Part shown: piece after piece, positions 1 to 64,000 of the stretch
Position numbering within the stretch: the stretch's first letter is position 1
How the letters are laid out: every line of letters begins with the position of its first letter
Program-made: the position numbers and the translations under genes
Assembly: GCA_963693115.1 (NCBI GenBank)
Contig: OY843750.1
Location: forward strand, 1,295,556-1,359,555
Reading direction: 5' to 3'
From: Spirochaetia bacterium
Lineage (GTDB): Bacteria; Spirochaetota; Spirochaetia; WTKD01; G963693115
DNA length: 64,000 bases
Notes under the pieces: generated by a model
What the model saw: only the letters and a program-made list of their open reading frames with translations
Told to the model about the DNA's origin: nothing
Database searches by the model: none

Positions 1-1
1 T

Positions 2-475
2 CTGCAAGCAAGCAAAAAAGAAAGCCAATCCAGCATATTTGAATATTCACGCCAAAGGCGTCGAATAACTCAAAAAAGATCTTCTGTACCACTTATTGTG
101 CCCTATATGCAAGAGTTATTTTTTGGTTCAATTACATTAGACAGTTCGTTTCCACTTACTGACACACTAAAAATAAAAAAATGGTGGTGGGCAGATGAAT
201 ATTCAGTACTTTTTGTGAGCCTTGATGATATGTCAAAGCCAGATATGTCAAAGCCAGATATGTCAAAGCCAGATATGTCAAAGCCAGATATGTCACAACA
301 AGACGTAACGAGCAATGTTATAGAATATGTGGACGAAGCCTTGATAAATGCTCCTCGTATATCCATAATAGAGAGAAATAATGCATACCTTATCAAGGAG
401 TGGATATCATACAATTTAAAGAATAACAAACTACACGCCGATATTAAGATTATAATCAATGGTCATCTGCTGTAA
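2..475 (+). CDS. Hypothetical protein, 5'-truncated by the window edge, with PDMSK repeats
   Basis: The frame of ORF 98..475 is open back to base 2; no recognisable family. Confidence 0.6.
   Translation: MQASKKESQSSIFEYSRQRRRITQKRSSVPLIVPYMQELFFGSITLDSSFPLTDTLKIKKWWWADEYSVLFVSLDDMSKPDMSKPDMSKPDMSKPDMSQQDVTSNVIEYVDEALINAPRISIIERNNAYLIKEWISYNLKNNKLHADIKIIINGHLL
227..295 (+). repeat. 15-bp tandem repeat GATATGTCAAAGCCA, 4 full copies plus a partial
   Basis: Read directly; encodes (DMSKP)n in frame. Confidence 0.97.
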
Positions 476-500
476 TGTTGTTTGAAATAGTATTGCACAG

Positions 501-593
501 AAATTTAATGCCCTTGATAAAATTAATGCCCTTGACAAAATTATTATTTTGATTCAAAATGATAGTATAGTTTATTCATAGATATTTAGGAGG
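501..593 (+). promoter_or_regulatory. flaA promoter region: duplicated AATGCCCTTGA(T/C)AAAATTA, TTGACA-17-CAAAAT, SD AGGAGG
   Basis: TTGACA 532-537, CAAAAT 555-560, AGGAGG 588-593. Confidence 0.55.
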
Positions 594-597
594 AATT

Positions 598-1632
598 ATG
601 AAATTAAAATTACAAATGCTACCGTCTTTTCTTGTGGCCTCTCTTTTGGCTTTTCTCTTAACAGGAACGATGTCTTTTGCTGAACAACAAGTTCTTGTTG
701 ATTTTTCTCAACTTGCAATAGCAGATAATGACAGTGAGCATGAGCCTACAATAGTTGATTTTAGTCAGACTGCACCCATAGGACTTTCACAGGAAGAAGT
801 CCAAGCATTGCGTACATCATATGCAATCAAAAACTGGAGAGTCGAGCTTTCATCATCTATACAATTCCCACAATCATTAAATGCAAGTGTCGTTAGACAA
901 GTTCCTGTATCTCAGAGTTCGGAACTCTTTGCGGGTGAGGATTTACTCGGTTTTAGAGTACTATTTCCTGATTATAATTTTGATATGTATGCATATCTCG
1001 TACCCCCTATTGCACCACTTGCAGGACTTGATACACAAGCAGTAGATGCAAACGGCGATATAGTAACCGCTCCCGAAGACTTAAATAAGGGCAATAAATT
1101 TTTAGGATACGGATTGATAAAAAATGTTGCGGTTATTAACAGTGCAACGATGACGGTATACGGTCTCAATCAGCCCGAAAAGATTTATGTAGACTTACTT
1201 GACCACGAAGGCAAGCAATACGAACTTGCTTTCGGAGATCTTAAGTTTTTTGGATGGGATACGCTTACATATAACAATGAAGCATATATAAGTGATATTT
1301 ATGATAGACCTATCATTGATTTGCCCGTATATCCTCAACTTTCAAGTGACATATTTTTTGACAAAATAAAGATATTCCGTTCACGTTATTTTGGTACAAC
1401 AGATTTTGTTACCTATGTTAGGGATATCGTTATAGACTATGATCCTGTCACAGATTTAGATATTTTTGAAGACATTGACCATGAAGGTACATGGCAGATA
1501 ATATCTCAGTCTCAACAAAGAAGAAACAGAATTTTATTTGAAAGGGTATCGCGTGAAGAATTTTTACGATACCTTCAAAAGCGTGGAAACATAGACGTTG
1601 ACGATGCAGGTGATGCCGAAGCGGGTTTATAA
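598..1632 (+). CDS. flaA: Periplasmic flagellar filament outer-layer (sheath) protein FlaA
   Basis: Signal peptide; VLVDFSQL, NWRVELSSS, LGFRVLFP, GYGLIKNV..I, VYGLN and L.F.GW..L motifs typical of spirochete FlaA. Confidence 0.9.
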   Translation: MKLKLQMLPSFLVASLLAFLLTGTMSFAEQQVLVDFSQLAIADNDSEHEPTIVDFSQTAPIGLSQEEVQALRTSYAIKNWRVELSSSIQFPQSLNASVVRQVPVSQSSELFAGEDLLGFRVLFPDYNFDMYAYLVPPIAPLAGLDTQAVDANGDIVTAPEDLNKGNKFLGYGLIKNVAVINSATMTVYGLNQPEKIYVDLLDHEGKQYELAFGDLKFFGWDTLTYNNEAYISDIYDRPIIDLPVYPQLSSDIFFDKIKIFRSRYFGTTDFVTYVRDIVIDYDPVTDLDIFEDIDHEGTWQIISQSQQRRNRILFERVSREEFLRYLQKRGNIDVDDAGDAEAGL

Positions 1633-1653
1633 AACCTCCTAATGCATTGTGAT

Positions 1654-1685
1654 AAACCCTGCGATTCTATGTCGCAGGGTTTTTT
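1654..1685 (+). terminator. Rho-independent terminator after flaA
   Basis: AAACCCTGCGA/TCGCAGGGTTT stem followed by a T run. Confidence 0.85.
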
Positions 1686-1693
1686 GTATATTT

Positions 1694-2158
1694 ATGAAAG
1701 TAAGACAAAGTAGAGAAAATGTCCTTTCGGCGTACATATATGCACTCGATACATTTATGGTGGATATTTTTGATTTAAATAGGTTTATGCATGCCGTGAG
1801 GTCGGAAGAAGTGCAAAATCAATCAAGGCCATTCAAAGTAGAGGTCTATGGTGAAATTGGGTTTGAAGCAGTATTTTGTTTTCAAGAAGAATTCTTACTA
1901 GAATTGTACAAGCATTCATTGGGAATATTTCCATACTTAACTCAAAATATCAAATCTGAAAAAATATACTACAATATTGCAGGGCTTGTATTACATAAGA
2001 TGAAAGAGATACTTGAGTGTAATGTTGATAGGTTTAATCTACGACTACCCGCAAAAAAATCATTTACCTATTTTAATAAATGTGACATGTCTTGTAACTA
2101 CGTAAAGAATACAAGGCCTGTTCTGTTTACTGGGATAATTCTTCAATCTATACTATAA
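1694..2158 (+). CDS. Hypothetical protein, possibly a degenerate CheX-like protein
   Basis: ATG 1694 lies just past the terminator; ~154 aa; weak resemblance to the CheX pattern (V.G.I, N..G, F.L..PA). Confidence 0.55.
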   Translation: MKVRQSRENVLSAYIYALDTFMVDIFDLNRFMHAVRSEEVQNQSRPFKVEVYGEIGFEAVFCFQEEFLLELYKHSLGIFPYLTQNIKSEKIYYNIAGLVLHKMKEILECNVDRFNLRLPAKKSFTYFNKCDMSCNYVKNTRPVLFTGIILQSIL

Positions 2159-2173
2159 TTAATATATCGTGGG

Positions 2174-2247
<74 letters not shown>

Positions 2248-2283
2248 TGATTGATATAGCATTTTTAGAAGGCAAAAAAACAT

Positions 2284-4143
2284 ATGATTAATCTCAATGA
2301 CGTAATAAATGATACTGTTACAAGCAAAGGACTTACTGAAGAACTTATAAAGTCAGCCCTGGAGGATTCCCTTAAAGCTGCATATAAGAAAAAATATGGT
2401 GACGATACCAATGCCATAGTTGATTTTACTAGTGACAATTCTGAAATTACTCTCTATGCTAAAAAAACCATAGTTAGTGAAGTAAAAGATCCTGTGAATG
2501 AGATATCGCTTGAAGAAGCTCGCAACTATGAGTCAGAATGCGAAGTAGGCGATCAAATTCTCATCGAATTTAAGGCAGAAGATTTTACTCGCAACGAGAT
2601 TGCGGTGGCAGGGCAACGACTACGGCAGAAAATTAGAGAATACGAAAGTGATTCTTTAAGTTCGGAATTTAAAAAGAAAATTGGCGAGATTGTCATAGGG
2701 TACTATCTACGTGGTGTAAATAAAGATATAATTTTGGACTTAGGACGTGCAGAAGGCATTTTTCCGCGTCGTTTTCAATCTCCGAGAGAGGTGTACCGAA
2801 CCGGGGATAGAATCAAGGTAATTGTACATGATGTAAAGAAGAACGGGGATGGTCTTGAGGTTATACTCAGTCGCTCGCACCCTGAGTTTGTAAAAAAGAT
2901 ATTCGAATTAGAAGTACCAGAAATATACGAGGGAACGGTTGAAATTGTTAAAATAGTGCGTGAGCCGGGCTATAGGACAAAAATAGCGGTTCGCACTCTG
3001 AATTCTGATACCGATCCTATTGGGGCCTGTGTTGGTTCAAAGGGGGTACGTATAAACAATGTTATGCTTGAGCTTGAGGGAGAACGTATTGATGTACTCA
3101 AGTATGACTCAGATCCCTTGACATTTATAAAAAATTCACTTTCGCCAGCTGAAGTCAAGCAGGTGGTTGTGTTAGATCAACAGAAACGATCAACGCTTGC
3201 GATAGTTGATGACGATAAACTCTCTATTGCAATTGGAAAAATGGGTCTTAACGTAAGGCTGGCAAATAGACTTACTGATTGGATAATTAACGTTAAAACA
3301 ATTAGCCAATACCAAGAAATGATTAAGTCGGGTGAAATTAAAAAAGAGCTAATTGATATTTTTACTCACAGTGAAGTAGAAGAGGTTAATATTTCACGTG
3401 TCAATGAGATACAGAGCCTGGATGACGGCTTAATCAAGAAACTTGAACAAAATTCAGTGGTATATATTGAGGATTTAATTAAACTTTCTAATACAGATCT
3501 CAAAGATATGGGATTTACCGAAGAAGAAACAAAAAAACTAAGAACAGAACTCAGAGAGACATTAGAACTAACTGATCCCGATAGTGATACAGAGGTAGAA
3601 GAGGCTACTACATCGGCAAAGACACAGTCTGAAAAAATACTTGAAGAAGATGGGGGACCTGAGCAGAGTACCTTGTCAAATGAAGATCAAAATAAGGATC
3701 TCAATGGGCATGCTGATGGTACGATAACCGATAATGCACAACAAGATAGCGTAGTAGTTGATAATGTTGCGTCTAGTAGCAGGCTAGTAGAAAACGAAAA
3801 TGCTAATAGTATTGATGACACAAAACTAATAGAGACGATCCCTACGGAAACCAATGAAATAGCCAGCAAGACGGCCAGCAAGACGGCCAGCGGAGTAAGT
3901 AGCGGAGTAAGTAGCGAAACAACCAGCGAGATAAGTAGCGAAACGGAAGATGAAGCAATAGACATATCACAACTCCCTCTTAGTGAGTCGATAATCACAA
4001 AATTGCGTGCACTCAACATACACAGTGTGGAACTTCTAGCCCAACTATACTCTGAGTCAGAAGTTGAAAACATAGACGGACTCTTAGAGCAAGAAGCGCA
4101 GGAAATTATTCGAGTTATCGAAGAAAACGTAGATTTTGAATAG
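2284..4143 (+). CDS. nusA: Transcription termination/antitermination factor NusA with extended acidic C-terminus
   Basis: FELEVPEI, REPGYRTKIAV, DPIGACVG, AIGKMGLNVRLA motifs. Confidence 0.97.
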   Translation: MINLNDVINDTVTSKGLTEELIKSALEDSLKAAYKKKYGDDTNAIVDFTSDNSEITLYAKKTIVSEVKDPVNEISLEEARNYESECEVGDQILIEFKAEDFTRNEIAVAGQRLRQKIREYESDSLSSEFKKKIGEIVIGYYLRGVNKDIILDLGRAEGIFPRRFQSPREVYRTGDRIKVIVHDVKKNGDGLEVILSRSHPEFVKKIFELEVPEIYEGTVEIVKIVREPGYRTKIAVRTLNSDTDPIGACVGSKGVRINNVMLELEGERIDVLKYDSDPLTFIKNSLSPAEVKQVVVLDQQKRSTLAIVDDDKLSIAIGKMGLNVRLANRLTDWIINVKTISQYQEMIKSGEIKKELIDIFTHSEVEEVNISRVNEIQSLDDGLIKKLEQNSVVYIEDLIKLSNTDLKDMGFTEEETKKLRTELRETLELTDPDSDTEVEEATTSAKTQSEKILEEDGGPEQSTLSNEDQNKDLNGHADGTITDNAQQDSVVVDNVASSSRLVENENANSIDDTKLIETIPTETNEIASKTASKTASGVSSGVSSETTSEISSETEDEAIDISQLPLSESIITKLRALNIHSVELLAQLYSESEVENIDGLLEQEAQEIIRVIEENVDFE

Positions 4144-4376
4144 GGTTATTTATACTCATCGCTACAGTATTTTTTAGGTGAAAACACGTATTTTAGGTAC
4201 AAGTCTTGTATGAACAGGCTAGGTAGTCATAGTTAAACAGTTTAATGTGTAGGCATGATGCCTACATGCACCTTTCGATAGGCAATAGAGAACCAGTTAC
4301 AAAAGTTGTGTAATAGTCTCTGTTTGTAAAGTTGAGACATAGGAGAATTTTACCTCATATGCTATAATTGAGAAAT

Positions 4377-6872
4377 ATGGAAAAAAACTCCTCGTCTAAT
4401 GAAAAAAAAGGTATAAAAACAACCCTTTTAAAAACTTCAAACAGAAATAGAAGAGATAATGTCCATAAACCCGAACACAAAAAAATAAAAATTAAGCTAC
4501 GTCTACAACGTAGCCCTGTTGCTACAGGTACAACTACCAATCAAAAAGATATACATATTGTACAAGGTTCATCTAAGAGTTCTCCAGACTCACGCACTTC
4601 TTCTAATGATACTTTGTCGGCATCTCGTACAACACAGCCATCAAAGCCCGAGATACAAGCAAGTGATAAAAAGAAAGAGAACCAGAATAACACTCATGAA
4701 AATAAACATGCGGATAAAAACAACCTTGCAATGCAAAATAAGACTTTGGATCAACATGCTTCTGAAACAAAAAAAACAACGAGCAAGATGGTCAGAGATG
4801 TACAGCACAATGTACGTAGCCAACAGGGAGGAGGCCAAAATTCTCTTCTTGCATCAAGGCTTCAAAAAATTAGAAATACTGCAAGACAACAGAAAATCAA
4901 GACACAAGCAACTACCACACCCTCTGAAGAAAAACCACAGAACAGCCGACCTGTAAATGCCATGGGTTTAAATAATCCCATTGCAAATACAGGTAATACT
5001 GGGCGCAGATCGTTCAAGGCGACCCGACGAAGACCAACACCCATTGTACAAAAACGTGAGCCCTTAGAGAAGCAGTTGTTTCTTAAGACAAGAAAACAAA
5101 CAAACGCAGTAGTAAATCCAGTTCCAAAGTCAATTAACATTATTGAAAATATTTCTATTGCCGATCTCGCAAAAAAAATGAATATCAAGGCCTCTCTTTT
5201 GCTCTCAAAACTAATGAGTATGGGCACAATGGCCACACTCAACTCTGTAATTGACTCAGAGACCGCGAGTATACTTGCAGCAGAATATGATTGCACGCTC
5301 ACTGTTGTGTCACTGTATGAACAAACAATACTGGAAAAACCAGAAGTAGATAAAGATTCCTTACACAATAGACCGCCGATAGTTACCATCATGGGTCACG
5401 TCGATCATGGAAAAACCCAACTTCTCGATACAATTCGCAATACAAACGTAGTGGCAACAGAACATGGTAAAATAACCCAACAGATAGGTGCCTATCAAGT
5501 TACTCTTGCGGAAAAAAAGATAACCTTTTTAGATACCCCCGGTCATGCCGCATTTTCTATGATGAGGGCACGAGGGGCAAAAGTCACTGATCTTGTGCTC
5601 CTAGTCTTGGCAGCAAATGATGGCGTAAAAGAACAAACAATAGAGGCTATTTCTCATATAAAAGATGCTGGAATCCCAGTGATAATAGTAATAAATAAGA
5701 TTGATCTTATAAAGCCAAACACAGATACATTGTACACGCAACTGACTGAGCAAGGGCTCTCTCCAGAAGAGTGGGGAGGGGATGTAATGGTATGCAAGGT
5801 ATCTGCGCTCACAGGAGAGGGTATTCCTGAGTTGCTTGAGAGCATTACCTTGCAGTCGGAGCTACTTGATCTCAAGGCAAGCGATAGTATTCCTGCTTCG
5901 GGCACTGTTTTAGAATCAAAAGTAGAAAAAGGAAGGGGCATTGTGGCAACCTTGCTCATACAAGATGGAACACTGCGCAAAGGTGATTATCTTTTGACAG
6001 GTATATACGCCAGTAAAGTAAGGACTATGTATGACGATAGGGGAAATGAACAAAAAATAGCAGGACCAAGTACTCCTGTAGAGATTACAGGATTAGAAGG
6101 TCTTCCGAAAGCAGGTGATCCATTTCAAGTAACCAAGGATGACAAAGAAGCAAAGACTATAGCGTCCAAGCGGCAAGAGCTTTCTCGTGCTCAAGACGCA
6201 GGTGTGACAAACAAAATTACTTCTGATAATCTTCTAACAAGCATAGAAAGTGACAAGATGAATGAATACAAAGCCATTGTTAAAGCGGATACACAAGGTT
6301 CGGCTGAAGCAATCAAGCATGCACTTGAAACTCTCAGCGATGCGACTATTCGAATAAAAGTAGTACAGGCAGTTGCTGGAAATATTAACGAGAGTGATAT
6401 CATGCTCGCTTCGGCCTCTGATGCAGACGTCATTGGATTTAATGTGTCGCCAACACAAAAAATTCAGGGTATCGCTGACAGAGAGAAAGTAACATTAAAA
6501 AAATACTCGGTAATATTTGAAATTATTGATGAAGTAAAAGAAAAGATTTTAGCTCTTCGTGAACCTGAATACGAAGATGTGAAGACTGCCGAAGTTGAGG
6601 TGAGAGAACTGTTTGTTATACCGAAAAAAGGAATGATACTCGGCAGCTATATTCGATCAGGAAATGTTGAAAAAGGCAATGTAGTTCGTGTAATGAGAGA
6701 TGGAAATGAACTCGATCTAGGAACCATTATTACTTTGCAACGATTTAAGGACTCTGTAAACAAAGTTGAAGCAGGGTTTGAATGTGGTATCGGACTGAGT
6801 CACGGAGAAAACGTACAAAAGGGTGAAGAACTTATCATCTATACGAAACAGGAAATTAGTCCCCGACCATGA
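4377..6872 (+). CDS. infB: Translation initiation factor IF-2
   Basis: RPPIVTIMGHVDHGKT, DTPGHAAF, NKID, ECGI; ATG 4377 preferred over TTG 4368. Confidence 0.98.
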   Translation: MEKNSSSNEKKGIKTTLLKTSNRNRRDNVHKPEHKKIKIKLRLQRSPVATGTTTNQKDIHIVQGSSKSSPDSRTSSNDTLSASRTTQPSKPEIQASDKKKENQNNTHENKHADKNNLAMQNKTLDQHASETKKTTSKMVRDVQHNVRSQQGGGQNSLLASRLQKIRNTARQQKIKTQATTTPSEEKPQNSRPVNAMGLNNPIANTGNTGRRSFKATRRRPTPIVQKREPLEKQLFLKTRKQTNAVVNPVPKSINIIENISIADLAKKMNIKASLLLSKLMSMGTMATLNSVIDSETASILAAEYDCTLTVVSLYEQTILEKPEVDKDSLHNRPPIVTIMGHVDHGKTQLLDTIRNTNVVATEHGKITQQIGAYQVTLAEKKITFLDTPGHAAFSMMRARGAKVTDLVLLVLAANDGVKEQTIEAISHIKDAGIPVIIVINKIDLIKPNTDTLYTQLTEQGLSPEEWGGDVMVCKVSALTGEGIPELLESITLQSELLDLKASDSIPASGTVLESKVEKGRGIVATLLIQDGTLRKGDYLLTGIYASKVRTMYDDRGNEQKIAGPSTPVEITGLEGLPKAGDPFQVTKDDKEAKTIASKRQELSRAQDAGVTNKITSDNLLTSIESDKMNEYKAIVKADTQGSAEAIKHALETLSDATIRIKVVQAVAGNINESDIMLASASDADVIGFNVSPTQKIQGIADREKVTLKKYSVIFEIIDEVKEKILALREPEYEDVKTAEVEVRELFVIPKKGMILGSYIRSGNVEKGNVVRVMRDGNELDLGTIITLQRFKDSVNKVEAGFECGIGLSHGENVQKGEELIIYTKQEISPRP

Positions 6873-7036
6873 TAAATAGCACACTCTAGCTATTAGATGG
6901 TGGATCAGCGATACAATGCAGTAATGCAATATTGGGCAATACATACAGGATAATACGCTCATAGCATAAATACCGCATAAATCTTGTAAGTTATACAGTA
7001 CGAGTAAGGATAAAAAAACATAAGCAGGCTATACAT

Positions 7037-7384
7037 ATGAATGAATACAAGCAAGAGCGCATGCAAAATGAAATACACCATGAGATTCGTACAATGATAG
7101 TCGATGGAAAAATCAACGATCCTAGAATATACCCACATCTTACTATCATGCATGTCAAAATTTCAAAAGATGGCTCCCAAGCCTTTGTATTTGTGTCTAG
7201 CTTTGATGCAGGCAAGCAGCTCAGCAAGGCAGTAGAAGCCTTAAACCATGCACATGGGTTTATTCAGGCAAAAATTTCAAAAAAATATCGCTGGAAGCAC
7301 ACTCCAAGGCTTTTCTTTAAGCAGAGCGATGCTTTAAGTAAGGGAAGTGCCACTATCAAGACTATAGAAAATTTAAGTGAATAG
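7037..7384 (+). CDS. rbfA: Ribosome-binding factor A
   Basis: INDPRI, V.ISKD, ALNHAHGFI, TPRLFF; follows infB. Confidence 0.93.
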   Translation: MNEYKQERMQNEIHHEIRTMIVDGKINDPRIYPHLTIMHVKISKDGSQAFVFVSSFDAGKQLSKAVEALNHAHGFIQAKISKKYRWKHTPRLFFKQSDALSKGSATIKTIENLSE

Positions 7385-7421
7385 GAACTTCTAGACTCAC
7401 TTTTTTAGTATTACGGTAATT

Positions 7422-8225
7422 ATGCAAACTCAGGGAATTTACTTTGTTAACAAGCAAGTTGGCTACACGTCTCACGCAATGCTTGATTATCTCAAATCAA
7501 AACACAACATCAAAAAGCTAGGGCATACAGGAACGCTTGATAAGTTTGCGGAGGGGTGTATGTGCGTACTTGCGGGACAGTATACGCGTCTACAAAGGTT
7601 ATTCTTGAAACTAGACAAACGCTATACATGTCAGGCGACATTTGGTGTAGAGACCGACACACTTGATAGAGATGGGGCTCTTGTAAAAAAAATGCCTCTT
7701 CCGAAAATCGAAGACATAATACATGCCTTTTCCAAAGTATCTCGCTTTACTACGCAAGTTCCTCCTCAGTATTCAGCTATACATGTCCATGGAGTTCGTG
7801 CGTATAAAAGTGCGAGACAAAAAAAAGAGGTAATACTCCCCAATCGTCCCATAAAAATTTTTCATTTAAAGCTACTCGACATTGAGTTACCACACGTAAG
7901 GTTTGATGTACACGTATCGTCTGGAACATATGTGCGTGCAATTGTGCGTGATATTGCGACCGAAGCTAATTCATGTGCATATGTAACTAAGCTTACTCGA
8001 ATCGCTATAGGACCATTTACGCAAGAATTGTTTGCTCCTATGGATAGCGAGTATATTGAGTCTCAAAATGACAAAAAGTCGATAGATGCGCTACAGTCCC
8101 ATCGTATATTTCTTAGCCAGTATGATCTTGCACAAGAAGAGTATAAAGCTGAATTTGAGAATGAAACTATACGGGAGCTGTACTTTAATGATCAAAAACG
8201 ACTGCTTGTTTTTAAACCTGTGTAA
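7422..8225 (+). CDS. truB: tRNA pseudouridine(55) synthase
   Basis: KLGHTGTLDKFAEG, QVPPQYSA, SSGTYVR. Confidence 0.96.
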   Translation: MQTQGIYFVNKQVGYTSHAMLDYLKSKHNIKKLGHTGTLDKFAEGCMCVLAGQYTRLQRLFLKLDKRYTCQATFGVETDTLDRDGALVKKMPLPKIEDIIHAFSKVSRFTTQVPPQYSAIHVHGVRAYKSARQKKEVILPNRPIKIFHLKLLDIELPHVRFDVHVSSGTYVRAIVRDIATEANSCAYVTKLTRIAIGPFTQELFAPMDSEYIESQNDKKSIDALQSHRIFLSQYDLAQEEYKAEFENETIRELYFNDQKRLLVFKPV

Positions 8226-8411
8226 GTAATCTCGCATTTTACATGGACAGTACACCAACCATGAACAACGTGCTCAAAGGCATGTCTACCATTTTTCCAA
8301 AGCCTTACAAACCAAATAAGCGCTATGCTCGCTCTGACAGTTTCATAGATCTAGGTTTGTTGATACTGAAGTGTGTACAGACCCGATCTTTATCTAAGAT
8401 TTTCTTATTAC

Positions 8412-8440
8412 TTGACAAGCCTTTATAAATAATCTATACT
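8412..8440 (+). promoter_or_regulatory. Sigma70-type promoter of rpsO
   Basis: TTGACA(8412)-17 nt-TATACT(8435). Confidence 0.85.
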
Positions 8441-8463
8441 ATAGAGTAAGTGCAAGTAAATAT

Positions 8464-8733
8464 ATGAAATTAGGAAAAGAACAAAGTCAAGAAATAATAA
8501 AGACCTATGGAAGTAGCTCCCATGATTCTGGGAGGACCGAAGTACAAATAGCCTTCTTGACTACAAAAATTAAGTTGCTAACAGAACATCTTAAAAATTA
8601 TAAAGGCGATACCATAGCTAAATATGGCTTGTTGAAACATGTTGGCAAGAGAAAGCGATTTTTGAGGTACCTAAAGAGTAAGGATATTGTAAAATATCGT
8701 TCCTTGCTAGAAAAACTCGGACTGAGACATTAA
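8464..8733 (+). CDS. rpsO: 30S ribosomal protein S15
   Basis: DSGRTEVQIA, GLLKHVGKRKRFLRYL, LGLR. Confidence 0.96.
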   Translation: MKLGKEQSQEIIKTYGSSSHDSGRTEVQIAFLTTKIKLLTEHLKNYKGDTIAKYGLLKHVGKRKRFLRYLKSKDIVKYRSLLEKLGLRH

Positions 8734-8762
8734 TATTTATAACGTAAAAAAGGAACCCTCAA

Positions 8763-10862
8763 ATGAATGAAGAAAAAGTAATAATAGAAATAGGTGATAA
8801 AACTTTAGAATTATCAACGGGTAAGCTTGCTAAGCAAGCCAATGGCTCAGTTTTGGGAAAACTCGGTGGTTCAAGCGTACTATCAACCGTGTGTTGTAGT
8901 ACTGACATAAATCCCCAATTGGATTTTATTCCTCTACAGGTAGAATATAACGAAAAGTACTATGCTGCTGGCAAGATACCTGGTGGTTTTTTGAAAAGAG
9001 AAGGGCGTCCAAAGGACAAAGAAATACTGGTGTCGAGGCTTATTGATCGCCCCATGCGCCCCCTGTTTTCGAAAGAATTCATGCGCGAAATTCAGCTTAT
9101 TCCTACTGTGATATCAACGGACACAATACATCCCCCTGATGTGATAGCAATGTGTGCGGCTTCAGCCTGCGTTTTTATAAGTGATATTCCCTTTGATGGG
9201 CCAGTTGGTGCAGTACGTATTGTCAAGGTAAACGGTAATCATGTGGTAAACCCTACCTTTGAAGAGATAGATCGTGCAGAGCTAGAAATTATAGTTTCGG
9301 GATCCTTAGAGGGAATCACCATGGTAGAAGGTGGTGGCAAAGAGGTGTCAGAAGAAGATCTTATTGATGCAATAGAGTTTGCAAAACCGTGTATTCAGAG
9401 CATATGTGAGGCACAAGTAGAACTTGCTAAAAAGGTCGGCAAAGAAAAACTTGATCTTGTCGCTATAGACAAGTACGAAGATGAAAGCAAAGTGAAGGCT
9501 TCCGTCAATGATTTGCTCACCGAAGCCTGTTTTATACTTGGCAAGTCTAAGAGATCCGAAGCAATCAAAAAGATACGCAATGACTATATTGCAAGGCTTG
9601 AAGAAGAAAGGGGAGAGGAAATTGACGATGATGAGAAAAAAGTCATATCGGGCCTTATACACGATCTCGAAAAAGATATTGTGCGCAGTTCTATACTCAA
9701 CAATAAGCGTAGAACAGATCACAGAACTCCCACAGATATTCGTCCTATTGCGTGCGAAGTAGAGGTGGTGCCGCATACCCATGGTACGGGTCTCTTTACT
9801 CGAGGTGAGACACAAGCCTTGGCTTTTGTCACCTTAGGAACTGCCATGGATGCTCAAATTCGCGACGATATAGACGGTGATAGAAAAGAGCATTTTATGC
9901 TCCATTATAATTTCCCCCCATATTCTGTTGGTGAAACAGGACGACTGTTTACTGGACGTAGAGAAATAGGCCATGGCCACCTTGCGTTTCGTTCTGTCGA
10001 ACCAATTCTACCAAGTAAAGAAGAGTTTCCTTATACCCTGCGCATAGTCTCTGAGGTACTAGAATCAAACGGGTCATCTTCTATGGCAACGGTGTGTGGA
10101 TCATCGCTTTCTCTCATGGATGCAGGAGTCCCTATAAAAAAGGCGGTTGCAGGTATTGCGATGGGCTTAGTTTATGAAGACGAGCGTTCGTACGAGGTGA
10201 TATCCGACATCCTTGGCGAAGAAGATCATCTGGGAGACATGGATTTTAAGGTCGCAGGGACAAAAGATGGTATTACTGGTTTTCAAATGGATATCAAAAT
10301 AAAAAATATCAGTTCAGAAATTATGAAACACGCCCTGTCACAAGCAAAAGAAGGGAGGTTGCATATTCTTTCAGAGATGAATAAATGCATTACTTCTCCA
10401 AAAGAGGCGCTTTCTCCGCATGCTCCGCGAATACTTAGTTTTAATGTTGATCCCGATAAAATTGGAATACTCATAGGTTCGGGAGGAAAAACAATCAAAT
10501 CTATCACTGAAAAATATAATGTTCAGGCTGATATTAATGATTCGGGACTAGTAACCATATACGGAAAAGAAAGCCAAGCAGCAGATGAAGCACTAAAGAC
10601 GTTTCAACAACTCCTCGAAGAACCCGAAGTAGGAAAGGAATATGATGGGGTTGTAAAGCGTATTACGGATTTTGGAGCTTTTATAGAAATCATACCAGGC
10701 AAAGATGGTCTCTGTCACATAAGTCAGATATCAAAGCAACGTGTCAACAAAGTAGAGGACTATTTACAGCTTAATCAGACTATACGAGTCAAAATCATTG
10801 AAATTGATAGGCTCGGAAGAGTCAATTTAGCTCTAGTAAATCTCATAGATAAGAAGCGATAG
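8763..10862 (+). CDS. pnp: Polyribonucleotide nucleotidyltransferase (PNPase)
   Basis: GKIPGGFLKREGRP, FTRGETQ, HYNFPPYSVGE, GDMDFKVAG, KH and S1 domains. Confidence 0.98.
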   Translation: MNEEKVIIEIGDKTLELSTGKLAKQANGSVLGKLGGSSVLSTVCCSTDINPQLDFIPLQVEYNEKYYAAGKIPGGFLKREGRPKDKEILVSRLIDRPMRPLFSKEFMREIQLIPTVISTDTIHPPDVIAMCAASACVFISDIPFDGPVGAVRIVKVNGNHVVNPTFEEIDRAELEIIVSGSLEGITMVEGGGKEVSEEDLIDAIEFAKPCIQSICEAQVELAKKVGKEKLDLVAIDKYEDESKVKASVNDLLTEACFILGKSKRSEAIKKIRNDYIARLEEERGEEIDDDEKKVISGLIHDLEKDIVRSSILNNKRRTDHRTPTDIRPIACEVEVVPHTHGTGLFTRGETQALAFVTLGTAMDAQIRDDIDGDRKEHFMLHYNFPPYSVGETGRLFTGRREIGHGHLAFRSVEPILPSKEEFPYTLRIVSEVLESNGSSSMATVCGSSLSLMDAGVPIKKAVAGIAMGLVYEDERSYEVISDILGEEDHLGDMDFKVAGTKDGITGFQMDIKIKNISSEIMKHALSQAKEGRLHILSEMNKCITSPKEALSPHAPRILSFNVDPDKIGILIGSGGKTIKSITEKYNVQADINDSGLVTIYGKESQAADEALKTFQQLLEEPEVGKEYDGVVKRITDFGAFIEIIPGKDGLCHISQISKQRVNKVEDYLQLNQTIRVKIIEIDRLGRVNLALVNLIDKKR

Positions 10863-10925
10863 TAATCACGTGCAAGACACGCGTATCTCAGTGTTAGCTT
10901 ATGTGATTTAGGACAATCAATAGTA

Positions 10926-11363
10926 ATGACTGCGAGAATATCTGTGGCGTATAAGGGCAAAAAACCGCAGTATATGAGTAAAGGCGCAAGTGGCGCTGAT
11001 CTTTTTGCCAACCTCAAAGAAGAACTAGAAATACAGCCATTCCAAAGGGTGCAAATATCTACAGGTACATTCATTAGTATTCCTCCCCACTACGAAGGAA
11101 TGGTAAGGGCACGTTCGGGCTTTTCTTTTAGAACAGGATTGTTCATGATAAATGGTGTGGGTACAATAGACTCAGATTATCGAGGAGAAATAATAATACC
11201 ATATATATCTCTTGCACAAGAAAAGATTATAGTGCAGCCACAGCAACGAATAGCGCAGCTTGTAATATGTCCAGTGGTACAGGCGTCATTTAAACAAGTG
11301 CACATTGATTTTAGAGAAACTGAGCGTGGGGATGGAGGATTTGGTTCTACGGGGTATTTTTGA
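10926..11363 (+). CDS. dut: dUTP diphosphatase
   Basis: GADL, RSG, GTIDSDYRGEI, RIAQL, RGDGGFGSTG. Confidence 0.96.
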   Translation: MTARISVAYKGKKPQYMSKGASGADLFANLKEELEIQPFQRVQISTGTFISIPPHYEGMVRARSGFSFRTGLFMINGVGTIDSDYRGEIIIPYISLAQEKIIVQPQQRIAQLVICPVVQASFKQVHIDFRETERGDGGFGSTGYF

Positions 11364-12640
11364 CTGACCTTGTTACTCGTATATATCCGTTTCGAATATG
11401 GGTGTATATACTCAGAGACTTTTTTCTTTCTTTTGTACTCTCGCTTCTTTTTTTTATTACGGTATTTGTTGCAAATCAAGTGCTCCTTCTTGCAAAAGAC
11501 ATACTGAAAATCAATGTTCCCTTTAGAGAAGTAGCATTACTACTTCTCTACTCGCTTCCTAAGGTTATCTCACTTGCCATACCCTATGCCGTTCTTATTG
11601 CGAGCCTTGTAAGTTTGGGATATTTTTCATCATATAACGAATTTATTGCTATGAGAGCGCTTGGCGTGTCGCTGTATAGCATTATTGTGCCGTATATCAC
11701 GCTAGCCATGGCATTTATTTCTTTTGCGTTTTTTACTGACGAAGTCTTGGTTCCTTATGGCACCATACAATATACCAAGCAGTACAGAAATATCATTGCA
11801 ATTGCTCCCCAGATAGAGATTCAGTCACGCGGAATAAAACGATTTCGTGATGAGGCGATTGTAATATCGCGAGTTGATGGCGACACAATATACGGCATAA
11901 GCATACTAGATAGAGATAGCGAAAACAAGCGTAGAATCTTGCAAGCAGAATCAGGCATGATATTGGAAGCTAATACAAAGGGTATTGTTGCAATGCAGCT
12001 CTTTAATGTCACGGGACATAGTGTGGGGGGAAAAGCAAATGAATTCGACTATATTGTTGCAGATAGCGTACAATATAACTTTCTCTTAAAGGATATCACC
12101 GTTGATGTAGGGACAGTAAGTTCGGATAGCAAGGGAATCACTGATTTATTTAAAGAAGCACGCGATTTTCGTACTACCAAGCTCTATAATGAAGAGAAAA
12201 AAAATGAAACGTTTCTTCTACTTGCTCATTATGGCTTTTATAAAAAATATGATCAGCTATACACCACTATTAATAGCTCTAATAAAAACATACTTTCGAC
12301 TGCGCGTACAAGCCTTTTAAAGAGAAAAAATTATAAGTTTAGCGACCATGGATTTCAGCTTTTGCTTGTTGTTCTCAACAAAAAGTTTGTGTTTATTTCG
12401 GCGACCATCTTGTTTATTCTGCTTTCATTTCCTCTTGGCTTGTTTTCCCAGCGTAGTGGGCGTTCTGTTGGGTTTGGAATAGGATTGATAGTTTCTTTTC
12501 TATTTTGGACAATTAACTTTATTAATCAAAGTATAGCAATAAACAGCTATTATCGTTATATACCGCTCATACTATGGTATCCAAACGTCATAATATTTCT
12601 TATTGCCATGATTCTCATCGTACGAAAAGCAAATGAATAA
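11360..12640 (+). CDS. LptF/LptG (YjgP/YjgQ) family permease
   Basis: 3+3 TM topology, NEFIAMRALGVS motif; start codon uncertain. Confidence 0.88.
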   Translation: MTDLVTRIYPFRIWVYILRDFFLSFVLSLLFFITVFVANQVLLLAKDILKINVPFREVALLLLYSLPKVISLAIPYAVLIASLVSLGYFSSYNEFIAMRALGVSLYSIIVPYITLAMAFISFAFFTDEVLVPYGTIQYTKQYRNIIAIAPQIEIQSRGIKRFRDEAIVISRVDGDTIYGISILDRDSENKRRILQAESGMILEANTKGIVAMQLFNVTGHSVGGKANEFDYIVADSVQYNFLLKDITVDVGTVSSDSKGITDLFKEARDFRTTKLYNEEKKNETFLLLAHYGFYKKYDQLYTTINSSNKNILSTARTSLLKRKNYKFSDHGFQLLLVVLNKKFVFISATILFILLSFPLGLFSQRSGRSVGFGIGLIVSFLFWTINFINQSIAINSYYRYIPLILWYPNVIIFLIAMILIVRKANE

Positions 12641-12712
12641 TAAGACCATGAAAAAAAACTATGCATATACCAAGAAAATGCAAGTAGCGGAAAAAGCAGA
12701 AGGAGCAAAGGC

Positions 12713-13801
12713 ATGATATATAGTCAAATACACCGGTATCTTTTTCGCAGTTTTTTTACCCTCTTTGCTATGTCATTGAGTATATTTTCACTCTTTATTC
12801 AGACGCTAGACCTTGTATTTAATTTATTTCGTTACCTTGACGCATCTGCCCCCCTTGTACAAGTACTACTCGTACAACTGTACTATCTTCCTACGAGTTT
12901 GTCGTTTGCCTTTCCTATTTCCATTCTATTTACCATTTCGCAAACCGTGAGTAATTTTTCAATGCGCAATGAACTTATTATAATATCTGCATCTGGTATT
13001 TCAATGTTTCAATTTGTTATCCCTCTCATTGCTATGATTGGGCTTATGTGTGCGGGTTTTTTTGCTATTAATGATATGGTAGTGATAGAAGCCACGAGAA
13101 AAAAGAATGAGCTACAACGAAAACTGCTTAATCAAGATGTATCGCAGGATAATTCAAACGTAGTCGTAATAAACGAAGAAGGCAATGTATTATACTACGC
13201 AAGTTTCTTTGACAAAGAAAGTGCGACAATGCAGAATGGTTTTGTATTAAAACTAAAAGATAATTTTGAGTTTGATGAACGTATCAATTTTTCTAGTGCT
13301 ATATGGGAACAGGATACATGGTTTTTTGAACGAGTCAATCGTTATTCCTTTGATAAGGAGTCCAAGCGTTTTTTACGAACCTACCATGCAAGCCATACAG
13401 ACGAAACCATCAAGACTTCTCCTGCAAAATTTGAGAGAATTGCAGATTCGCTTAGTGAGCTCCGTTTTAGAGATGCCTATTCGTATATACAGTTGCTACG
13501 TGAACAAGAACTCCCGTATCACCAACTCTTATATGATTTATACGCAAGGGTTCCTTTTGCGTTTTCATCGCTTGTAATATCGCTTATCACGTTTATTATT
13601 GGGGCATCGATTATGCACAGTAGTTTTTTATTTAGTCTCTTACTGGCGATTATTATTGCTATTGTATATTATTCTTTAGATCTTGTGGGTAGTGTACTTG
13701 TGTCGCGTGAGGTTCTTTTGCCATTTTTTGGTGCGGCCATGCCCATGATTGTAACGGTGCTTTTTACACTCATCATTTTCTTTGTTGTGCGACGGCAATG
13801 A
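12713..13801 (+). CDS. LptF/LptG (YjgP/YjgQ) family permease
   Basis: NELIIISASGIS motif, same topology, paired with the upstream gene. Confidence 0.88.
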   Translation: MIYSQIHRYLFRSFFTLFAMSLSIFSLFIQTLDLVFNLFRYLDASAPLVQVLLVQLYYLPTSLSFAFPISILFTISQTVSNFSMRNELIIISASGISMFQFVIPLIAMIGLMCAGFFAINDMVVIEATRKKNELQRKLLNQDVSQDNSNVVVINEEGNVLYYASFFDKESATMQNGFVLKLKDNFEFDERINFSSAIWEQDTWFFERVNRYSFDKESKRFLRTYHASHTDETIKTSPAKFERIADSLSELRFRDAYSYIQLLREQELPYHQLLYDLYARVPFAFSSLVISLITFIIGASIMHSSFLFSLLLAIIIAIVYYSLDLVGSVLVSREVLLPFFGAAMPMIVTVLFTLIIFFVVRRQ

Positions 13802-13813
13802 CGCTATACGGGT

Positions 13814-15451
13814 ATGTCTAATAACACTAATTTTTCTAAAGAAAAGGGGCGCCTTTCGATTTCATCTTTATTCAAACATAGGCTTTTATCAAAAAAGGTG
13901 ATGCATAAGAGTGGTAGAGCGCAGGTGATGTTGGGTCTCTGTACTTTTGTTTCGCGCCTGTTGGGTTTTGTACGTGTGAGGGTGTTTACATATTTTTTTG
14001 GTTTTTCTTCGGAATCCGATGTACTGTATGCGGTGCTCGCATTTCCAAATAATTTAAGAAAATTATTTGCAGAGGGAGCACTGCATTCTGCCTTGTTGCC
14101 CATTGCTACGGGAATCGTTGATGAGCGATCAAGGGCGCATTCGCATTCTCAACGAGTTTTTTCGTCAGTGTTTACTGTAGTAGTAATTATTATGATTGTA
14201 CTCGTGAGTGCGGGCGAATTGTTCGCTCCGCAACTGGTGTCAATTTTGTTTCGTTTTGTCGATGAAGAACAAGTCTCGCTTGCGGTGAGTGTGTTTAGAA
14301 TTGTATTTCCTTTTATTGCATTTGTATCGCTGATGACGGTGTACTCTGTATTTCTTCATGCGCATTCACATTTTTTTGTGAGTGCGCTTAGCCCTATACT
14401 GATTTCGATAAGCGTAATTATTGCTGTTCCGCTGGGAGCCTCCTCATTAGGAATTTTTTCTGCTGCCTGGGCTTTTTGCATAAGTGCATGCTTAGTCGTG
14501 GTTTTGCATGGTTTTGCGTGTATGAGGTTAGGGTATGTCTTTGTTCCAATGTTACGGGGATATACGCAAGAAACCAAAACGGTATTAAAACGTTGGGTGC
14601 CTGCCATTCTTGCTTCCTTGGCACCACTCATCAATTTGCAGTTTTCGTATTTCTTGCTCACATCATTTGATACGGGACAGAGTTCCTATTTTTCAAGTGC
14701 AATAGTGTTTTATCAATTACCTATAGGAATTATCGGTAGTGCCATTATTACTGTTTCTTTTGTTGAATTATCTCGGTATTATGCACGACAAGAAATGAGA
14801 CGACTTGCTTCTTGTAATGTTACGGCTATATTCAAACTCTTTGCACTTTTGGTTCCTGTGAGTATAGTATTTTTTTTCTTTGCTAAACTAGGGGTTATTG
14901 TGGCGTATGGGAGCAGGCGTATAAGTACTGAAGATATACGTAGTATTACAGAAGTACTTAAGATGTTTTCGTTTGGCATAGTGAGTACAAGCCTCTACAT
15001 GTATTTTCAGCGTTCATTTTATGCGTATAACAAAGACAAGTGGGCTTTTGGTTTTGCATGCGCATATACAGGAATTGATATTTGTCTTTCGCTTGTATTG
15101 AGTGCACGGTTTCCTTATGCATGGGCGCTTGCTTTAGCCTATACTATATCGGGATTTATTATTGTACCACTGCAGTTTTTTGTTATTTCACGAGTGTGTT
15201 CAGTAAGAATGGGCTCTGCTTATTTTCTTAAATTAGCTTTTGCCAATGCAGTGCTGTTTTTTCTATGTTTGGCAATATCAATGGCTATTGAGATATGGAT
15301 CCCACATATACGGTTCTTGCAAGCGCTTACGTTTATAATGGTAATTGGGTTATGTCTTGGTGGACTTTATTATTTGATGCTCAAGCTATTGTCTCTGTAC
15401 GGTCTTTTCTTTCATGAAAAATCGCATGAAAACTACAATGATAAGCTATAA
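13814..15451 (+). CDS. murJ: Lipid II flippase MurJ (MviN); true start may be ~13901
   Basis: SRLLGFVR, PNNLRKLFAEGAL, YQLPIGIIG; many TM segments. Confidence 0.93.
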   Translation: MSNNTNFSKEKGRLSISSLFKHRLLSKKVMHKSGRAQVMLGLCTFVSRLLGFVRVRVFTYFFGFSSESDVLYAVLAFPNNLRKLFAEGALHSALLPIATGIVDERSRAHSHSQRVFSSVFTVVVIIMIVLVSAGELFAPQLVSILFRFVDEEQVSLAVSVFRIVFPFIAFVSLMTVYSVFLHAHSHFFVSALSPILISISVIIAVPLGASSLGIFSAAWAFCISACLVVVLHGFACMRLGYVFVPMLRGYTQETKTVLKRWVPAILASLAPLINLQFSYFLLTSFDTGQSSYFSSAIVFYQLPIGIIGSAIITVSFVELSRYYARQEMRRLASCNVTAIFKLFALLVPVSIVFFFFAKLGVIVAYGSRRISTEDIRSITEVLKMFSFGIVSTSLYMYFQRSFYAYNKDKWAFGFACAYTGIDICLSLVLSARFPYAWALALAYTISGFIIVPLQFFVISRVCSVRMGSAYFLKLAFANAVLFFLCLAISMAIEIWIPHIRFLQALTFIMVIGLCLGGLYYLMLKLLSLYGLFFHEKSHENYNDKL

Positions 15452-15462
15452 ACAGGTAGAGA

Positions 15463-17106
15463 ATGAAGGAATGCCACATACTCTACCAGTCAGATGTTAA
15501 ACGGATACCAAAGATGATGCCCAAAACAACAATGCCCAAAACAATGCTAAATACAGTATTAGGTAAACACAAACATTCCTTGTTTATAAGAAATGTACTG
15601 TTTGGTCTCTTACTAATTTTTTTGACCTTTCTTTCTAGTATCTCAAACTGGACGCAGCAAATTGAGGAAACCACACGTATTCCGACAGAACAAAAAATTC
15701 AATTTGCCCCTGATTCTTCCCTAATAAAAATCATTGAAGAGCTACAGGTGGTTAATAACTACACGTATGGAGACCAATTACATGAACGCTTTAAGTCTAC
15801 AAATTCCGTACCTCTGCGTATCGCAATAGTGCGCTATTTATCAGAGGCAGGCTATGCATCAGCACAAACAAGCCTTATAGCAATAATACAAGCATATCAG
15901 CAATATCCTTATCAACTCGTACAAGCAGGTATAAACTACTTACATAGCCAAATCAACGTGTTTGAAGACTCCGACATTGCCTCACTCTACGTACTAGGGC
16001 TAGAGTTTATACAGACCGAAAATTTGAGATTTTCTCTTCTTATGCTTGATTTGCTAAGGGACTATTTTAGCACGTTTCCTGAAAGAGTAATTGTCGCTGA
16101 TTCTAGCACTAGGGAGTATTCGATTGGCAGTTTTGTAGCAGAGCTTCGAGTTTACTATGATCGTATTAACTCAAGTTTGCTAAAAGAAGAAATAATTAGA
16201 GCAATAGGTACCTTGGATGTACTTCGAACCGATCCCGAGTATTATGATTTTCTTACCAACGAAGCTATTGACTCAAATACGCCAAAACAGACTCGATTAA
16301 TTGCACTTGCTAATTTGCAACATTACCCCCAATCTAGCGAGCAAGAGGATACTTCAGCAATGCTCAACATCCTTGTTGATGCTTTTAGCTCGGATTCAAA
16401 CCCAGATATACGTGTAGCTCTCTATAAGGAGTTGCATGGCTTTGCTATTGACACTAGGCTACACAGTAGATATGCACTAAACGGACTACGTGATGACAAC
16501 AAAGAGGTACGAATAGCAAGTATAGGATATGTGCGAGAATTACTGCAGGGCAGTTCTTTGCAAGAAGACATTGCATGGGCGCAAGAGGCCCTGCTCTATA
16601 TAGCAAGACAGGACGAAGAATCAGAAGTGCGTGCAGAATCTATGTACGCGCTTGCTGAATATAGCCCTGAAAGTGAAAGCCTTGCAGAGGTAGTATTTGA
16701 AAAATTGGAGGCTTCTAAAGTGCCTTCTTTAGAAACAAAGGCGCTTATACGAGTAGCCTTAGACTCGCTTTTTGAGCGTGGCGGTAAGGAGGCAATAATT
16801 GCCTTATTGGTGAGAGAGTCTACCCGTTTTGACTCGGCTCTCTACGAAGAAACCACACAACTCTTTCTTGAATCTCCGGCGATCAATGATCCTGATATCT
16901 TGGAATACATTGTACAAGAGCAAAAGCCTGCAGTCATTCTGAAGGCGATCTCTATTATCCTTAAGACTCAGAACACCCGCTACCTCAGCTATTTACGCAT
17001 GCTTTCGGGCGATATACTCAAGCCACCAACTGTTAGAATACAAGCATCAAAAGCACTTGCAGATCTAGAGACACTTGCTGATCTAGAGACACTTGCTGAT
17101 CAATAA
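15463..17106 (+). CDS. HEAT-repeat-like membrane-anchored/exported protein
   Basis: N-terminal hydrophobic segment; D.N..VR.A-type helical repeats; start uncertain. Confidence 0.65.
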   Translation: MKECHILYQSDVKRIPKMMPKTTMPKTMLNTVLGKHKHSLFIRNVLFGLLLIFLTFLSSISNWTQQIEETTRIPTEQKIQFAPDSSLIKIIEELQVVNNYTYGDQLHERFKSTNSVPLRIAIVRYLSEAGYASAQTSLIAIIQAYQQYPYQLVQAGINYLHSQINVFEDSDIASLYVLGLEFIQTENLRFSLLMLDLLRDYFSTFPERVIVADSSTREYSIGSFVAELRVYYDRINSSLLKEEIIRAIGTLDVLRTDPEYYDFLTNEAIDSNTPKQTRLIALANLQHYPQSSEQEDTSAMLNILVDAFSSDSNPDIRVALYKELHGFAIDTRLHSRYALNGLRDDNKEVRIASIGYVRELLQGSSLQEDIAWAQEALLYIARQDEESEVRAESMYALAEYSPESESLAEVVFEKLEASKVPSLETKALIRVALDSLFERGGKEAIIALLVRESTRFDSALYEETTQLFLESPAINDPDILEYIVQEQKPAVILKAISIILKTQNTRYLSYLRMLSGDILKPPTVRIQASKALADLETLADLETLADQ

Positions 17107-17198
17107 AAAAATACTTGAGGTACAGATATACAGGTAATTTTTGTACTACGTGTTAGACACAGTAATAGTGCATAGCCTTGCATTAATATTGTAATTAA

Positions 17199-19919
17199 CT
17201 AAGACTTCAGTAGCTGCGCTTGCTTGAGTGTAAGTGGCTCAATATTTTTTATAGTAACTATATGCTCTTGGTTGTTGAGCGAAAAAGAAAAGGATTCTCC
17301 GTTTTTATGTTTGTATAATTTTCTTCCAAGAGGCGAAACATAAGATATGACATTATTTGATGGATCAGATTCCCAAGGACCGAGTATAGTATAAGTGTTT
17401 ATGGAATCATTGTTCTCATCAAGCAAGGTGATACAGGTTCCAAAATTAACCTCAGAAATATCTACGTCGTCGAGTGAAACGTAGCGAGCGTGTTCAAGTT
17501 CTTTTTTTAATTGGCCTACTCGTGTATTTAGATAAGATTGTTTCTCCAACGCTGCCTTATATTCTGCGTTTTCTTTTAAGTCTCCGTAGCTTCGTGCTTT
17601 TTCAATCTCCTTACTATTCAGTGGAATTTCTGATTCAAAGAGGTGACTTAGTTCTTTTTGTTTTGCTAAAAATGTTGACTCTAAGGTATAGAAAATCGAT
17701 GAGCCAGCAGTTGCAATATCATGGGTGTCTCCAAAGTCAAAATCAGGTATAGTCTTAGCTATACGCTCACGAACTTGAATGATACGGGCAGGTAGTACAT
17801 CACTTAGTTCATTAATGAGAGAATAAAAATACTTAATTGTTTCTTCGTTTTCACTCTTAAAAAACGTATCAACGTAATTACGATCGAATAGTATTTTTTC
17901 TACCTGCAACAAAAATTTTCTATTTGCCTGTATTTCTTGACTATTTTGTATTTCTTTTGCAACAAAAATGCCAATCCGCAAGAGAACAGCTGCGATTTCT
18001 TGTGATGTAACTACGCGTAATATCCAGTCTCTATCGCCAAATTCATTAATAAACCATATATACGCAGGTCTATGACGTGCATAGTTTTGATGTATATTAA
18101 GAAAAATCTTGCTAAGAAGGGATGTCTGCTGTTCTTGTTCAAGCCTTGCAACAACTGCCAAGGACTGATGAAAAGGAAAGGCTTGCACAAGCTGGTTTTC
18201 CCAGTCTGGACTATGATCAATGATTGCGTTAAGCAACTTATCTTTGTATCCTGCAATGGACATCTCTCTAATAAAGGTCAATATCTCTTGGGCATGTAAT
18301 TCTTTTACAAAATCATGTAGCGTTTTTGGTACGACACGACTGGAGAGGAGGGGAAATGTGCTTGCTTCTAGGCAGACAAGAACAGACGTAATATAGTGAA
18401 TAACAGATTTTTCCTTTTCTTTCTTCACAATAGTACTAAATGTCTCGTAGAGTTCTAAGAGTTGATCAAAGTCGTCCTCATCTTCAGAAAAGAGATTAAG
18501 TGTCAGCACCTTATCAAAATATTTGACTTTTGCTATAAATTTTTCTTCGGATTTAAAGAGTGTATAAATTTTTTCAAAGGGTGAAACAGGGACGCTCGAA
18601 ACGTCGTAATGGTCTGAGTTTTCTCTATTTATACCAAAAAGCGGATTTTCACTGAGTATTTTTTTTGCCTTTAGGCTCCAGCTGTTCCATTCTGATTGAC
18701 GAAGAATATCAGGTACTAGCTCTACTTTTATTTTTTTGAGATCTGCAGAGTTAAAACTCTTAATGATATTTTTAAGGGTAGAAGTTTTTTTATTTATTAC
18801 CAAATCTCGAATTTTGTCCTTGCTAAGGACACTTTTGTATACCCAAAAGTGATCTTTTGGAAGCACTTCAAGAGAGGTTACTGCCATACCTAACTCCATT
18901 TGATGATTTCTCCGTTTAGAAAAGTCAATGTATAGGTTGTGGTTTGTTATTTCGCGTATTCGTCCGACTCCCCATTGGCTATGATACACAAAACTCGAAG
19001 GAGAGAATGCTATATGTTTTTCAAAGGTTGCTATGGCTGTATTGACTGAACGCCAATGCTGGAGGAGGTTAGAATTTTGAATGAAGTCTTCTAGTTTTGG
19101 GTTGTCACTGAATTTTTTTCTATAGAGCTCGACCAGTTGCTCTCGTCGTGGAATATTTTCAGGATCAATACTTAAAAATCGTTTTAGAATGGTAATTCCT
19201 AAGTCAACACTGAGTACGGATAAATGCGTATCCAAGAGGATATTAAGGAGGTCTAGGGTTTTTTCAGGGCTTAGAACCTTTTCAACTTTTTTTTCAAATT
19301 TGAGTAAAAAGTCAATATTATCTTTTTGATTTTCTGAGAGTATAGTCCATATGGCTTTGATTTGTTGGTAATTTTTTTGAGCGAGATAGCGGTTTATGGC
19401 TTTCTTATAATATGCAGTAGCATGTTCTTTATTGCCTGCGTCGCTGTTATATTTTGCAAGTTTGACTACAATGTCTGCTTCTTCAAAGTCTTCTTTTGCT
19501 ATCAAATCCCAGGTATGTACTAATTTTTCTTTTTCATTGTTATGTTCATAGACTTCGGCAAGCATTTTGAGTGCAACAAGGTTACTTCCAAAGCTAAGTA
19601 TCTTTTTTGCAAGAAATTCAACTACAGCAGGCTTATGATTATCAGAAAATATTTCAGCTACAGCTATGAGCTGCTGATCATTGAGGGTGTTTTTCTTTAG
19701 TTCTAGTAATCCAAGGATGTAAAGGGAATAAATATCACTTTTATGAGTTTGTAGCTGTTCTTTACAAAACTGTGAAACTTCGCCATATTCGGCATCCTCA
19801 AGCCTAGTGAGTATCGTATCAAGGGCTTCAAAGCTACTTGTTGCAAATGAGTTAATGGTACTTCGTGTCCACTGAGCTTTTAATATTGTGTCTTTAATTG
19901 AGTCGGAAGTAGTTGCCAT
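17199..19919 (-). CDS. greA: Large spirochete-type GreA (TPR-like N-terminus, C-terminal GreA domain)
   Basis: C-terminal ARSYGDLKENAEYKAA, ILGPWESDP, ISYVSPLG. Confidence 0.93.
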   Translation of the reverse strand: MATTSDSIKDTILKAQWTRSTINSFATSSFEALDTILTRLEDAEYGEVSQFCKEQLQTHKSDIYSLYILGLLELKKNTLNDQQLIAVAEIFSDNHKPAVVEFLAKKILSFGSNLVALKMLAEVYEHNNEKEKLVHTWDLIAKEDFEEADIVVKLAKYNSDAGNKEHATAYYKKAINRYLAQKNYQQIKAIWTILSENQKDNIDFLLKFEKKVEKVLSPEKTLDLLNILLDTHLSVLSVDLGITILKRFLSIDPENIPRREQLVELYRKKFSDNPKLEDFIQNSNLLQHWRSVNTAIATFEKHIAFSPSSFVYHSQWGVGRIREITNHNLYIDFSKRRNHQMELGMAVTSLEVLPKDHFWVYKSVLSKDKIRDLVINKKTSTLKNIIKSFNSADLKKIKVELVPDILRQSEWNSWSLKAKKILSENPLFGINRENSDHYDVSSVPVSPFEKIYTLFKSEEKFIAKVKYFDKVLTLNLFSEDEDDFDQLLELYETFSTIVKKEKEKSVIHYITSVLVCLEASTFPLLSSRVVPKTLHDFVKELHAQEILTFIREMSIAGYKDKLLNAIIDHSPDWENQLVQAFPFHQSLAVVARLEQEQQTSLLSKIFLNIHQNYARHRPAYIWFINEFGDRDWILRVVTSQEIAAVLLRIGIFVAKEIQNSQEIQANRKFLLQVEKILFDRNYVDTFFKSENEETIKYFYSLINELSDVLPARIIQVRERIAKTIPDFDFGDTHDIATAGSSIFYTLESTFLAKQKELSHLFESEIPLNSKEIEKARSYGDLKENAEYKAALEKQSYLNTRVGQLKKELEHARYVSLDDVDISEVNFGTCITLLDENNDSINTYTILGPWESDPSNNVISYVSPLGRKLYKHKNGESFSFSLNNQEHIVTIKNIEPLTLKQAQLLKS

Positions 19920-20197
19920 TGGTTATTCTCGCTTTGAAAAAATACAGATATATTATATTATAGCAGAATCATATAATATATACGATGCTCTCTGGTACTC
20001 TAAAGGCTGGCGTACGTGTTTAGAGCATGAGAATTTTGTGAAAGAGCTAGACTTTTATGCAATTTCCTCAGAAAATTATGGCAAAAATGATAACTATTGA
20101 TAATAGTAGGGTATTACAGAAACGTGACAAGCTACTAAGATCCCTTAGATCTACTAAAACCCGATGAAACACATTGTAAGCAAAATACGATGTAAGC

Positions 20198-23100
20198 AAA
20201 AAATGATGTCAGGCATCACACAACAACAACACCAAATATCCCACACATGTATCATCGCCACCATATCTCACAGAATATCGTGATATATGCAACAAAGCCT
20301 TCTTTCTAGATAGATACATACTGTATCTCTACATAGTAAAAATATAATAATATACTATATTATTATAGTATTGCTCTCCGCTCGCATGTCTCGTAGATCG
20401 TAGACAGGGTATACGCCAAGGAACAATAAGCAACAAACCTTGCAAAAAACCAGAGCTACAAGGAAGCAGTAATAACCCCGATATAGGTCAAAAAAGACCA
20501 AACACTAAGGCCAAAAACAAAAAAAATAGTGACCAAACAAAGGAGAATGCCATGCATCACCACATATATCAACCCCAAGAACAAGACCTCATACAAAGTC
20601 ATAGTAGCAAAGCTACCACCAAAGCAAGTACCAAAGCAAGTATCAGAGCCACCAGAAGATCCAGTAACCAAGCAAGGAGTTGCCGAGCAAACAATCGGAC
20701 ACGAGGACTCGTCCTCATCTCCCTAGCCCTTACATGCATACTAGGACTCCTCCTCCTCACCTGTAGTAGCGACCCAGAAGAAACAAGTCCCGTAATAAGC
20801 ACATTGAGTGGAGAACTAAGTTATAGCCTAGAGAACCAAGCCAGTCAGGCAGAGGGTATCATACTATCACCCTTACAAGAAGTAGAGGGAATAGCCTCAA
20901 TGATCATAGGAATGGCAGAAGGAACAAGCATAACACTCTACCCCCAATGGAGCAAAGCAGGACAAAGCGTGAATTATAGCCTAGAAGGAGCTGAAGGAGG
21001 ATCCGAAGAAAAAATAAGCATAGACAAAGAAAAAGGCATACTCACGATAGCAACAGTAACAGCAGAACAAGATAATAAAGAATACACCATAAAAGCAACA
21101 GGAACAGGAAACTACAAAGGAACCTACACCCTGAATATCAAACTAGAAGTAGGAACCTTGATAGGGAGTTTTGAGTATAAAACAACAGGAACAGAACTGA
21201 GTATAGTAGAACAAACAAAGCACACAACAGAAGCACCCGAGTGGGAAGGGGGGAGTGCCCCCAGTGGAGTAGCATACACATTGAGCAAACCCAATGAGCA
21301 TGTACGAGTAGATGAGAGTAGTGGAGCAATCAGCATAGGGAGAGGACTCCATAAAGAATACACCGAAGGCTATACAATAGCAGTACAAGCGAGTGGAACA
21401 ACCGTAAAAGGAGTAGCGAGTGTAAGCATAGCTATAGAGATAGAGAGTTGGTGTGGCGTAGTAGGCAAGGATAGAGGGACCATAGTACCAAGGGCAGAAG
21501 GAACAGGGTATACGATAGAAGGATGGCGAGAGTTAGAGTGGTTAGCGAGGAAAGCAGGAACAGCAGCAACAGGAGCAAGTTTAGCGAGTAGTTATACGAT
21601 GACAGAAGACACAGAACTACCCTATCAGTCCTGTAATGAGCGAGGAGAAACAGTAGCAGGGTATGACCCTATAGGAGACAGTACCACAGGCTTTAGTGGG
21701 AGTTTTGATGGGGGAGACAAGACGATACGAGGCTTGAGGATAGAGAGTAGTGGAGATGAAATAGGATTATTTGGAGTAGCGAGTGGTAATATCAATGATG
21801 TAAGGATAGAGGGAGCAGAGATAATAGGAGGAAAGAACGTAGGAACACTAGCAGGCAAGTATACTGGAGGGGCAATAAGCAATGTCCATATTACAGAAGA
21901 TGAGGAAGGCAAGGGATCGGTGAAGAGCACAGCAGCTGACAGTGATGTTTATGTAGGAGGGCTTGTGGGGTATATGAATAGCGATGTAGACCCAGCAGTG
22001 ACAGAGAGTTCATCAGCGGTAGCAGTGGAGGCCTTAGGGAACAATGTAGGAGGCTTGGTAGGGAGACAAGCGGGAAAGGGTCAAATAACAAAGAGCTATA
22101 CTACCGGCGATGTTACAGGAAAGAACAAAGTAGGGGGTATTATAGGGAACATGGGGTTTTCTAGCAAGGTATATGGCTATACGAGTGGAGATATAAGCGG
22201 TGAGGAGTATGTAGGAGGGCTAGTAGGATACACTGAGAAAGATGTTTACGGTTATGCGACTGGTACCATACGGGGTACAGTGCGTGTAGGTGGATTAGTA
22301 GGAAATTCTGGCTTTAGTCCTGGCAATGTGTTTGGCTATACCACAGGAGATATTAGTGCGAAGGGAGACTACGCGGGGGGCTTGGCTGGAGATTCTGCTG
22401 GTGGAAAAATTTATGGACTTTCTACCGGCACTATACGAGGTAATGAAAGCGTAGGAGGTCTTGTGGGTAGACAGTTTGGGAACATTAATGGATATGCCAC
22501 AGGGGATGTGATAGGAGCCGACAAGGTGGGAGGACTAGCGGGACATGTTTCCGATGGCTTTACAACAGGGCAAGAAGGATATTTTAGAGGCAATGTTATC
22601 AGTACGGCGAGTGACCCTAGTAATGCTATCGACTTTGGTCTCACAATAGGAAAAAATGAGAGTAGCAGTACAAGTATTAACTATTATTATTCGACCAAGA
22701 GTGGCGAAGGAGGACTGTACCAGTTGAAAGACGACAAACGAACTGCCTATAGCCCTACTACTGACGAAACTGCAGCAGGCTACCGCGCCTCCACTCAGGT
22801 CGGGTCAGGAGTGAGCGTGGCGAGTAGCGATACCGAGGATGCAATAAAGGCAAAATTTACAGGATTTACAGCGACAGAAGGTTGGAGCTATGCTGCAGGG
22901 CAGTGGCCAGCATTTATAGTTATTGGCAATGATGATAATCAAAAACTCCCTGATTTTGGTGATATACCAAACAGCGCAGAAGCGCAGAAGCCTTATACCG
23001 CACCTTAGGATGCTACAGGAGTACAAAAAAGGCACCGCAAGGTGCTATAGGCCAGCAAGGCGATAGGTATAGCGCAGTTGGTAAGGTGGGCGTATAAGCC

Positions 23101-23200
23101 TACCTTACCAGTTTGCAGAGAAGTGGGTTTGCCAGTTTACAAGCATGTTTAGGGTGCCTTAGGTGGGATGAGTGTATCTTGTTTGCAGTGCATGAATCTT
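20198..23200 (+). repeat. Cassette copy A of a ~3-kb triplicated unit (upstream region + lipoprotein gene + trailer)
   Basis: High identity by eye to 31258..34238 and 34254..37122, including non-coding flanks; boundaries approximate. Confidence 0.92.
20552..23008 (+). CDS. GLUG-repeat surface lipoprotein, paralog A
   Basis: AGGAG SD; hydrophobic stretch ending LLLT-C (spirochete-type lipobox); Ig-like beta region; PIG...FSGSFDG, GLFG and ~10 VGGLVG repeats. Confidence 0.85.
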   Translation: MHHHIYQPQEQDLIQSHSSKATTKASTKASIRATRRSSNQARSCRANNRTRGLVLISLALTCILGLLLLTCSSDPEETSPVISTLSGELSYSLENQASQAEGIILSPLQEVEGIASMIIGMAEGTSITLYPQWSKAGQSVNYSLEGAEGGSEEKISIDKEKGILTIATVTAEQDNKEYTIKATGTGNYKGTYTLNIKLEVGTLIGSFEYKTTGTELSIVEQTKHTTEAPEWEGGSAPSGVAYTLSKPNEHVRVDESSGAISIGRGLHKEYTEGYTIAVQASGTTVKGVASVSIAIEIESWCGVVGKDRGTIVPRAEGTGYTIEGWRELEWLARKAGTAATGASLASSYTMTEDTELPYQSCNERGETVAGYDPIGDSTTGFSGSFDGGDKTIRGLRIESSGDEIGLFGVASGNINDVRIEGAEIIGGKNVGTLAGKYTGGAISNVHITEDEEGKGSVKSTAADSDVYVGGLVGYMNSDVDPAVTESSSAVAVEALGNNVGGLVGRQAGKGQITKSYTTGDVTGKNKVGGIIGNMGFSSKVYGYTSGDISGEEYVGGLVGYTEKDVYGYATGTIRGTVRVGGLVGNSGFSPGNVFGYTTGDISAKGDYAGGLAGDSAGGKIYGLSTGTIRGNESVGGLVGRQFGNINGYATGDVIGADKVGGLAGHVSDGFTTGQEGYFRGNVISTASDPSNAIDFGLTIGKNESSSTSINYYYSTKSGEGGLYQLKDDKRTAYSPTTDETAAGYRASTQVGSGVSVASSDTEDAIKAKFTGFTATEGWSYAAGQWPAFIVIGNDDNQKLPDFGDIPNSAEAQKPYTAP

Positions 23201-23352
23201 CTAGTAAGCTAGCAAAGATAGATAAAGTAAACAGACTGGAAAAATTCGTAGCCTCTGTAAGTTAGGTAAAAGACCTATATACGTTAGGAAAAAGAATAGT
23301 ACAGGCAAAAAAAGTAATGCGGCTATGAGCGTATGTAATTAGCTTGTGGGTG

Positions 23353-24441
23353 CTATGTTGTCGCGTAGTTGGCTTCTAGCTTTGCATATGAGCTAGGGCT
23401 TAGCCGTTTAATTTTTTGTAGAATGATTGTAGAAGATTTTTTTGAGAGCGTGCTATCTTGGTTTTGGTAAACGTCTAGCATCCAAAGGTACTTGTTGAGT
23501 AGTAAGGGGAGGATTCGCACTGGATCGTCAAGACCGAGCGCCTTTGTATCTTCGAGTTTTGCCTCAAATTCGGTAATGCTTTGTACTATATCATTTTTTT
23601 CTACTGGGCGAAGCATCCTACTTTTGTTAAATACTTTGTCAAGATATCCAAATATTGGAATCCAAGCAAGGGCTTCATCTTTGCTCGCCTCTATATGCTC
23701 GATTATTTTTGCGTAAAGGACATGTATAAAGGGTGCCTCAAGTTCTGTAAGTCTAACTGCGAAGGGGTCTATAAAAAATGCTTCTTTAAACAGGAGTTTA
23801 GAAAAATCAATGAGATTACATAAATAATAGCTGTCTGCAAGTTCGCTAAGGTATCTACTATTTTTAGAGTCTTTTGCAACAAGGATTTTGATAATTTGCA
23901 GGGCCTTATAATGTTCTTCTTGTAGCTTAAGGGCTTTGTACATGAGAAACCTAAATTCAACTTCTTTTTTTTGGTCGGGTCTCATGCTTGAATTATACAA
24001 GAGGGTTGCGTAAAGAGTTTTAGAAATAAATTTTTGTACGAAGTTGAGGAGTTCCTTTGTAAGTCGGTATTCAAATTCATAATCTAAGTAAAACTCGGAT
24101 TTAAACTCGTACCATTTGTTGATGAGGAGGTGTGCTTTTTGTAATATGTCCTGTTCTTTTGCTATATCTTTAAAGTACTGATCCCATGTGTCTATCGCAA
24201 GAATTAAAGCCCTGAGGGTGTGGTTTGTGGTGTCTTGTGCTAGTCCGCGACGAATGATATAACTGGCCCTATCAATATTTCCCTCTAGCAAGGACTGAAA
24301 ACTGAGTGCAATAACATTTTTCTCATCAAAATCAGTTTCGTATTCTGTTGTATTTGCATTTGGTGTATTTGCATTTGGTTCATACTTCTTTGAGACAAGG
24401 GTGTCAGATAAAACAAGGTGTAACAAGGGGTAATGAAGCAT
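23353..24441 (-). CDS. Hypothetical TPR-like helical protein
   Basis: ELADSYYL, SKLLFKEAFFIDP helical repeats; start uncertain. Confidence 0.7.
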   Translation of the reverse strand: MLHYPLLHLVLSDTLVSKKYEPNANTPNANTTEYETDFDEKNVIALSFQSLLEGNIDRASYIIRRGLAQDTTNHTLRALILAIDTWDQYFKDIAKEQDILQKAHLLINKWYEFKSEFYLDYEFEYRLTKELLNFVQKFISKTLYATLLYNSSMRPDQKKEVEFRFLMYKALKLQEEHYKALQIIKILVAKDSKNSRYLSELADSYYLCNLIDFSKLLFKEAFFIDPFAVRLTELEAPFIHVLYAKIIEHIEASKDEALAWIPIFGYLDKVFNKSRMLRPVEKNDIVQSITEFEAKLEDTKALGLDDPVRILPLLLNKYLWMLDVYQNQDSTLSKKSSTIILQKIKRLSPSSYAKLEANYATT

Positions 24442-24483
24442 AACATACGTACCACTTAAAGAAAATTTATCGAAGAATAAGCC

Positions 24484-24512
24484 TTGAGATATCTATAAAA
24501 TAGTGGTATACT
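24484..24512 (+). promoter_or_regulatory. Sigma70-type promoter of sod
   Basis: TTGAGA-17-TATACT with TG extension; AAGGAGG SD downstream. Confidence 0.75.
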
Positions 24513-24542
24513 GATATCATAATATCATATAAGGAGGACATA

Positions 24543-25145
24543 TTGTCTTTTACATTACCATCACTTTCATTTAACACAAATGCTCTTGAACCATACATTG
24601 ATGCAAAAACAATGGAAATACACCATGGCAAGCATCATGCGGGATATGTTACCAAGCTCAACGCAGCTTTAGAAGGAACTACGCTCTCTCAAACACCGAT
24701 TACTGATATTCTTTCGGATATTGAGCAGGTTCCGGAAGACAAGCGACAGGCCGTTATAAATAACGGGGGAGGACATGCAAATCATAGTCTATTCTGGCAG
24801 ATACTGAGCCCTCAAACAACAAACCCAAGTCAATCTCTGAGTGCTGCAATACAAGAAGCGTTTGGTTCGTTTGACAAATTTAAAGAAGTATTTTCCGCTG
24901 CCGCTTTAACACGCTTTGGGAGTGGCTGGGCATGGCTCGTAGTAAAAAACAAGGCCCTGCAAGTAATGAGTACTCCTAATCAGGACTCGCCACTCATGCA
25001 AGACGCTACGCCGATACTTGGTATTGATGTATGGGAACATGCCTACTATCTCAGCTATCAGAATCGTAGACCCGATTATATAGCAGCGTTCTTTTCTATT
25101 ATCCATTGGGAGCGTGTGTCTGAGTTTTTTGAGCAAGCCTTATGA
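24543..25145 (+). CDS. sodA: Superoxide dismutase, Mn/Fe family (Mn-like signature)
   Basis: HHGKHH, NNGGGHANHSLFW, FGSGWAW, DVWEHAYY. Confidence 0.95.
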   Translation: MSFTLPSLSFNTNALEPYIDAKTMEIHHGKHHAGYVTKLNAALEGTTLSQTPITDILSDIEQVPEDKRQAVINNGGGHANHSLFWQILSPQTTNPSQSLSAAIQEAFGSFDKFKEVFSAAALTRFGSGWAWLVVKNKALQVMSTPNQDSPLMQDATPILGIDVWEHAYYLSYQNRRPDYIAAFFSIIHWERVSEFFEQAL

Positions 25146-26343
25146 CACGGCTTCCAGAGTAAATACTATTCGATCTCATTTTCCATTTTTTTCTGATAGT
25201 GGTCACCCCGTATATTTTGATAGCGCTGCTACTTCACTCAAGCCTGCGGTTGTTATCGATAGAATTACACGGTATTATTCTACCCAATCGAGTAACGTAC
25301 ATCGTGCTGACTATGCACTAGGCTTAGAAATAAGCCAAGAGTACGAATCCTGTCGAGAGCTCGTGAGGCAGTTTCTTGACGCAGGTGATGAGTACGAGGT
25401 TATTTTTAACTCAGGAACAACGGATGGACTGAACACAGTAGCGCAGACGCTTCTGAAAGGTTTGTCCCATAAAGCCACCGTACACACTAGTATTATGGCT
25501 CATCACTCCCTGCTGTTACCACTACGCAGGTATAGCCAAGAATATGGCCTACAATGCCTTGTTCATTCCTGTGATCATTCGGGAGCGCTTGACATTGACG
25601 CCCTGTGCAATCAGCTTAAGGCAGGAGATGCACTGTTTTTATGTGGAATGTCAAATATTACTGGCTATACCCCGCCTCTTAAACGTATAGTGGAACATTG
25701 TCAAGAGATAAAAGTTCCGATAATCATTGATGGAGCTCAGTTGGTTTCTCATCGTGATGTTTCTTTGCGAGATACGCCGGTTGATGCAATAGTGTTTTCG
25801 CCACATAAATTATTTGGGCCTACGGGAGTGGGTGTCCTATGTATAAAGCGAAGGCTCATTGATACATTGCATCCGTTTAGAGTAGGGGGCGGAATAGTAT
25901 CAGAGGTTACACTATATGGGCAAGAATACCAAGAAGGTGCCCGTGCGTTTGAAGCGGGTACTCCAGCGATTGCGTCTGTATTGGGTATGGGAGCAGCGCT
26001 TACCTTTATAGATAGGTTTGGTGGTATGAAAGTAGTTACAGCACATGAAAAAACCCTTAGAAAACAACTTATAGATGGTCTACAGGCAATCCCTCATATT
26101 CACATACTGGGTGATCCAGATCTTTCAGATGTGGCAGTTGTGAGTATCGTTTCTAGTAAGTATCATGCTCAAGACATCTGTTTTCACCTTAATGCAAACA
26201 ATATTGCTACGAGGGGAGGATTTTTGTGTGCTCAGCCCTACGTGAATTGTTTTACAGAAAAACCAGCAGTACGGGTTTCGTGCCACGTTTACAATACGCC
26301 AGATGATATTTTATTATTACTTTCTGCACTAGAAGCGCTATGA
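25114..26343 (+). CDS. sufS: SufS/CsdA-type cysteine desulfurase
   Basis: YFDSAATSLKP, DGAQ, SPHKLFGPTGVG, EAGTP, RGGFLCAQP; GTG start overlaps sodA. Confidence 0.85.
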   Translation: MCLSFLSKPYDTASRVNTIRSHFPFFSDSGHPVYFDSAATSLKPAVVIDRITRYYSTQSSNVHRADYALGLEISQEYESCRELVRQFLDAGDEYEVIFNSGTTDGLNTVAQTLLKGLSHKATVHTSIMAHHSLLLPLRRYSQEYGLQCLVHSCDHSGALDIDALCNQLKAGDALFLCGMSNITGYTPPLKRIVEHCQEIKVPIIIDGAQLVSHRDVSLRDTPVDAIVFSPHKLFGPTGVGVLCIKRRLIDTLHPFRVGGGIVSEVTLYGQEYQEGARAFEAGTPAIASVLGMGAALTFIDRFGGMKVVTAHEKTLRKQLIDGLQAIPHIHILGDPDLSDVAVVSIVSSKYHAQDICFHLNANNIATRGGFLCAQPYVNCFTEKPAVRVSCHVYNTPDDILLLLSALEAL

Positions 26344-26364
26344 ATTATAAAGGTACTGGGTGTA

Positions 26365-26874
26365 ATGGATAAGATTCCTATGCAGGAGCAGCTTCTCATT
26401 TTTGCAAGACACCCACAGTTTCAATATTATTCATCGGGAATATATGGGCATGCGATAAATTCGCTATGTAACGACTCTATGATTATTAGCATTTATCAAG
26501 ATAATGGGCGATACAAGATATTTTATACAGGGCATCTATGTAATTTATCGAGGGCATCGGCAGAAATCATGTGTGGTTATTTTTGGAATACAAAGCAAGA
26601 ACATGTATTTGGTATCATGAATCGCCTTGCTGAGGAATTTAATAAATTTTTTCACTTTGCAATACGGCGTGATACGACTATCCTTCAGAAGGAATTAAAA
26701 AAAATAAAGAATAGTGTTGGAGTATTTCCATTTCCAAAGCTATTAGAAAAGTCTGATGCTTACTTAAAACTTGCAACGAGTTTGCTGATGCTTTCTACTT
26801 CGCCACAAAGGACAGCGTGTATTTTGCTACCGTGGAATATTCTCTATACAATTATTCAAGGAGTTGTTAAATGA
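26365..26874 (+). CDS. Divergent SufU/IscU-like protein
   Basis: [24 protein letters not shown]: three Cys plus Asp; follows sufS. Confidence 0.7.
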
Positions 26875-27626
26875 TTAAACTGGTATTTATTCGACATGGA
26901 GAGAGTACATGGAATAAAGAAAATAGGTTTACTGGATGGACTGATGTTCCGCTCAGCGATAAAGGGGTGGTCGAAGCAAGAAAAGCTGGCTGTGTTCTTA
27001 AAGAGTCTGGGTATACCTTTGACCTCGCGTACACATCTTTGCTCACTCGTGCAATTCTTACTCTTCACTACGTATTGACTGAACTAGATCTGTTGTGGAT
27101 CCCTGTCCAAAAAACATGGCGTTTGAATGAACGTCATTATGGTGCATTACAGGGACTCAACAAAAGTGAGACGGCAGAAAAACATGGAAAAAAACAGGTA
27201 AGTATATGGAGACGTAGCTATGCTGTTCCTCCGCCACAACTTGCGCATGACGATTCGCGTAACCCCGTCCACGATCCTCGTTACAAAGATGTAGAGCCAG
27301 GCTTTCTTCCCCTCACCGAATGCCTAAAGGATACGGTACAACGTTTTTTGCCTTACTGGTCTAAGGTGCTTGCGCCACAACTCTTAGAGAAAAAAAAGTT
27401 GCTTATTGTGGCACACGGTAATAGTATACGCGCTGCTGTAAAGTACTTGGATAAAATCCATGACGAAGATATCGTTTCACTCAATATTCCCACCGGTGTC
27501 CCACTGGTATACGAATTAGATGACGCCCTTGTTCCACTGACACATTACTATTTAGGAGATCAAGACGAAATCGCACAGGCTACAGAACAGGTTGCACAAC
27601 AGGCTACGCATGCTTCGCCTAAGTAA
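26871..27626 (+). CDS. gpmA: 2,3-bisphosphoglycerate-dependent phosphoglycerate mutase
   Basis: [24 protein letters not shown]. Confidence 0.97.
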
Positions 27627-27691
27627 TGTATGCTTTTGCTTTGTAGCGATCTACGCACCATTAGGTGATATGAGAAAAAAACAGCCATTAG

Positions 27692-28531
27692 ATGTTTAGC
27701 AAACAATCGCAAGACATATCACATACCCAAGGTTTAGAGATAGAAAAAAAGTATCAAATTAGTCCTTCTTCGCTAGACGAGGTTGAGGTAGCAGTAAGGC
27801 AGAAATCCACATCATGGCATGTTCATGCAAAATACGATGAATACTACTTACTAGAAAAACAGTGGTTCAGAATCCGAACAGTACGCAAAGGAAACAATGC
27901 TAAGGAGAGCATGCATGTTTTTTCTTTTAAGCAAGAGCGAAGAAAGAATGGGCTGGAATATAATACCGAGTATGAAACACAGGTGTCATCTCCCAGCGTT
28001 ATGCGCTACCATCTTTTTGACTTGGGGGCTCGCCTCGATGCGGTTAAGTATAAACGCGGTACAACGTACCACCTTAGATCGTGGTTAAAAGATTGTAACT
28101 CTTCGCTTAGTGTTGAGTGTTCGAAGGTGTACTATAAATATGATCTAGCCTGTGACAGTTTACTGGAGGATAATTTATCGAAGGGCAATTTAGTGTATGA
28201 CAATTTAGAAAATGACAGTATAGAAAATGACAGTATATTGGATTATAAATCATTGGATGGCAAGCTAGCTGATAGCTATACAGGTAATGGCAATACAACT
28301 GGTGATAGCGATGGCATTAATAGTGGCGTGAGCGGATTTGTCTTGCTAGGTACATTTGTAGAAATTGAACTGCTTGGCACACCTACTGCAGAAGAAAAGG
28401 CAGATGATTTTTTGGTGGTAGATAGACGAATTGATGTCTTGGCACAAAAACTGCTTACGAGTGCCTATTCTAAGGCAGAACAACACTCATATCTGCACCT
28501 CATCAAACGCCACCAAGCCAAGCACGCTTAA
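27692..28531 (+). CDS. CYTH-domain (class IV adenylate cyclase-like) protein with an internal insertion
   Basis: EIEKK, D.YY, FRIR, EYET, K.K, LGTFVEIE, SYL. Confidence 0.75.
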   Translation: MFSKQSQDISHTQGLEIEKKYQISPSSLDEVEVAVRQKSTSWHVHAKYDEYYLLEKQWFRIRTVRKGNNAKESMHVFSFKQERRKNGLEYNTEYETQVSSPSVMRYHLFDLGARLDAVKYKRGTTYHLRSWLKDCNSSLSVECSKVYYKYDLACDSLLEDNLSKGNLVYDNLENDSIENDSILDYKSLDGKLADSYTGNGNTTGDSDGINSGVSGFVLLGTFVEIELLGTPTAEEKADDFLVVDRRIDVLAQKLLTSAYSKAEQHSYLHLIKRHQAKHA

Positions 28532-29771
28532 CGTTTCTAAATTCCGATTCTGGCATTGGGCTTGCCAGTGCATTTCTTATTTCGCTCATAAGGCGAATCA
28601 TGACGCCACAGTTGTGGGTTGTCAGTGCCATCATTCCGAGCATTTCACGTGATTTAAAGAGGTGGCGAAGGTATGCCCTGCTGAGCGTTTTGCAACACCA
28701 GTAAGGACACTGTGGTTCTAAGGGGCGTGAATCTTCTTTGTACTGGGTCTTGAATATATTGATTTTTCCTTCTGTCTTTGTGAGTGCTGTTCCATGGCGT
28801 GCTATTCTTGTTGGACTTACGCAGTCAAAGCAGTCTATGCCATATTCGACACCCCAAAATATGTCTTCTATTTCTCCTATACCTAGTAGATGGGTATAAG
28901 GATGGGAATGATTGTCGCTGTTTTTTGAGACTTCTATCGAATCAGTAGCTCCTGCATATAAGTCGGCATTGCGAGAGGCAGTAGGTAAATGAGTACAAGC
29001 ATGTAAGGTATCCATGCTATATGCAACGATATCGTGCATTTGTGAGCGTTCGCCTCCAAGGCTACCACCCACGCAAAGACCAAAAAATTGCTGATTGAGG
29101 ATGGTTTCTATGCTTTCTTTTCTGAGATCTTTATGGATTCCTCCTTGAATCACGCCAAGCATTGCAATGTCTTGATCGCCCACATGTCTTGTATAATAGT
29201 CGATGGATCGCTGCCCCCAACGAAGCGATCGTTTGAGTGCTTGGTGGGTATATGACTTATCGATGTGGTAAGGGGTACATTCGTCGAGTTGTACAATGAG
29301 ATCTGCTCCAAGATCAAGTTGGCATGCAACTGAAGCTTCTGGGCTAAGTAATATTTTTTTTCCATCGATATACGATTTAAACTGTGCTCCTTCTTCTTCA
29401 ATAGACAGCACGCTCTTTGTAGATCCGTGGGTATTACCCATGCGTTTAATCTCTTTTGAAACACTTCCGTGGCCCATGGCAAATATCTGATATCCCCCTG
29501 AGTCCGTCATCATTGGTTTGCTCCAGTTCATGAATGCAGGTATACCACCTTGTCTACGTATGAGGCTTGATCCCGGATTGAGCAGAAGATGGTACGTATT
29601 GGAGAGTATGATCTCTGCACCCATTGCCATGAGTTCATCGCTTCGGATGCATTTTACTGCTGCACGAGTTCCGCAGAAGACAAAATTTGGTGTTTGTACC
29701 GTGCCACGACTTGTCGTGAGGGTTCCGAGTCTTGCGAGTCTAGGTCCGCGTGTCTTGGTTTGGAATATCAT
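28503..29771 (-). CDS. tgt: tRNA-guanine(34) transglycosylase
   Basis: NTYHL, TDSGGYQ, LDECT, HLLGIG, DCFDCVSPTR. Confidence 0.95.
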   Translation of the reverse strand: MIFQTKTRGPRLARLGTLTTSRGTVQTPNFVFCGTRAAVKCIRSDELMAMGAEIILSNTYHLLLNPGSSLIRRQGGIPAFMNWSKPMMTDSGGYQIFAMGHGSVSKEIKRMGNTHGSTKSVLSIEEEGAQFKSYIDGKKILLSPEASVACQLDLGADLIVQLDECTPYHIDKSYTHQALKRSLRWGQRSIDYYTRHVGDQDIAMLGVIQGGIHKDLRKESIETILNQQFFGLCVGGSLGGERSQMHDIVAYSMDTLHACTHLPTASRNADLYAGATDSIEVSKNSDNHSHPYTHLLGIGEIEDIFWGVEYGIDCFDCVSPTRIARHGTALTKTEGKINIFKTQYKEDSRPLEPQCPYWCCKTLSRAYLRHLFKSREMLGMMALTTHNCGVMIRLMSEIRNALASPMPESEFRNVKRAWLGGV

Positions 29772-30564
29772 ATGGTCCAGGTGCGAATGTTTGTTCTGTA
29801 TTCTTTTTATTCAAAGGCCTCCGATGGAATGCTTTGGCAATATATATAAACGGGGTATCGAGTAGTGCAATAGCAACACGCACAATATACGTGCCAAACA
29901 CATAGCTCAATAAAACAGTGCGAAAAGGGAGGGGCTCTGATGCAAATACAATAAAGGCTAAGATACTAAAGACAGCACTATCAATGAGGGCGGATATTAG
30001 GGTAGAAACGTTGTTTCGAAGCCAGAGAAATCTGCCTGCGGTAAGTTTTTTTAGCATTAAGAAAAGCCCAATGTCACAACTCTGGCTTATAAGAAAGGCT
30101 ATAATACTTGATATAAAAAACAAGGGTATCACAGAAAAAATAGCCGTAATATGAATATGAGACTCCAGAAAAAACGGTGTGTTTACTGCCTGTTCCTGAG
30201 TAAGTGGAGCGTATCCTATCACAAAATAGGTAAAGACAAGCCAGATAAGGAGCGCACTAAAGCCAAGAAAGACTGCTTTTTGCGAGGACTTATAGCCGTA
30301 GAGTTCTGAGAGTATGTCTGTTGCAAGAAATATTGATGAAAAAAACACGGTACCAAGCGCAATGGGTTCTGGGAAAAAATCAAACTGAGTACCCTTTAGT
30401 ACTGCGATATTAGATGCTAGTATTGCCAATACTATATAACAGTAGAGACCAGCTTCGCCAAACACGAGGTTCATACATATTATAAATATAAAACAAGAAA
30501 TAAGTAAAAGTCCACTTACCCAAAGCGGATTTAATGACTGTAAAAATTCGATTATGACTTGCAT
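29740..30564 (-). CDS. Queuosine precursor transporter (YhhQ/VUT family)
   Basis: FLATDILSELYG, LWLRNNVST, DS..F, ALLDTPFIY; overlaps tgt; ATG 30564 preferred. Confidence 0.9.
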   Translation of the reverse strand: MQVIIEFLQSLNPLWVSGLLLISCFIFIICMNLVFGEAGLYCYIVLAILASNIAVLKGTQFDFFPEPIALGTVFFSSIFLATDILSELYGYKSSQKAVFLGFSALLIWLVFTYFVIGYAPLTQEQAVNTPFFLESHIHITAIFSVIPLFFISSIIAFLISQSCDIGLFLMLKKLTAGRFLWLRNNVSTLISALIDSAVFSILAFIVFASEPLPFRTVLLSYVFGTYIVRVAIALLDTPFIYIAKAFHRRPLNKKNTEQTFAPGPYDIPNQDTRT

Positions 30565-30921
30565 TGTGTTTACTAGGACTTCCACTATGTTTATTGTAGT
30601 AAAACGCAAAGTAATTTCAGAAGACTGTTCATTCCATCAAATAAAGATCTTGTGATGTTCTAATTAAGATTCAGCAAAAGCTACAAAATAATTCTCCCAA
30701 GAGAACTCAAAAAAGGAAAACTACAGAAAACTTACAGATACGATGTCAAGCAAAATATTTTAGATATTAGATAAAGGACTAGAACTAGAGGGCACAAAAT
30801 AGTAAGCAGAATAGTAAGCAGAACAGCACGCAAAACCCAAGAAACCAGAAAAAAAACTCAACAAGATTAAAAATTTGCTCCAAAAACTATATGAATAACA
30901 ATGGGCTTAAAGAAATTGCAT

Positions 30922-30990
30922 AAAAAAACGTTACTAGAGAAAAATAAAAAAACGTTACTAGAGAAAAATTGAAAACGCTAGAGCGAAATT
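30922..30990 (+). repeat. 24-bp direct repeat AAAAAAACGTTACTAGAGAAAAAT, two copies plus a degenerate third
   Basis: 30922-30945 and 30946-30969 are identical. Confidence 0.9.
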
Positions 30991-31000
30991 ATAACGAGAA

Positions 31001-31072
<72 letters not shown>

Positions 31073-31082
31073 ATGTGTTTTT

Positions 31083-31112
31083 AGTGTACCATAAAAAGCT
31101 AGACTTTGTCAA
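31083..31112 (-). promoter_or_regulatory. Promoter of tRNA-fMet
   Basis: Minus strand TTGACA-18-TACACT with TG extension. Confidence 0.75.
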
Positions 31113-31257
31113 GTGCCAGATCAGGCAATGAGTATATTACTACTTGGTTCAATGTTTTACATTTAGGACATTGCCTTTTTTCTAAGAGTATGAGATTGAA
31201 TAGCATTTGTATGTGTTTATAAACTACTGCTACTAGGTTCATGTCTGACACTTTACC

Positions 31258-34238
31258 TGTCACCACCATATCTCACAGGATATCGTGTATATGCAATAAA
31301 GCCCTCTTTCTATATAGACACATACCGTATTTCTACATAGTAAAAATATTATAATATACTATATTATTATAGTATTGCTCTCCGCTCGCATGTTTTGTAC
31401 ATAGTAGACAGGGTATAAGCCAAGGAACAATAAGCAACAAACCTTGCAAAAAAACAGAGCTACAAGGAAGCAGTAATAGCCCCGATTAGGTCAAAAAAGA
31501 CCAAACACTAAGGCCAAGTAAATAGTGGTCAAAGGAGAATGCCATGCATTACAACACAATATCACACCAAGAACAAGACCTCAAACAAGGTCATAAAAAC
31601 ACTAGCAACCAAGCAGGTAGTAGCCAAGCCACCACCCAAGCCACCACCAAAGCTACCACCAACCAAGCAAGGAGTTGCCAAGCAAGGAGTTGCCGAGCAA
31701 ACAATCGGACAGGGGGGCTCGTCCTCATCTCTCTAGCGCTTACATGCATACTAGGAGGACTCTTCCTCACCTGTAGCAGCGACCCAGAAGAAACAAGTCC
31801 CGTAATAAGCACATTGAGTGGAGAACTAAGCTATAGCCTAGAGAACCAAGCCAGCCAAGCAGAGGGTATCATACTATCACCCTTACAAGAAGTAGAGGGA
31901 ATAGCCTCAATGATCATAGGAATAGTAGAAGGAACAAGCATAACACTCTACCCCCAATGGAGCAAAGCAGGACAAAGCATAAGCTATAGCCTAGAACAAG
32001 AAGGAGAAGGTCTAAGCATAGACAAAGAAAAAGGCATACTCACGATAACCGAAGTAGACGCAGGGCAACACAACAAAGTATACACCATAAAAGCAACAGG
32101 AACAGGAAACTACAAAGGAACCTACACCCTAAACATCAAACTAGAAGTAGGAGCCGCCTTGATAGGGAGTTTTGAGTATAAAACAACAGGAACAGAGCTA
32201 AAGGTAATAGAACAAACAAAGCACACAACAGAAGCACCCGAGTGGGAAGGAGGAAGTGCCCCCAGTGGAGTAGCATACACATTGAGCAAACCCAATGAGC
32301 ATGTACAAGTAGATGAGAGTAGTGGCGTAATCAGCATAGGGAGAGGACTCCATAAAGAATACACCGAAGGCTATACAATAGCAGTACAAGCGAGAGCAAC
32401 AGACGTAGTAGGAGTAGCGAGTGTAAGCATAGTAATAGATATAGAGAGTTGGTGTGGCGTAGTAGGCAAAGATAGCGGGACCGTAGTACCAACGAAGAAG
32501 ACAGGAGAAACATGGTATACGATAGAAGGATGGCGAGAGTTAGAGTGGTTAGCGAGGAAAGCAGGAACAGCAGCAACAGGAGCAAGCTTAGCGAGTAGCT
32601 ATACGATGACAGAAGACATAGAACTACCCTATCAGTCCTGTAATGAGCGAGGAGAAACAGTAGCAGGGTATGACCCTATAGGAGACAGTACCACAGGTTT
32701 TAGTGGGAGTTTTGATGGCAAGAACAATACGATACGAGGCTTAAGGATAGAGAGTAGTGGAGATGACATAGGATTATTTGGAGTAGCGAGTGGTAATATC
32801 AATGATGTAAGGATAGAGGGAGCAGAGATAATAGGAGGAAAGAACGTAGGAACACTAGCAGGCAAGTATACTGGAGGGACAATAAGCAATGTCCATATTA
32901 CAGAAGATGAGGAAGGCAAGGGATCGGTGAAGAGCACCGCAGCAGCAGACAGTAATGTTTATGTAGGAGGGCTTGTGGGGTATATGATTAGCGCTACAGA
33001 CCCAGCAGTGACAGAGAGCTCATCAGCAGTAGCAGTGGGGGCCTCAGGGAGCCATGTAGGAGGCTTGATAGGGGGGGGATCCGCAGTTGGTCAAATAACA
33101 AAGAGCTATACCACTGGCAATGTAACAGGAAAGAACTATGTGGGGGGTATCGTGGGACGAAATAGAGGCTACGTATATGGCTATACGAGTGGGGATATAA
33201 CTGGTGAGGAGTATGTAGGAGGCATATCGGGATATGCGTACGGTGGGTATGGTTATACAACAGGTACCATACGGGGCACAAAGCATGTAGGCGGGCTGGC
33301 AGGTTATAGCACTGAATATAATTCGAAGGGTTATAGCACTGGAGATGTTAGTGCAAGCGGGGACAACGTGGGGGGATTGGTAGGATATATAATTAGTGGC
33401 AGTTTGAGTGGCTTTTCTACTGGTACTATACGGGGTAATAAAAACGTAGGTGGGCTTGCAGGTTTTAATACTTCTACGTCATATGGTTATGCCACAGGAG
33501 ATGTGATAGGAGCAGATAGCGTGGGAGGATTAGTAGGGAAACATAACTCTGCTTTTAGCAACTCAGGATATTTTAGGGGCAATGTTATCAGTACGGCGAG
33601 TGATCCTAGTAGTGCTAAATTCTTTGGTCTCACGATAGGAGAAAATACTAGCAGTGAAAACACTAGTTTTTATTATTCGACCAAGAGTGGCGAAGGGGGA
33701 TTGTACCAGTTGAGTAATGGCAAACGAACTGCCTATAGCCCTACTACTGACGAAACTGCAGAAGGCTACCGCGCCTCCACTGAGCCTGGGAAAGAAGTGA
33801 GCGTAACGAGCAGTGATACCGAGGAAGAGATAAAGGCAAAATTTACAGGGCTTACTGAAATCGAATGGAGTTTTACCGCAGGGCAATGGCCAGCGTTTAT
33901 AGCTGTTGCTAGCAGTTCTAGTGATAGTCAAAAATTCCCTGATTTTGGTGATATACCAAACAGCGCAGAAGCACAGAAGCCTTATACCGCACCTTAGGAT
34001 GCTACAGGAGTACAAAAGGCACCGCAAGGCGCTATAGTGCGTTTGAGAAACACATAGGGGTACTTGAGAGCACATAGGGCATAGATAGGTTTGGTCAGTG
34101 GGCTTGAAATGAAAGCCCACTGAAGATTTTGGGGCGAGTTTAGTCTAGCTCGCAGAGACCCCTCAATTTGCCAATTTGCAAGCATGTGTAACGCACCTAG
34201 GTGGGGTGGGTGTACTCTATTTGTAGTGAGTGAATCTT
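31258..34238 (+). repeat. Cassette copy B
   Basis: Homologous to copies A and C, flanks included; boundaries approximate. Confidence 0.92.
31544..33997 (+). CDS. GLUG-repeat surface lipoprotein, paralog B
   Basis: Lipobox LFLT-C; same architecture as paralog A. Confidence 0.85.
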   Translation: MHYNTISHQEQDLKQGHKNTSNQAGSSQATTQATTKATTNQARSCQARSCRANNRTGGLVLISLALTCILGGLFLTCSSDPEETSPVISTLSGELSYSLENQASQAEGIILSPLQEVEGIASMIIGIVEGTSITLYPQWSKAGQSISYSLEQEGEGLSIDKEKGILTITEVDAGQHNKVYTIKATGTGNYKGTYTLNIKLEVGAALIGSFEYKTTGTELKVIEQTKHTTEAPEWEGGSAPSGVAYTLSKPNEHVQVDESSGVISIGRGLHKEYTEGYTIAVQARATDVVGVASVSIVIDIESWCGVVGKDSGTVVPTKKTGETWYTIEGWRELEWLARKAGTAATGASLASSYTMTEDIELPYQSCNERGETVAGYDPIGDSTTGFSGSFDGKNNTIRGLRIESSGDDIGLFGVASGNINDVRIEGAEIIGGKNVGTLAGKYTGGTISNVHITEDEEGKGSVKSTAAADSNVYVGGLVGYMISATDPAVTESSSAVAVGASGSHVGGLIGGGSAVGQITKSYTTGNVTGKNYVGGIVGRNRGYVYGYTSGDITGEEYVGGISGYAYGGYGYTTGTIRGTKHVGGLAGYSTEYNSKGYSTGDVSASGDNVGGLVGYIISGSLSGFSTGTIRGNKNVGGLAGFNTSTSYGYATGDVIGADSVGGLVGKHNSAFSNSGYFRGNVISTASDPSSAKFFGLTIGENTSSENTSFYYSTKSGEGGLYQLSNGKRTAYSPTTDETAEGYRASTEPGKEVSVTSSDTEEEIKAKFTGLTEIEWSFTAGQWPAFIAVASSSSDSQKFPDFGDIPNSAEAQKPYTAP

Positions 34239-34253
34239 TAAGACATAGTGCAC

Positions 34254-37122
34254 GTAAAAAATGATGTCAAGCATTACATAACAATACAGTAAACAACAAG
34301 CCCAAGTATCCCGTACATAATCATCACCAATATATCTCGCAGGATATCGTGTATATGCAATAAAGCCCTCTTTCTATATAGATACATACCGTATTTCTAC
34401 ATAGTAAAAATATTATAATATACTATATTAATATAGTACTGTTTCCTACCCTTATGTCTCGTACATCGTAGACAGGGTATACGCCAAGGAACAATAAGCA
34501 ACAAACCTTGCAAAAAAACAGAACTACAAGGAAGCAGTAATAGCCCCGATTAGGTCAAAAAAGACCAAACACTAAGGCCAAGTAAATAGTGGCCAAAGGA
34601 GAATGCCATGCATTACAACACAATATCACACCAAGAACAAGACCTCATACAAGGTCATAGTAGCAAGGCAAGCACCAAAGCCACCAAAAAAGCCAGTAGC
34701 CAAGCAAGTAGTAGCCGAGCAAACAATCGGACATGGGGATTCGTCCTCATCTCCCTAGCCCTTACATGCATACTAGGAGGACTCCTCCTCACCTGTAGTA
34801 GCGACCCAGAACCAGGAGAAACAAGCCCAAGTAAAAGCACATTGAGTGGAGAACTAAGTTATAGCCTAGAGAACCAAGCCAGTCAGGCAGAGGGTATCGT
34901 AATATCACCCTTACAAGAAGTAGAGGGAATAGCCTCAATGATCATAGGAATAGTAGAAGGAACAAGCATAACACTGTACCCCCAATGGAGCAAAGCAGGG
35001 CAAAGCATAAGCTATAGCCTAGAACAAGAAGGAGAAGGTCTAAGCATAGACAAAGAAAAAGGCATACTCACGATAGCAACAGTAACAGCAGAACAAGATA
35101 ACAAAGTATACACCATAAAAGCAACAGGAACAGGAAACTACAAAGGAACCTACACCCTAAACATCAAACTAGAAGTAGGAGTCGCCTTGATAGGGAGTTT
35201 TGAGTATAAAACAACAGGAACAGAGCTAAAGGTAATAGAACAAACAAAGCACACAACAGAAGCACCCGAGTGGGAAGGGGGGAGTGCCCCCAGTGGAGTA
35301 GCATACACATTGAGCAAACCCAATGAGCATGTACGAGTAGATGAGAGTAGTGGAGCAATCAGCATAGGGAGAGGATTACATACAGTATATACAGAGGGCT
35401 ATACAATAGCAGTACAAGCGAGAGCAACAGACGTAAAAGGAGTAGCGAGTGTAAACATAGTAATAGATATAGAGAGTTGGTGTGGCGTAGTAGGCAAGGA
35501 TAGCGGGACCGTAGTACCAACGGCAGAAGGAACAGAGTATACGATAGAAGGATGGCGAGAGTTAGAGTGGTTAGCGAGGAAAGCAGGAACAGCAGCAACA
35601 GGAGCAAGTTTAGCGAGTAGCTATACGATGACAGAAGACATAGAACTACCCTATCAGTCCTGTAATGCGCGGGGAGAAACAGTAGCAGGGTATGACCCTA
35701 TAGGAGACAGTACCACAGGTTTTAGTGGGAGTTTTGATGGCAAAAACAATACGATACGAGGCTTGAGGATAGAGAGTAGTGGAGATGACATAGGATTATT
35801 TGGAGTAGCGAGTGGTAGTATCAAGGATATAAGGATAGAGGGAGCAGAAATAATAGGAGGAAAGAACGTAGGAACACTGGCAGGCAAGTATACTGGAGGG
35901 ACAATAAGCAATGTCCATATTACAGAAGATGAGGAAGGCAAGGGATCGGTGAAGAGCACCGCAGCAGCTGACAGTGATGTTTATGTAGGAGGGCTTGTGG
36001 GGTCTATGAGTAGTGATACAGACCCAGCAGTGACAGAGAGCTCATCAGCGGTAGCAGTGGAGGCCTTAGGGAGCTATGTAGGAGGCTTGATAGGGAGACA
36101 AGCGGGAGATGGTAAAATAACAAAGAGCTATACCACTGGCAATGTAACAGGAAAGAACTATGTGGGGGGTATCGCAGGTTTTAGTGGGGGTAATAGTATA
36201 GTATATGGCTATACGAGTGGGGATATAACTGGTGAGGAGTATGTAGGAGGGCTAATAGGATACACTAAGAAAGTTGTTCATGGTTATACAACTGGCGCTA
36301 TACGGGGTACAAAGCATGTAGGCGGGATCATAGGTTATATTGATGAAGGAGCAGGATATGGTTATAGCACTGGAGACGTTGGTGCGAGCGGAGACTACGT
36401 GGGGGGATTGTCTGGATATGGAAAGTATGGTGGTTCTCGTGGTTTTTCTACTGGCACTATACGGGGTAATGAATACGTAGGCGGGATCATGGGTTATATT
36501 GCAAGTAGCGCTGCGATTGGTTATGCCACAGGAGATGTGATAGGAGCAAATAGCGTGGGAGGATTAGTAGGGGAGCATAACTCTTTTGGCAACACAGGAT
36601 ATTTTAGGGGCAATGTGATCAGTACGGCGAGCGATCCTAGTAGTGCTACCGACTTTGGTCTCACAATAGGAAAAGATACTAACACTAGTACAACTAGTTA
36701 TTACTATTCGACTAAGGATGGTGAAGGAGGATTGTACCAGTTGAGTAATGGCAAACGAACTGCCTATAGCCCTACTACTGACACAGGTGCAACAAACTAC
36801 CGCGCATCCACTCAGGTTGGGTCAGAAGTGAGTGTAACGAGCAGTGATACCGAGGATGCGATTAAGGCAAAGTTTATAGGGTTTACTGTAAGCCAATGGA
36901 GTTTTACCGCAGGGCAATGGCCAGCGTACATAGCTATTTCTAGTAATGAGGCACTTCCTAATTTTGGTGATATACCAAACAGCGCAGAAGCACAGAAGTC
37001 TTATACCGCACCTTAGGATGCTACAGGAGTACAAAAGGCACCGCAAGGTGCTATAGGCCAGCAAGGCGCTATAGGTATAGCGCGACTGGTAAGGTGGGCG
37101 TGTAAGGTTCGCCTTACCAGTT
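34254..37122 (+). repeat. Cassette copy C, in direct tandem with B
   Basis: Begins ~15 bp after the end of the B trailer homology; boundaries approximate. Confidence 0.92.
34608..37016 (+). CDS. GLUG-repeat surface lipoprotein, paralog C
   Basis: Lipobox LLLT-C; same architecture as paralog A. Confidence 0.85.
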   Translation: MHYNTISHQEQDLIQGHSSKASTKATKKASSQASSSRANNRTWGFVLISLALTCILGGLLLTCSSDPEPGETSPSKSTLSGELSYSLENQASQAEGIVISPLQEVEGIASMIIGIVEGTSITLYPQWSKAGQSISYSLEQEGEGLSIDKEKGILTIATVTAEQDNKVYTIKATGTGNYKGTYTLNIKLEVGVALIGSFEYKTTGTELKVIEQTKHTTEAPEWEGGSAPSGVAYTLSKPNEHVRVDESSGAISIGRGLHTVYTEGYTIAVQARATDVKGVASVNIVIDIESWCGVVGKDSGTVVPTAEGTEYTIEGWRELEWLARKAGTAATGASLASSYTMTEDIELPYQSCNARGETVAGYDPIGDSTTGFSGSFDGKNNTIRGLRIESSGDDIGLFGVASGSIKDIRIEGAEIIGGKNVGTLAGKYTGGTISNVHITEDEEGKGSVKSTAAADSDVYVGGLVGSMSSDTDPAVTESSSAVAVEALGSYVGGLIGRQAGDGKITKSYTTGNVTGKNYVGGIAGFSGGNSIVYGYTSGDITGEEYVGGLIGYTKKVVHGYTTGAIRGTKHVGGIIGYIDEGAGYGYSTGDVGASGDYVGGLSGYGKYGGSRGFSTGTIRGNEYVGGIMGYIASSAAIGYATGDVIGANSVGGLVGEHNSFGNTGYFRGNVISTASDPSSATDFGLTIGKDTNTSTTSYYYSTKDGEGGLYQLSNGKRTAYSPTTDTGATNYRASTQVGSEVSVTSSDTEDAIKAKFIGFTVSQWSFTAGQWPAYIAISSNEALPNFGDIPNSAEAQKSYTAP

Positions 37123-37321
37123 GATGATTTTGATTGATGTTATTGTAATGGCTTTAGCTTTATAAAGCAGATGATGGGGCTAGGTTTCAAGTTTATTTTT
37201 CTTATTACGTATACCTAAATTCCCGCTTACTAATAACGGAAGAAATTCATTACTCGTATTTTTTTTCTGAATAGAATATTTTGTACTCAAAGTTGCTTTG
37301 AAGAGTTATAAATTTGCAGAG

Positions 37322-38422
37322 TTATGAAATAGCCCTAAAAAATTTTTTCATTTCTCGGGGAGTTCCAATACTGACTCTCACATGGTTTGGCATATCAAAG
37401 GATTCAAGAGAGCGTATCATGATGCCGTGTTTTGCAAAATAATCAAACACTTTTTGGGAAGGAGTAGTTGTTTTTGATTGAATTGAATACAGCACTTTAG
37501 TATGCGCTTTATGTGTTAGTGTCTTTATGTGCTGGAGCAATGATCGAGCATCAATGCAAAGAAAATTGGCTTGACTCGGATAAAAATGTATGTTTCGGCT
37601 TGTAAGAAAAGTCGTAAGTTTTGTACGCTGTTTTAGGATATAGGTAAGAATTTTTTTTTCATAATAGTCCGTAGAAAGATAAGCATGTACGGCCTTAATA
37701 GCAAGTTGATTAATGTTAAAGGGCATGCGGTAGTGACTTAGTTCTGCAATATGATGTTTATTTCCTAATGCGTAGCCGATTCGGACTCCTGCAAGCGATG
37801 CAATCTTAGAAAATGTCTTGAGTATGATCACACGTGGATGGAGTGCGAGCACGTTTTTATACTGTATGGTTTCGGTAGTGACAAATTCGTGGTAGGCGTG
37901 ATCGAGAACAACGGTAATATGATGCGGTACTCTATGTAAAAAGTCTTCGATTTGATACAGAGGGAGATAACATCCAGTTGGATTGTTTGGGTTACAGACA
38001 AATAGAAGTTTTGTATTGCTCCCTATCATCGCAAGAAAATTATCTAAGGAACAATGACCATTTTTTGTATTGACATAGCTAATGCGTGCTCCCATGAGCT
38101 GAGTTGCAATGGTATATATAGAAAATGTGTGCTCTGATATAAGCACCTGTTCGTGAGAATGTGACAGGGTAAGACGAGTGATATTGGTGATGAGTTCATC
38201 GGAACCATTTCCTAGTACTATTTGATTGGGGTCTATGTTGTAACGATTTGCTATGCTTTGGTGCAGTGTATCGTGTATTGCAGGAGGATAACGATTGCTA
38301 TGTTTGAGACTGAGGAGCATTGCCAACCGTATCGCAATGGGGGGAGGAAAGGGAGACTCGTTTGATGAAAGTTTTATTGCATGTGGAGCCGATTTTCCTG
38401 CGCTATAGGCTTGTATTTTCAT
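37322..38422 (-). CDS. hisC: Histidinol-phosphate aminotransferase family protein
   Basis: KLSSNESP, GNGSDE, CNPNNPTG, D.AY, TFSK..LAG.R.GY, RVSIGT. Confidence 0.85.
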   Translation of the reverse strand: MKIQAYSAGKSAPHAIKLSSNESPFPPPIAIRLAMLLSLKHSNRYPPAIHDTLHQSIANRYNIDPNQIVLGNGSDELITNITRLTLSHSHEQVLISEHTFSIYTIATQLMGARISYVNTKNGHCSLDNFLAMIGSNTKLLFVCNPNNPTGCYLPLYQIEDFLHRVPHHITVVLDHAYHEFVTTETIQYKNVLALHPRVIILKTFSKIASLAGVRIGYALGNKHHIAELSHYRMPFNINQLAIKAVHAYLSTDYYEKKILTYILKQRTKLTTFLTSRNIHFYPSQANFLCIDARSLLQHIKTLTHKAHTKVLYSIQSKTTTPSQKVFDYFAKHGIMIRSLESFDMPNHVRVSIGTPREMKKFFRAIS

Positions 38423-38432
38423 GCTTAATGTG

Positions 38433-38798
38433 TTACGATTGTTTTTTGGGTGGGTTGTTAAGGAGATAAAAATGATCTTCTTTTACGTCATTAATCAGAT
38501 CTTTAAGAACCATCTCTTGCGAATGTTCTGTTTTTTTGGCAAATACTAAGTGACGATGTTCATTCTTTGGAACCAAGGACTTAACGTAGGCAATGATTTT
38601 TGATATTTCGTACTTGCTAAAGTTGTCAAATAGAAGAAATCGAACTTCCGCTTGTTGCGGTAATTCATCTGTTTTTTTTGTGACTGAGTCCTGTACGCTA
38701 CTTCTTGTATTGGTTTCTATTTTTGCTTTTGTTTTAGTCTGTGTTTGTATGTTGCTCTGTATGTTGCTTTGGGTGGTGGTATTTTGTATAGTACTCAT
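38433..38798 (-). CDS. DUF3783-like small hypothetical protein
   Basis: VFA..T.HS....L.DLI....EDH...NPP pattern. Confidence 0.6.
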   Translation of the reverse strand: MSTIQNTTTQSNIQSNIQTQTKTKAKIETNTRSSVQDSVTKKTDELPQQAEVRFLLFDNFSKYEISKIIAYVKSLVPKNEHRHLVFAKKTEHSQEMVLKDLINDVKEDHFYLLNNPPKKQS

Positions 38799-39002
38799 AG
38801 TACCATTATAGTGGTACTATTTGCTTGTCTGTAGGTGTTATCTTAATGAGTCAGTACAATATACTAGGATAGGGTATAAGATCTAAGATAGAAAAACCAT
38901 GTATGATCTAAGCAAAGCTTAGGCTTTACACGTAGCTACAGAAAGGCTATACTTAAGAAAAGGTACAAGATACAAAAGTAGTGTCTTGTATACATTGCAA
39001 CT

Positions 39003-39074
39003 GCGAGCGTCGTATAATGGTTATTACCTCAGCCTTCCAAGCTGATGATGTGGGTTCGATTCCCATCGCTCGCT
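39003..39074 (+). tRNA. tRNA-Gly(TCC)
   Basis: GCGAGCG/CGCTCGC acceptor stem, TCAGC-CTTCCAA-GCTGA anticodon arm, GGTTCGATTCC. Confidence 0.96.
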
Positions 39075-39166
39075 TATGAAAGTAGGTATATGGTATTGGT
39101 TGTGCAGAATATAGTGTGTACACAGCTAACTGAATAGCTATAATCAAATAGTATTAAGGAGCTAGT

Positions 39167-39454
39167 ATGAGTAAACGTGGTGAGTTGCATACCTCAAAAA
39201 TGGTGGTTGCAAACGGAAAAAGAACGTATTTTTTTAATGTGAAAGAAAACTATAGAGGAGAATTATTTCTCAGTATTGTTGAGAGTGTCAGAAGTGATAA
39301 AGACGAAGAAACGTATAAGCGACAGCAAATTATTATATACAATGAACACCTAGGAGAATTTATCTCATTTTTTAGAAAGGCGGTTACGCACCTTCCTCCA
39401 TCAGTGGGTCCTGTACAAGATGTGCTCTTCTCTCCTCCTAAAAATGTGTCCTAA
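39167..39454 (+). CDS. PUR-domain (DUF3276/BpuR-like) single-stranded nucleic-acid-binding protein
   Basis: RGELHT, RTYFFNVKEN, LFLSIVES; AGGAG SD. Confidence 0.85.
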   Translation: MSKRGELHTSKMVVANGKRTYFFNVKENYRGELFLSIVESVRSDKDEETYKRQQIIIYNEHLGEFISFFRKAVTHLPPSVGPVQDVLFSPPKNVS

Positions 39455-39577
39455 AAATACACCCTAGAATAAGCAAAAGGTAAATACAACGCAAGCCCAA
39501 AGCAAGAACCAAAGCAAGAAGTAAGTTACTAAAAAATTGCTAAACCTGTTCTTAAAGGCGATACTGCAAAGATGATA

Positions 39578-40495
39578 CTACTGAGTTAGGCTATCAAGAT
39601 AATAAGGGTGTTTCGAAAAAAAGTCAGGATTTTTGAGCCCCAGGATTGCCCCCAAAAACAGGGCTTTTGAACAGCAGTCTGTTCCCAGTTCAGCATTTTT
39701 CTGTATGAGCAGTTCACAATCATGACCATAGCGCATTCCGAGTACAAGCGTCATAGGAAGATTAGTAGAAAGATCGCATCCGTATCCAAAACGATCGTAC
39801 AGTAGCTCACGATCTGAAAGAGTGCTTTCAGCGCCCTCTATGCCAGTATTAATAAACTCATCAATACTACTTTCACCTGCCTGTGACTGTATACGTGATC
39901 CGGCTTCTTTAAAGACTGCGCCTAAACTATACTCTGGCTTTTGTACAGTGAGTTCAAGACATTCTACATAATAGTGAAACCCATCAATTATGCGTCGATT
40001 GTTGTGTGCCATACTAATCCATTTTTCGCATAGGGTACGAGTATCGGCTTCGATAAGTAGGTTATTGCTGTGGGAAAGTGATAAGGAAAAAAGTGGTGTT
40101 GAAAGAGTCACTCCACAAAAATTTTCGCTGTTGTCACTTCCTTTTTCTATCGCGCGTTTGGTAGAGGTATCAACAAAGTGCGGGTATGTTTTTGCGCGCT
40201 CTACCCATTGTGTTCTATAATCCTGTAAATCAAACCTTGTTAGGCCGTTCGTGGATCTTTTGGTGCTAATATATTGTTCAAGGTGGAGCAATTGATCTCC
40301 ATAATGTGACTGCTCACCTGCTTTTTTATCTGCGTAGTAAGGGTTGTGAGATCCATCATTATAGGAGCCTTGTTTATAGTGAGCGTTCTTGTATGCATCT
40401 ATTTTTTCTTTTTCATATATCCACTGAAAAGGCATCGCGTAGGCATCGGCAATACGCATTCCTTTGAGTATGGACTGGTAGCTACTCTGATTCAT
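39578..40495 (-). CDS. ADP-ribosylglycohydrolase family protein (divergent)
   Basis: G..IADA.AMP..WIY, AGEQSHYGDQ, N...G.D.......GA.LG. Confidence 0.7.
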   Translation of the reverse strand: MNQSSYQSILKGMRIADAYAMPFQWIYEKEKIDAYKNAHYKQGSYNDGSHNPYYADKKAGEQSHYGDQLLHLEQYISTKRSTNGLTRFDLQDYRTQWVERAKTYPHFVDTSTKRAIEKGSDNSENFCGVTLSTPLFSLSLSHSNNLLIEADTRTLCEKWISMAHNNRRIIDGFHYYVECLELTVQKPEYSLGAVFKEAGSRIQSQAGESSIDEFINTGIEGAESTLSDRELLYDRFGYGCDLSTNLPMTLVLGMRYGHDCELLIQKNAELGTDCCSKALFLGAILGLKNPDFFSKHPYYLDSLTQ

Positions 40496-41142
40496 GTTTT
40501 TAGTGTATCACATTGTTTTGATTGTTTGAGAAAACAGAGTGGAGCAAAACTCAACCTATGCAGAGGACTTGGTCCGTAGTCTTGTAATGCACGCACATGC
40601 AGAGAAGTGGGATACCCTTTATTTTTTTTGAGTCTATACTCTGGGTAGATTACATCATAGTCTCTCATGCTTGCGTCCCTGTATACCTTTGCGATGATGG
40701 AGGCGGCCTGTATTTCGGGTATTATTGTATCTCCTTTTGCAATGGAGCACACCGAAATATTATCATGAGCTTTGGTAAATGGCGAAAATATACCGTCTAC
40801 CAGCACAAGATAGTGTACAGCGTAGAGGCTACGGGTCATGCGTAAAAGCGCTCTTCTCATGGCAAGCAAACTGGCATTGTGAATATTGTACGTGTCTATT
40901 TCTTGTGCAGATGCGAGTCCCACAGTATGCATACATTGGTTGCTATCACGCAGTTGTGCAAGGCATGTCTCCCTTTTCTTTTCTGACAGGGACTTAGAGT
41001 CTGCAAGATCTAACGCATCACTTGGTCGTGTTGTAAAGCTCACACAGGATGCGTATACAGGACCAAAAATACAGCCTCTTCCTACTTCGTCTACGCCACA
41101 AATTACTGACTTATGCCGTTTTTGTTTTACGAAACTGTCCAT
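40492..41142 (-). CDS. rnhB: Ribonuclease HII
   Basis: GVDEVGRG, DSKSL, KGD, AASIIAKV.RD, KGYPT, HRLSF; ATG 41142 preferred. Confidence 0.95.
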   Translation of the reverse strand: MDSFVKQKRHKSVICGVDEVGRGCIFGPVYASCVSFTTRPSDALDLADSKSLSEKKRETCLAQLRDSNQCMHTVGLASAQEIDTYNIHNASLLAMRRALLRMTRSLYAVHYLVLVDGIFSPFTKAHDNISVCSIAKGDTIIPEIQAASIIAKVYRDASMRDYDVIYPEYRLKKNKGYPTSLHVRALQDYGPSPLHRLSFAPLCFLKQSKQCDTLKT

Positions 41143-41161
41143 ACATACTATAATATTCGTA

Positions 41162-43921
41162 ATGTATCTTTCAGGCATGGAACTCTATGGGTTCAAGTCA
41201 TTTTTGCAACGTACCCAAATTTCTTTTGACGAACACTTCAATGTCATTGTCGGTCCAAATGGGTGTGGTAAGAGCAATATTGTCGATGCAGTTCGCTGGG
41301 TACTAGGAGATCAAAGCCCAAAAGCCTTACGGCTTACCAACATGGACAGCGTCATCTTTAGTGGAACACAAAATCTTGCACCTTTGAACGTTGCTGAAGT
41401 AAGTCTATTTTTTAAGGGAACAAACGAAACGCTCTACGATACGTTTTCAGAAATATCGATTACTCGTAGACTTTTTCGCAGTTCTACGAGTGAATATTTT
41501 TTTAATAAAAAACTGGTCTTGCTTAAAGAGCTCAAATCTATCTGTGCTAATCTGGGTATTACGTCTATAGCGTATTCGGTAATTAGCCAAGGAAGGGTAG
41601 ACAAGATACTTGAGAGCAACCCAGACGAACGACGACTTTTTTTAGAAGAAGCAGCAGGTATCGCTCCTTTTCTTTTGCGAAGGCAAGAAGCACTTACAAA
41701 ATTAGAGCGGACAAAAGAAAACCTTGATGTAGTGTTTCCCTCACTAAAGGATAAAGATAAACGACTACACGAACTCAGAGCGCAAATGCAGTCTGCTAAA
41801 GAATACAAATCACTTTTACAGCAAGAGAAAGAACTTCATATTGTTCTTGCTCTCAAACAACACAGTCTCCTTTTGCAAAAACAAGTAGCATTGGACGAAC
41901 GCCTTGCGCAAGAAGAAGTAAAAATGGGAGTACTCAATCAAAACATTGAGGAGAAGGATAAGGAGCGTTCTGAGATACAGGACGCTATCAATGTACTCAT
42001 AACCCAAGGACGAGAAAAAGAACAAAAATTGCTTACCGTAGTTAATTCTTCTATCACCCAAAAAGAACTCATAGGGAGCATAGAACGACAACTCATTGAC
42101 AATATTGAACAGCGTGCTATGCAAGAGCAAGTTCGCCTATCCTATCAGGAAAGTCTCAAAAAACTTAAAGATGAAACCAAAGCCCTTGAGCAGTCACATC
42201 GTGATGAAAAAACACAGCAGGATGTATACACAAAAAAATTACAGAGCATACAAAAGCACATACAGAAAATTCAACAACGTGCTCAGCAGATAAAACGGCA
42301 TAGTGAAGAATGCCAAGCAAGCATAGAAACACTCAATAACACTATTATCAAAAAACAAGATGAACTCAAAGAAGCGCTTGAGGCACTCGCACTTGAGGTA
42401 GATTCTACGATAGGTCCGTCTGTTGATGGTGAACATGCAGAAACCTTGGGAGATTTGCAAGAGAGTCAAAAAGCACTCAGTGATGCGGTACTCTGCATAC
42501 GAAAGGTGTGCAAAGAACTCCAACATAGAAGAGCTGATCCTGTAGCTGATGATGCACGCTTTGCTAAGCTCCTCGATGCTCTTGAACATATAGAAACCAT
42601 AAAAGATGGGCATATAGCACAGCTATACAGGTGTGTGACGAGTCTCATTAGAAAAACCGGACCACTGGCACTCAAGAGACGGCTTGATACCGATATAGAA
42701 ACCCTCGTACGCACTCGCGAGAAAAAAAATGAACAGAGAAAGCACTATCATATTGAAAGCGCAGATCTAGAAGAACAAGAAAAACTCCTTACAAGAGAAT
42801 ACCACCAGAGAGAGTATGAAAAGGTAAAGTGTGAGCAGAACATCCAGCATACAACTGACAAAATACGTGATGTATCTTCTCAAATACGTACCATAGAGGA
42901 GCAGTACCAGGTTCACAACGATGGAATTACACGATCGGATGAGCGAAACACACAGCTAAGAGATGAAAAAAATCGCCGTGAAACTCTACTAAAAGAATAC
43001 GAGGATACGCAAAAAAAAGTAGAACGTGACATTGCACAAAATAGCGTAGCAGTTGCACGCCTAGAAAAAAAATCAAAGAAAATTGCAACTTCTTACGACT
43101 TGCTTATACTCAAAAGGGAGGGGTACAGGAAAGAACAATCTAAGCTCACACTCGCAGTCCATGAACAAAAAACAAAAATAGAACTAGTACTCAAAAACTT
43201 TTATACCAATCATTCTACGCATCTCCTCAGCCATAAAGACTATGGAAAGAGCGAGCTATATAAGCAACATAGTACACCACAACTTGAATCCAAGTTATTA
43301 AAAGTAAAACAAGCAATAAAAAGTTTTGGGCAAGTAAACCTCCTTGCAGAAGAAGAGCACGTGACTCTAGAAGAAGAATGCAAATCGCTCCAAGCACAAA
43401 TACACGACATAGAAACAGCACGGACTGACTTGTTTGAACTTCTTGATCGTATTAATGAGGAGTCAAGGGTCATTCTCAACAAGACACTGGAACACGTAAA
43501 CAGTAAGTTTAGTGAGTTATTTACACTCATATTTAATGGGGGGCGCGCACGGCTATTTTTTATAGGCTCTGATGACCCCCTTAGCGCAGGATTAGAGATA
43601 GAAGCCTCGCCTGCAAAGAAAAAAACAAAGAATCTCTCCATGCTATCCGGTGGAGAACGCACACTTTTGGCAATAGCGCTCCTATGTGCCCTGCATTCCA
43701 TAAAGCCAGCTCCCGTAGTACTATTTGATGAGCTGGATGCGCCACTTGACGATCAAAATGTAGATAGGTTTATACAGTTATTGTATACTTTTAAGAGTAG
43801 TTGTCAATTTATTCTAGTAAGCCATAACAAAAAGACTATTGCACAGGGTCGCAAGATCGTTGGAATAACCATGCAAGAGGCAGGAGTGAGTTCGTTGCTA
43901 GAAGTAGACATCTCAAAATAG
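41162..43921 (+). CDS. smc: Chromosome segregation protein SMC (short form, ~919 aa)
   Basis: MYL...GFKSF, GPNGCGKSN, ISQG, LSGGE, DELDAPLD; start ATG 41162. Confidence 0.93.
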   Translation: MYLSGMELYGFKSFLQRTQISFDEHFNVIVGPNGCGKSNIVDAVRWVLGDQSPKALRLTNMDSVIFSGTQNLAPLNVAEVSLFFKGTNETLYDTFSEISITRRLFRSSTSEYFFNKKLVLLKELKSICANLGITSIAYSVISQGRVDKILESNPDERRLFLEEAAGIAPFLLRRQEALTKLERTKENLDVVFPSLKDKDKRLHELRAQMQSAKEYKSLLQQEKELHIVLALKQHSLLLQKQVALDERLAQEEVKMGVLNQNIEEKDKERSEIQDAINVLITQGREKEQKLLTVVNSSITQKELIGSIERQLIDNIEQRAMQEQVRLSYQESLKKLKDETKALEQSHRDEKTQQDVYTKKLQSIQKHIQKIQQRAQQIKRHSEECQASIETLNNTIIKKQDELKEALEALALEVDSTIGPSVDGEHAETLGDLQESQKALSDAVLCIRKVCKELQHRRADPVADDARFAKLLDALEHIETIKDGHIAQLYRCVTSLIRKTGPLALKRRLDTDIETLVRTREKKNEQRKHYHIESADLEEQEKLLTREYHQREYEKVKCEQNIQHTTDKIRDVSSQIRTIEEQYQVHNDGITRSDERNTQLRDEKNRRETLLKEYEDTQKKVERDIAQNSVAVARLEKKSKKIATSYDLLILKREGYRKEQSKLTLAVHEQKTKIELVLKNFYTNHSTHLLSHKDYGKSELYKQHSTPQLESKLLKVKQAIKSFGQVNLLAEEEHVTLEEECKSLQAQIHDIETARTDLFELLDRINEESRVILNKTLEHVNSKFSELFTLIFNGGRARLFFIGSDDPLSAGLEIEASPAKKKTKNLSMLSGGERTLLAIALLCALHSIKPAPVVLFDELDAPLDDQNVDRFIQLLYTFKSSCQFILVSHNKKTIAQGRKIVGITMQEAGVSSLLEVDISK

Positions 43922-43925
43922 CTAT

Positions 43926-44255
43926 ATGCGTGTTATACCACTAACTAACATCCTATACTATGGTTTTACTCTTATATGCATAATGAGTCTTATTGGATGC
44001 AGAACAAAGGAAGATTTCGTTAAAAACCCTTCTGATACCATAGCAAACCCTCCTTCCTTAGACGAATACTACTATCTTCCTAGCCCAAGCGAGTATATTC
44101 TCAATGTGCTTCCTCGTATTATTGAAGAAAACCAAGACGAATTGATTGAAGAATTGCTTTACAACCCCGACATCAATCTCAAAGAAGAAGTTTATGAATA
44201 TTTTGAGCAAAAGAGCAAAAAAGCAATAGGCGAAATTTTTCAAATGCTCCCATGA
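43926..44255 (+). CDS. Small hypothetical lipoprotein
   Basis: Hydrophobic N-terminus ending SLIG-C. Confidence 0.65.
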   Translation: MRVIPLTNILYYGFTLICIMSLIGCRTKEDFVKNPSDTIANPPSLDEYYYLPSPSEYILNVLPRIIEENQDELIEELLYNPDINLKEEVYEYFEQKSKKAIGEIFQMLP

Positions 44256-44277
44256 TTGTTGATACGGCACATATTTC

Positions 44278-46020
44278 ATGAATACTAACAGTACTATTGA
44301 TCCGACCTCAGGCGATTCGACTATGGGCGATTCGACTATGGGCGATCCGACCACAAATAAGTGTGCACTCCTTTCGGTCTATGATAAGACGGGCTTGGTT
44401 GAATTGGCGCACGTGCTTATTCGTCATGGATTTTGCCTTGTTGCCTCGGCAGGTACGAATGATTATTTACAAGAACATAACATTCCTGTGCGTGAAATAC
44501 GTGATATAACAGGGCATCCTCCACTATTAAAGGGGCGTATAAAGACATTACACCCCAGTATCTACACAGGAATACTCTCAACAGAAGACAAAGAAGACAT
44601 GAGAGATAGAGAGGGGCATAATTTTTTGCTTTTTGATCTCGTAGTGGTACGACCCTATCCATTTGAAGAACATGCACTAAAGAGCAAAAGCCACGATGAA
44701 TTACTGGAGTATATTGACATAGGGGGAATTTCACTGATACGGGCAGCTGCGAAGAACTATAAGCGTGTAGGAATAATAACGCATGCAAAGCAGTACCAAA
44801 CCCTTATTGATCAGCTTGAGACTACAGGGCAGCTAGACGATGGCACCCGACAATCTTTTGCAGCTGCTGCGTATATGCTTACAAGCCAATATGATGCCAG
44901 CATAGCACAATATTTTTCAGATCGTATACAGTCTCAAGCACACACTACAAAGGCTGATGCACTGGTACCAAAGACCCCAATGCTACAGCACCAGCAGTTA
45001 TCTCTCGTTAAACAGTATGACTTACGATACGGTGAAAATCCCCATCAAAATGCAGCCTTGTATAATCCTATAAACGCCACTGCTACATTTGACCAAAAAT
45101 ATAAAAAATTATCAGGTAAAGACTTATCCTATAACAACATACTCGATCTTACGCATGCAGTATCTGGAATTACCCATATTGAAAATCAATGTAGCCTATC
45201 CACGCAAGCCTACGTTTGTGTAGGTGTCAAACATCAAAACATCTGCGGTGCCTGTGTACAGCATGAACATCCAAAAAATGTGCTTGCACAGTGTATACAA
45301 TGCGATCCCGTGTCAATATTTGGAGGAATACTTGTAAGCAATTTTGAAATTGGTTATGATGAAGCTACTATAGTAAAGAACATCTTTTTAGAAATTATAG
45401 TAGCCCCATCATTTTCGCAAGAAGCACTCAACATCCTTAAGAGAAAGAAAAAACTAATCCTCATAGAATACCATTCCAATACTGAGAACTCACACAAGCA
45501 TAGGACAGATACGACTGTCACGAGGCATCAAAAGCACACCACGCTTATACCCATTCGGGGAACTTTATCATATCTGATTCAGGATACAAATACACATGTT
45601 TTACAAAAAGATGCCTTGCAATGTGTAACGAAAACCCCCGCAAGTGAAAGAGAAACTGAACTACTCCTCTTTGCCACTGCGGTATGTAGTCATGTAAAAT
45701 CCAATGCAATAGTATTGGCTGCCTATAAAAACTCTTGCTATAGCGTCATTGGGGTTGGTTCGGGTCAAATGAATAGAATAGCGGCGGTACAACAGGCATG
45801 CACTCAGGCGCAAAAGAGTCATAGTGATCTAATTGAAGGAGCAGTAATGTCTTCTGATGCTTTTTTTCCTATGGATGACTCAGTGTCCTATGCAGGCGAT
45901 AGGGGTATACGTGCAGTCTTACAACCTGGTGGGTCAATAAGAGACAAAGATTCAATAGCAGCCTGCAATGAGCGTGGAATGGCGATGCTTATGTCAGGAA
46001 TACGGTACTTTTTACACTAA
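44278..46020 (+). CDS. purH: Bifunctional AICAR formyltransferase/IMP cyclohydrolase
   Basis: ALLSVYDKTG, GRIKTLHP, IDIGG, LRYGENPHQ, SDAFFP, QPGGSIRD. Confidence 0.96.
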   Translation: MNTNSTIDPTSGDSTMGDSTMGDPTTNKCALLSVYDKTGLVELAHVLIRHGFCLVASAGTNDYLQEHNIPVREIRDITGHPPLLKGRIKTLHPSIYTGILSTEDKEDMRDREGHNFLLFDLVVVRPYPFEEHALKSKSHDELLEYIDIGGISLIRAAAKNYKRVGIITHAKQYQTLIDQLETTGQLDDGTRQSFAAAAYMLTSQYDASIAQYFSDRIQSQAHTTKADALVPKTPMLQHQQLSLVKQYDLRYGENPHQNAALYNPINATATFDQKYKKLSGKDLSYNNILDLTHAVSGITHIENQCSLSTQAYVCVGVKHQNICGACVQHEHPKNVLAQCIQCDPVSIFGGILVSNFEIGYDEATIVKNIFLEIIVAPSFSQEALNILKRKKKLILIEYHSNTENSHKHRTDTTVTRHQKHTTLIPIRGTLSYLIQDTNTHVLQKDALQCVTKTPASERETELLLFATAVCSHVKSNAIVLAAYKNSCYSVIGVGSGQMNRIAAVQQACTQAQKSHSDLIEGAVMSSDAFFPMDDSVSYAGDRGIRAVLQPGGSIRDKDSIAACNERGMAMLMSGIRYFLH

Positions 46021-46027
46021 AACAATC

Positions 46028-47371
46028 ATGTTTGAAAATTTAAGAAATCAATTTACAGGAATAATCAAGTTTTTTTCAGGCAATAAGAAGCTAACGGAAA
46101 AAAACATACAAGAAAGCGTTGAAAAGATAAAAGACGCACTCATTTCGGCAGACGTCAATATACGGGTTGTTCGTCGCTTTATAAATTCTGTGGTAGAAAA
46201 AGCAAAGGGAACAGAGACGCTGGCTTCAGCAAACCCAGGTCAACAGTTTACAAAAATAATGAACGATTGTATTATCGAGCAGTTAGGAAGCGATTCAACC
46301 GACATAGATCTAAAAGGAAACCCTGCTATTATTCTCCTCATGGGAAACCAAGGGTCAGGAAAGACAACCACTGTAGCAAAGCTTGCAGGTCGCTATAAAG
46401 ACATGCACCGCAGTGTAGCAATGCTAGGCATAGACACACAGCGACCAGCTGCCTTGCAACAGCTAAAAAGTCTCGGAAAAGAATTAGATATACCCGTATA
46501 TCCGCATACAGAGACGCCATTCAGCAACGCGTCTGCTGCTCTCAAACAAGGCTTATACGAAGCAAAAAAAGATTCCAAAGAACTCATTATTCTAGACAGC
46601 GCTGGTCGTACCGAAACTGACCAAGCACTTCTTGACGAATTGAAAGAGATTCATGCACAAACAAAAGCGCATGCTCGGATACTGGTAATTGACTCAATGA
46701 TAGGGCAAAGTGCTGTAGATTTGGCAAGGCAATTTGATGGGGTTGTTCCACTTACGGGGCTTATTCTTACCAAGGCAGACTCGGACGCAAAGGGGGGAGC
46801 ACTCTTAAGCATTAAGAGTATGCTAGATATTCCCGTACACTTTTTAGGAACTGGAGAAAAACTCGAAGATTTTGAGGTATTTCACCCCGAACGCATTGGT
46901 GCTCAAATACTTGGTATGGGGGACGTTGTGTCCTTGGTCGAAAAAGTTCAGCAAAAAGTTGACGAAGTGCAGGCAAAAAAGTTAGAAAAAAAAATTATAT
47001 CTGAGCGGTTTACCCTTGAAGATTATCTTGAACAGTTCCAACAGCTACAAGACATGGGTAGCATCGAAAAAATCAAAGAATATCTTCCGACTGATATGCA
47101 ATATCAAGCAAAAGAAATTGATGAAAAAAAAATACGTTCCGAAGAAGCAATTATTTTATCCATGACTTATGGGGAAAGGATGAACCATAAAATCATTGGA
47201 AGTTCACGACGTGCGCGCATAGCGCGAGGAAGCGGTACTTCTGTTGCACAGGTACATCGCCTCATAAAAAATTTTGAAAAAACTAAACTCACCATGAAAA
47301 AAATGCTCAAAAACAAGCGAAAATTTGGCATTGATACTGCTACGCTTTCTGATGGCCCTATGCCACAATAA
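46028..47371 (+). CDS. ffh: Signal recognition particle protein Ffh
   Basis: G.QGSGKTT, DSAGR, DAKGG, ILGMGDV, RIARGSG; ATG 46028. Confidence 0.96.
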   Translation: MFENLRNQFTGIIKFFSGNKKLTEKNIQESVEKIKDALISADVNIRVVRRFINSVVEKAKGTETLASANPGQQFTKIMNDCIIEQLGSDSTDIDLKGNPAIILLMGNQGSGKTTTVAKLAGRYKDMHRSVAMLGIDTQRPAALQQLKSLGKELDIPVYPHTETPFSNASAALKQGLYEAKKDSKELIILDSAGRTETDQALLDELKEIHAQTKAHARILVIDSMIGQSAVDLARQFDGVVPLTGLILTKADSDAKGGALLSIKSMLDIPVHFLGTGEKLEDFEVFHPERIGAQILGMGDVVSLVEKVQQKVDEVQAKKLEKKIISERFTLEDYLEQFQQLQDMGSIEKIKEYLPTDMQYQAKEIDEKKIRSEEAIILSMTYGERMNHKIIGSSRRARIARGSGTSVAQVHRLIKNFEKTKLTMKKMLKNKRKFGIDTATLSDGPMPQ

Positions 47372-47427
47372 TGTAGGGGCTTGATTTTTTTTTTATATTT
47401 CTTTATACTACAATATAGGTTATTCAT

Positions 47428-47682
47428 ATGGTAAAAATGCGCCTTAGGAAACAAGGCAAAAAAAGACAAGCATCTTACAGGATTGTAGTGTGTGATGCCC
47501 GAAAAAGCAGAGACGGCACGTATATTGAGCAAATTGGATCATACCATCCTCTTATAAAGAATGGTGAAAATTCAAATATTGATGCTGAAAGAGCACGATA
47601 TTGGTTGTCAAAGGGAACAAAACCAACAGATACGGTAAAGAGAATACTAAACAAGAATAACATTTACCTTAAGCGTAAATAG
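47428..47682 (+). CDS. rpsP: 30S ribosomal protein S16
   Basis: VKMRL, YRIVV.D, RDG..IE..G.Y.P. Confidence 0.96.
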   Translation: MVKMRLRKQGKKRQASYRIVVCDARKSRDGTYIEQIGSYHPLIKNGENSNIDAERARYWLSKGTKPTDTVKRILNKNNIYLKRK

Positions 47683-47695
47683 GAGGAAAGTTATT

Positions 47696-47929
47696 ATGGA
47701 AAAGGATTTTGTCGAATATGTAGCAAAATCTCTTGTAGATGAGCCCGAAAAAGTTGTGGTGAGTGAGATTGTAGGCAGAATGTCAGTCATTTTGGAACTA
47801 AGTGTTGCTCCCGATGACATAGGTAAGATAATTGGCAAAGGAGGCAGAATAGCACGATCTATTAGATTACTTCTTGGAGCCATAGCTTCAAAAACAGGAA
47901 AAAGAATCACGCTACATATACTCGACTAG
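47696..47929 (+). CDS. khpA: KH-domain RNA-binding protein (KhpA/YlqC family)
   Basis: D.GKIIGKGGR; located between rpsP and rimM. Confidence 0.9.
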   Translation: MEKDFVEYVAKSLVDEPEKVVVSEIVGRMSVILELSVAPDDIGKIIGKGGRIARSIRLLLGAIASKTGKRITLHILD

Positions 47930-47971
47930 GGTATCCATTAGTGTATTATCCCTCCTGTCTTTTACTATCTC

Positions 47972-48553
47972 ATGAACATGGTAGCTTATCGTGATTACTA
48001 TTGCATTGCCAAACTAGGAAAAACCTATGGGTATAAGGGGTATCTGCATGTCTCATTCTATTCTGAAACATCCTATACACTTAGCGGTGTTACTGTACTA
48101 TGTTCTTGTTCAAAATCGTACCCCTCTCAATCGGAGACTTATACGATAGAGGATATTCAGAAAAGTCCGTATACCACTTCTTCCAATGCATCACATGGCT
48201 TCGTGCCACGTATAAGTGCTCATAGTACGGTAAAGCTACGCGAGATTCCAAATAAAGAAGTTGCTAGTTCGTTGGTTAACAGCTATATGTTTGTCTCAAA
48301 GCAAGATCTGCCTCCTAGAAAAAGCGAAGAATATTTTCTTCACGAACTTATAGGGCTTACGGTACACTCTCAAAGTAACGAACAATTAGGAATAATAGTT
48401 GGTGTAGTCACGACTATGACTCCTGTTCTCCTAGAGATACAATGGAGCGAATCTGGGCGTACGAGCTATATTCCGTTTATAAAGGAGTATTTTTCTGAAG
48501 TTCAAAAAAAATCGTCATCTCTGTTACTTTACATGCCCGAACTAAAAATATGA
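47972..48553 (+). CDS. rimM: Ribosome maturation factor RimM
   Basis: G..YG.KG, DLP....EYF..ELIGL.V, IPF; synteny. Confidence 0.88.
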   Translation: MNMVAYRDYYCIAKLGKTYGYKGYLHVSFYSETSYTLSGVTVLCSCSKSYPSQSETYTIEDIQKSPYTTSSNASHGFVPRISAHSTVKLREIPNKEVASSLVNSYMFVSKQDLPPRKSEEYFLHELIGLTVHSQSNEQLGIIVGVVTTMTPVLLEIQWSESGRTSYIPFIKEYFSEVQKKSSSLLLYMPELKI

Positions 48554-49221
48554 CTCATATTACATGCCTATGCATGTTTCCTGAAATCATTGAGCGCTTT
48601 TCGCAGGTGTCATTGATGAGCAAAGGAGCTCGGGAACAAAAGATTAAAATCGACACCATTGACATAAAAAAGACCCAAAATGAGCAAAATATCCATGTAG
48701 ATGATGCTCCTTACGGTGGCGGTAGTGGACAGATTATTCGGGCAGATTACTTGAAACATGCCTTTGATAAAATTGGTGGTGTACGTCCATATGTCTTGTT
48801 TCCACGACCCGCTGCGCCAGTATTGAGCCAAGATGATCTTTCCCGTTTTTCGAGGTACGCCCATATTGCTATCGTGTGTGGGCGTTATGAAGGGATAGAC
48901 GAACGGTTTTGTCTTAACTACGTAGATGAGGTCATTTCTTTGGGGGAATATGTATTTTCGTCGGGAGAGACAGCAGCAATGGTGCTCATCGAAGGAATAT
49001 ATAGGCTAATTCCCGGATCAATTAATTCGGAATCGCTAAAAAATGAGAGTTATGCAAAATCTCACTTACTTGAATACCCACAATACACGCGGCCACCCGT
49101 ATTTGAGGGCATGGAGGTTCCGCAGGTACTCAGTTCGGGACATCACGCTCGTATACGCGAATGGCAAAAGAAACAATCAATCAGTACGACTATTCGATAC
49201 CAACCCCATATAATGCAATAA
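48550..49221 (+). CDS. trmD: tRNA (guanine37-N1) methyltransferase
   Basis: VDDAPYGGG, CGRYEGIDER, LEYPQYTRP. Confidence 0.96.
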   Translation: MTHITCLCMFPEIIERFSQVSLMSKGAREQKIKIDTIDIKKTQNEQNIHVDDAPYGGGSGQIIRADYLKHAFDKIGGVRPYVLFPRPAAPVLSQDDLSRFSRYAHIAIVCGRYEGIDERFCLNYVDEVISLGEYVFSSGETAAMVLIEGIYRLIPGSINSESLKNESYAKSHLLEYPQYTRPPVFEGMEVPQVLSSGHHARIREWQKKQSISTTIRYQPHIMQ

Positions 49222-49291
49222 CACTATAGAATAGTATTGACACCATCGTCTAATGCATAGTGCTATTATACAAATCGTGTATAATAAATAA

Positions 49292-49690
49292 ATGACCAAA
49301 CCGATAACTTCGCTAGTAGAAAACAAACAATTAAAGCAAGAGCAAAGTCTAGTCAGGCCAGGCGACAGAGTGATTGTACACGTTCGTATTATTGAGGGTG
49401 AAAGTGAAAGAACGCAGCTCTTTGAGGGGCTTGTCATTTCACAGTCTGGATCTTCCGTAAAGCAAACTATTACTGTCAGAAAAATTTCCTATGGAATTGG
49501 TGTTGAGCGAATTTTTCCTATTCACTCTCCTCGTGTCACAAAAATTGAGATTATTCAAAAAGGAAAAGTAAGGCGAGCAAAATTATTTTATCTCAGAAAG
49601 AGAGTTGGTAAAGCAGCTTTGAAAGTTAAGATCAAGCACCAGAGTAGCCAATCAAATAGCAAACTTACAAAGCCAAGTGTTCAGCAATAA
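49292..49690 (+). CDS. rplS: 50S ribosomal protein L19
   Basis: PGD.V.VH, TVRKISYGIGVER.FP, GKVRRAKLFYLR. Confidence 0.97.
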   Translation: MTKPITSLVENKQLKQEQSLVRPGDRVIVHVRIIEGESERTQLFEGLVISQSGSSVKQTITVRKISYGIGVERIFPIHSPRVTKIEIIQKGKVRRAKLFYLRKRVGKAALKVKIKHQSSQSNSKLTKPSVQQ

Positions 49691-49782
49691 AAACTATGAG
49701 GCAAGACTTTAGAAGCATCAGTTGTTTGTATAAATTGCCAATTTAGTTAAGAAGAATAGTTTAGTTAAGAAGACCAATTTAG

Positions 49783-50784
49783 TTAAGAAGAATAGTGCTG
49801 AGCTAATAGCGCAGCCCCATAGCATGCTTCGAAAGGCGGGATGTATAGTGTCTTTTTAAGATCATGAGGCATTGAGCTTTTTAGAGCTTCAAACATATGG
49901 GTGCTTGTAATAAGCGATCCAGTAGTGTAGACTCTGATTGAAATTTTTTCTCGTTGTAGTGTCTTTATTTTTGCCATTGCACGTTTGTATTCATCTATGT
50001 GAGCGTGTATTTGTGTACACCATTCATTAATGGTTTGATTGAGTATTGTTTGTATGCCTTGTGCACAATATGCTGACGCATCGTTCTGAGTTGTATGTGT
50101 GTGACTCCATTCTATAAAAAAAGGGCAAAGTGCCGCTATTTTTTCTCTGTAGTTAGGATCTTTGTAAACATAGTCTATGAGACTTTGATTGTGCGTCAGT
50201 CCAATGTAGTGCAGGGTATCCTTGAGAAGTCCTGTATTTGATTCCAGTTCGGCATTGCGTATGGCAAGTCGTAGTGATTGGTGTGCTACCCAATAGGCGC
50301 CGCCCATGTCATCAATGATATGCCCCCATCCACTTTTTCTTTGTATACCAGTTGGTTCAGAACAAGAAAAGGAGATGATACCTGTACCGGCAATGACTAG
50401 GATGACGAGATCGAGTATATCCTTGCCTTGGTGTTGATTCCATAGCGTTCTGAGAAGACACTCTCCTTCGTTAATGACGTGTACGGTGGGTTCCACTGAA
50501 AATTTTGCCAATGGTCCGTTAAGAATGGTCTTATAGGATTGGATATAATCAGGAGTATCAGCGCCAGCGCTTGAGAACATAACATAAACGGGAGTAGCAT
50601 CTTGGAGTTCGTGGAGTGTTTCAAAAAGCTGTGAAATATTTTTTTTAACACGTGCTTCGCTTACACTAGTGAGGTTGACAGAGCCCGCATTAGTTCTCGC
50701 TATTTCTTTTCCATTATGATCTATAGCAGAAAGCCTTGAATTTGATCCTCCGCCGTCTATTCCAATATATAGCTTTTTCTTCAT
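49783..50784 (-). CDS. BadF/BadG/BcrA/BcrD ATPase (N-acetylglucosamine kinase-like)
   Basis: GIDGGGS, IAGTG, GWGHIIDD.G.AYW, GAALLA. Confidence 0.82.
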   Translation of the reverse strand: MKKKLYIGIDGGGSNSRLSAIDHNGKEIARTNAGSVNLTSVSEARVKKNISQLFETLHELQDATPVYVMFSSAGADTPDYIQSYKTILNGPLAKFSVEPTVHVINEGECLLRTLWNQHQGKDILDLVILVIAGTGIISFSCSEPTGIQRKSGWGHIIDDMGGAYWVAHQSLRLAIRNAELESNTGLLKDTLHYIGLTHNQSLIDYVYKDPNYREKIAALCPFFIEWSHTHTTQNDASAYCAQGIQTILNQTINEWCTQIHAHIDEYKRAMAKIKTLQREKISIRVYTTGSLITSTHMFEALKSSMPHDLKKTLYIPPFEACYGAALLAQHYSS

Positions 50785-50799
50785 AGAATGGCTCCCTTA

Positions 50800-51855
50800 T
50801 TAAATAATATTATGTCTTGAGAGTTTTTTTACACTATCTGTGTGGGTATTTTTGATCTTAGAGAGGCTAATAAAGCTGTCTTGTACGATAAATCCGCAAC
50901 GGGAGTAAAAATCGAGAGCTTGTACCCAGTCTGCAATTACAAGTTTTGTTTTACGACTATGTGCATAGTACAGGCAATAGTTCAATAATAATTTACCCAA
51001 TCCCTTGCCACGACTTGTACGTGCAATGCCTATTGGCCCAAGTGCGACAGCATGCTTGTTTTTGGTGTACTGTAGGGATGGATTTTTAATAGTACTTTTG
51101 TTATTAGTAAGGCGGGCAAAACCTTCTATTGTGTAGTCTTGTTTTGGAGGTGTAGATGATGTATGCTTGCTTGTATCAATATTCTTGAGTAGGAGAAGAA
51201 TATCTTGTTGTGCAGTAGTACTCATAGTTGTAGCAATCATGTCTCTATACCAGCGTCCAGGAAATTCTGTATGCAGAAAGTATTTAAACGACTCGCCATA
51301 GCGGTTATCGTAAGGGCTAACACGATACGGCGTAGAAAGGGGAGGAGGTTGTTGGTGAGTGTGGGATGTCATATCGTAGAGTTTTGTACCAAGAGACCAG
51401 CCCCATTGTTCTGCCATTTTGTTATCCCACGTTGCCGAACAGTGAGCAGGAATACCATAATATATATGCGCATCGTCCTGTCCCCACACTATTTTTTTGT
51501 ACTGAAACAATTCTTTATCATTGTTAGGAATATATGCTTTGTTCTGCTGTATCTGTTGGCTCTTGAGCATAGCTTGTTCAAAGGCTTTAAACACTGGTTC
51601 CGAACAAATGGAGTCTGGCGAAACGGTGCAGAGACTCAAAAAAAGCAGGTGTGGTTGCATAGGGTAATGCTTAATAACTACAAACCACCGATCTCTGTAA
51701 TGATATACAAAAAGTGTGGCTCTCGGGTCATTAAGGTGATGTGCAATAGCGTCAATATCTACCTGTAAGCCATGCGGGCCATAGGCTTGTGTGTATGAGG
51801 CGTGTATTTCTTGAATTACAGTGCTGTTAGTTGCCTTTATCAAGCGTATACTCAC
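50800..51855 (-). CDS. GNAT-family acetyltransferase
   Basis: LGPIGI...RGKGLG, IADW, FY..CGF. Confidence 0.75.
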   Translation of the reverse strand: MSIRLIKATNSTVIQEIHASYTQAYGPHGLQVDIDAIAHHLNDPRATLFVYHYRDRWFVVIKHYPMQPHLLFLSLCTVSPDSICSEPVFKAFEQAMLKSQQIQQNKAYIPNNDKELFQYKKIVWGQDDAHIYYGIPAHCSATWDNKMAEQWGWSLGTKLYDMTSHTHQQPPPLSTPYRVSPYDNRYGESFKYFLHTEFPGRWYRDMIATTMSTTAQQDILLLLKNIDTSKHTSSTPPKQDYTIEGFARLTNNKSTIKNPSLQYTKNKHAVALGPIGIARTSRGKGLGKLLLNYCLYYAHSRKTKLVIADWVQALDFYSRCGFIVQDSFISLSKIKNTHTDSVKKLSRHNII

Positions 51856-51928
51856 TTAATTTAGTATAGTGGTTATTTACATAATCACTATATGATCACT
51901 AAAGCAAAACTATAGTGCCACGTGTATA

Positions 51929-52273
51929 TTGTTTGTGAATACACGCGGAAGGCTTGGTGAGGTAAGGGCATTACACTATCTTGCACGTAAGGGATATGTG
52001 ATTCTTGAACTAAATAGGTGGTATAAGGATTGTGAGGTTGATATCATCGCGATCATTAATAATATATTATGCTTTGTAGAAGTTAAGTCTAGAACACGCT
52101 TGTGTCCTGATGATTTTGTGAGAGTCGTAAGCAAAAAAAAAATATACAGACTTCGAAATCATGCCGATGTATATTATAGACATCGTCAATGTTCATGGAA
52201 GAGCATACGGATTGATGTACTTTTTGTATCACTATCAAACTATACGGTACTACATTACAAAGGAGTGTATTGA
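51929..52273 (+). CDS. YraN (UPF0102) family nuclease-fold protein
   Basis: G..GE..A..YL..KGY, EVDIIA, FVEVKSR, RIDV. Confidence 0.88.
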   Translation: MFVNTRGRLGEVRALHYLARKGYVILELNRWYKDCEVDIIAIINNILCFVEVKSRTRLCPDDFVRVVSKKKIYRLRNHADVYYRHRQCSWKSIRIDVLFVSLSNYTVLHYKGVY

Positions 52274-52422
52274 TGCCAAGAAAAAAGAAAGGACTCTCAC
52301 AATCTGAAAGAGACAAGCAAGTTCTCTTATTAAAAAAGAAGATCAACGATCCCAAATATATAAATACTGCTATCAACTGGCTTGCAACCCATCTTGCATC
52401 TAAAATTCATCCCTATTATTGA
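52273..52422 (+). CDS. Small basic hypothetical protein (49 aa), below the ORF-track cutoff
   Basis: MPRKKK...LKKKINDPKYINTAINWLA...; AGGAG at 52261, TGATG overlap with the YraN stop. Confidence 0.7.
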   Translation: MPRKKKGLSQSERDKQVLLLKKKINDPKYINTAINWLATHLASKIHPYY

Positions 52423-52430
52423 GTTTTAGT

Positions 52431-52892
52431 ATGCACGTTGTATTTCCGGGAAGTTTTGATCCCCCTACGTTTGGGCACCTCAATATTATTGAGCGTGGAG
52501 CAAAGCTGTTTGATCACGTTTCTGTCCTCGTGTCGATCAATCCTAAAAAAAAGTACTTACTTGATATCGATCTTCGGCAGACTCTCATGAGCAAATTATG
52601 TAAAAAATATCGTAATGTCAAAGTGGTACCGTGGAAAGGATTAATAGTCGATTATTTGAAGAAAAGTAATATACATGTTATACTTCGAGGTGTCCGATCA
52701 ACCAACGATTATCAATATGAATACGAGATACTACAAATAAATAAAGGACTCTACCCATCTGTAGAAACAATCTTTCTTCCAACTGAAGAAAGATTCTATT
52801 TTATGCGTTCATCAGTAATAAAGGATATACTCAATCATGGGGGTGATCTATCATCTCAAGTGCCTCCTTTAGTACTGGAACACATCATGTAG
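52431..52892 (+). CDS. coaD: Phosphopantetheine adenylyltransferase
   Basis: FPGSFDPPTFGH, LRGVR, YE, SS..K. Confidence 0.95.
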   Translation: MHVVFPGSFDPPTFGHLNIIERGAKLFDHVSVLVSINPKKKYLLDIDLRQTLMSKLCKKYRNVKVVPWKGLIVDYLKKSNIHVILRGVRSTNDYQYEYEILQINKGLYPSVETIFLPTEERFYFMRSSVIKDILNHGGDLSSQVPPLVLEHIM

Positions 52893-53428
52893 ATTTATAT
52901 ATAACAAATCTCATAGTAATAAAAACAAATCCTCTTCGCAAGAACAGCCGATACAAGGTATTTGTAGAGTTTTATCACGATTTCTTTACCTGCTTCAGAG
53001 AATTCAATACAAATCAAAGAAAAACTAACACATTTAAAGAAGGCCCGGCTACTCGTTTTAAAAATATGAACAAGCGTTTTGATGACATGAGAGAGAGTAC
53101 AGTAGGCCATGAAGTGTGGCAAATGGTATAAGAAGGATGATAATGAAGCTCTCTTATGTGTAAATTAAGAGGTATGGAGTCTATGAATTTTATAAAGACA
53201 ATTAAACAATAGGATAATTTCCTATGATCTGGTATATCCATCTTGGAACTCTTGATTGTAAAGAAATCATGTTACTACTTTCTCATTATCGGGTTTCTAC
53301 TTATACCATTTGTTGTACTTCGGGGTTTAATTCACCCCATCCAAGAGCAACATATTGTTTATCTTCCTCTACATACTATACGAATGCTTGCAGGCTTGTT
53401 TTAGAAACAAGAGGTGTATTTACCATTC

Positions 53429-54136
53429 TTAACTTTTCTTTTGGCCATAATACGCATTTTTTCCGTGTTTTCTTAAAAAATGTTTATCGAGCAGTACTTG
53501 AGATAGGGTAGGTGCTTTAGGATTGAGCAAATATGTTCGCAGTGCCATTTTCGCAACTTCGTCAATGACAATAGCATTGTGCAACGCGTTATCGGGATTA
53601 TTTCCCCAGACAAAAGGACCGTGATTTTTTACTAGTACTCCCGGTATGTCTTGAGCATTTAGTTTTCTTTTCTTGAATGTTTCTACAATGACTTTGCCCG
53701 TATTTAGTTCGTATTCTGTTTTAATTTCTTTAGATGTCATACTGCGAGTACAGGGAATATTTCCATAAAAACAATCTGCGTGTGTTGTTCCTAATGTAGG
53801 AATATCTAGTCCCGCTTGTGCCCAACTGGTACTCCATTCCGAGTGAGTATGAACTATGCCTCCTATTTCCTCAAACTGTCTATACAATTCCAAATGCGTA
53901 GGGGTATCGGAAGAAGGGTTTAGCGCACCTTCTATAATTTTTCCTTGCAAGTCTAATACAACAAGGCTTTTAAGCGTGAGGTCTTTATATTCAACTCCAC
54001 TTGGTTTTATAACAATGAGTTTTTTCTTTCTATCTATGCCGCTTACATTTCCCCAGGTAAGCTTTACTAATCCATGAAGTGGCAAATCCTTGTTGGCTTG
54101 TAATACTGCTTTCTTTAATGCTTCTAACATATTCAC
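53429..54136 (-). CDS. araD: L-ribulose-5-phosphate 4-epimerase (AraD/UlaF/SgbE)
   Basis: [36 protein letters not shown]. Confidence 0.95.
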
Positions 54137-54137
54137 A

Positions 54138-54974
54138 CTATCCTTTTACTGCTCCTGCAGTGATGCCAGTTATTAATTGCTTTGCCGCAAAAAAGGTAAA
54201 AATAAAAGCAGGAATAGCAATAATAGTTGCTATTGCCGTTATTTTTCCCCAATCTATTCCCGCATCGGTAATATACAATGATACGGCAACGGGTAGCGTC
54301 CTTGTTGTCCTATTAGTTAAGACCAAACTCAATATAAACTCGTTCCATGCCGTGCGAAATGTAAAAATGGCTGCAACCGATAATCCGGGCGTTATTAACG
54401 GGACAACAATTTTTCTAAAGGTTTGAAACGGGGTACATCCATCAAGATATGCAGCTTCTTCTAACTCTATGGGCAACTGTGAAATAAAAGTAGTAATTAC
54501 CCAAATAGCAAAAGGCATAGTCAATGCTGCATAGACAAAAATAAGGCTTAAGCGTGAGTTTAGAATATTTAAGTTTCTAAACATAACAAAAACAGGTACC
54601 ACTAAAATTACTGGCGGTATCATTCTCATTAAAAACGTAACTGCAGAAAAAAAGCTCTTTCCCACAAAGCTTTTTCGTGCTAAGGGATGAGCAGCCAATG
54701 TAGAAGCAGAAATACTAATGAACGTCGATGCTAACGCAATTATCACACTGTTTATAAAATAACGACTAAAGTTATTTTCTGTAAGAATAGCAACGTAGTT
54801 ATCAAGAATTGGTTTGAAAATAAATGTAGGTGGAATACTGAATGCTTCAACTTCATTTTTTAAGGAAGTTGTTACCATGATATAAATGGGAAATAAGCAA
54901 ATTAAAGCACCTATAATTATTGCAATATAACGGAGTACGGTAAAAACCGTCTTTTTAGCTCTCATTCCTAACAT
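54138..54974 (-). CDS. Carbohydrate ABC transporter permease (MalG-like)
   Basis: EAA loop [22 protein letters not shown]. Confidence 0.93.
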
Positions 54975-54976
54975 GA

Positions 54977-55867
54977 CTACCTTCTTCTCCTTCTCACTCT
55001 CGCTTTTAACATAAGAGATAGAATAACAATTATAGTCAATAATACTATAGCTATTGCAGAAGCAATGCCTAGTCGCTGTCCGACAAATGCTTTTTTATAT
55101 AAATGCAAGGATAGTACCTCTGTGGAAAGCCCAGGACCTCCATAGGTCATATTAAAAATTACCACCAAACTGCGAAAAGAATCTATCATCCGCAATACTA
55201 CAGTAATACCAATTACCGATGCTATAGAGGGAATTCTCACAAAAAATAAATTCTGAAAATAATTTGCTCCGTCTATCATTGCTGCTTCTGTGAGAACTTT
55301 GGGAACACCTTTTAATCCTGCGAGTAGCAACAAAAATACAAATGGTGTCCACTGCCAAACATCTGCAATAATTACAGAAATAAGCGCAATATTAGGATTA
55401 GACAACCATCCCACCGGTTCAATACCTAGTCTCCCTAATAAATAGTTAATCATTCCATAAGATGGATTATACAGAAACCTCCACACAACACCAACGACAA
55501 CAGGAGCTACCATAATAGGCAAAATAAAGATAGAACGAAAAAATCGTAATCCTTTAATTCCCTGTTCTAATAACAGCGCTATTATCATGCCGAGCACGAG
55601 CTCTATGATTACTACGCTAAATGTAAAACTTAATGTTACTTTTATGCTTTCTAAGAAGTACCTATCAGAAAATAATTCTTTGTAATTTCGTAAGCCAACC
55701 CAAAGCGGATTTTTTGCGAGATTTCTCATTTGCCACTCAAAAAAACTCAGTCGCAACCCATCTAAGATTGGATAAAGAAGAATTGCTCCCATAATTAACG
55801 CGGCAGGAAGAATAAAAAGATATACGTTTACATCAATTTTCTTTAATGCAATCTTGCCTTTTTTCAT
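54977..55867 (-). CDS. Carbohydrate ABC transporter permease (MalF-like)
   Basis: VGL.NY, DVWQWTPF, EAAMIDGA, GGPG. Confidence 0.93.
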   Translation of the reverse strand: MKKGKIALKKIDVNVYLFILPAALIMGAILLYPILDGLRLSFFEWQMRNLAKNPLWVGLRNYKELFSDRYFLESIKVTLSFTFSVVIIELVLGMIIALLLEQGIKGLRFFRSIFILPIMVAPVVVGVVWRFLYNPSYGMINYLLGRLGIEPVGWLSNPNIALISVIIADVWQWTPFVFLLLLAGLKGVPKVLTEAAMIDGANYFQNLFFVRIPSIASVIGITVVLRMIDSFRSLVVIFNMTYGGPGLSTEVLSLHLYKKAFVGQRLGIASAIAIVLLTIIVILSLMLKARVRRRRR

Positions 55868-55940
55868 ATAAACACTGTCCAGATGTATTGTTACAGATAG
55901 GATAATAATTGTCTGCTATTACAATTTCAAATTAAAAATA

Positions 55941-55976
55941 ATATGGCGATTTTCTCATAAGAAAAAATCACCATAT
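55941..55976 (-). terminator. Stem-loop after the binding-protein gene (partial terminator or mRNA stabiliser)
   Basis: ATATGG.GATTTT inverted repeat with a T-rich tail on the minus strand. Confidence 0.7.
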
Positions 55977-55992
55977 CAGCAAGTAATAAAAA

Positions 55993-57360
55993 TTATTTTA
56001 TATACCCCGCTCTTTTCATTATGTTTCTCACAGGATCTACAATATCTTGCATTGCTTGCTCTGGTGTTTTTTCACCCGTTAATGCCTGATTAATTGCAAC
56101 TCCTAAATAAGGACCGTTAATTTCTCCCCATTCTGGAATTATTGGTCTCCAATCTGGATTTGCATTTTTCAGTTGTTCTTCAAGCACAACAAATTCAGGA
56201 TACTGTACTTGTAATTCTGGATCACTTACAGAAGACGTCCTAAATGGTGCCCCACCGTTTTCTATTATCTTTCTTTCTGTTTCTTTCATGGTTAAGTATT
56301 GCATAAAAAGGAATGCAGCTTCTGGATTTTGAGCATTTTTTGGAATGGCAAGCCCAAACCCACCAGTTTCTGAAAGGTTGGTTTTTGCCGTAGGATGAAG
56401 TGCAAATCCTACTTTGTCGTATACTTTAGATTTTTTCGGATCTTTTACTATACCAGCAAAAACACTCGCATCGAGATACAAGGCAGCATCACCTTGTAAA
56501 AAGGCTTGAAATTCTTCGCTTTGTGTAAAGCCAGTCATGCCATCAGGACCATATTTGACCACCTCTTGCATAAATTCAATAGTTTTTATTGCTTCAGGAG
56601 AAGTAAATGCAGGTTCCCAATTTTCATCAAATACTGTAGCCCCAAATGGTGATGCGTGTAAGAGCCATCCATGTGTAGCATGATGTCCTGACGCGGCACG
56701 CATGGTAAGTCCGCTCACGCCCGAAACTTCTTCTTTGAAAAACTTAGAAACTTCAATGAGCTCATCGTATGTGGTGGGAACTTTTTTATTATATTGGTCA
56801 AATAGATCTTTTCTATAGACGAGAATGCTTGTTTCTGCACCAAAAGGTAATCCGTATAGCTGAGCACCTGGTCCATCTTTGTAAATATTATCTCCACCTG
56901 CTATTCCTGTTACTTCCACATATGCTGGAATTAAATCATCAAAATCGTATCCAGGAACATTGAGATTTGCTTGTTCAAAAAATGGTTCCAATGGCAAAAT
57001 CATATCGGCAAGCGCATATTCTGCTTTCCACATAACAACCATAGAAATAAGATCATAATCGCCCTGTGGCTTTGTCATTTCCAATACTTGTTTATCGTGC
57101 ATTTTGAGATATTGCAATAAATCAACTTCTACGTTTATTCCTGTGAGTGCCTCAAACTCTTCTATAACACCAGCGTCTATTGCGGCATTATAGTGTCCAT
57201 GGTTAGGAAAGTTAGCTACTATAGTGGTTCCTTCAAACATTCTCCAGTCAAAATTTCCCGAAGTAGCCATATTTCCTTCTGCAGATCCGCCAGAAGCCCA
57301 CACACTTGTTAGTAACACTAACGTTAAAAACATGACAATAAGAAATTTTCTTAACATCAT
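55993..57360 (-). CDS. Sugar ABC transporter substrate-binding protein
   Basis: Signal peptide (VWA-SG), YRKDLF, P.TYDEL, F.QG.AA, G.G.AI. Confidence 0.92.
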   Translation of the reverse strand: MMLRKFLIVMFLTLVLLTSVWASGGSAEGNMATSGNFDWRMFEGTTIVANFPNHGHYNAAIDAGVIEEFEALTGINVEVDLLQYLKMHDKQVLEMTKPQGDYDLISMVVMWKAEYALADMILPLEPFFEQANLNVPGYDFDDLIPAYVEVTGIAGGDNIYKDGPGAQLYGLPFGAETSILVYRKDLFDQYNKKVPTTYDELIEVSKFFKEEVSGVSGLTMRAASGHHATHGWLLHASPFGATVFDENWEPAFTSPEAIKTIEFMQEVVKYGPDGMTGFTQSEEFQAFLQGDAALYLDASVFAGIVKDPKKSKVYDKVGFALHPTAKTNLSETGGFGLAIPKNAQNPEAAFLFMQYLTMKETERKIIENGGAPFRTSSVSDPELQVQYPEFVVLEEQLKNANPDWRPIIPEWGEINGPYLGVAINQALTGEKTPEQAMQDIVDPVRNIMKRAGYIK

Positions 57361-57388
57361 ATAACCTCCTTAATGATTATTTAGTAAT

Positions 57389-57417
57389 AGTATATCATAA
57401 ATTCAATCATAACGCAA
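57389..57417 (-). promoter_or_regulatory. Internal promoter for the ABC genes
   Basis: Minus strand TTGCGT-17-TATACT with TG extension; AAGGAGG SD. Confidence 0.7.
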
Positions 57418-57645
57418 GTCTTTTTTGATCATATATGTATGTTTTTTTGAGAGATAGGGTAGAAAAAGAAAGATAAATGGAAATATTGTACAGTGTACAA
57501 TTACACCAAAGTAGAAAGATATTTGAAGCAAAATAAGAAGCGCAGGGCCGTACATGCAAAAGGGTAGTATATGCAAAAGTTGAAGCAGTGTTATATTGTA
57601 ATAACAAAGTTTCAAAACATATGATACCCCTCGTCATGTGCTCAG

Positions 57646-59156
57646 CTACCAAAGCTCATTTTCACAAAAAACGCTATACACTTTTTTACGTTTCTCTAAT
57701 ATTTGCTCATATACTGTAAAATTATTTTTGTCGGGGGTGTATATATGTTTCTTGCGATAGGCATTTATAATATCAAATCCCTCGTTATGAGAAGATATCG
57801 TTTTCATTGTTTTTGTAGCAACAATCCACGCTCCTACTGCGGTAGATTCTGGTTCATCAAAATACACAATCTCTGCTCCTAGACAATCGGAAAGCATTTG
57901 ATTATAAGCAGAAAATTCCGACATACCACCCGCTACACTTATTGTAGAAACGTGTTCTGTCAGTGTTTCCATGAGCATTTTGTTTTCTTTGATTTCGAGA
58001 GCGATACCTTCTAATATAGCACGGGCAAAATCTCCTGTGGTAGAATTGAACGACAGGTTAAGAAAACTTCCAGAGGTATTACTGTTCCAAAATGGAGCCC
58101 CTCGCCCAGCAATCCAAGGGAGAAACAGCACTCCATGTGAACCTGTGGGAGTATTCTCTACGGATGTATTTATGTGGGTATATATATCTGTGGCATTTTT
58201 GTATGTAGTAGCACTACTACCATTACGAGACAAAAATTTTACAAACCAGTTGTACAGAATTCCGGCACTCAAAATCGACGCTTCTACAGTATAGTGTCCA
58301 GAAATAGCAGAGGCATTACAAAAAAATTTCTCGAGGTATCTAATAAAATACTATAAGAATTTTTAAGTATATATGCCCCAGTCCCCGTATTTATAACTAG
58401 CGAGTTGCTCTCAGATAGACCCTGCCCAAGCGCAGCACATTGCTGATCTCCACCCGCACTCACTACAGGAATGTTTGCAGGCAGGTTTGTTTTAGAAGCA
58501 ACAGATTGCATTACATTTCCACACACACTGCCAGATGGAATGAGTGTACAAAGTTTGCTTGTATCAAGTTTATACAAGTCTAAAAGTTGTTCATCCCATT
58601 CTTTTGTTTCTAAGTTCATAATTGCAGTTCTACTACCAAAGCTATAATCGGTTACAAAGTTTCCCGTTAAATAGTGTACAAGTAGATCTTGAATACCTAT
58701 AAAAAAACGTGTTTTTTCGTAGAGTGCTGGATAGTGTGCTTTAATCCACAGTATTTTAGAGGCAGATACCAATGTGCTAAATAGCATTCCTGTCTTGTCG
58801 TAAATTGTATTGTGATAGTCATTGTACTGTTCTACTATAGATGCGCTTCTTCTATCTTGCCACATAATAGCGTTGTGCAAGGGAATTCCATTGTTATCGA
58901 CGGGAATAACCGATGATCGAGCTGCCGTAAGCGCTATACATGAAATAGTTTCTTTTTTAGTTTTTGTGGTGTTTCCGTAATAGAGCAAAATATCTTCTAA
59001 CGCTTCTATCCATGACCTAGGGTCTTGTTCGACTTTTCCGTGATCTAAAAACAGAGGAGAATAATGACGTCTTTGTATATCTAGTTTTTGTCCTAGCCCG
59101 TTAAATAACACTCCCCTCATACTAGAAGTACCAACGTCAATTACTAGCATGGTCAC
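57646..59156 (-). pseudogene. FGGY carbohydrate kinase split by a 1-nt frameshift at a T7 tract (58320-58326)
   Basis: N-half IDVGTSS, W.DRR, GGDQQCA, TGTG; C-half FLPW..G..AP, RA.LEG.A, GG; one extra T joins them as ...SRNFFCNASAISGHYTVEAS... Confidence 0.85.
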
Positions 59157-59157
59157 A

Positions 59158-60024
59158 CTATTCTAAAAATTTTGCGTCGCGCATCTGTATAAGAATCCAT
59201 CTTCGAGCATTCGCTATTTCTGTAAGTGCATTTTTAGAATTCTGTGTCCACATTTCAATGAGAAAAGGACCATTATAGTGGAGTTTTTTAAGTATCCTAA
59301 ATACTGATGCAAAATCCACACAGCCTGTCCCAAAGGGAACTTCTCTAAATTTACCGGGGAATTTCTTTGTAACTGCTAACGTGTCTTTTAGGTGTATGCC
59401 TGTAATATAATGAAGTCCAAGTTCCAGTTCTTTTGCAATATCGTTTCCCCATGCACTCAAATTACCGATATCGGGATAGACATTAAACCAACACGAAGGT
59501 ATTTTTTTTTTGTAGCTTAAAAATTTTGTAATAGAATTCATGGTAGGGTGATCCATAATTTCCATTCCAAGCATGACGTTTTTTTCTTCTGCGAGAGCTA
59601 CTGATCTTTGTAACCCTTCTAGGAACCATTTTTTTGTCGAGGCATCACACTTCTCGTAATAAACATCGTACCCTGCAAGTTGAATAGTACGAATGCCTAA
59701 GTCTACACATAACTCTATAGCCTTTTTCATTATTTCAAGTGCTTTTTTTCTTACACGAGCATTATGACTTCCAAAAGGAAAGCGTCTGTGTCCGCTTAAA
59801 CACATACTTACAATTTTCACTTCTGTTTTTTCAAGCGCTCTTCTGATTTTTTTTCTTTCGGCAAGATCCCAATGTAATCGACTCAGTTTATCATCCGTTT
59901 CATCTATAGACATTTCAATAAACTGAAATTGTAAGTCTGCAGCCGTTTGTAATTTTTTGCCCCAACTCATGGTAAGAGGCAATGCTTTTTCATATATTCC
60001 CAAGTGTAAGTTTTTGAGTTTCAT
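59158..60024 (-). CDS. ulaE: L-ribulose-5-phosphate 3-epimerase (UlaE/SgbU)
   Basis: LGIYEKALP, EMSIDE, SMCLSGHRRFPFGS, YPDIGNL, HLKDT, IEMW. Confidence 0.93.
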   Translation of the reverse strand: MKLKNLHLGIYEKALPLTMSWGKKLQTAADLQFQFIEMSIDETDDKLSRLHWDLAERKKIRRALEKTEVKIVSMCLSGHRRFPFGSHNARVRKKALEIMKKAIELCVDLGIRTIQLAGYDVYYEKCDASTKKWFLEGLQRSVALAEEKNVMLGMEIMDHPTMNSITKFLSYKKKIPSCWFNVYPDIGNLSAWGNDIAKELELGLHYITGIHLKDTLAVTKKFPGKFREVPFGTGCVDFASVFRILKKLHYNGPFLIEMWTQNSKNALTEIANARRWILIQMRDAKFLE

Positions 60025-60675
60025 TTAATCCCATATTGCACTAATAGCCGCATTAAAATCGCGTGCTGCTTGAACGGGATTATCTGCTTCATACAATGCA
60101 CGCCCTGCAATAAATGCCTTTACTGGTATATTCTTAAAAAATCTTATATCTTCTGGATACAAGCCTCCTGTTACCGATACTTCAAATCCCATATCACAGA
60201 GTTTTTTTATTTTGGAAAGATCAGCCTCTCCCCATTTTTGTCCTGCTAATGCAGCATCTCTGCCTCGGTGATACACTGTTTGCGTTAATCCTATGGCTTT
60301 CCATGATTGTGCATGCTCAAACGTCCAATCTCCATAAAGTTCGACTTGTATATCTCCTTCATACTCTTTGGCAACGGTGAGGGCAGATTCCATAGTCGCA
60401 ATGGGAGCATTGCAGATAACAGTCATCCATGTCGCACCTTTTTCAAACACTAATTTTGCGACAACAGTTCCTGCATCGGCGGCTTTTAAGTCAGCGAGAA
60501 TGGTATGGGTAGGGTATTGCTTTCTTAACGCCTCTATGACCTTTGCTCCTTCAGCATAGCATAAAATAGTCCCTGCTTCTAATACATCTAATTCCGACGC
60601 AAGGATAGTCGCAGTTTTTAATGCGGCGTCTAAATTAGTATGATCTAATGCAACTTGTAAAAGAGGTTTACTCAT
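60025..60675 (-). CDS. ulaD: 3-keto-L-gulonate-6-phosphate decarboxylase (UlaD/SgbH)
   Basis: LQVALD, EAGTIL, D.K.ADAG, YHR.RD, VTGG, FIAGR. Confidence 0.93.
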   Translation of the reverse strand: MSKPLLQVALDHTNLDAALKTATILASELDVLEAGTILCYAEGAKVIEALRKQYPTHTILADLKAADAGTVVAKLVFEKGATWMTVICNAPIATMESALTVAKEYEGDIQVELYGDWTFEHAQSWKAIGLTQTVYHRGRDAALAGQKWGEADLSKIKKLCDMGFEVSVTGGLYPEDIRFFKNIPVKAFIAGRALYEADNPVQAARDFNAAISAIWD

Positions 60676-60714
60676 TATAACTCCTTATAATTTTATTTTT
60701 TTTATTCAATGGTG

Positions 60715-61500
60715 TCATGCTATATGTACTTCTATTCCTCTTGCTTCTATAGTTTTTAAAATATGGGTAGGGCATTGATTATCAGTTACTAATATATCAA
60801 CCACATCTAAATCTGCAGAAATAAAATTTGCATATACTCCAATCTTGGAAAAATCTGCAAGCACCATTACCTTGCCTTGTGTGTTTTGTATCATTGCTTG
60901 ATTAATACTACACTCAGAAAAAACAGTCGTAGTAAGTCCTTGCTCAAGAGAGAATCCATTTATTCCTAAAATAGTATAATCGCTATACATTCCTTGCAAA
61001 GATTTTAATGCCATATCTCCTACAAAAGAATGAGAATGATCTCTATATTCTCCTCCGACTAATAGCAATTCTACTTTTGCATCTTTATACGAAGTAAGAG
61101 CAGCGGCATTATTAGTAATAACACGCATATGTCTATCTTGAATTGCTTCTAAAAAGAAGAGCGTTGTCGAGCCACTATTAAGAAACAGTATCGCATCATC
61201 CTCAATAAGACTCGCTGCTTTGGTGGCTATTCTTCTTTTTTCTGAAATATGGACTATTTCTTTTTTAAAGAAACTAATTTCAGGGCGATACCCTGAGGAC
61301 AACTTATTAATATTTGTAGCTCCTCCGTGAATACGCGATAAATATTTTTTCTTATCCAAGAAATCAAGATCTCTACGAATAGTAACAGGTGACACATTAA
61401 GATGCTTACTAAGATGCTCAACGGTCACACGTTCTTCCTCTTTAAGAAATTGGAGAATTCTTGTATGTCTGTTTACAATAATGTCGTTGGCTGTATTCAT
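60715..61500 (-). CDS. DeoR/GlpR-family regulator (UlaR-like)
   Basis: HTH LSKHLNVSPVTIRRDL, HGGA, EKRRIA, SGSTT, D.SK; ATG 61500. Confidence 0.9.
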   Translation of the reverse strand: MNTANDIIVNRHTRILQFLKEEERVTVEHLSKHLNVSPVTIRRDLDFLDKKKYLSRIHGGATNINKLSSGYRPEISFFKKEIVHISEKRRIATKAASLIEDDAILFLNSGSTTLFFLEAIQDRHMRVITNNAAALTSYKDAKVELLLVGGEYRDHSHSFVGDMALKSLQGMYSDYTILGINGFSLEQGLTTTVFSECSINQAMIQNTQGKVMVLADFSKIGVYANFISADLDVVDILVTDNQCPTHILKTIEARGIEVHIA

Positions 61501-61549
61501 TGCTGTATACTTTACTTGTTTATCATTGTTCCTTTGAGCATCATTATCA

Positions 61550-62614
61550 TTATAAGAATGATCTAAATGGCAGATCTGACTCCATGGCAAAAGCGTCCTC
61601 AAACCCTCGTGGATGATGATACTCAAGATCATCTCTATTATCGGGGTATACAAACTTTCCACCGACCTGCCATACATACGGCTTAAATGTATATTTGAGA
61701 ATACGTCTTTTGTATTCCCATAACATAAGAATTTCTTTCGCATCGGCTTGGAAATTAGACCATATATCGTGATGGAAAGGAATAACAACTTTTGTATTTA
61801 AGCATTCTGCCATACGCAAAATATCTATAGATGTCATTTTATCTGTAATACCTCGTGGATTCTCTCCAAAGGAACCTAAGGCAACATCTATGGTATAATC
61901 GTTGCCATGTTTTGCATAGTAATTACAAAAGTGAGAATCACCACTATGATAAATAGTTCCACCCGGTGTTTTAATGAGATAGTTCACTGCTTTAAGATTC
62001 ATGTCTTGTGGGTATGTATCTTTTAATATAACACCCTTGGGAGCGGTTACTAACTCTGTTCTATCAAAAGAATCTAACGCAATAATTTCAATGTCTTTTA
62101 CTTTGACAGAAGAACCGGGTTTTACAACAATACATCTGTCTTCTGGAACTCCCCAATTTGTCCATAAATCTACGCAGGCTTGTGGTCCTATAAATGGAAC
62201 CGACGAAGGGCAATTTTGCATGATTGCTGCTGCCACATTTACATCAATATGATCGCCGTGGTCATGGGTTGCAAGCAAGGCATCGACTGTTTTAATGGCA
62301 AACGGATCTATCACGCACGGCACATTTCTTAAGTTTGGTTGAAGTTTTTTAACGCCTGACATTCTCTGCATCTGGTGTTGCTCTGTCATAAGTGGATTGG
62401 ATTTTGTTCTCTTTCCACTCTTGCACCAGAGATCTATTAAAATGTTGGCATTACCTTCAGATTTTATCCACAGACCAGTACAAGCAAGCCACCACATCGC
62501 AAAGGTATTTGGCTTGACAACTTCTTGTTCAATTTCTTCGTTGAGCCATGTGCCCCATTCAGGAAAATTTTCAAGTATCCAGGATTCTCTCGTAATTGTT
62601 CTAACTTGTTCCAT
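61550..62614 (-). CDS. ulaG: L-ascorbate-6-phosphate lactonase
   Basis: [48 protein letters not shown]. Confidence 0.96.
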
Positions 62615-62652
62615 AATAATTCCTCATTTTTTTAATAAAACACTATATGATC

Positions 62653-62692
62653 ATTATAACCGATTGTTTTGATTGTTTTGATGTTTTTTATG
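62653..62692 (-). promoter_or_regulatory. ulaG promoter (-10 TATAAT) with adjacent GATTGTTTT direct repeats, putative DeoR operator
   Basis: Plus strand GATTGTTTT GATTGTTTT GATGTTTTT at 62662-62688. Confidence 0.6.
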
Positions 62693-62779
62693 AGAGTACA
62701 CAAAAATGGAATTGGCTCAGATACATATCTATTAGACTCATCCAGCATGCTTGCCTCAGAGAATAATGTCCATACATAT

Positions 62780-63330
62780 TCTCAATCGGACAATAGTTAT
62801 ATAGCAAAGTCTAATGACTAAGTACAACACATGAAAGTTGTCGACGTGAACTAAAAAGAAAGAAAAACATTCTGTAATCTTGTAAAAAACACAAGGATTG
62901 TGAGATCTCCTATGAGTAGCAATATATCACATAAGTTCTATACACTCACATTAGTAGCAGTATTTGTGCGCGTTTACAATTATATACGAGTATGCGTGCC
63001 TTGTGTAGCCAAGTTGACATCGTACAAGAAGACAACGCAGACATCTCTACCACATGAAAAAGTGGTGCATCAGTACTCACTATAGGACTCATTCTCAATA
63101 ACGCGGTATGGGCGATACATCGTTGACGTAGTCGTATACAGATATGATATCTATACTCTAAACATTCTCATACAACGTATGATAATGGAAGTGAGAATGT
63201 ACTCCACGCTGAGATAAATAAACGGTTAGGGACACGCTCTTATTTTTGTACGCCCTATCATTCGTGGGAGAAAAGGACAAGTTGAGTACAGCATTCGTCT
63301 TCTTCGACGATGTTTTCCAATGAAGGCCTA
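62780..63330 (+). mobile_element. Heavily degraded IS30-family transposase remnant
   Basis: Ordered fragments RRELKRK, ISYE/AIYH, HRTRRQRR, TYDNGSE..H, YFCTPYHSWEK/GQVE, LLRRCFP, broken by stops and frameshifts. Confidence 0.82.
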
Positions 63331-63541
63331 AGAAAGTAAACTTCTACACAGTAAAGAGTGCTACTATACACTATGTACAGGATTGTATTAATACTATTTC
63401 ACGCAAGTGTCTTGACTATAGTTCTCATTTACAGGCGCACTCCACTAGAAGCTTTTACTGTTGCATTTAGTCATTGAACGTTGCGACATAAAATTTCTCT
63501 TCTTGACAAAAATAACACCTTATAGTACAATAAAATTGTAT

Positions 63542-63724
63542 ATGGCAGTACCAAAAAATCGTTCATCAAAGTCAAGAACACGCAGAAAACATTCCATTAA
63601 TTCAAAATTACGATTACCACATGTGACGATTAACGGCGATACGGGTGATTACGTCCTATATCATCGTGTAGATCAGAGTGATGGGAATTATAGAAATAAG
63701 AAAATCATAAATACAACAGAATAG
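63542..63724 (+). CDS. rpmF: 50S ribosomal protein L32
   Basis: MAVPK..SSKSR, HRV....G.YR; upstream TTGACA-17-TACAAT promoter. Confidence 0.93.
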   Translation: MAVPKNRSSKSRTRRKHSINSKLRLPHVTINGDTGDYVLYHRVDQSDGNYRNKKIINTTE

Positions 63725-63733
63725 GAGATTTGT

Positions 63734-63964
63734 ATGAGTACAATTGAACGTGTAAAAAAAGTTATTTCTAATTTATTAGAGATTGAAGAAGATAAGATAA
63801 AAGAGTCGTCCACTTTTGTAGAGGACCTAGGTGCCGATAGCCTCGATACCTACGAGTTATTGCAAGGGCTTGAAGAAGAATTCAATATTACCATGCCTGA
63901 GGATGAAGCTCAAAACTTTAAAAGCGTGGGAGACGTGATTAAGTTTATAGACTCGCAAAAATAA
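63734..63964 (+). CDS. acpP: Acyl carrier protein
   Basis: DLGADSLD, LEEEF; AGGAG SD. Confidence 0.96.
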   Translation: MSTIERVKKVISNLLEIEEDKIKESSTFVEDLGADSLDTYELLQGLEEEFNITMPEDEAQNFKSVGDVIKFIDSQK

Positions 63965-64000
63965 CAGTAACTTTTTTTTGTTTTTTAATCGACGTGTCAT

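Follow-up and report, generated by a model that had tools for sequence, protein, structure and literature searches.

A family of putative GLUG lipoprotein genes

Three intact genes coding for proteins of about 810 amino acids, A (818 amino acids, 20552..23008), B (817 amino acids, 31544..33997), and C (802 amino acids, 34608..37016), were confirmed on the + strand of the analyzed stretch of DNA (the window, 64,000 nucleotides) at the places given in the preliminary description, and their products share 79-84% identity. That description regarded the cassettes as triplicated. A tblastn search of the whole genome, a 1.8-Mb single contig that is 86% complete by marker genes, identified instead eight full-length copies (76-100% identity by tblastn, 78.8-92.4% in pairwise comparisons). 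They are found at six places surrounded by housekeeping genes, and the five other than A, B, and C map beyond the window, to positions 193568, 256797, 584500, 762515, and 823136 of the genome. The frame is open from the leader's ATG in seven of the eight. Collection of all paralogues, a step that had been suggested, enlarged the family and also produced one copy, G, that lacks an intact frame. Copy G has two in-frame TAG codons within a frameshifted part of its N-terminal repeat region, and the frameshift, as read from the alignment, consists of two separate single-base indels.

Each of A, B, and C was duplicated together with its upstream region and trailer, as had been proposed. In the alignment, homology spans from about -330 to +40 or +105 around each gene, and all eight copies have in common a leader of approximately 300 nt and a short trailer. 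The + strand leaders of A (20251..20551, aligned in all eight copies), B (31256..31543), and C (34320..34607) were delimited by alignment and are 86-92% identical (87.7% for B and A, 91.7% for B and C). A -10-like box and a Shine-Dalgarno site are aligned in the leaders of all eight copies; in leader A they are TATAAT, near 20343-20350, and AAAGGAG, at 20539-20545, and the region also has a long 5' leader. The trailer of A (23009..23113, + strand), which over its full length is common to C, includes a G+C-rich hairpin (23031-23045) and a second inverted repeat. The trailers of B, which is short (33998..34037), and C (37017..37122), both on the + strand, include hairpins at 34018-34032 and 37037-37051. 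The conservation of the leader suggests that each copy has a separate promoter; a promoter scan of the leader detected 5 sites and 5.0 were expected from shuffled sequences, i.e., no excess. The Rfam search of the leader returned a chance-level miRNA match alone (20.4 bits, while the gathering score is 68). Two kinds of tandem repeats vary in copy number among the paralogues, a 14-nt unit in the 5' leader (1-3 copies) and a 12-nt unit in the N-terminal coding region. The latter is present in 3.3 copies in A (20603..20642, + strand), and in B the N-terminal 12- and 15-nt repeats occupy 31624-31700 on the same strand.

In the protein, a putative lipobox signal peptide precedes two Ig/cadherin-like domains, which are followed by a GLUG-type beta-solenoid with about ten coils and by a C-terminal domain. 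In A, on the + strand, the lipobox LLLTC, with its Cys codon at 20762-20764, follows the N-terminal low-complexity repeat region; the two Ig/cadherin-like domains correspond to ~20816-21502 and the solenoid to ~21617-22588, and they are followed by the C-terminal domain and a fixed tail. The lipobox Cys codons of B and C are at 31772-31774 and 34794-34796. All eight copies have the sequence RANNRT, some 20 hydrophobic residues, L(L/F)LTC, and then SSD. This candidate lipobox is atypical because of the Thr at position -1, unusual outside spirochetes, and because of a 50-60-amino acid extension ahead of the h-region. Distant paralogues from the same genome have the same architecture, with a Cys after a hydrophobic segment, and their N-termini are closer in appearance to a standard lipobox. 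The N-terminal domains produced sub-threshold Cadherin matches alone in Pfam, their AlphaFold confidence was below 50, and the top score in an Atlas search, 0.76, was uninformative.

The identification of the scaffold as a GLUG solenoid was supported by the PF07581 match of A, by the predicted structure, and by its best structural match. The AlphaFold model of residues ~380-670 (pLDDT 70-95) has three strands per repeat of ~26 amino acids, and Foldseek ranked the GLUG protein 3n6z first among the PDB matches to this fold (probability 1.00, E value 6.6e-3, TM 0.45 on the target); a sequence search of the PDB returned no match. The GLUG repeats of the copies are degenerate: in comparisons with PF07581, which has a cut-off of 20.5 bits, A scored 25.8 bits, C was just under the cut-off with 20.4 bits, and B had no match at E<=0.01, while in a six-frame scan of the genome C, A, F, and H exceeded the cut-off. 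Nearly all sequence relatives carry PF07581. Repeat motif and fold are similar to those of the PF07581 proteins BACOVA_03286 (3n6z) and the Streptococcus pneumoniae IgA1 protease (7jgj, 6xjb, 7uvl). Unlike the IgA1 protease, A, B, and C have no match to PF05342 (M26 peptidase), and the eight copies differ from these GLUG proteins in that they are smaller putative lipoproteins with Ig-like N-terminal domains and form a multi-copy mosaic family.

In a search of 5.8 billion proteins, no full-length relative from outside the source genome exceeded 39% identity. No relatives were detected in a scan of genome contigs with copy A or in two scans of JGI metagenome contigs, and none of the five genomes of the same family that were searched had a match. 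The placement of the organism among the spirochetes was upheld, and the best GreA relative of its lineage is just 42% identical. A likeness was seen in a genome of a sister family (G007), which has many paralogues with a signal peptide leading to a Cys, GLUG repeats, and a conserved Trp-rich C-terminal tail like that of the eight copies. In contrast to the eight copies, the G007 paralogues are arranged in tandem arrays, range from 457 to 1043 amino acids, are 33-66% identical to each other, and match the eight-copy family in the repeat region only. Their N-termini have a hydrophobic stretch up to a Cys, e.g., ...LILAC followed by TNAG, which we read as lipobox-like and nearer to the standard lipobox than those of the eight copies. 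The literature search returned no report on GLUG in spirochetes, and the GLUG papers, according to their titles and abstracts, did not deal with a spirochete family. Judged by its sequences, the family is lineage-specific and composed of eight genes, each a predicted self-contained unit of leader, gene, and terminator-like hairpin.

Mosaicism among the copies

The preliminary description stated that the identical pair among A, B, and C switches along the gene. All 14 of the peptide pairings that it listed (four shared by A and B, five by B and C, and five by A and C) are present in the alignment as stated. At the 413 sites where two copies agree against the third, the pairings formed 170 runs while 267 were expected (z = -10.3), and none of 10000 permutations gave a number as low. 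The PHI test that it had recommended was carried out on the eight-copy codon alignment (375 informative sites) and resulted in z = -22.7, a value that none of 2000 permutations reached. The signal stayed significant when the test was restricted to the 5' part, to the 3' part (z = -11.1 in this divergent region), to the 3' part after removal of the loops, or to third codon positions, in each case with 0 of 2000 permutations. One tree for the whole gene, raised there as the alternative to conversion, does not fit: 28 of 30 AU cross-tests, in which the maximum likelihood tree of a segment was confronted with the data of another segment, ended in rejection, and the whole-gene tree was rejected by three of six segments.

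The sizes of the exchanged pieces were estimated from the alignment. Identical tracts of 150-344 nt with switching partners were observed, and the exchanged tracts measure between some tens of nt and about 340 nt. When the 28 pairs were considered one by one, the longest shared run was significant in 27 of them; after global correction, it was significant in six. Short tracts have been exchanged among the copies, so that each one is pieced together from stretches of the others and the gene cannot be described by a single tree. PHI, AU, and runs tests agree with the proposal of segmental conversion, and the alignments indicate that the copies are mosaics generated by recombination or gene conversion.

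A patchwork of this kind could also arise from assembly or polishing errors among near-identical repeats of a metagenome-derived genome, and all eight sequences come from one assembly. The 5' half, 91-99% identical among copies, is similar enough that reads could be misplaced, and short-read polishing of a long-read assembly could yield a false patchwork. The public contigs (four runs from one study, two samples) that match copy A are interrupted at the borders of the repeat, and no contig covers the gene from end to end; hence the linkage of the mosaic segments lacks independent confirmation. The summed contig depth, which is not a copy number, was ~150-490 in the conserved parts and ~5-24 in the flanks. 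The two samples together contain at least two strains; the 3' flank contig of X4 differs at 26 letters in the 717 bases that it covers. Against these points, A-specific stretches of the divergent 3' half recur in independent contigs assembled from short reads, with a depth near that of a single copy, unchanged in two cases (168 and 381 nt) and with 4 differences in the third (457 nt). Moreover, the recombination signal is equally strong in the divergent 3' part, where mis-mapping is unlikely, and blocks of several residues group the copies differently at different positions of the gene. Mosaicism is also seen in a variant encoded by an independent metagenome contig, the protein P0121, which is 84.7% identical to C and 72-78% identical to the remaining seven copies; of its 427 residues, 32, mostly in loops, are found in none of the eight copies, and at many of the other positions where it departs from C it agrees with other paralogues. 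We consider an artifact extremely improbable.

The preliminary description noted that the window includes neither a recombinase nor a reverse transcriptase. This observation held, and for the reverse transcriptase it extends to the whole genome: there is no RVT_1 match anywhere in the single contig, which is 86% complete by marker genes, while the control genomes did match. Mutagenesis by a diversity-generating retroelement (DGR) was ruled out on the grounds that the genome has no reverse transcriptase. The genome encodes two tyrosine recombinases and no others, at 1124-1127 kb, approximately 190 kb from the nearest copy (A), and site-specific inversion or integration was discarded since both are far from all copies. 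A scan of 23 flanking open reading frames gave no transposase or integrase match at E<=1e-5. RecA, RuvB, and MutS are present and intact; mutS is an intact open reading frame of 816 amino acids, which excluded loss of mismatch repair as the cause of homeologous exchange. A blastn comparison of all eight cassettes to the genome found no partial or silent cassettes outside the eight loci, just four matches of 39-53 nt with 79-85% identity. The exchange probably proceeded by ordinary RecA-dependent homologous recombination, in the form of non-reciprocal gene conversion between dispersed full-length paralogues.

Variable loops on a conserved scaffold

The hypervariable positions are organized in register with the solenoid, with one variable loop per coil located directly after the sequence VGG(L/I)xG. 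The eight loops of copy A, with columns set on the alignment, are within 21971..22576 on the + strand (21971-21988, 22064-22084, 22148-22171, 22229-22249, 22304-22333, 22391-22414, 22469-22489, and 22544-22576); those of B and C, on the same strand, are within 32981-33565 and 36003-36596. With one coil per repeat, the variable loops are expected to line up on the same side of the solenoid. The claim that divergence concentrates in these loops was borne out by the pooled pN values, 0.46 in loops and 0.074 in scaffold. When dN/dS was compared between the two classes, as had been advised, the values were 1.23 for loops and 0.29 for scaffold. The scaffold value (0.19-0.42) reflects clear purifying selection. 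The 95% bootstrap interval of the loop value, 0.86-1.72, includes 1, i.e., dN/dS is not significantly above 1 in alignments that are near saturation (pN 0.46), and therefore relaxed constraint accounts for the loops equally well as diversifying selection does. The dS of 0.086 in the N-terminal domains amounts to roughly one third of the value for the solenoid scaffold, 0.27.

These values bear on the idea of neutral concerted evolution of a recently expanded family, in which conversion is a by-product, the loops are unconstrained, and the copies serve perhaps dosage or different binding partners. The loop dN/dS agrees with it, as do the ongoing homogenization of the 5' half, with its low dS, and the location of the copies among housekeeping genes without dedicated machinery. 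Nevertheless, seven of the eight copies have remained intact over ~2.4 kb although dS in their 3' half is as high as 0.27-0.59, purifying selection acts on the scaffold while the loops differ at nearly half of their non-synonymous sites, and the novel residues of P0121 are mainly in loops. We consider neutral evolution unlikely. The family is probably a mosaic set of full-length putative GLUG lipoprotein genes that undergo RecA-type exchange and constitute a standing repertoire of variants. The conserved scaffold-coding stretches between loops would supply the homology and the loops would be swapped as modules. The likely outcome would be a repertoire of surface variants reshuffled over evolutionary time, possibly faster, and the selective agent could be immunity, phage, grazers, or host receptors.

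Comparison with known surface-variation systems

Gene conversion that remodels multigene families of surface proteins is a well-known way to vary the surface, and the known spirochete examples are from a few pathogens (Borrelia, Treponema pallidum). In the vlsE, vlp/vsp, and tprK systems one expression site is fed by promoterless donor cassettes; pilE/pilS and msp2 belong to the same class. The preliminary description had inferred antigenic variation analogous to these three systems. This analogy was not sustained: the family has no silent cassettes, and no single expression site stands out because all eight copies have the same leader and seven have an open frame. The lack of a reverse transcriptase in the genome and of a recombinase close to the copies also speaks against it. 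Dedicated donor sites supply the variable regions of tprK, and blastn found none here. The Tpr proteins are not known to be GLUG solenoids or lipoproteins, in contrast to what is predicted for this family. The fold of VlsE is helical, unlike the beta-solenoid predicted for this family. VlsE is a surface lipoprotein of Borrelia burgdorferi diversified by segmental gene conversion (PMC3585125, PMC11756760), and the vls locus, on a linear plasmid, has one expression site and 15 silent cassettes (PMC3585125). Both cases concern a spirochete, a surface lipoprotein (putative here), and segmental exchange; in contrast to vls, this family consists of eight full-length chromosomal genes with their own leaders. 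The Tpr proteins of T. pallidum are paralogous surface proteins encoded by modular or mosaic genes with conversion among members (PMC3656149, PMC6197692).

One could still envision programmed, high-frequency antigenic variation within one lineage during colonization of a host, with one or few copies expressed at a time and the repeats perhaps acting as switches. The mosaic tracts are short and numerous and the variable loops are set on a fixed scaffold, which agrees with such a program. Copy G is out of frame exactly at the N-terminal tandem repeats, repeats of varying copy number are present both in the leader (14 nt) and in the coding N-terminus (12 nt), and another assembly holds a further variant with novel loops (P0121). 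However, there are no donor cassettes and no distinct expression site. Repeat units in the coding region measure 12 and 15 nt, so that the frame survives the addition or removal of a unit and no on/off switch is evident, and the state of copy G requires the two separate indels described above. A programmed mechanism is thus quite improbable, and we retain a standing repertoire of complete genes as the preferred explanation.

Opa proteins are outer-membrane beta-barrels, while a solenoid lipoprotein is predicted here. The family resembles complete-gene families such as Neisseria opa, the nearest working analogue, rather than a switch based on an expression site and silent cassettes. About 11 complete, dispersed opa copies exist, each expressible and with no silent defective copies, their surface-exposed hypervariable regions vary by recombination among loci, and repeats in the signal-peptide coding region, a 5-nt CTCTT unit, act as an on/off switch by shifting the frame (PMC4534519). 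Both families have several complete copies with their own promoters (inferred here) and hypervariable regions exchanged by recombination; the difference is that the 12/15-nt coding repeats of this family keep the frame.

The mosaicism of the paralogues is well supported, and a role in surface variation is putative. This system differs from the known spirochete examples in its lineage (GreA 42%), in its GLUG beta-solenoid scaffold with one variable loop per coil, and in the use of complete genes only. It is conceivable, although rather unlikely, that it represents a third spirochete surface-variation architecture, in which a deep-branching, uncultured spirochete actively shuffles single-coil loop modules among eight complete genes, with the scaffold as anchors and the repeats tuning expression. 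If so, combinatorial surface diversity would be achieved without silent cassettes, a dedicated recombinase, or a reverse transcriptase. If the loops turn out to be surface-exposed and under diversifying selection, the family would offer a small, natural case in which loop modules are shuffled on a repeat protein and, taken together with the GLUG arrays of the sister family, it would suggest that GLUG lipoproteins are the variable coat of this spirochete order.

The putative GLUG lipoprotein cassettes and their genomic setting

The three putative GLUG lipoprotein genes of the window are on the forward strand and code for proteins of 818 (copy A, 20552-23008), 817 (copy B, 31544-33997) and 802 amino acids (copy C, 34608-37016) that share 79-84% identity when aligned. 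Each gene is preceded by a leader (20251-20551, 31256-31543 and 34320-34607; 86-92% identity) and followed by a trailer ending at 23113, 34037 and 37122, respectively. The duplicated DNA unit extends beyond the gene by about 300 nt on the 5′ side and by 40-105 nt on the 3′ side, confirming at the DNA level that upstream region and trailer were copied with each gene. The preliminary description spoke of a triplicated cassette. A, B and C are present, but the family has eight full-length members rather than three, as determined by tblastn on the whole genome (1,800,686 bases, single contig). Five are located beyond the window: D (genome 762515, +), E (823136, +), F (193568, −), G (256797-259238, −) and H (584500, +). 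Pairwise protein identity across the eight copies is 78.8-92.4%; it is 84% for B and C, which lie in tandem without being mutual closest relatives.

The reading frame is open from a common ATG in seven of the eight copies. In copy G, a +1 indel followed by a −1 indel leaves about 80 nt of the N-terminal 12-nt repeat array out of frame (positions 5321-5442 of its locus L004, minus strand), two in-frame TAG codons occur within this frameshifted stretch, and the public gene call is a 728-aa protein. Copy G is either a decaying or silent copy or the product of assembly indel errors. A blastn search of the genome with all eight cassettes found further family sequence beyond the eight loci only as four matches of 39-53 nt; therefore, the genome has no additional partial or silent cassettes.

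The copies sit among housekeeping genes, which in the window are greA, sodA, sufS, gpmA, tgt, hisC, rnhB and smc. Copy H is found between dnaA (−) and gyrB (+), the usual origin region (genome 581500-589935), and copies E and G adjoin ABC/FtsX-type transporters. If the origin lies at dnaA-gyrB, all eight copies run in the direction of replication. The GreA encoded by the neighbouring greA gene (17199-19919, −) is 906 aa in length and carries a long extension at its N-terminus, a form typical of spirochetes. This protein scored 704 bits against the spirochete-type long-GreA model PRK14720, slightly below the 714-bit cut-off, and its relatives among the species genomes were exclusively from Spirochaetota (best, 42% identity).

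The eight copies are recombinant mosaics

It had been noted that the identical pair switches along A, B and C, and all 14 of the peptide pairings given in support were found in the protein alignment. The 413 sites at which two of these copies agree against the third (BC 185, AC 131, AB 97) form 170 runs versus 267 expected (z = −10.3; 0/10000 permutations as low), so chance does not account for the switching, which is real. For the whole family, the tests used an eight-copy codon alignment with 2355 ungapped columns, 594 of them polymorphic and 375 informative. The PHI statistic was 0.352 versus a permutation mean of 0.483 (z = −22.7; none of 2000 permutations as low). Low values, also never reached in 2000 permutations, were obtained for the 5′ part (z = −10.6), the 3′ part (z = −11.1), the 3′ part minus the eight loops (z = −5.5) and third codon positions only (z = −12.1). 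A GENECONV-type run test was significant pairwise for 27 of 28 pairs, the exception being A-B (p = 0.09), and for six pairs after global correction. Maximum likelihood trees of six consecutive segments differ from one another; when each was confronted with the data of another segment it was rejected in 28 of 30 cases (AU test, 0.05), and the whole-gene tree was rejected by three of the six segments. A single tree does not fit the whole alignment, since PHI, the run test and the segment trees all show conflict. Identical tracts of 150-344 nt change partners along the gene, and every few 60-nt windows a different copy is nearest to A, B or C. Multiple hits in the divergent 3′ half have inflated the four-gamete minimum, and its value of 92 events is not to be taken literally. 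The mosaic observation was thus confirmed as a whole and extended to eight copies, and its interpretation as gene conversion is strongly supported.

In agreement with the report of a window free of recombinases and reverse transcriptases, the whole genome has no reverse transcriptase and only two tyrosine recombinases, both at 1124-1127 kb. None of 23 ORFs flanking the copies matched a transposase or integrase. The genome has intact RecA, RuvB and MutS. The mosaics exist without a donor archive, a reverse transcriptase or a nearby recombinase, in a genome with intact general recombination genes. We propose that they would arise through gene conversion of the RecA type among complete paralogues at dispersed sites, in which the invariant scaffold-coding stretches may act as homology anchors. 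Such anchors would permit single-coil loops to be exchanged as modules; as an example, B and H have loops 3 and 4 in common and near-identical loops 5 and 6, and differ in loops 2, 7 and 8.

Protein architecture, variable loops and leaders

The N-terminal 50-60 amino acids are of low complexity and correspond to 12-nt tandem repeats (in B also 15-nt), whose number varies between copies. Next comes a hydrophobic segment whose last residues are L(L/F)LTC, with SSD after it. There are two Ig/cadherin-like modules, with sub-threshold Pfam Cadherin matches only. These are followed by a repeat region and by a C-terminal domain, the tail of which is fixed. Two distant paralogues of 975-990 aa were observed at genome 518987-521866 and 570957-573848 (P0017 and P0011). 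Their identity is 29% with the family and 34% between the two. They follow the same plan but with four Ig-like repeats; they show Rib/cadherin-like matches, a related tail at the C-terminus and, following the signal segment, a Cys.

An AlphaFold2 model built from a seven-row alignment averaged a pLDDT of only 53, with 70-95 over residues ~380-670, which are predicted to form a solenoid in which each ~26-residue repeat contributes three strands. The best PDB match to the model was the GLUG protein 3n6z and the next, a weak one, was pneumococcal IgA1 protease. The GLUG Pfam model was above cut-off in A and, in a six-frame scan, in C, F and H. With one coil per repeat, the variable loops would be expected along one side of the modelled solenoid.

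Divergence is concentrated, as previously described, in the eight loops after VGG(L/I)xG, where pN is 0.46 (68 codons) versus 0.074 in the scaffold of the same region (146 codons). The dN/dS ratios are 1.23 (95% bootstrap 0.86-1.72) and 0.29 (0.19-0.42), respectively. Constraint on the loops is clearly weaker than on the scaffold; the loop interval does not demonstrate positive selection. The N-terminal domains (384 codons) have a dN/dS of 0.45 and a dS of 0.086, and the C-terminal domain (144 codons) 0.44 and 0.29. The dS of the N-terminal domains is about three times lower than that of the solenoid scaffold (0.27), which fits stronger conversion-driven homogenisation of the 5′ part.

A 14-nt unit, AGCCAAGGAACAAT, is located between a promoter-like box and the Shine-Dalgarno site at the same place in every copy (window 20400-20440; 2846-2881 of locus L001). 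A, B, C and H have one such unit, E, F and G two and D about three, and this copy number could change leader length or expression. Directly after the −10-like TATAAT lies an inverted repeat with arms of 8 nt and 4 nt between them (20353-20372, and from 31357 and 34421). It is a possible operator, conserved in all eight leaders within AT-rich DNA. Intergenic DNA ahead of cassette B contains a perfect tandem repeat with a 24-nt unit (2.1 copies, 30920-30969).

Relatives, natural variants and known systems

No full-length relative with more than 39% identity was found outside the genome among 5.8 billion clustered proteins, and neither five same-family genomes nor JGI metagenome contigs yielded any relative. 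When shorter proteins were searched for, three fragments from two short metagenome contigs were identified. P0121 (428 aa) shares 84.7% identity with C and 72-78% with the remaining copies; 32 of 427 residues, mostly in loops, are absent from all eight copies, and many of its other differences from C agree with other paralogues. P0125 is 97% identical to its best match, F, and P0122 96% to B; each is listed with a 3181-nt contig, possibly one and the same. These fragments show that further natural variants exist and do not give the tempo of change. The public data containing the locus are assembled contigs from four runs of one study with two samples. The copy A gene is not spanned by any of these contigs, which stop at the borders of the repeat (20201/20340 and 23039/23219). 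Their A-specific divergent 3′ pieces had no differences over 168 and 381 nt and four over 457 nt. A 3915-nt contig of X4, a run from the second sample, differs at 26 of 717 covered bases in the 3′ flank of A (23184-23900), indicating that a second strain is present in the study.

Three sister-family genomes have 26-50 GLUG protein matches each. One of them, G007, has tandem arrays of three to seven paralogues (loci L092, L093 and L094) of 457-1043 aa and 33-66% identity, with varying repeat numbers and conserved N- and C-termini; the N-termini, ending in Cys, look lipoprotein-like. In another sister-family genome, G008, identical-score matches were observed at C1:934-1695, C1:8760-9521, C2:1166553-1167314 and C2:1174379-1175140. 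The ORFs concerned measure about 2500 aa, apart from one of 693 aa that is truncated at the contig start. They look like near-identical GLUG protein copies, three of them giant. A literature search found no paper linking GLUG proteins to spirochetes.

Systems of the vlsE, vlp/vsp and tprK type combine one expression site with silent donors. The preliminary description proposed an analogous antigenic-variation system. The gene-conversion mosaicism stands; however, blastn with all eight cassettes found no silent donors in the genome, and the leader is common to the eight copies rather than marking one expression site. An antigenic-variation system is unproven, and the specific analogy with these systems is not supported. 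The closest working analogue is a complete-gene family such as Neisseria opa, which PMC4534519 describes as complete, separately expressed genes whose hypervariable regions are swapped by recombination, with a frame-shifting 5-nt repeat as on/off switch. This switch has no counterpart in the eight-copy family because the coding repeat periods are 12 and 15 nt. The family is one of paralogous putative surface proteins shaped by gene conversion, an already known kind, and what sets it apart is its unusual scaffold, a GLUG solenoid, in a poorly known spirochete lineage.
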